Sequence record: SRR31156797_2598
DNA: 20,000 nucleotides
Strand: one strand, 5' to 3'
The translations under genes and the position numbers were made by a program. Within the stretch, counting starts at the first letter, position 1; every line of letters starts with the position of its first letter. Under the pieces are notes generated by a model, which was not told the DNA's origin, did not search any database, and saw only the letters and a list, made by a program, of their open reading frames with translations. Shown piece after piece: positions 1-20,000 of this stretch.

Positions 1-734
1 TGATGATAGATGGCGGTGCGGATATATTCTTTGAATACGGGTTTATAAAAGCAATACAAGCCTCCTATTACGATGACGAAGGGAGAGCCATTATGCTGGA
101 ATTATACGAGATGGAAGAGCCTTCAGCCGCATTCGGCATATATACCTCTAAAACCGGAAACGGCAAAAAAATAAAGCTTGGGGATGGAGGTCTGCTTGAA
201 GACTATTACCTCAGCTTTTGGAAAGGAATTTACTTTGTAACCGTCATAGGATCAGGCGAAGATGAAAAGAGCCAGAAAGATATGATGTCTCTTGCTGAAG
301 CGGTTGAAAATCATATGAGTGCTTCTGCTGGTCTTCCTGAGCTTGCTGAGAAAACCGGAAGGAAACTTTTTGGGGATAAAAAGATCAAATACGTCAAAGG
401 CCCGCTGGGAGTTATGAATGAGTATGTTTTCTCCACAGAAGATATCTTTAAAGTGCAGGAAGGTCTTGTCGGAAAGATAGACGGAGTGAACACATTCCTT
501 TTCAAATATCAGACAGCAGAAAACCGGGCAGATGTTCTGAAAGATGCTATAGTTAAATTTAAATCAAATAAAAAGTATTCTGATTTCGAAAATCAGAAAG
601 ACGTATATATTATGAAAGACAGAGATGGAAACAACATAGCCATGACAGATGCAGGAAAATGTATAATTGTATGTGTCGGCACTGATAAAGATACGGTCAT
701 AAGCTCTTTGATAAAGAAGAAAACTTTGCTTTAG
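1..734 (+). CDS. 5'-truncated conserved hypothetical protein (DUF6599-like, probably exported/lipoprotein)
   Basis: The ORF runs from the window edge and begins IDGGADIFFEYGF...LELYEM...AAFGIY...FWKGIYFV, a pattern I recall from DUF6599-like proteins found beside DUF362/polyferredoxin genes. It ends 9 bp before the next gene. The true start is probably upstream of the window. Confidence 0.55.
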   Translation, partial: MIDGGADIFFEYGFIKAIQASYYDDEGRAIMLELYEMEEPSAAFGIYTSKTGNGKKIKLGDGGLLEDYYLSFWKGIYFVTVIGSGEDEKSQKDMMSLAEAVENHMSASAGLPELAEKTGRKLFGDKKIKYVKGPLGVMNEYVFSTEDIFKVQEGLVGKIDGVNTFLFKYQTAENRADVLKDAIVKFKSNKKYSDFENQKDVYIMKDRDGNNIAMTDAGKCIIVCVGTDKDTVISSLIKKKTLL

Positions 735-743
735 GAGGATCAG

Positions 744-1646
744 ATGGACAGACGGGACTTTCTTAAGAAAACTGTTGCCGCAGGTGCAGCTGTAACGCTT
801 GGTCAGTATAGCAAAATTATTGAGGCCTCACCGTTGGTTCCTTATGATCTAGTAGCTGTGAAAGGCGGTGAGCCTGATGTGATGTTCGACAGAGCCATGC
901 AGTCACTCGGAGGCCTAAGTAATTTTGTCCCGAAAGGTGCGAGAGTGCTTGTTAAGCCTAATATCGGCTGGGACGTAGCACCTGAAAGAGCCGGAAACAC
1001 CAACCCTCTGCTTGTGGGGCATATAGTGAAAAAAGCTCTTGAAGCTGGAGCAAAGGAAGTCACTGTTTTCGATCACTCCTGCGATCACTGGGTGCGGTGC
1101 TATAAAAACAGCGGAATTGAAAAAGCTGTGAAAGACGCAGGCGGCAAAGTAGTCTCCGGCGACAGCAGCAGCTATTACCGTAATGTTTCCATACCTCAAG
1201 GTGTTCGCCTGAAGGAAGCGGAAGTACATGAGCGTTATCTAGACAGCGATGTAGTGATAAATGTCCCTGTTCTGAAGCATCACAGTTCGTCAATGGTAAC
1301 CATAGGTATGAAAAACCTGATGGGCGTTGTATGGGATAGGTTCCATTGGCACAGAAACGACCTCCATCAGTGCATAGCTGATTTTGCCACCTTTCGCAAG
1401 CCGGAACTGACCGTTGTGGATGCATTTAATGTCATGATGAGAAACGGTCCGAGAGGCGTTTCTGTGAACGATGTCAGCCAGATGAAATCCATGATAGTCT
1501 CAAAGGACCCTGTGGCTGCGGATGCTGCTGCTGCGATGCTTTTCGGAGCTGCCCCGGCGGATGTACGCCATATACAGCTTGCTCACGATATGAAGATTGG
1601 CTCTATGAATCTGAAATCTCTTAAAATTGACAGGGTAATAATATAA
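744..1646 (+). CDS. Tat-exported DUF362 domain Fe-S protein
   Basis: Twin-arginine signal MDRRDFLKK followed by a hydrophobic stretch. DUF362 motifs VLVKPNI, NTNP, INVPVLKHH, TIGMKNLMG and DPVAADA are present. RBS AGGAGG lies just upstream. Confidence 0.85.
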   Translation: MDRRDFLKKTVAAGAAVTLGQYSKIIEASPLVPYDLVAVKGGEPDVMFDRAMQSLGGLSNFVPKGARVLVKPNIGWDVAPERAGNTNPLLVGHIVKKALEAGAKEVTVFDHSCDHWVRCYKNSGIEKAVKDAGGKVVSGDSSSYYRNVSIPQGVRLKEAEVHERYLDSDVVINVPVLKHHSSSMVTIGMKNLMGVVWDRFHWHRNDLHQCIADFATFRKPELTVVDAFNVMMRNGPRGVSVNDVSQMKSMIVSKDPVAADAAAAMLFGAAPADVRHIQLAHDMKIGSMNLKSLKIDRVII

Positions 1647-1649
1647 CAT

Positions 1650-2465
1650 ATGAAGTATCTGAAACCAGCAAGGGTAATAGTCTCTTTAACATTTCTGATG
1701 CTTATCGCTGCGTCATTTCTCGATTTTCGTAATTTTGTTCCGGTTGAGATTACAGACAGCGTGACATTCCTTCAGTTCGTACCATCTATGCTGAAACTGT
1801 CAGCAGGATTTTTGATAGTGCTGGCGGTCACTCTGTTATTCGGACGTATATACTGCTCGTCAGTATGTCCATTAGGTACATTACAGGACGTGTTATCTCA
1901 CAAGAAAAAGCCAGAATACAAACTTTCTAAACCACATAACAAACTGCGATTCAGCATGCTTGCGGTAAGTGTATTTACCTTCATAGCAGGTAGCTCTCTG
2001 ATATTAAATCTGCTCGACCCGTTCAGCAGTTTCGGACGCATCTTTTCAAATCTTTTTCGCCCGCTTGTAATAATGCTTAATAATCTGACCGCACCGCTAC
2101 TGGAGTCGAAAGGGATACTGTTTTTATACAGAGTTCAGCGGGGAGAGCCTATTGTCTTTTCGATAGTTTTCGCATCAGCTGTACTTGGTCTCATAGTCTG
2201 GCTCTCTCTGAGGCACGGCAGGCTCTACTGCAATAGCCTCTGCCCCGTGGGGACACTGCTTGGTCTGGTCTCGAAGGTATCAGTTTTCAAGATTGCATTT
2301 GCAGATCACACATGCACAAATTGCGGCAAATGTGCAAAAGCGTGCAAAAGCCAGTGTATTGACATACAAGGCAAAGATGTTGATATGTCCAGATGTGTGA
2401 GCTGTTTTAACTGTTTTTCAGTATGTAATGACAATGCACTGCATTATAAAAGGGCTGCAAAATAA
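1650..2465 (+). CDS. Membrane polyferredoxin, NapH/MauN-like 4Fe-4S binding protein
   Basis: Several TM segments, two CxxxCP motifs (GRIYCSSVCPLG, GRLYCNSLCPVG) and a C-terminal 2x[4Fe-4S] domain (CTNCGKCAKAC, CVSCFNCFSVC). Confidence 0.85.
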   Translation: MKYLKPARVIVSLTFLMLIAASFLDFRNFVPVEITDSVTFLQFVPSMLKLSAGFLIVLAVTLLFGRIYCSSVCPLGTLQDVLSHKKKPEYKLSKPHNKLRFSMLAVSVFTFIAGSSLILNLLDPFSSFGRIFSNLFRPLVIMLNNLTAPLLESKGILFLYRVQRGEPIVFSIVFASAVLGLIVWLSLRHGRLYCNSLCPVGTLLGLVSKVSVFKIAFADHTCTNCGKCAKACKSQCIDIQGKDVDMSRCVSCFNCFSVCNDNALHYKRAAK

Positions 2466-3163
2466 TGAAAACATCAAGAAGAAAATTTATGATAGACAGC
2501 TCAGCTTTCTTTGTCGCTGTTGTTCTGCCGGGGGCGGAAATTTCGCTTAAAGAGATAAAACTCGGCAAGCCTACAACTGTTCCGGTTGTGATGACATCCC
2601 AAATATCGCCGCCTGGTTCGAAGAGTATCAGCAGCTTCACATCCAAATGCACAGCGTGCCACTTGTGCGTAAGCGCATGTCCTACCAGAGTACTCATCCC
2701 TTCGATAACAGAGTTCGGTCTGCACGGTCTGCTTCAGCCTCATATGGGTTTCGAAAGAGGGCACTGCAACTATGAATGCACAGTCTGCATAGATATCTGC
2801 CCCACAGGAGCTATTCAGCCTATAGATGTGGAAGAGAAAAAGCTCACACAGGTCGGAATAGCAAAATTCATTAAAGATAATTGTGTTGTTCATACAGATA
2901 AACTCGCCTGTGGAGCATGCTCCGAGCACTGTCCCACAAAAGCTGTTAAAATGATACCTTACAAAAATGACGTGAATGATAATCTCACCATACCGGAGAT
3001 GCACGAAAAAATCTGTGTAGGTTGCGGAGGCTGTGAATACGCCTGCCCTACCAAGCCTTTTAAAGCTATATATGTGGATGGTAATCCTGTGCATAAAAAG
3101 GCGGAGAAACCAAAGATTGAAAAGCTGAAACCTGTGAATCTTGAAGAGGACTTCCCTTTTTAA
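2465..3163 (+). CDS. NapG/MauM-like 4x[4Fe-4S] ferredoxin-type protein
   Basis: N-terminal SRRKF plus hydrophobic segment, a PPGS motif, and Cys motifs CTACHLCVSACP, CNYECTVCIDICP, CGACSEHCP and CVGCGGCEYACP. Overlaps the upstream stop (TAATG). Confidence 0.85.
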   Translation: MKTSRRKFMIDSSAFFVAVVLPGAEISLKEIKLGKPTTVPVVMTSQISPPGSKSISSFTSKCTACHLCVSACPTRVLIPSITEFGLHGLLQPHMGFERGHCNYECTVCIDICPTGAIQPIDVEEKKLTQVGIAKFIKDNCVVHTDKLACGACSEHCPTKAVKMIPYKNDVNDNLTIPEMHEKICVGCGGCEYACPTKPFKAIYVDGNPVHKKAEKPKIEKLKPVNLEEDFPF

Positions 3164-3167
3164 ATGG

Positions 3168-4181
3168 TCAGTCTATGTTATTTAAATGTTTTTCCCAAAA
3201 CTTAACAGCCTGATCAAGCCAGCCTTCGGCATCTGTCCCCGTACCCAGCCCGAATCCATGCCCTGCAGTTTTATATCTGTGGTATTCCACATCCACTCCG
3301 ACCTTGCGCAGATTCTTAACCCGTATGTCTACTGAAGACACATTCACAATTCTGTCATCTTCGCTCACTGATATGAATGATGGCGGGAAATCTTCCGAAA
3401 AGCTAGATTGCCCGGTATAGGCGATAACTGCCATTGACGGTTTAGGCAGGTTTGCACCTCCGTACACCTCGACACCGCTGACAGAAATATTTCCGACCAT
3501 TCTGGCACCTGCCGAGCCGCCCCAAAGAGAGTAGCCTTTTGTGCCTACGCCTAGAATTTCTGCGTTTTCGAATATAAATGTCACTGCCGCAGCCAGATCC
3601 TCGGTCGCTTTCTGCTGAGAGCCTATCCGGTATCTTATGACAAATGCATTATACCCATTCTTACTTATTTCTGATGCGAGTGGAAATCCTTCATGGAGTG
3701 AACCTACATAGGAAAAACCGCCACCAGGTGAAACAACGGCAAAGGGCGCACTTTTTTCACCACGAAAAAAGAAAAGACCGGTGTTCTCTTTTTCAGGGTC
3801 TTCCTGTTTCTGTTCTTCGCTGTAGTAATTGTAAAAGATGGTTTTACCACTGTTTGCTTCATTAATCATATGATTAAGACCACTCAAAACATCATCCGGT
3901 TTAATATGACTGTGGTAAGGCATGAGAGGTCTGAAGTTGCTTAACTGCAAGTTGAGATAATAGATATCATCCTCTCTGGGGAATATAAGTCTGGCGAAAC
4001 CTTTAAATGCGGGATGTTCCACCATGTCACGCACTGAATTTTCTGTTGTTAAAAGAGTATCACCTGGCATATCTCTCTTTTCTGCATAAAGGCTCACGCT
4101 GACAAGTGTCAGCATGAGCATAATTAATAACTTTATAAGTTTCGTTTTCACATTATTTAGTTTATTTAAGTGTTTTACCAT
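3168..4181 (-). CDS. Exported alpha/beta hydrolase (esterase/lipase-like, BD-FAE-like)
   Basis: PGGGF oxyanion loop, GGSAG nucleophile elbow, Asp in SEDD and His in GHGFG. Signal-peptide-like KTKLIKLLIMLMLTLVSVSLYA. The true start is probably downstream of 4181 (GTG at about 4151 or a later ATG). Confidence 0.8.
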   Translation of the reverse strand: MVKHLNKLNNVKTKLIKLLIMLMLTLVSVSLYAEKRDMPGDTLLTTENSVRDMVEHPAFKGFARLIFPREDDIYYLNLQLSNFRPLMPYHSHIKPDDVLSGLNHMINEANSGKTIFYNYYSEEQKQEDPEKENTGLFFFRGEKSAPFAVVSPGGGFSYVGSLHEGFPLASEISKNGYNAFVIRYRIGSQQKATEDLAAAVTFIFENAEILGVGTKGYSLWGGSAGARMVGNISVSGVEVYGGANLPKPSMAVIAYTGQSSFSEDFPPSFISVSEDDRIVNVSSVDIRVKNLRKVGVDVEYHRYKTAGHGFGLGTGTDAEGWLDQAVKFWEKHLNNID

Positions 4182-5220
4182 AAAACTGAATCAGTTTTGC
4201 CACTGCCTGATTCACGTATTCAGGTTTCCAATATGTCTGGATGTGTGTTGCGCCTTTGATCATAAACAGCTCTTTGTCGTTTGTTCCGTGGGCTTTTTCA
4301 AAAGCGTCCAGTGTCATATAAAGAGAATCTGCTATGTTTCCAGCTATCATCAGCAGAGGCTGATTAATCAGCTCCATATTAGTAGCCGCATCGAAATTCA
4401 TAAGATCAAGCAGGCTACTCATAGTATACCTGAAAGTCGAGTTAGGGTGTGCGTGGGTTTTGTAATAATAGACATACCCTTCACGGTAAAGGTCGTAAGG
4501 GAGCTTCTCTATTTGCTCATCAGTAGGCATCCATGTGGCGGCGTAGATAATTTCACCACCCGCTGCTTCCTGTGCCCTTGCATCTGATGCCTGCTTTAAA
4601 CGTTTCTGTATAGTGTCCACCTGAGAACTCATATATCCGTTACGCCTTACAAGACCAGAGTTGAACATGCTTAAAGTGGCGACAGATTTAAACCTTTTGT
4701 CTGTCTGAGCGGCTTTAAGAGAATAACCGCCACCGCCGCATATGCCGAGAAGTCCCAGATTATTAACATCTACTCCGGCATACTGGGTTATGAAATCAGC
4801 CATACCTCGTATGTCTTCGATACGGTTTGCCGGTTTGTCCACATTGCGGGGCATACCGCCGCTTGCTCCCTGATATGAGGCATCCGCTGCTATAGTGATG
4901 TATCCTGCCTCTGCCAAACGCTGAGCATAAAGTCCTGCGACCTGCTCTTTGATACCGCCGTTAGGGTGCGCCACCACTACAGCCGGATACTTTTCAGCCG
5001 GATTATAGTTTGCGGGGGTGTAGACGTTTGCGGCAATATCTAAGCCGTTCAGCTTGTAAGTGACAGGATGAATGTTTACTTTGCCTTTTACATTTTCTGT
5101 GATTGCGCCTGCATAGGTCAGGGTGAAAGGATTTTTGTTGTAGTCAGCCGCTACCGCTGTTCCTGATACAATGCAGATAACCGCCGCCAACATCATAGAA
5201 CTGACAATTTTTAATTTCAT
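4162..5220 (-). CDS. Exported alpha/beta hydrolase, YcjY-like (Cys nucleophile)
   Basis: Motifs VVAHPNGGIKEQVAGLYAQRLA, DASYQGASGGMPR, GICGGGGY (Cys at the elbow), PLLMIAG and GATHI. Signal peptide ending AVA-A. RBS CAGGAG upstream on the - strand. Confidence 0.85.
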   Translation of the reverse strand: MKLKIVSSMMLAAVICIVSGTAVAADYNKNPFTLTYAGAITENVKGKVNIHPVTYKLNGLDIAANVYTPANYNPAEKYPAVVVAHPNGGIKEQVAGLYAQRLAEAGYITIAADASYQGASGGMPRNVDKPANRIEDIRGMADFITQYAGVDVNNLGLLGICGGGGYSLKAAQTDKRFKSVATLSMFNSGLVRRNGYMSSQVDTIQKRLKQASDARAQEAAGGEIIYAATWMPTDEQIEKLPYDLYREGYVYYYKTHAHPNSTFRYTMSSLLDLMNFDAATNMELINQPLLMIAGNIADSLYMTLDAFEKAHGTNDKELFMIKGATHIQTYWKPEYVNQAVAKLIQFYGKTLK

Positions 5221-5292
5221 TCTGAAATCTCCTGTTTTGAAAATTTAATTTGATCCTTGAAATTAAAATATCACCTGACGTCAGAAAACAGG

Positions 5293-5325
5293 TAGACTGA
5301 TACTCTGTGATTATTGCCTGATTCT
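5293..5325 (-). promoter_or_regulatory. Tandem direct-repeat operator, AraC (YqhC/CmrA-like) type, upstream of the hydrolase pair
   Basis: On the - strand, AGAATCAGGCAA and AGTATCAGTCTA are 9/12 identical and offset by 21 bp, about 70-105 bp upstream of the 5220 start. Confidence 0.55.
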
Positions 5326-5336
5326 ACAAAGAACAC

Positions 5337-5368
5337 CAAAAGCCTACAGTTGCATTTTATCTGTAGGC
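5337..5368 (-). terminator. Putative intrinsic terminator for the regulator-MBL transcript
   Basis: Perfect 8-bp inverted repeat GCCTACAG (5342-5349) / CTGTAGGC (5361-5368) with an 11-nt loop, followed on the - strand by TTTTGG. Confidence 0.5.
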
Positions 5369-5385
5369 GTGGGGATGGCATTAAG

Positions 5386-5419
5386 AAAAGCTCAGATTAA
5401 AGCTGGGCTTTTTTCGTTT
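5386..5419 (+). terminator. Intrinsic terminator-like hairpin (best on + strand, possibly bidirectional)
   Basis: AAAAGCTCAG-attaaag-CTGGGCTTTT followed by TTCGTTT. The stem contains a U-G pair that forms only on the + strand. Confidence 0.55.
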
Positions 5420-5508
5420 AAACTAAAGGCACTATTTTTCATCTGCTAAAAAAATGTCTGATATATAGAATTTTGTATACTGATTCTGCAGGAATACATT
5501 AATTAAAA

Positions 5509-6483
5509 TTATAGGAATTCATTTTCCAGCATAGAAAACTGTTTTTCAAATGGGGAATAAAGATTTACCTGAATAAGTATTTCTTTCAGTATATCTATAT
5601 TAGCTAACATATCTCTGAAGAAGATCATTTCTGATAGCCTTATAAATGCTTCTAAACAATTGTTCTTAATATCTGGAACCATGGTTTCCAACACAGGTAA
5701 AAGATTATCTGAGTACATTTTTTTACCGATTCTTATCATCCTATCTATTGCTTTAGAGATGTAGAATTGTGCCCATGCCTTGTAATCTTTGATGATTGCC
5801 CTATGCCCAGGAAGAAAAAAAGTATCATTTAATTTAGATAGGTTTATAAGAGTATTGCAAAAGTAAGTATAATTTGAAAATCTTTTGTTTGTATTTTCAA
5901 TATCTGCTTCCATAAGGGCTGTTGTAAATACTCCATTGATCATGATGTCGCCAGAAAACAGGAAATTACCATAAGAGTATATAATGTCACTTTGAGAGTG
6001 CCATCTGGAGTATTGGTATGATAAGCCTACGTACTCTAGAATATGGCTGGATTGCTCAAGAATTTCAAATTCCTCAGTAAAAATGACTTCTGGCGAATGC
6101 AAGGCAGCCATTTGTTTTGCTAAGTCTTTAGGGATACCATAATCCATACATATTTTTGTAATTCCCTTGTGCCTTTCTTCCGATCTATTAATAATATTTG
6201 CATCAGTTTGTGAGATGAAGACTTTTGCATTCGATTTGGACAATAAATGCTTAAGTGCTCCTGTATGGTCCATGTGGGTATGTGTCAAAAAGATCATTTC
6301 AAGTTTTGATAAGTCAAAGTGGCTATCAATATAGTCTTTCGTGTTCTGTGTTGGTGATCCGCAGTCTATGAGACAAAATCCTTTTGGTGTATCAATAGAG
6401 TAAAAATGTACTTTCCCAACATTATAAGGAGTTGTGACAGTATGCTGCTTGATTTTTTTCGGTAATATTATGTTGTTATCCAT
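5509..6483 (-). CDS. Metallo-beta-lactamase-fold metallohydrolase
   Basis: Motifs LIDCG, LTHTHMDHTG (HxHxDH), WHSQSD, FSGD and LPGH. Lies 10 bp downstream of the regulator. Confidence 0.85.
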   Translation of the reverse strand: MDNNIILPKKIKQHTVTTPYNVGKVHFYSIDTPKGFCLIDCGSPTQNTKDYIDSHFDLSKLEMIFLTHTHMDHTGALKHLLSKSNAKVFISQTDANIINRSEERHKGITKICMDYGIPKDLAKQMAALHSPEVIFTEEFEILEQSSHILEYVGLSYQYSRWHSQSDIIYSYGNFLFSGDIMINGVFTTALMEADIENTNKRFSNYTYFCNTLINLSKLNDTFFLPGHRAIIKDYKAWAQFYISKAIDRMIRIGKKMYSDNLLPVLETMVPDIKNNCLEAFIRLSEMIFFRDMLANIDILKEILIQVNLYSPFEKQFSMLENEFL

Positions 6484-6493
6484 TTTTATATGC

Positions 6494-8455
6494 CTAGTGT
6501 AAACCTAATTTTTCTAATTTTTGATATAGTGTTTTTCTAGAAATACCCATTTCTTTAGCAACCATAGATTTATTTCCCTTGTATTGTATAAGGAGTCTTT
6601 TTATTTGTTCTTGTTCGTATTGGGAGTAGCTGATGAAGTCGTTAGTATTATTAATTATCGTCTGCTGTTCATGCTTAATAGAATGAGAATGGTAGAGCTC
6701 GTTAGGCAGATCGTGTGCGGTTATTGTCTTTGATTCAACGATATTAACACATCTCTCTATTACATTTCTCATTTCTCTCAGGTTTCCAGGCCAGCTATAA
6801 TTAGTAAAAGTATCCATGACTTCTTTGTCTATATCGATAACCTCTTTCTGGAAGTTATTTGAAAATTGTTTTAAGAAATGTTTAACCAGTAACGGTATAT
6901 CTTCTCTTCTGTTTCTTAAAGGAGGAAGCTCTATTTTTAAAACATTCAATCTGTAGTAGAGGTCACGCCTGAAAGTACCTGCTTCGATACATTCAAGTAA
7001 GTTTTTGTTTGTTGCAGCAATTATTTTGACATCCAGAGCTATTTGGACAGACCCGCCTATCCTTGTAACCATATGGTCTTCTAAAACTCTGAGTAAAACA
7101 GATTGCATATCAAGCGGCATTTCAGAAATTTCATCAAGGAAGAAAGTACCTCCCTCTGCAAGCTCGAATTTACCTGGAGCTCCATTTTTCCTGGCACCTG
7201 TGAATGCTCCTTCTGTATATCCAAAAAGCTCACTTCCGATAAGCTCTTTCGGTATTGCTGCACAATTCAAAGGGATGAATGGTTTCTTACTTCTGTCGCT
7301 GGCATTATGAATGGATTGAGCGAAGAGTTCTTTTCCTGTTCCGCTTTCTCCGGTGATCAAGACAGTGCTCTGACTTTTGGCTGCAGCAATTGCAAATTTC
7401 TTAGCAGTATTAAAGGCATTTGATTCGCCTATGAGAATATCAAAAGAGTAATAAGCCTTTGAATTAGTAATAGTTTGGAATTTTTTTCTAACTTTTTCAT
7501 AGCTATGCATAGTGATTACCATGCCGTATAGTTTTTTGTTTTTCTTTTTTATTGATACACAGTTGACTAGATACTCCCTTTCATGCTCAGGAAGATGTTC
7601 AAATACTATTCTTGTATTTTCTTTACTAGCTCCTGATTCTAGATATTGTTCTGCAAAAGCTAACTCAGGAAATTCTTGCGATAGCTTTTTGCCAGACACT
7701 TCGGCAAGGCTTTTATTAAAAATGTCATATAATCTACCATTCGCTTCAATTATGTATCCTTCTATATTTATAATTATATAAATACCGCCGGCTTCTTTTG
7801 TTATTTCATTTAGGTAGCTATTTTTTATAAAAACATCAGGCAAATGCCTATAACATGATATGAATAGAAATTGGTTAAGAGCATATTTGAATAATGTTTC
7901 AACATATTCGCTATACAAAGCCATAGGAGCAATTATTACTATTGGAGTTGTGCTGTAGAATGAGTTATCAATGGGAGGTACAGCCATTGTTATATAATCT
8001 GTCAGACATTCGCTGTAGTGTTCCTCTCCTTTTACTATTTCCAAATCACCTTTTTCTATCGCTAATGATATTGCAGTTGTTCCAAGAGATTTTTCAGAGA
8101 ATAGTGTACCAAATCGGATGTTTTTTGCTTTAAGTTCGGCGAGAAGTTGTTTGTCACCACCTTTGTTGAAAAGTTCTAAATCATTGTTTAGATAGAGTAT
8201 TGCCGCCCCTGTTTTTTCAAGCAGTTCATGTGTGTTGGAATAGAGAGTTTCCATATGTTTGAATCGATAGACTATTGCAGAGTTAATTTTATCTATAACG
8301 GTTTGCTTTTCAGATACATAAGGTGATTCTGCTGGGTTTACACCTGAGTATTTTGATCTTCTCCATGATTCAACTATTTCTTTCCTTATATAGCTCCCTG
8401 GCTCTTGCCCATCATAGATGAATGATAAGCGGTACTCCTTTAATGTTTTGCTCAT
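6494..8455 (-). CDS. Sigma54-dependent enhancer-binding protein, AcoR/DhaR-like (GAF-PAS-AAA+-Fis HTH)
   Basis: N-terminal IVESWRRS and LGTTAISLA (AcoR-type GAF), a PAS-like segment, GESGTGKE Walker A, ELFGYTEGAFTGA, FLDEI Walker B, FRRDLYYRL, WPGNLREM and HTH GNKSMVAKEMGISRKTLYQKL. Confidence 0.95.
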   Translation of the reverse strand: MSKTLKEYRLSFIYDGQEPGSYIRKEIVESWRRSKYSGVNPAESPYVSEKQTVIDKINSAIVYRFKHMETLYSNTHELLEKTGAAILYLNNDLELFNKGGDKQLLAELKAKNIRFGTLFSEKSLGTTAISLAIEKGDLEIVKGEEHYSECLTDYITMAVPPIDNSFYSTTPIVIIAPMALYSEYVETLFKYALNQFLFISCYRHLPDVFIKNSYLNEITKEAGGIYIIINIEGYIIEANGRLYDIFNKSLAEVSGKKLSQEFPELAFAEQYLESGASKENTRIVFEHLPEHEREYLVNCVSIKKKNKKLYGMVITMHSYEKVRKKFQTITNSKAYYSFDILIGESNAFNTAKKFAIAAAKSQSTVLITGESGTGKELFAQSIHNASDRSKKPFIPLNCAAIPKELIGSELFGYTEGAFTGARKNGAPGKFELAEGGTFFLDEISEMPLDMQSVLLRVLEDHMVTRIGGSVQIALDVKIIAATNKNLLECIEAGTFRRDLYYRLNVLKIELPPLRNRREDIPLLVKHFLKQFSNNFQKEVIDIDKEVMDTFTNYSWPGNLREMRNVIERCVNIVESKTITAHDLPNELYHSHSIKHEQQTIINNTNDFISYSQYEQEQIKRLLIQYKGNKSMVAKEMGISRKTLYQKLEKLGLH

Positions 8456-8484
8456 GTTCCCTACCTCTTACATAAAGATACGCA

Positions 8485-8542
8485 TGTTTCTTTTTGTTTC
8501 CAGATGATACCACTACTGCACAAAAGGTAACACAATTGTTTC
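8485..8542. promoter_or_regulatory. Putative upstream activator sequence (enhancer) 1
   Basis: Half-sites TGTTTC at 8485, 8495 and 8537 and GTAACA at 8527. CAAAAGGTAACAC (8521-8533) recurs as an exact reverse complement at 17307-17319, upstream of the second sigma54 promoter. Confidence 0.7.
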
Positions 8543-8550
8543 TGGGACAG

Positions 8551-8563
8551 AATCAATTGATTG
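8551..8563 (+). promoter_or_regulatory. IHF binding site
   Basis: AATCAATTGATTG matches WATCAA-N4-TTR exactly and lies between the enhancer and the -24/-12 box, the usual position. Confidence 0.65.
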
Positions 8564-8607
8564 TAAACTCTTTTTGATATCAGTGCTTTGACTGATTAAT
8601 ACTATAA

Positions 8608-8623
8608 TGGCATCACTGTTGCA
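8608..8623 (+). promoter_or_regulatory. Sigma54 (-24/-12) promoter of the MFS-cai-fix operon
   Basis: TGGCATCACTGTTGCA has GG-N10-GC spacing. It ends 22 bp before the RBS-preceded ATG at 8646 and is adjacent to a divergent sigma54 activator gene. Confidence 0.9.
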
Positions 8624-8645
8624 ATATATCCTACAGGAGGACAAT

Positions 8646-9893
8646 ATGAGTAATAATCAAGATTCTGGTATTCATTATGGTCTTATGGTTGTTGCAGCAT
8701 GCTGTGCAGTTTGCGGTGCACCTGTTGCTATGACATTTAGTTGTGCAGGTATCTTCTATTCTCCTGTATCAACTGCTCTGGGTGTGGGGCGTGGTACATT
8801 TGGATTGTATATGACAATTTTATGTCTTGCAATGACTTTTACACTGCCGATCGCAGGTAAGATCTTTGCCGAAAGAAGTGTTAAGGTGGTTACTACAACA
8901 TGCGTAGCTCTTATTGCACTGTCATTCTTGGGTATGTCGAGAGCAACGTCAGTTTATCATTTCTATATAGCTGGAGGCTTTTTAGGTATTGCCAACGCTT
9001 TCCTGCTTTATCTTATGACACCAATACTTATCAATGCATGGTTTAAAGCTCGTAAAGGTTTTTTTATAGGTTTATGCATGTCATTTACTGGTGTCGGAGG
9101 GATAATTTTTAACCCTATCGGCGGATATTTGATTCAAAACTATAGCTGGAGAACCGGGTATTTTGCATTTTGTATTTTAAGCATTGTTATCGCATTACCC
9201 TTTACTCTCTTTATTGTGAAAAGGTCACCTGCAGAAAAAGGGCTCAGGCCTTATGGTGATGACGGAAGCAGTGCAGGTGTGGCTGCAAGTGAAGATACTA
9301 AAGGTCTTACTGCTAAAGAAGCTCTTGGGACAGTAACATTTTATATCGTACTATTGTTTGCAGGTCTTCTTGGAATCGTATCATGTGTAAATTTCTACCT
9401 TCCTTCATATGCAAATTCACTTGGTATGGCAACAACTATTGGTGCCGCAGTGGCTTCAGCAAGTATGTTTGGAAATATCATAGGCAAAATTGTTCTCGGA
9501 TATATTAATGATAAAACCATTAGTGGATCAATTATCTTTAGCGCATCTTGCGGTATTGTAGGTCTGCTTGTCCTTCTTACTCTCAAAGGAGGAGGAGTTT
9601 TTGTCTTCATGCTTGGCGGCTTCCTTTACGGTGTGTTCTATGCTGCCACAGTGACTATCCCTCCAATGCTTACAAGAGAAACATTCGGATCTAAACAATA
9701 TGGTCAAATATATTCAAATATTATGATGGTTTCAGCACTTTCGTCAGCTGCTGGTGCATCACTTTGGGGCTTTATTTCTGATGCGTCAGGTGGCTCATTT
9801 GTGGTCAGTTTTACAGTTGCAATATGTATGTGTATCGGCGTGATAATAATTGGCATTACAGCATTAATGACTGGAAAGAAATTAGTGAAGTAA
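8646..9893 (+). CDS. MFS transporter (monocarboxylate/OFA-like)
   Basis: About 12 hydrophobic segments, motif-A-like AGKIFAER and LGYINDK, and WFKARKGFFIG. Start reassigned to 8646 (CAGGAGGA RBS) because the ATG at 8607 lies inside the sigma54 box. Confidence 0.9.
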   Translation: MSNNQDSGIHYGLMVVAACCAVCGAPVAMTFSCAGIFYSPVSTALGVGRGTFGLYMTILCLAMTFTLPIAGKIFAERSVKVVTTTCVALIALSFLGMSRATSVYHFYIAGGFLGIANAFLLYLMTPILINAWFKARKGFFIGLCMSFTGVGGIIFNPIGGYLIQNYSWRTGYFAFCILSIVIALPFTLFIVKRSPAEKGLRPYGDDGSSAGVAASEDTKGLTAKEALGTVTFYIVLLFAGLLGIVSCVNFYLPSYANSLGMATTIGAAVASASMFGNIIGKIVLGYINDKTISGSIIFSASCGIVGLLVLLTLKGGGVFVFMLGGFLYGVFYAATVTIPPMLTRETFGSKQYGQIYSNIMMVSALSSAAGASLWGFISDASGGSFVVSFTVAICMCIGVIIIGITALMTGKKLVK

Positions 9894-9918
9894 GGGGGGG
9901 GGAGTCCCCCACTTACTT
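9888..9918 (+). other. Intercistronic stem-loop containing a G9 tract
   Basis: AAGTAAG-g-GGGGG-ggagt-CCCCC-a-CTTACTT overlaps the MFS stop codon and has no U-tail. Confidence 0.6.
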
Positions 9919-9948
9919 AAATCAAAATAAAGTAGTTCAGGAGGAAAA

Positions 9949-11100
9949 ATGGATTTTAAATTAACAGAAGAGCAGGAACTTCTTATCGAAAGCCTTGATG
10001 AGTTTATTACAAGAGAGGTTACCGAAGAAGATGTTAAGTCTTGGTATAAGAATCCCAAGAGTGCATGTGAATTCAATAAAGCTTATGTTGAATCAGGATT
10101 CGGAATGATCGGTATCCCTGAGGAATATGGTGGTACTCCTGCAGATATGACTACAAGAATACTTGTAGCCTATAATCTTATCAAAAAAACAGGTGCTTTT
10201 ATTCCATTTACATCAGGCGTACTCACTCTTTTTGATATGTTTGAGTTTGGAACAAAAGAGCAGATTGATCTTGCTCTGAAGATATATCAGGAACAAGGTG
10301 TCAGCCCATTTGCTCTTGCTATTTCTGAGCCTGTTGCTGGTTCAGACAACAGCTCTATGGTTACAGTAGCCAAAACTGTTGGAGATAAAGTAGTTATCAA
10401 TGGAACAAAGACATTTGTTTCAGGTGCACTTGAGTATCCTTACGTACTTGTAGTTGCTAAAGACGAAGTATCAGACAGAGAAAACAAAAATATGTCAATG
10501 TGGCTGCTACCAGCTGATACACCAGGTATTAAATTTAACTCGTTCCATAAAGTTGGTCAGCATTGCCATAGTTTCTGTGAGATATATCTTGAAGATGTGA
10601 CTGTTGATATGAGCCATCTTGTTGGTATCAGGGGTAAAGGTTTCCTTCAGCTTATGGAAAACTTCGAAGTTGAAAGGCTTGTTGTTGCGGCACAGTCTGT
10701 CGGACTTGCTGAGGCTGCCCTTGTAGATGCTGCAAAATATGCTGAGCAGCGAGTTCAGTTTGGTCAGCCTCTGTACAAATTTCAACTTATAGCAGAGCAC
10801 CTTACTGATATGGAAATAAAAGTTAGGAATATGATTAATTATCTGTTCTATTGTGCCTGGAAAGTAGATAGTGGCCTTCCTTTGAGGTTAGATTCTGCTA
10901 CTCTTAAAAGGTATACTTCAAAGACAGCATTCGAAGTTGCAGATTCAGCAATGCAGGTGATGGGTGCAATTGGTTACACTGACGACTGTAGAATTTCAAG
11001 AATTTGGCAAGATTTAAGAGGTCAAAGATTTGCAGGCGGAACAGATGAGATTATGGTTCACATTTCTGGACGAGAAATAATTAAAAAATACTCTAAATAG
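9949..11100 (+). CDS. Acyl-CoA dehydrogenase/reductase, CaiA/YdiO-like
   Basis: MDFKLTEEQELL, IPEEYGG, LAISEPVAGSD, INGTKTFVSG, FEVERL, AMQVMGAIGY and RFAGGTDEIM resemble E. coli CaiA/YdiO as I recall them. RBS CAGGAGG. Confidence 0.9.
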   Translation: MDFKLTEEQELLIESLDEFITREVTEEDVKSWYKNPKSACEFNKAYVESGFGMIGIPEEYGGTPADMTTRILVAYNLIKKTGAFIPFTSGVLTLFDMFEFGTKEQIDLALKIYQEQGVSPFALAISEPVAGSDNSSMVTVAKTVGDKVVINGTKTFVSGALEYPYVLVVAKDEVSDRENKNMSMWLLPADTPGIKFNSFHKVGQHCHSFCEIYLEDVTVDMSHLVGIRGKGFLQLMENFEVERLVVAAQSVGLAEAALVDAAKYAEQRVQFGQPLYKFQLIAEHLTDMEIKVRNMINYLFYCAWKVDSGLPLRLDSATLKRYTSKTAFEVADSAMQVMGAIGYTDDCRISRIWQDLRGQRFAGGTDEIMVHISGREIIKKYSK

Positions 11101-11112
11101 AGGAGGATCCTC

Positions 11113-12345
11113 ATGTTAGAAAACAAAAATATGCCTAAATTCGGGCCACTACAAGGTGTTAAGGTTCTTCATGCTTCAGCTTCACTTGCAGGGCCTTATG
11201 CTGCTCAGCTGATGGCTGATTTCGGTGCTGATGTTACATGGATTGAGAATACAGATATCCCTGATATTTCAAGATACGGAACAGCTCTTGTTGTTTCTCA
11301 TGAGAGAAGAAACCAGAGAAACATTTCTATAAACCTTGCTAAAGGAGAAGGTAAAGATGTGTTTCTTGAAATGCTCAAAGATGTGGATATATTTATAGAG
11401 ACATCTAAGGCTGGGCAATATACAAAATGGGGCCTCACTGATGAAGTGATGTGGGGAGTGAACCCTAAGCTAGTCATTCTCCACATTTCTGGTTTCGGAC
11501 AGGACGGTCTGCCTGAATATACCAACCGTCCATCTTTCGACCCTATTGCTCAGGCTTTTAGCGGTTTCATGAACGTAAATGGTTTCGAAGATCGTCCACC
11601 GGTAACAGTAGTACCGTTTATAGCTGACTGTATGACAGGTCTTTATGGTGTATTCTCTATACTCGCAGCCCTGCACAGGGCAAAAAACACAGGCGAGGGA
11701 GAGAGTATCGACCTTGCTCAATATGAAATAATGGTTAGATCTCAGGTGTATATGGCAGACTACAGAACAAATGGTATTACATATAAAAGAGAAGGAAGTA
11801 AATCTGCTGCTTATGCCGGCTGGGGAACATATGAGTGTAAAGACGGTAATAATGTTTTTGCTGTTATCATTGGCGGAGGTGTAATTAAACGCGCTGCTGA
11901 GTTCTTCGGATTTGAATACGGAACAGAGATTATTCCTAAAGGTTGCAGTATCACTATTGCAGGAACTCCGGCAGGTATTCTTCTTGAAGAAAAACTTGCA
12001 GCATATTTTTCAAGCAGGACAGCATTTGAAGCAGAAGCGGAGTGTGTCGCACAAGGTCTGCCAGTTTCCAAAATAAATACCTACGAAGATATTGTAAACA
12101 ATCCTCATGTTAAGGCTCGTGGTATTTTTGCTGATTGGGAAGATTTTAAAGGCAAAACTATCAAAGGTGTAGGAGCTGTGCCAAAAATGAAAAATAATCC
12201 CGGCCGTGTATGGAGACCGGCTCCAGAGCAGGGGATGGATAATGAAGAAATTCTGGCAGAAATTGGCTTAACTGAAGAGCAGATAAGTGAACTTTATGAG
12301 AAAGGTATTATTAAAAAGAGCGAACTTGATCTAAATAGACAGTAA
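11113..12345 (+). CDS. caiB: Class III CoA-transferase, CaiB-like
   Basis: MPKFGPLQG...AGPYAAQLMADFGADVTWIEN closely parallels the CaiB N-terminus. ISGFGQ and IAQAFSG are present, the catalytic Asp is in PFIAD, and the C-terminus reads NNPGRVWR...GMDNEEIL. Family assignment is strong; the substrate is uncertain. Confidence 0.85.
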   Translation: MLENKNMPKFGPLQGVKVLHASASLAGPYAAQLMADFGADVTWIENTDIPDISRYGTALVVSHERRNQRNISINLAKGEGKDVFLEMLKDVDIFIETSKAGQYTKWGLTDEVMWGVNPKLVILHISGFGQDGLPEYTNRPSFDPIAQAFSGFMNVNGFEDRPPVTVVPFIADCMTGLYGVFSILAALHRAKNTGEGESIDLAQYEIMVRSQVYMADYRTNGITYKREGSKSAAYAGWGTYECKDGNNVFAVIIGGGVIKRAAEFFGFEYGTEIIPKGCSITIAGTPAGILLEEKLAAYFSSRTAFEAEAECVAQGLPVSKINTYEDIVNNPHVKARGIFADWEDFKGKTIKGVGAVPKMKNNPGRVWRPAPEQGMDNEEILAEIGLTEEQISELYEKGIIKKSELDLNRQ

Positions 12346-12360
12346 GAGGTATGTGCTACT

Positions 12361-13896
12361 ATGTTTGCTGAAGGATATTTACAAAATATTTTGGATTTTT
12401 GGGCAAAAAATAAGCCTGATGGGATAGCTTGTATAGATGAATCCGGTCAGCATACTTACTCAGAGGTAGCGAATGCATCTAATGCAATCGCTACCTCGAT
12501 ACTGGAAAGTGGAGTAGGTAAAGGAGGCAAAGTTGTCGTATTGATCCAAAATAATTGGATAAACATTTCCATATTTTTTGCACTTTTAAAAATTGGAGCT
12601 GTTTATACTCCTTGCAATAGCAAACTCAGCCAAAGTGAAATAGTTGATCGGGCTAATTTGATTGAGCCTGATTTGGTTATTACAGATAATCAGGAATCAA
12701 TAGATTATATCCGTGACCATTATGACACTGAGATTATAACCCACAAGTTTTCTTGCTCAGGTTACCGGAGCATTGAAGAAATTATTAATAGATCAAAGGT
12801 AGCTTCTGTTGAAATGGCTGATATCGATTTTTACGAAGATATGTCTGCTCTGTTTTTTTCTTCCGGCTCAACTTCTGTAGGTAGAGGAGTGATGCTCACA
12901 TACTATTGTATTGCTAAAGCTGCGTTATCCTTAGGGCAGAAGTTGAATATGAATGAACAGGATAGGATATTTGTTCCTCTTCCTGTAGCACACTTATTCA
13001 ACCTTGTGCCAGGTGTAATTATGCCTGTTTTATATGGTGCTACATCGGTGCTTATAGAGCGTTTTTGTGCTTCGGATGCACTTAACTTTATAGAAAAAAG
13101 TGAGGCTACAGGAATACTCGGTGTGCCTACAATGTATGTAAGACTGATTAATGAGCAGCAAGAAAATCCAAGAGATATTTCAAAGTTATCAAAAGGTCTT
13201 ATTGCTGGTGCTGCCTGTTTTGAATCACTCATAAGGCAAATAGAAGACATTTTCGATTGTAAAATTAATGCTGCGTACGGTTCAACAGAAACAATAAATG
13301 TCTCGTCTGTTTGTATGGATGATCAGAGCAATAAAAGATATTCAACCGTTGGTAAGATCAATGACTACTTGGATCTGAAGCTAATCTATGAAGATGGAAC
13401 AGAGGCAGAATGTTTAGACATAGGAGAAATATTGTGTCGTGGCTGTATCATGAAAGGCTATTACAAGATGTCGGATGAGACTAATAAAGCTATTGATGAT
13501 GATGGCTGGTTTCACACAGGAGACCTAGGGATGATCGACAGTGATGGGTATCTCAAAATAGTGGGTCGTAAATCAAATCTAATCATTAGAGGCGGCTATA
13601 ACATAATGCCGGCGGAACTCGAAAAAGAATTTCTGGAACACCCATCAGTTCGGGAAGTTTGTGTTTTTGGCCAATCTCATGAAGAGCTTGGTGAAGAGAT
13701 ATTTGTGATCATAGCTCTCATATATCAAGGAACAGAATCAGAAGAATCATTAAAGAGTTATATTAGCGATAAAGTTGCAAAATATAAAAGACCAGATCGC
13801 ATTATTCTTCTTAATGATCTACCTAAGCTAGAGAACGGCAAGTTCGACTTATGTAATATGAGAGAATTAATTAGAAAAAACAGTAAGGAGAAATGA
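12361..13896 (+). CDS. AMP-binding acyl-CoA synthetase (class I adenylate-forming), in the caiC position
   Basis: Motifs FFSSGSTSVGRGV (degenerate P-loop), PLPVAH, GVPTMY, YGSTE, WFHTGDLG, IVGRKSNLIIRGGYNI and LPKLENGK. Confidence 0.85.
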   Translation: MFAEGYLQNILDFWAKNKPDGIACIDESGQHTYSEVANASNAIATSILESGVGKGGKVVVLIQNNWINISIFFALLKIGAVYTPCNSKLSQSEIVDRANLIEPDLVITDNQESIDYIRDHYDTEIITHKFSCSGYRSIEEIINRSKVASVEMADIDFYEDMSALFFSSGSTSVGRGVMLTYYCIAKAALSLGQKLNMNEQDRIFVPLPVAHLFNLVPGVIMPVLYGATSVLIERFCASDALNFIEKSEATGILGVPTMYVRLINEQQENPRDISKLSKGLIAGAACFESLIRQIEDIFDCKINAAYGSTETINVSSVCMDDQSNKRYSTVGKINDYLDLKLIYEDGTEAECLDIGEILCRGCIMKGYYKMSDETNKAIDDDGWFHTGDLGMIDSDGYLKIVGRKSNLIIRGGYNIMPAELEKEFLEHPSVREVCVFGQSHEELGEEIFVIIALIYQGTESEESLKSYISDKVAKYKRPDRIILLNDLPKLENGKFDLCNMRELIRKNSKEK

Positions 13897-14657
13897 TGAA
13901 TACAATCGTTTGTTATAAAGTAGTTTATGAAGAGCAGGATATTGTTGTCAACGATGACTCAAGCCTCTCTTTTGATAGAGCTGAGCTTAAACTCAGTCTT
14001 TACGATTTAAATGCCGTTGAAGCAGCAGTATGCCTTTCTGAGGAAACAGATGGAAAGACTGTTGCCATGACTATTGGTGATAGCAAGGTAGATAATAGTA
14101 AAATGAAAAAAGCTATCCTTTCCAGAGGTCCTCAGGAACTTTGCATAGTACCTGAGGAAACGTTTGGAACAGCTGATACAAGCCAGACAGCAAAGGTTCT
14201 TGCCGCTTCTGTCGCAAAGTTAGAATACGATGTGATTTTCTGTGGGGAAGGCTCTGCTGATAATTATGCACAGCAAACAGGGATTCAGCTTGGTGAACTG
14301 CTTGGTCTCCCTGTTGTTAACAGTGTCAGCAAAGTTACAGTTGATGGAGATAAGCTCATTGTTGAAAGAACTCTTGAATCTTCCGTAGAAGTTATTGAAG
14401 TCCCTACTCCAGCTGTGATTTGCGTTACCAGTGATATTAATAAGACTCGTTTGCCAAATATGAAGGACATTCTGGCCGCAGGTAAAAAGCCTGTGACAAC
14501 CCTGTCTGTTGCTGATCTTGGAATCGATATGCCAGAGAAAACTCTAGATATCATAAGCGTTGTTGCTCCTACTCAGAAAGAGCGCAAGTGTCAGATCTTC
14601 GAAGGTGAAGATAAAGTCACAGAATTCTACGATTCAATCAGCAAAGAGATTAAATAG
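13893..14657 (+). CDS. fixA: Electron transfer flavoprotein beta subunit, enteric FixA/YdiQ type
   Basis: IVCYKVV.EEQDI, YDLNAVEAA, LSRGP, CGEGSADNYAQQTG and RLPNMKDILAAGKKPV. ATGA overlap with the ligase gene. Confidence 0.92.
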   Translation: MMNTIVCYKVVYEEQDIVVNDDSSLSFDRAELKLSLYDLNAVEAAVCLSEETDGKTVAMTIGDSKVDNSKMKKAILSRGPQELCIVPEETFGTADTSQTAKVLAASVAKLEYDVIFCGEGSADNYAQQTGIQLGELLGLPVVNSVSKVTVDGDKLIVERTLESSVEVIEVPTPAVICVTSDINKTRLPNMKDILAAGKKPVTTLSVADLGIDMPEKTLDIISVVAPTQKERKCQIFEGEDKVTEFYDSISKEIK

Positions 14658-14666
14658 GAGAGAAAT

Positions 14667-15581
14667 ATGAAAACACTTATTTTCAGTAATAATATAAATC
14701 AGTACGCAGAACTTAGTGCCGGAGCGAAATCTCTCGATTCTGAAGTGATTGCATATGTTGTCGGTTCTGTAGAACTGGCAGATCAAATAGCCTCATTTAC
14801 AGACAAAGTTTTTTTTACTCCTTCAGAGGATAGAATGGTAGAGGAGTTTACTAACACTCTGAAGAGTGTAGTAGAAAGTGAAAACCCTGAGCTTATCCTT
14901 ATGAGTCCTGATAAGTCATCTAAGTTTATGGCTGCAAGCCTCGCGGCAAAGCTGGGTACATCAGTTATTACAGATGCTATGTCTATCGAGACGGACGGCA
15001 GCGCTGTCAAATGTCAGCAGCTTTACTACGGCGGTACAGCGGTTAAAACTGTGAAAAGTCTCAGCCAGGCGATAGTTATTGTGGGAGCAGGAACATATGA
15101 TCCTGTTCAGGCCGGAGCAAAAGGCTCTGTTGAAAGTGTTGATATGGTTGAGTCTGGTTTTAAAATCGTAAGAAGAGAGATTCGCAAAAAGGAGGGTGAA
15201 ATAGTCAATCTTGCGGCTGCTAAAAAGGTCGTTGGTGTTGGACGTGGTTTTGCATCAAAAGATGACATCGGCATGGCTGAAACTCTTGCTAAGGCAATTG
15301 GAGCTGAAGTCGGCTGTACAAGACCTATTGCAGAAGGCGAAGGCTGGATGGCAACTGCCAGATACATCGGTGTCTCAGGTGTAGTTCTTAAACCTGATGT
15401 TTATATTGCTGTTGGTCTTTCCGGACAGATCCAACACACTATTGGTGTTAGCTCAGCGAAGACTATTGTTGCTATCAACAAAGATAAAAACGCCCCAATT
15501 TTTAAAAATTGTGACTATGGCATTGTCGGCGATCTTTATAAGGTTTTGCCTGCAATCATAGATATGGTTAAGGCGGGTTAG
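14667..15581 (+). CDS. fixB: Electron transfer flavoprotein alpha subunit
   Basis: YYGG, VVGVGRG, VGCTRPIAE, YIGVSG, VGLSGQIQH and AINKDKNAPIF..CDYGIVGDL. Confidence 0.93.
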   Translation: MKTLIFSNNINQYAELSAGAKSLDSEVIAYVVGSVELADQIASFTDKVFFTPSEDRMVEEFTNTLKSVVESENPELILMSPDKSSKFMAASLAAKLGTSVITDAMSIETDGSAVKCQQLYYGGTAVKTVKSLSQAIVIVGAGTYDPVQAGAKGSVESVDMVESGFKIVRREIRKKEGEIVNLAAAKKVVGVGRGFASKDDIGMAETLAKAIGAEVGCTRPIAEGEGWMATARYIGVSGVVLKPDVYIAVGLSGQIQHTIGVSSAKTIVAINKDKNAPIFKNCDYGIVGDLYKVLPAIIDMVKAG

Positions 15582-15618
15582 TCCTGCTGCGTTTTAAATT
15601 TATAGGTGGGATTTTATC

Positions 15619-16911
15619 ATGGAAGAGGCACAGTTTGATGTAATAATTGTAGGCGGAGGTATAGCAGGTGCTACTGCTGCATTGAAGCTTGCAAGAGAAG
15701 GGCTTGAGGTTGTTGTTGTTGAGAGAGGCAACTTCTCAGGAGCTAAAAATATGACAGGAGGCAGGCTCTATAGTCATAGTTTGAAAGGACTTATCCCAGA
15801 TTTTGAAGATATAGCACCTGTCGAGAGAAAAGTTACTCAGGAAAGGGTCAGCATGATGACTGAGACGGGAATGACTACAGTTGGTTTTATGAGTGAAAAC
15901 CTTGCGGTTGAGTCTAAAGATTCATATATCGTTTTACGTAGTGTTTTTGATAGATGGCTTATGGAAATGGCCGAAGAAGCAGGAGCTATGCCTGTTCCTA
16001 GTATCTGTGTTGATGACCTTGTATATAGAGACGGAAAAGTTGTTGGTATTAAAGCTGGCGACGAAGATATGTTTGCAGATGTCGTGATACTGGCAGATGG
16101 AGCAAACTCTCTCTTAGTGGAAAAGTGTGGACTGCGTAAGAAAAGGATAACTTCTCATGAAATTGCAGTTGGTGCTAAAGAAGTTATTCAGCTTGGAGAG
16201 AAGACAATTGAGGACAGGTTTAACCTTATTGAAAATGAAGGTCTGTCGTGGCTTTTTGCTGGTTATCCTTCAGCAGGAAGCATAGGGGGGGGATTACTAT
16301 ACACTAATAGAGATAGCATATCTTTAGGTGTTGTAGTGACTTTGGAAGAGTTTAAAAAGCAGAAAAAATCTTTGCATGAGATGCTTGAAGATTTTAAGCA
16401 GCATCCCGCAGTTAAACCTCTGATAAAAGATGGGAAACTTGTCGAATATTCTGGTCATATGGTTCCTGAAGGAGGATATAATATGATCTCTGATCTATAT
16501 TCTGACGGTATTATGGTTATAGGCGATGCAGCAGGACTTGTGATTAACGCAGGTTATACAGTAAGGGGTATGGACTTGGCTGTGGGCTCAGCTATCGCAG
16601 CAGCAGATGCTGTTATAGAAGCCAAAGCAAAGAATGACTTTTCTGCTGCCTCATTATCTAAATATAAAAAACTATTGGATAGTAGTTTCGTCATGAGAGA
16701 TATGAAAAATGTTAAGAATTTCCCTGCTTTCATGGAAAATCATAGAATTTTCAATGATTATCCGGCAATGGCAGAGAAGATGATGTCTAATTTGTTTGTT
16801 GTCGATGGAGAACTACCAAAAAGTATGTTCAGCAAGATGGTTGACCCTGTGAAAGAAGTCGGAATTATGAATCTGTTGAAAGACGGAATCAAAGGAGTAC
16901 GAGCACTATGA
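15619..16911 (+). CDS. fixC: FAD-dependent ETF:quinone oxidoreductase-like protein FixC
   Basis: FDVIIVGGGIAG, ERGNFSGAKNMTGGRLY, ADGANS, GGGLLYTN, EYSGHMVPEGG, GDAAG and RGMDLA. Confidence 0.93.
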   Translation: MEEAQFDVIIVGGGIAGATAALKLAREGLEVVVVERGNFSGAKNMTGGRLYSHSLKGLIPDFEDIAPVERKVTQERVSMMTETGMTTVGFMSENLAVESKDSYIVLRSVFDRWLMEMAEEAGAMPVPSICVDDLVYRDGKVVGIKAGDEDMFADVVILADGANSLLVEKCGLRKKRITSHEIAVGAKEVIQLGEKTIEDRFNLIENEGLSWLFAGYPSAGSIGGGLLYTNRDSISLGVVVTLEEFKKQKKSLHEMLEDFKQHPAVKPLIKDGKLVEYSGHMVPEGGYNMISDLYSDGIMVIGDAAGLVINAGYTVRGMDLAVGSAIAAADAVIEAKAKNDFSAASLSKYKKLLDSSFVMRDMKNVKNFPAFMENHRIFNDYPAMAEKMMSNLFVVDGELPKSMFSKMVDPVKEVGIMNLLKDGIKGVRAL

Positions 16912-17192
16912 GTAACCGTATAACTGTTGAAGAGAAGCTTGCTGTAGACAAGTTCTATGTAGATGAGGAATATCCGCATATTGAGGTAGATAAAGCCGCG
17001 TCGGTAGAGGATATTATGGTTCTCGTGAGAGCTTGTCCTGCGGGGCTTTACAAATATGACGATGGTGTTTTAAAGTTTGATTATGCCGGGTGCTTTGAGT
17101 GCGGCACATGTCGGATACTAGGCACTGGGAATGTCGTCACAAAATGGACATTTCCGAAAGGCTCCATGGGTATAGAATACAGGTTTGGTTAA
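16908..17192 (+). CDS. fixX: Ferredoxin-like protein FixX (enteric type)
   Basis: KFYVDEEYPHI, ACPAGLYK, FDYAGCFECGTCRILG and W.FPKG.MGIEYRFG. ATGA overlap with fixC. Confidence 0.93.
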   Translation: MSNRITVEEKLAVDKFYVDEEYPHIEVDKAASVEDIMVLVRACPAGLYKYDDGVLKFDYAGCFECGTCRILGTGNVVTKWTFPKGSMGIEYRFG

Positions 17193-17196
17193 TTAG

Positions 17197-17224
17197 AAGC
17201 CCCTTTTTAAGGGGCTTTTTTTTT
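17197..17224 (+). terminator. Strong rho-independent terminator after fixX
   Basis: AAGCCCCTT-ttt-AAGGGGCTT followed by a T run to 17224. Confidence 0.92.
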
Positions 17225-17286
17225 CGTAATATTTCATCTCAGAATAATCAAATCTAGACTTATGCGGGCAGGTTTCAAAATTATTT

Positions 17287-17355
17287 TGTTTCTGCTTGCT
17301 TTGAAAGTGTTACCTTTTGGAACTCATATGAAACAATCTTTTACAAAAGTAAACA
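17287..17355. promoter_or_regulatory. Putative upstream activator sequence (enhancer) 2
   Basis: Half-sites TGTTTC 17287, TGTTAC 17308, GAAACA 17330 and TAAACA 17350. 17307-17355 aligns without gaps, in inverted orientation, to 8485-8533. Confidence 0.7.
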
Positions 17356-17432
17356 GTTGTTGTCTTCAATTAAATCTCAAATCAATTATAAATATCATAT
17401 GTATAAGCTTTTTATCTTTGTACAGGGAAGCA

Positions 17433-17448
17433 TGGCACTGTGTTTGCA
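17433..17448 (+). promoter_or_regulatory. Sigma54 (-24/-12) promoter of the porin-CoA transferase unit
   Basis: TGGCACTGTGTTTGCA matches the consensus TGGCAC-N5-TTGCW and ends 41 bp before the porin ATG. Confidence 0.93.
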
Positions 17449-17489
17449 ATAGAAATAAATGATCGCTTGTAACAAATTTGGAGGTACAT

Positions 17490-18794
17490 ATGATTTACAA
17501 ACATCACGATTCTGTTGCTAAGAACACAGACAACTTAACACAGAAATGGTTCGGCTTTTTTCTTGCAGTATTGATAGGTGGATTGTTTTTAATTGCTAAT
17601 CCTGTAGAGACTTTTGCTGCAACAAATCTTAAAGAAATGTTTAAAGAAGGAACATTGTCTGGAGAGATCAGGTACAGGAACTTTACTAGAAACTATGACG
17701 AATCGTCAAGAGACAGGAACGACAATGCTCTTGGTACTTTATTTAAATATACTTCTGGTGAGCTTTACGGAGTCAGCCTAGGGATAAGTTATCTGAGTAC
17801 ATCAGATATCAACAGTAACGATGATAAAAACGTTTATGGTCTTGTGAAAAATGATAACGGAGATCACGAAAGTTATACTAAACTGGGTGAATATTATGTG
17901 AAAGGTTCATGGTTTAACACCGATATTATTGCAGGTTCACATGAAATATTTACTCCGTTCCTTAACAAATGGGATTTTCGTATGCACCCGAAACTTTATA
18001 AAGGCGTGTCTGTTATCAACAAAAGTATAAATGGTCTTGAAGTTCAAGGTCACTATATTTCTCAGATACTTCAATATAATAACGACGAGTATCAGAGCAT
18101 TTCAAGTGGGTACAGTGCGTCTATTGATGAAAAAAAACCACTCGCAATTCTTGGCGCTAAATACACTCTGCCAGAAAGTATTGTAAATAAAGTTACTCTT
18201 CAGGGGTGGACATATAGGATGCCTGATGTCTACAGTTTTAACTATCTAACTGCTAGCTCTAAAACAAAGCTTACAGATAACTATACTCTGAACCTTCGTG
18301 GAGATTACATTATACAAAATGATATTGGTGATGCACTTGCTGGCGAAAAAGATACATACCAGTATGGCTCAAAAGCAGGAATTGCAGCTTATGGCCTTAG
18401 TCTTGACTTCGCATTTTCAGTAACTGGCGACGATTCTCTTTCAGTACCTTTCGGCGATACTCTTATTGTTTCACAGGCTCCAGGAGCAGCTTTAAGAGCA
18501 GAAGAGAAAGGCTACATGGTAAGACTGATGTATCATTTTGATACTATTGGTATTAAAGGTCTATGGGGTTACATAGATCATGCTTACTATGATACGCCAG
18601 AGTCCGGTACAAATGCTTCTTATGATATTCGTGAAACTGATTTCGATCTCTTTTATGACTTTAGTGGTCCTCTCGAAGGTCTTGGTATACGTTTTCGATT
18701 TGCACATGTGGATGCTGATGAAGATATGGGTGGCGTAGACTGTAACGATATAAGATACTATGCAACTTATAAATTTAAATTTTCAGGATTATAA
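17490..18794 (+). CDS. Outer membrane porin, OprD/Occ-like family
   Basis: Signal peptide ending TFA-A, mature N-terminus TNLKEMFKEGTLSGEIRYRNF, alternating aromatic beta-strands, LGEYYVKG, and C-terminal ETDFDLFYDFSGPLEGLGIRFR...RYYATYKF. Start set at ATG 17490, after GGAGGT at 17480. Confidence 0.8.
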   Translation: MIYKHHDSVAKNTDNLTQKWFGFFLAVLIGGLFLIANPVETFAATNLKEMFKEGTLSGEIRYRNFTRNYDESSRDRNDNALGTLFKYTSGELYGVSLGISYLSTSDINSNDDKNVYGLVKNDNGDHESYTKLGEYYVKGSWFNTDIIAGSHEIFTPFLNKWDFRMHPKLYKGVSVINKSINGLEVQGHYISQILQYNNDEYQSISSGYSASIDEKKPLAILGAKYTLPESIVNKVTLQGWTYRMPDVYSFNYLTASSKTKLTDNYTLNLRGDYIIQNDIGDALAGEKDTYQYGSKAGIAAYGLSLDFAFSVTGDDSLSVPFGDTLIVSQAPGAALRAEEKGYMVRLMYHFDTIGIKGLWGYIDHAYYDTPESGTNASYDIRETDFDLFYDFSGPLEGLGIRFRFAHVDADEDMGGVDCNDIRYYATYKFKFSGL

Positions 18795-18810
18795 GAAGCA
18801 GGAGTAATAG

Positions 18811-19854
18811 ATGTTATCAGGAGTTACAGTAATAGACCTTACACGGTACTTACCTGGACCATATGGAACACTTAGGTTGGCTGACTTAGGGGCAAAAGTG
18901 ATAAAAATAGAGCCACCTGAGGGTGACCCTGCTCAAAATATGCTTGTTGTTGACGATAAGGGTGTAAAAAGCAGCTGTTTGTACACCTCGCAGAATAGAG
19001 ATAAACAGTCAATAAGGTTAAATCTTAAGGATAACAATGATCGAGCTTTGATTCTAAAAATGATAGAAACTGCAGATGTTTTTATTGAAGGTTTTAGACC
19101 TGGTGTGGTGACTAGGCTTGGCCTGAACTATGATACATTAGCAGAAATTAACCCTGATCTTATTTATTGTTCTTTATCTGGGTACGGGCAAAATTCCAGC
19201 ATTGCCCATCTCGGGGGACACGATATTAACTTTGTCGCACTGAGTGGCTTGTATTCCATGCTTACTGAAAAAGACGGCTCACCGATAACAACAGAATTCC
19301 CTTTTGCTGATATCATGGGCGGTTTTGCGTTATCCGAATCTGTTTTAGCAGGTCTTGTTCAACGAAGTATAAAGAGAAAAGGGGGCTATATTGACTTGTC
19401 AATCACAGACAGTATGGTATCTATAATGGGACTTTTCCTTATGCGGGAATGTCTTACAGATAAGCAAGATAAATATATTCCAGTAGTATCCTATAATATA
19501 TATGCAACAAAAGACCGTAGGTTTGTCTCTATTGGTGCTATAGAAAGAAAGTTTTGGGATAACTTCTGTATGGAGACAGGGCATCAGGAGTGGATACAGT
19601 ATCAACGCACTCCATCTACTTCTGAGAACCCTGTTTTTAATGCGATAGTTGGGCTTTTTGCTTCTAAAACATTCAAAGAATGGGAATTGTTTGCTAAAAA
19701 AGTCGATTGTTGCATGATGCCTGTCTATACTCCAATAGAGATGTCTGAAAACGAGTATGTTCAGTCAAGGGGACTTATAAAGAATGAATCAAATAAGAAG
19801 CATGTTTTGTCACAATACAAAACACCTGTAGGTTCTAATAACTTTTGTATTTAA
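18811..19854 (+). CDS. CaiB/BaiF class III CoA-transferase-fold protein, alpha-methylacyl-CoA racemase-like subgroup
   Basis: DLTRYLPGPY...LADLGAKVIKIEPP.GD, EGFRPGV..RLGL, SGYGQ, GHDINF and FADIMGG. RBS CAGGAG. Confidence 0.85.
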   Translation: MLSGVTVIDLTRYLPGPYGTLRLADLGAKVIKIEPPEGDPAQNMLVVDDKGVKSSCLYTSQNRDKQSIRLNLKDNNDRALILKMIETADVFIEGFRPGVVTRLGLNYDTLAEINPDLIYCSLSGYGQNSSIAHLGGHDINFVALSGLYSMLTEKDGSPITTEFPFADIMGGFALSESVLAGLVQRSIKRKGGYIDLSITDSMVSIMGLFLMRECLTDKQDKYIPVVSYNIYATKDRRFVSIGAIERKFWDNFCMETGHQEWIQYQRTPSTSENPVFNAIVGLFASKTFKEWELFAKKVDCCMMPVYTPIEMSENEYVQSRGLIKNESNKKHVLSQYKTPVGSNNFCI

Positions 19855-19884
19855 CAAACAGTATTATTAGTACTAATTCTTGTT

Positions 19885-19920
19885 ATGCCGTGTGGTTCTA
19901 TCGGACTGCACGGCATTTTC
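19885..19920 (+). terminator. Putative intrinsic terminator
   Basis: 14-bp stem ATGCCGTGTGGTTC-tatc-GGACTGCACGGCAT with three G-U pairs that form only on the + strand, followed by a short T run. Confidence 0.7.
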
Positions 19921-20000
19921 AATATGAATTATATTTTGTCTTTATGTAAATTAATTTGTAGTGATAGATTGACGTCCTCCCATTAAATCAGACAGAAGCT

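What the first reader, a model, noticed from the sequence alone, without database searches (positions are those of the whole stretch)
5509..19920. Sigma54-controlled cai/fix-like locus rebuilt for an unknown organic acid: candidate new CoA-dependent enoate respiration or catabolic system
Seen: one co-oriented operon MFS-acyl-CoA dehydrogenase-class III CoA transferase-CoA ligase-fixABCX, closed by a terminator. It is flanked by a divergent AcoR-like activator with an MBL hydrolase and by a co-regulated porin and AMACR-like gene. Established: in E. coli, caiTABCDE and fixABCX are divergent, sigma70/CRP/CaiF-controlled, and need the BCCT antiporter CaiT and the hydratase CaiD to use carnitine. 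The transferase + ligase + dehydrogenase + ETF set without a hydratase parallels caffeate reduction (carABCDE) in Acetobacterium woodii. Inference: the substrate enters through a porin and MFS, is primed by the ligase and recycled by the transferase, and is reduced or oxidised at the alpha,beta bond with electrons exchanged with the quinone pool via FixABCX. An already unsaturated acid would explain the missing hydratase. The substrate cannot be read from the sequence.
Basis: partly seen in the sequence, partly recalled or inferred. Interest (0 to 1): 0.8.

Follow-up and report, generated by a model that had tools for sequence, protein, structure and literature searches.

The report
Sigma-54 controlled acyl-CoA redox module
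This is a regulated gene set that imports an unknown organic acid, attaches it to coenzyme A, flips or shifts it with a racemase-like enzyme and adds or removes two hydrogens while trading electrons with the membrane quinone pool; it resembles the carnitine system of E. coli but belongs to an unstudied family shared with strict anaerobes.

Summary
Window 5509-19920 carries a divergent sigma-54 activator plus MBL hydrolase. It also carries a sigma-54-promoted operon (MFS, acyl-CoA dehydrogenase, CaiB-like CoA-transferase, AMP-ligase, ETF beta/alpha, FixC, FixX, terminator). A second sigma-54 promoter then drives an OprD porin and an AMACR-like gene, ending in a terminator.

It is not a rearranged carnitine pathway. 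The dehydrogenase is 37% identical to E. coli CaiA and 46% to YdiO, and falls in a separate clade. No BCCT transporter or crotonase lies in the window. It is also not unique. Sporomusa, Gracilibacter and Desulfitobacterium MAGs carry the same ten-gene set, with sigma-54-like promoters upstream. The dehydrogenase-ETF-FixCX core is widespread in Eggerthellaceae, Cellulomonas and Enterobacterales.

The final gene keeps the positions that I recall as the AMACR catalytic His and Asp, and it sits beside the dehydrogenase in the closest relatives. An MBL-fold gene recurs inside four other clusters.

Best reading: a self-contained CoA-shuttle module that reduces, or less likely oxidises, the alpha,beta bond of an alpha-chiral or branched acid and is wired to quinone. 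Substrate, direction and host are unresolved. I rate it a new variant of a known kind, of moderate interest.

The parts
5509..6483 (-). MBL-fold metallo-hydrolase (324 aa), 10 bp downstream of the activator gene; probable thioesterase or esterase/lactonase accessory
   Evidence: Pfam Lactamase_B. HTHMDH motif at residue 68. The metal ligands H68, H70, H73, H162, D179 and H227 are invariant in 36 aligned sequences. The model has pLDDT 94.7. Best folds are uncharacterised MBL proteins and a Bacillus paraoxonase; PqsE and GloB rank lower. The subfamily is rare: 33 representatives at E<=1e-30 among 1.84 billion. Relatives sit inside ACAD-ETF clusters L033, L056, L067 and L020.
6494..8455 (-). Sigma-54 enhancer-binding activator (653 aa): N-terminal sensor region, weak PAS, AAA+ domain, HTH
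   Evidence: Sigma54_activat 228 bits, AAA_lid_14 and HTH_8. Best NCBIfam models are PrdR, DhaR and AtoC, all below their cut-offs. GAFTGA at residue 416. PAS match is weak only, at residues 222-317.
8521..8533 (+). Candidate activator-binding site, copy 1 (CAAAAGGTAACAC), 75 bp before the -24 box
   Evidence: The 13-mer is shared only with 17307-17319 on the opposite strand. A shared word of 13 or more arose in 24 of 5000 shuffles. Binding is inferred, not shown.
8608..8622 (+). Sigma-54 promoter 1 (TGGCAT-N5-TTGC)
   Evidence: AGGAGG and ATG 8646 follow.
8646..9893 (+). MFS transporter (415 aa from ATG 8646), oxalate/formate-antiporter or monocarboxylate-like
   Evidence: MFS_1 117 bits. Best NCBIfam models are the L-lactate MFS SfMCT (107 bits), a bile-salt MFS (100 bits) and the OFA subfamily, all far below their cut-offs.
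9949..11100 (+). CaiA/YdiO-superfamily acyl-CoA dehydrogenase or enoyl-CoA reductase (383 aa)
   Evidence: YdiO-type model 513.7 bits (cut-off 537); CaiA model 295.5 bits (cut-off 540). 46% identical to E. coli YdiO and 37% to CaiA. Sits in its own clade with two metagenome proteins, inside a 30-row clade with Sporomusa, Gracilibacter, Desulfitobacterium and Eggerthellaceae. Carries ExER plus GGT in place of xGR plus YEGT.
11113..12345 (+). CaiB-like class III CoA-transferase (410 aa)
   Evidence: CoA_transf_3 295 bits. CaiB model 422.3 bits against a cut-off of 413. 324 bits to E. coli CaiB structures and 41% identity. In the tree it lies in a 14-row clade with Gracilibacter and Eggerthellaceae, sister to the group holding E. 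coli CaiB.
12361..13896 (+). AMP-forming acyl-CoA ligase (511 aa), specificity not assignable
   Evidence: AMP-binding 200 bits. No NCBIfam cut-off is met; the CaiC model scores 188 against 651. Best PDB match is MenE at 179 bits.
13893..14657 (+). ETF beta subunit (FixA/YdiQ-like)
   Evidence: YdiQ model 321 bits (cut-off 338); FixA subfamily model 258.8 bits (cut-off 219). 44% identical to both E. coli FixA and YdiQ.
14667..15581 (+). ETF alpha subunit (FixB/YdiR-like, 304 aa, no extra ferredoxin domain)
   Evidence: ETF_alpha and ETF domains. YdiR model 266 bits and FixB model 233 bits, both below their cut-offs.
15619..16911 (+). FixC/YdiS-type ETF:quinone oxidoreductase
   Evidence: NF007450 545 bits (cut-off 466) and ETFQO_UQ-bd. 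258 bits to FixC of the Thermotoga maritima EtfABCX structure 7koe.
16908..17192 (+). FixX/YdiT-type ferredoxin-like protein
   Evidence: FixX model 118.7 bits (cut-off 166). Four Cys at residues 43, 62, 65 and 68.
17195..17219 (+). Intrinsic terminator of the first operon
   Evidence: 11-pair stem followed by a T run.
17307..17319 (-). Candidate activator-binding site, copy 2 (same 13-mer, inverted), 114 bp before the -24 box
17433..17447 (+). Sigma-54 promoter 2 (TGGCAC-N5-TTGC, no mismatch)
   Evidence: GGAGG and ATG 17490 follow.
17490..18794 (+). OprD-family outer-membrane porin (434 aa)
   Evidence: OprD 108 bits. Only 4 homologues among the candidates scored from 5.8 billion proteins, the best at 59% and 56% identity.
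18811..19854 (+). AMACR-like racemase/epimerase of the class III CoA-transferase fold (347 aa)
   Evidence: Aligns over its length with the M. tuberculosis racemases MCR 1x74 and FAR 2g04. GHDIN and ADIMGG fall on MCR His126 and Asp156. The His is present in 6 of 58 class III rows from the loci, all of them CoAT2-type, and in 121 of 121 rows of the query plus its 120 best homologues. Forms a 5-row clade with the Sporomusa, Gracilibacter, Desulfitobacterium-type and Syntrophomonas genes that sit next to the dehydrogenase.
19885..19920 (+). Intrinsic terminator of the porin/racemase unit
   Evidence: 14-pair hairpin followed by UUUU, dG -22.3, z -5.7.

Best explanation
This is a self-contained, sigma-54/activator-induced 'CoA-shuttle' module of the Cai/Ydi type, acting on an unknown carboxylic acid.

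Proposed mechanism (all steps inferred from families and gene order):
1. The acid crosses the outer membrane through the OprD-type porin and the inner membrane through the MFS carrier, possibly in exchange for the product.
2. The AMP-ligase makes the first CoA thioester.
3. The CaiB-like transferase then passes CoA from product to incoming substrate.
4. The AMACR-like enzyme abstracts the C2 proton. It either epimerises an alpha-substituted acyl-CoA or delivers the right enoyl-CoA isomer.
5. The CaiA/YdiO-superfamily flavoenzyme reduces the C2=C3 bond. Electrons come from quinol through FixCX and the FixAB-like ETF.
6. The MBL hydrolase probably frees CoA or unmasks the acid.

I favour the reductive, electron-sink direction over the oxidative one by about 55:45. 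I favour an alpha-branched or alpha-chiral monocarboxylate as the substrate class.

What is shown: the gene families, the promoters, the conserved synteny and the phylogenetic position. What is inferred: every biochemical step, the direction and the substrate class.
For: Families and order.

Sigma-54 control:
- Two correctly placed -24/-12 boxes.
- A 13-mer unique to the two promoter regions (24 of 5000 shuffles).
- Sigma-54-like boxes upstream of the homologous operons: with 1 mismatch in L033 (three sites), and with 2 mismatches in L001, L002, L003 (two sites), L083 and L026.

Self-contained module:
- L001 (Sporomusa MAG), L002 (Gracilibacter) and L003 (Desulfitobacterium MAG) hold activator, CoAT1, MFS, AMACR-like, ACAD, ETF beta/alpha, FixC, FixX and ligase.
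- None of the 45 flanking or intervening ORFs that I scanned by Pfam (29, 16) is a crotonase, 3-hydroxyacyl-CoA dehydrogenase or thiolase.

Quinone link:
- FixC scores 545 bits on the YdiS-type model and 258 bits to FixC of T. maritima EtfABCX.

Precedent:
- The ligase plus CaiB-type transferase pairing and product/substrate CoA cycling, and fixABCX feeding electrons to crotonobetaine, are described for E. coli (PMC2131755, passages read).

Racemase-type enzyme as a core partner.

MBL gene recurrently embedded in such clusters.

Hosts of the closest modules are anaerobes. L002 has a DmsABC-like reductase 2.4 kb upstream. MCP genes flank L001, L033 and L057.
Against: - No substrate is identified and no enzyme was assayed.
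- A racemase is not needed for simple enoate reduction and fits oxidation of a racemic or (R)-2-methyl acid better.
- The YdiO-type relatives in Salmonella are reported to serve anaerobic butyrate oxidation (review PMC9530198, one passage read, citing Bronner 2018).
- One relative (L022) is from a Syntrophomonas MAG. That genus is one I recall as fatty-acid-oxidising.
- The ETF type, bifurcating or not, could not be settled. ETF beta scores about equally against bifurcating and canonical ETFs: 92-63 bits.
- Whether beta-oxidation genes, caiD or caiT lie elsewhere in the genome cannot be checked, because no genome is held.
- The sigma-54 box count alone is not above chance.
Confidence: 0.45

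Rival explanations
1. Oxidative entry module. The operon activates a 2-methyl-branched or other alpha-chiral acid, racemises it to the isomer the dehydrogenase accepts, and oxidises it to the enoyl-CoA. Electrons pass through ETF and FixCX to quinone. Hydratase, dehydrogenase and thiolase encoded elsewhere finish the degradation.
For: - The AMACR-type gene is tightly coupled to the dehydrogenase. In known pathways, as I recall, AMACR feeds 2-methylacyl-CoA to stereospecific dehydrogenases.
- The YdiO-type model is the best match.
- Salmonella ydiQRSTD is reported to support anaerobic butyrate oxidation (PMC9530198, passage).
- A Syntrophomonas MAG carries MFS, ligase, racemase-like and ACAD genes (L022).
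Against: - No downstream beta-oxidation gene was found in the window.
- None was found among the 45 flanking or intervening ORFs that I scanned in related loci.
- A CaiB-type transferase plus a priming ligase is the hallmark of product/substrate CoA cycling (PMC2131755).
- As I recall, many hosts of the module family use menaquinone, and oxidising acyl-CoA with menaquinone is uphill. Neither point was tested here.
Confidence: 0.3
2. A rearranged carnitine/crotonobetaine (or gamma-butyrobetaine) pathway. The CaiB-like transferase and CaiA-like reductase act on trimethylammonium acids, with the MFS standing in for CaiT.
For: - The transferase passes the NCBIfam L-carnitine CoA-transferase cut-off (422.3 against 413).
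- It scores 324 bits to E. coli CaiB structures.
- FixABCX-like genes are present.
Against: - The dehydrogenase scores 295.5 against the CaiA cut-off of 540, is 37% identical to CaiA, and lies on the other side of the tree.
- The ligase scores 188 against the CaiC cut-off of 651.
- No BCCT transporter, CaiD-type crotonase or CaiE lies in the window.
- The transferase is not nested with E. coli CaiB.
- The carrier is related to carboxylate-anion MFS carriers.
- Control is by sigma-54, not CRP/CaiF (PMC2131755).
Confidence: 0.07
3. Hydroxycinnamate (caffeate/ferulate-type) respiration. Esterases encoded next door release phenylpropenoic acids, which are reduced at the CoA level as in Acetobacterium woodii CarABCDE.
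For: - The enzyme classes match CarA (class III transferase), CarB (ligase), CarC (ACAD) and CarDE (ETF); the Car functions are recalled.
- The neighbouring hydrolase at 3168-4181(-) passes the Pfam threshold for BD-FAE, the bifunctional feruloyl/acetyl-xylan esterase family (30.7 against 26.8).
- Two relatives carry an OYE-type enoate/dienoyl reductase next to the dehydrogenase (L026, L022).
Against: - CarC scores only 143.6 bits, below generic butyryl-CoA dehydrogenases.
- ETF alpha has no extra ferredoxin domain, and the Car system, as I recall, has no FixCX.
- The esterase genes lie outside the locus, beyond a 288-bp spacer with hairpins, and their G+C is higher (43-46% against 33-35% for the adjacent MBL and activator genes).
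- A racemase has no role with cinnamates.
Confidence: 0.08

Closest known systems
E. coli caiTABCDE + fixABCX (carnitine/crotonobetaine respiration)
   Same: - Priming ligase, class III CoA-transferase for CoA cycling, CaiA/YdiO-superfamily flavoenzyme, FixAB-like ETF and FixCX.
- Identities to the E. coli proteins: CaiB 41%, CaiA 37%, FixA 44%, FixB 37%, FixC 52%, FixX 55%.
- The dehydrogenases share the ExER/GGT signature.
   Different: - MFS instead of the BCCT antiporter CaiT.
- No CaiD crotonase and no CaiE.
- One co-oriented operon instead of divergent cai and fix operons.
- Sigma-54 with an activator instead of CRP/CaiF.
- Added AMACR-like gene, porin and MBL hydrolase.
- The dehydrogenase lies outside the CaiA clade.
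E. coli / Salmonella ydiO-ydiQRST-fadK(ydiD) locus
   Same: - Best-scoring models for the dehydrogenase (YdiO-type, 513.7 bits), ETF beta (YdiQ-type, 321 bits), ETF alpha (YdiR-type, 266 bits) and FixC (YdiS-type, 545 bits).
- Gene order dehydrogenase, ETF, FixCX-like, ligase, as also seen in Budvicia, Citrobacter and Phytobacter loci.
- 46% identity to YdiO.
   Different: - E. coli has the class I transferase YdiF and the AraC-type regulator YdiP; here there is a class III CaiB-like transferase and a sigma-54 activator.
- No racemase, porin or MBL gene is annotated in the fetched E. coli ydi stretch.
- The window protein lies in a different clade.
Uncharacterised modules in Sporomusa, Gracilibacter and Desulfitobacterium MAGs (L001, L002, L003/L083) and Desulfitobacterium sp. 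THU1 (L033)
   Same: - L001 and L003 hold the same ten gene families, including the AMACR-like gene and the sigma-54 activator; in L002 the activator copy lies beyond the ligase.
- Identities: dehydrogenase 55-59%, AMACR-like 47-48%, MFS 45-50%, FixC 54-55%.
- Sigma-54-like promoters upstream.
- L033 has an MBL gene inside the operon.
   Different: - Different gene order.
- No porin.
- In L001-L003 the AMACR-like gene is immediately upstream of the dehydrogenase; here it is in a separate promoter unit with the porin.
- The window's transferase is closer to those of L026, L033, L057 and Eggerthellaceae than to those of L001-L003.
Acetobacterium woodii CarABCDE (caffeate respiration)
   Same: Same enzyme classes (class III transferase, ligase, ACAD-type reductase, ETF) and the same CoA-loop logic. 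The Car functions are recalled, apart from the PDB names.
   Different: - No specific kinship: CarC 143.6 bits against 164-177 bits for ordinary butyryl-CoA dehydrogenases.
- As I recall, the Car system has no FixCX and uses a bifurcating ETF with NADH and ferredoxin; here the link is to quinone.
Alpha-methylacyl-CoA racemase (M. tuberculosis MCR 1x74, FAR 2g04)
   Same: The last gene aligns over residues 2-317 with MCR (119.6 bits). It keeps His and Asp at MCR positions 126 and 156. Its length of 347 aa compares with 360 aa for MCR.
   Different: Low sequence similarity (119.6 bits over the full length). Embedded in an anaerobic ETF/FixCX module. The catalytic roles of His126 and Asp156 are recalled, not tested.
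FixABCX / EtfABCX electron-bifurcating complexes (Azotobacter, Thermotoga)
   Same: FixC scores 258 bits to T. maritima FixC. FixX-like four-Cys protein. Same four-subunit set.
   Different: Here the set is fused to a substrate-specific dehydrogenase operon, as in E. coli cai/ydi. ETF alpha is short (304 aa). Bifurcation could not be tested.

Membership tests
Cai carnitine pathway | CaiA-type crotonobetainyl-CoA reductase | tested here: not met
   CaiA model 295.5 bits against a cut-off of 540. 37% identity. E. coli CaiA lies in the other half of the 75-row tree, a split with support 99.
Cai carnitine pathway | CaiB-type betainyl-CoA transferase | tested here: inconclusive
   CaiB model 422.3 bits against a cut-off of 413, a narrow pass. 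41% identity. In the tree it sits in a 14-row clade apart from the 5-row group holding E. coli CaiB. Only one true CaiB was in the tree.
Cai carnitine pathway | BCCT antiporter CaiT, crotonase CaiD and ligase CaiC | tested here: not met
   No BCCT or crotonase domain in any of the 18 ORFs of the window. The CaiC model scores 188 against 651. The rest of the genome could not be searched.
Cai carnitine pathway | FixABCX electron-transfer set | tested here: met
   FixA subfamily model 258.8 bits against a cut-off of 219. FixC-type proteins 545 and 519 bits. FixX 118.7 bits, below its cut-off of 166. 44-55% identity to E. coli FixA, FixC and FixX.
Enterobacterial ydiO-ydiQRST-fadK module | YdiO equivalog and YdiQRST equivalogs | tested here: inconclusive
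   YdiO 513.7 against 537, YdiQ 321 against 338 and YdiR 266 against 528 all fall below cut-off. YdiS-type 545 against 466 passes. The window protein is not in the clade of E. coli, Budvicia and Citrobacter YdiO.
Enterobacterial ydiO-ydiQRST-fadK module | Class I CoA-transferase YdiF and AraC-type regulator YdiP | tested here: not met
   E. coli annotation compared with the window, which has two CoA_transf_3 (class III) proteins and a sigma-54 activator.
Car caffeate-respiration system | CarC-type reductase with a bifurcating CarDE | tested here: not met
   CarC 143.6 bits, ranked ninth, behind generic dehydrogenases. CarD 90 bits, similar to other ETFs. ETF alpha has only the ETF and ETF_alpha domains.
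Alpha-methylacyl-CoA racemase (for 18811-19854) | His126/Asp156-equivalent acid/base pair on a short (~350-aa) class III fold | tested here: met
   Alignment to 1x74 places GHDIN and ADIMGG on positions 126 and 156. The His is present in 121 of 121 rows of the query plus its 120 best homologues. It is absent from all 52 transferase-type rows of 58. The roles of the residues are recalled.
Alpha-methylacyl-CoA racemase (for 18811-19854) | Racemase activity on 2-methylacyl-CoA | not testable with these tools
   Needs an enzyme assay.
Sigma-54-dependent operon | -24 GG / -12 GC promoter plus a cognate AAA+ activator with GAFTGA | tested here: met
   Boxes at 8608-8622 and 17433-17447. Sigma54_activat 228 bits. 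GAFTGA at residue 416. The presence of rpoN in the genome could not be tested.
Electron-bifurcating ETF (FixAB/EtfAB group 2) | Second FAD and NADH site on the ETF | tested here: inconclusive
   ETF beta scores 92-63 bits against both bifurcating (LctB, CarD, C. difficile, A. fermentans) and canonical (human, Paracoccus) ETFs. The paper that defines the motifs was not held.

The most novel reading that the evidence does not exclude
The racemase-fold enzyme is the functional replacement of the missing CaiD. By abstracting the C2 proton it would eliminate a beta-substituent, or shift a beta,gamma double bond, and so create the enoyl-CoA that the CaiA/YdiO-type reductase then reduces with quinol electrons. 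This would define a new, widespread, sigma-54-controlled family of CoA-level organic-acid respirations in anaerobes (Sporomusa, Desulfitobacterium, Gracilibacter, Syntrophomonas). A Gram-negative lineage would have acquired it and fitted it with its own substrate porin under the same activator.
Probability: 0.15. Interest if true: 0.75.

Novelty: new variant of a known kind. Interest (0 to 1): 0.5.

Why it matters
Cai- and Ydi-type modules are the only studied cases in which an acyl-CoA dehydrogenase is wired to the quinone pool through FixABCX-like proteins. The physiological substrate of the YdiO branch is still poorly defined.

This locus and its relatives show that the core has been combined repeatedly with different transferases, carriers, a racemase-fold enzyme and an MBL hydrolase, under sigma-54 control, across several phyla. 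Identifying the substrate would add either a new organic electron acceptor or a new anaerobic route for branched acids. It would also give functions to two recurrent accessory enzymes.

A cultured organism may make this testable. Desulfosporosinus fructosivorans holds a 58% dehydrogenase homologue and a 49% racemase-like homologue, each listed with a longest contig of 141,198 bp.

Tried and rejected
- Host identification failed. No genome is held.
- The genome scan found no dehydrogenase closer than 59%. The metagenome scan also found none closer than 59% and did not return the 79% and 74% relatives seen in the protein search.
- The porin has only 4 homologues. It matches at about 30% identity in 18 of 401 sampled Thermodesulfobacteriota.
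- The flanking DUF362 protein reaches 58% identity there (337 of 401 genomes have a match). Five genomes taken from the best DUF362 and porin hits have no dehydrogenase homologue at E<=1e-60 (0 of 5). The phylum is therefore only a weak lead.
- Horizontal transfer from Bacillota is suggested by the closest homologues and by lower G+C (locus genes 33-44%, left flank 39-48%). The G+C ranges overlap, so I do not claim transfer.
- Five literature searches found no description of this cluster type. Passages of PMC9888536 and PMC6615313 mention other sigma-54/ETF operons only.
- The ETF classification paper (Garcia Costas 2017) is not held, so the ETF group is unassigned.
- Earlier findings of this scan gave nothing.
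- Rfam gave no match in the window.
- The window MBL and the L033 MBL are only 24% identical (E 3e-5). The link rests on family-level searches.
- The fold search gave uncharacterised MBL proteins first, so the hydrolase's substrate stays open.
- No supplements were consulted.

Full report
**Anatomy**

On the minus strand lie a 653-aa sigma-54 activator (6494-8455) and an MBL-fold protein (5509-6483). The activator has Sigma54_activat at 228 bits, AAA_lid_14, HTH_8 and GAFTGA at residue 416. The MBL gene follows it after 10 bp.

On the plus strand lie these genes:
- an MFS carrier;
- an acyl-CoA dehydrogenase (9949-11100);
- a class III CoA-transferase (11113-12345);
- an AMP-ligase (12361-13896);
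- ETF beta (13893-14657) and ETF alpha (14667-15581);
- a FixC/YdiS-type flavoprotein (15619-16911);
- a FixX-type protein with four Cys (16908-17192).

A strong terminator at 17195-17219 closes this operon. After a 270-bp spacer come an OprD-family porin (17490-18794) and a second, shorter class III-fold protein (18811-19854). A 14-pair hairpin followed by a U run closes this unit (dG -22.3, z -5.7).

No Rfam family matches anywhere in the window.

**Regulation**

A search for TGGCAC-N5-TTGC with one mismatch allowed gave exactly two hits, at 8608-8622 and 17433-17447. Two hits are not more than chance: 1.15 were expected, and 58 of 200 shuffles gave two or more.

Their placement is what counts. 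Both lie on the coding strand, in the only two intergenic regions that precede the plus-strand units. Each is followed by a Shine-Dalgarno sequence and an ATG. The first box overlaps the ATG at 8607, so the MFS more likely starts at ATG 8646. The porin more likely starts at ATG 17490.

The two regions also share the 13-mer CAAAAGGTAACAC in opposite orientations. It ends 75 bp before the -24 box of promoter 1 and 114 bp before that of promoter 2, and occurs nowhere else in the window. A shared word that long arose in 24 of 5000 shuffles. I read it as a candidate activator site. Binding is not shown.

**What the proteins are**

The dehydrogenase scores 513.7 bits on the YdiO-type model (cut-off 537) and 295.5 bits on the CaiA model (cut-off 540). 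It is 46% identical to E. coli YdiO and 37% to CaiA.

In a 75-row tree (quick IQ-TREE, SH-aLRT) it groups with two metagenome proteins of 79% and 74% identity. This group sits inside a 30-row clade (support 99) with the Sporomusa, Gracilibacter and Desulfitobacterium MAG proteins and Eggerthellaceae. E. coli CaiA and YdiO lie in the other, 45-row half.

Every row that grouped with CaiA, YdiO or the window protein shows an acidic-x-ER motif (ExER in nearly all). These rows also have a small residue, mostly Gly, where the 14 Bcd-like metagenome rows have xGR and mostly YEGT. The alignment to 1buc shows the YEGT glutamate facing Gly. From memory, this puts the catalytic base at the isovaleryl-CoA-dehydrogenase position.

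The first transferase narrowly passes the CaiB model (422.3 against 413). It scores 324 bits to CaiB structures and is 41% identical to E. coli CaiB. In a 52-row tree it falls in a 14-row clade with Gracilibacter and Eggerthellaceae proteins, beside but not within the small group holding E. coli CaiB.

The ligase meets no specific model. Its best PDB match is MenE at 179 bits.

FixC scores 545 bits on the YdiS-type model and 258 bits to FixC of the Thermotoga EtfABCX structure.

ETF beta is about equally distant from bifurcating and canonical ETFs. The ETF type is therefore open.

**The last gene is racemase-like**

The 347-aa protein aligns along its length with the M. tuberculosis racemases MCR and FAR. 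Counting along the printed MCR sequence, its GHDIN and ADIMGG motifs fall on MCR His126 and Asp156. I recall these two residues as the catalytic pair.

Among 58 class III-fold proteins taken from the window and the fetched loci, only six carry that His. All six are of this short type. All 52 transferase-type rows have Phe or Tyr at that position. The His and Asp are present in 121 of 121 rows made of the query and its 120 best database homologues.

**Relatives**

A genome-collection scan seeded with a dehydrogenase alignment returned 80 loci. Mapping the window proteins onto them gave three results.

- The block dehydrogenase, ETF beta, ETF alpha, FixC, FixX is widespread. It occurs in Eggerthellaceae, Cellulomonas and other Actinomycetota, several Bacillota, Desulfovibrio MAGs and Enterobacterales. 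In Enterobacterales it is the ydi locus.
- The three loci with the most similar dehydrogenases hold activator, CaiB-like transferase, MFS, racemase-like gene, dehydrogenase, ETF beta/alpha, FixC, FixX and ligase. These are L001 (Sporomusa MAG), L002 (Gracilibacter) and L003 (Desulfitobacterium MAG). That is the window's gene set in another order, without a porin.
- A Syntrophomonas MAG (L022) has MFS, ligase, racemase-like gene and dehydrogenase.

Sigma-54-like boxes of the form TGGCAT-N5-TTGC precede these operons. With one mismatch they occur in L033, at three sites. With two mismatches they occur in L001, L002, L003 (two sites), L083 and L026.

I scanned 45 flanking or intervening ORFs of these loci by Pfam (29, 16). 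They include MCP chemoreceptors, a DmsABC-like reductase, an OYE-type reductase, transporters and unrelated genes. None is a crotonase, 3-hydroxyacyl-CoA dehydrogenase or thiolase.

**The MBL protein**

It belongs to a rare subfamily: 33 representatives at E<=1e-30 and 458 at E<=1e-3 among 1.84 billion. All the binuclear-metal ligands are conserved.

The model is confident (pLDDT 94.7). Foldseek puts uncharacterised MBL proteins and a Bacillus paraoxonase first. PqsE and glyoxalase II rank further down. I recall PqsE as an acyl-CoA thioesterase.

Sixty-five family members were used as tblastn queries against all fetched loci. They hit co-oriented genes inside four other dehydrogenase-ETF clusters: L033, L056, L067 and L020. 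The hydrolase is therefore probably part of the pathway. A thioesterase or an ester/lactone-opening role are both open.

**Interpretation**

The architecture matches the CoA cycle described for E. coli carnitine metabolism: ligase priming, CaiB-type recycling, and FixABCX delivering electrons to the reductase (PMC2131755, passages). The membership tests for the carnitine pathway fail, however, on CaiA, CaiC, CaiD, CaiT and the mode of regulation.

Several features make me favour conversion of an imported acid to an excreted, more reduced product. The module is self-contained in several phyla. The MFS is related to exchanger-type carriers. The hosts of the closest modules are anaerobes.

The racemase-like partner argues the other way, as do the reported role of Salmonella ydiQRSTD in anaerobic butyrate oxidation (PMC9530198, one passage) and the Syntrophomonas relative. 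They keep the oxidative reading close behind.

The racemase-like enzyme also supports a bolder idea: that it generates the enoyl-CoA by elimination or double-bond shift, in place of CaiD. This rests on recalled side activities of AMACR only.

**Limits**

- No genome is held, so caiD, caiT, rpoN, the quinone type and beta-oxidation genes elsewhere are unknown.
- The host is unidentified.
- Characterised CarC, BbuA, FldA and BaiF sequences could not be brought into the trees. Only PDB scores were available.
- The trees used the quick method.
- Five literature searches found no description of this module. That covers only the held library.

Noticed in passing
window 3168-5220 (-): Two alpha/beta hydrolases with hydrophobic, signal-like N-termini lie just left of the locus. 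The first passes the Pfam threshold for BD-FAE, the bifunctional feruloyl/acetyl-xylan esterase family (30.7 against 26.8 bits). The second is dienelactone-hydrolase/S15-like. They may supply acids to the module, but they sit beyond a 288-bp spacer with hairpins and have higher G+C.
   Followed up: partly
window 3-3163 (+): DUF6599, a DUF362 protein with a twin-arginine signal, a NapH-like protein and a NapG-like polyferredoxin. This looks like a periplasm-facing redox module of unknown function. The DUF362 protein reaches 58% identity in sampled Thermodesulfobacteriota, a weak lead to the host phylum.
   Followed up: partly
L026:7112-9169 and L022:5342-7309: In a second Gracilibacter locus and in the Syntrophomonas MAG locus, an OYE plus Pyr_redox_2 flavoenzyme (655-685 aa) lies near the dehydrogenase: directly after it in L022 and after the transferase in L026. 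Its domain pair is, as I recall, that of 2,4-dienoyl-CoA, BaiCD and 2-enoate reductases. This hints at dienoyl or conjugated substrates in some family members.
   Followed up: no
L001:14263-16251, L033:3043-3906, L057:16984-17835: Methyl-accepting chemotaxis protein genes flank three of the related modules, and the one in L001 has a dCache sensor domain. This suggests chemotaxis towards the substrate.
   Followed up: no
L014 (Edaphovirga cremea) 8497-19034: An enterobacterial locus combines a DASS-type carrier, a dehydrogenase, a CaiB-like transferase, a sugar-type MFS, two ORFs with no Pfam match at E<=1e-12, and ETF/FixCX. This is another uncharacterised combination built on the same core.
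   Followed up: no
L003:6246-7351: In the Desulfitobacterium MAG locus the CaiB-like transferase is read as two ORFs (179 and 201 aa). This could be a frameshift or an assembly error.
   Followed up: no
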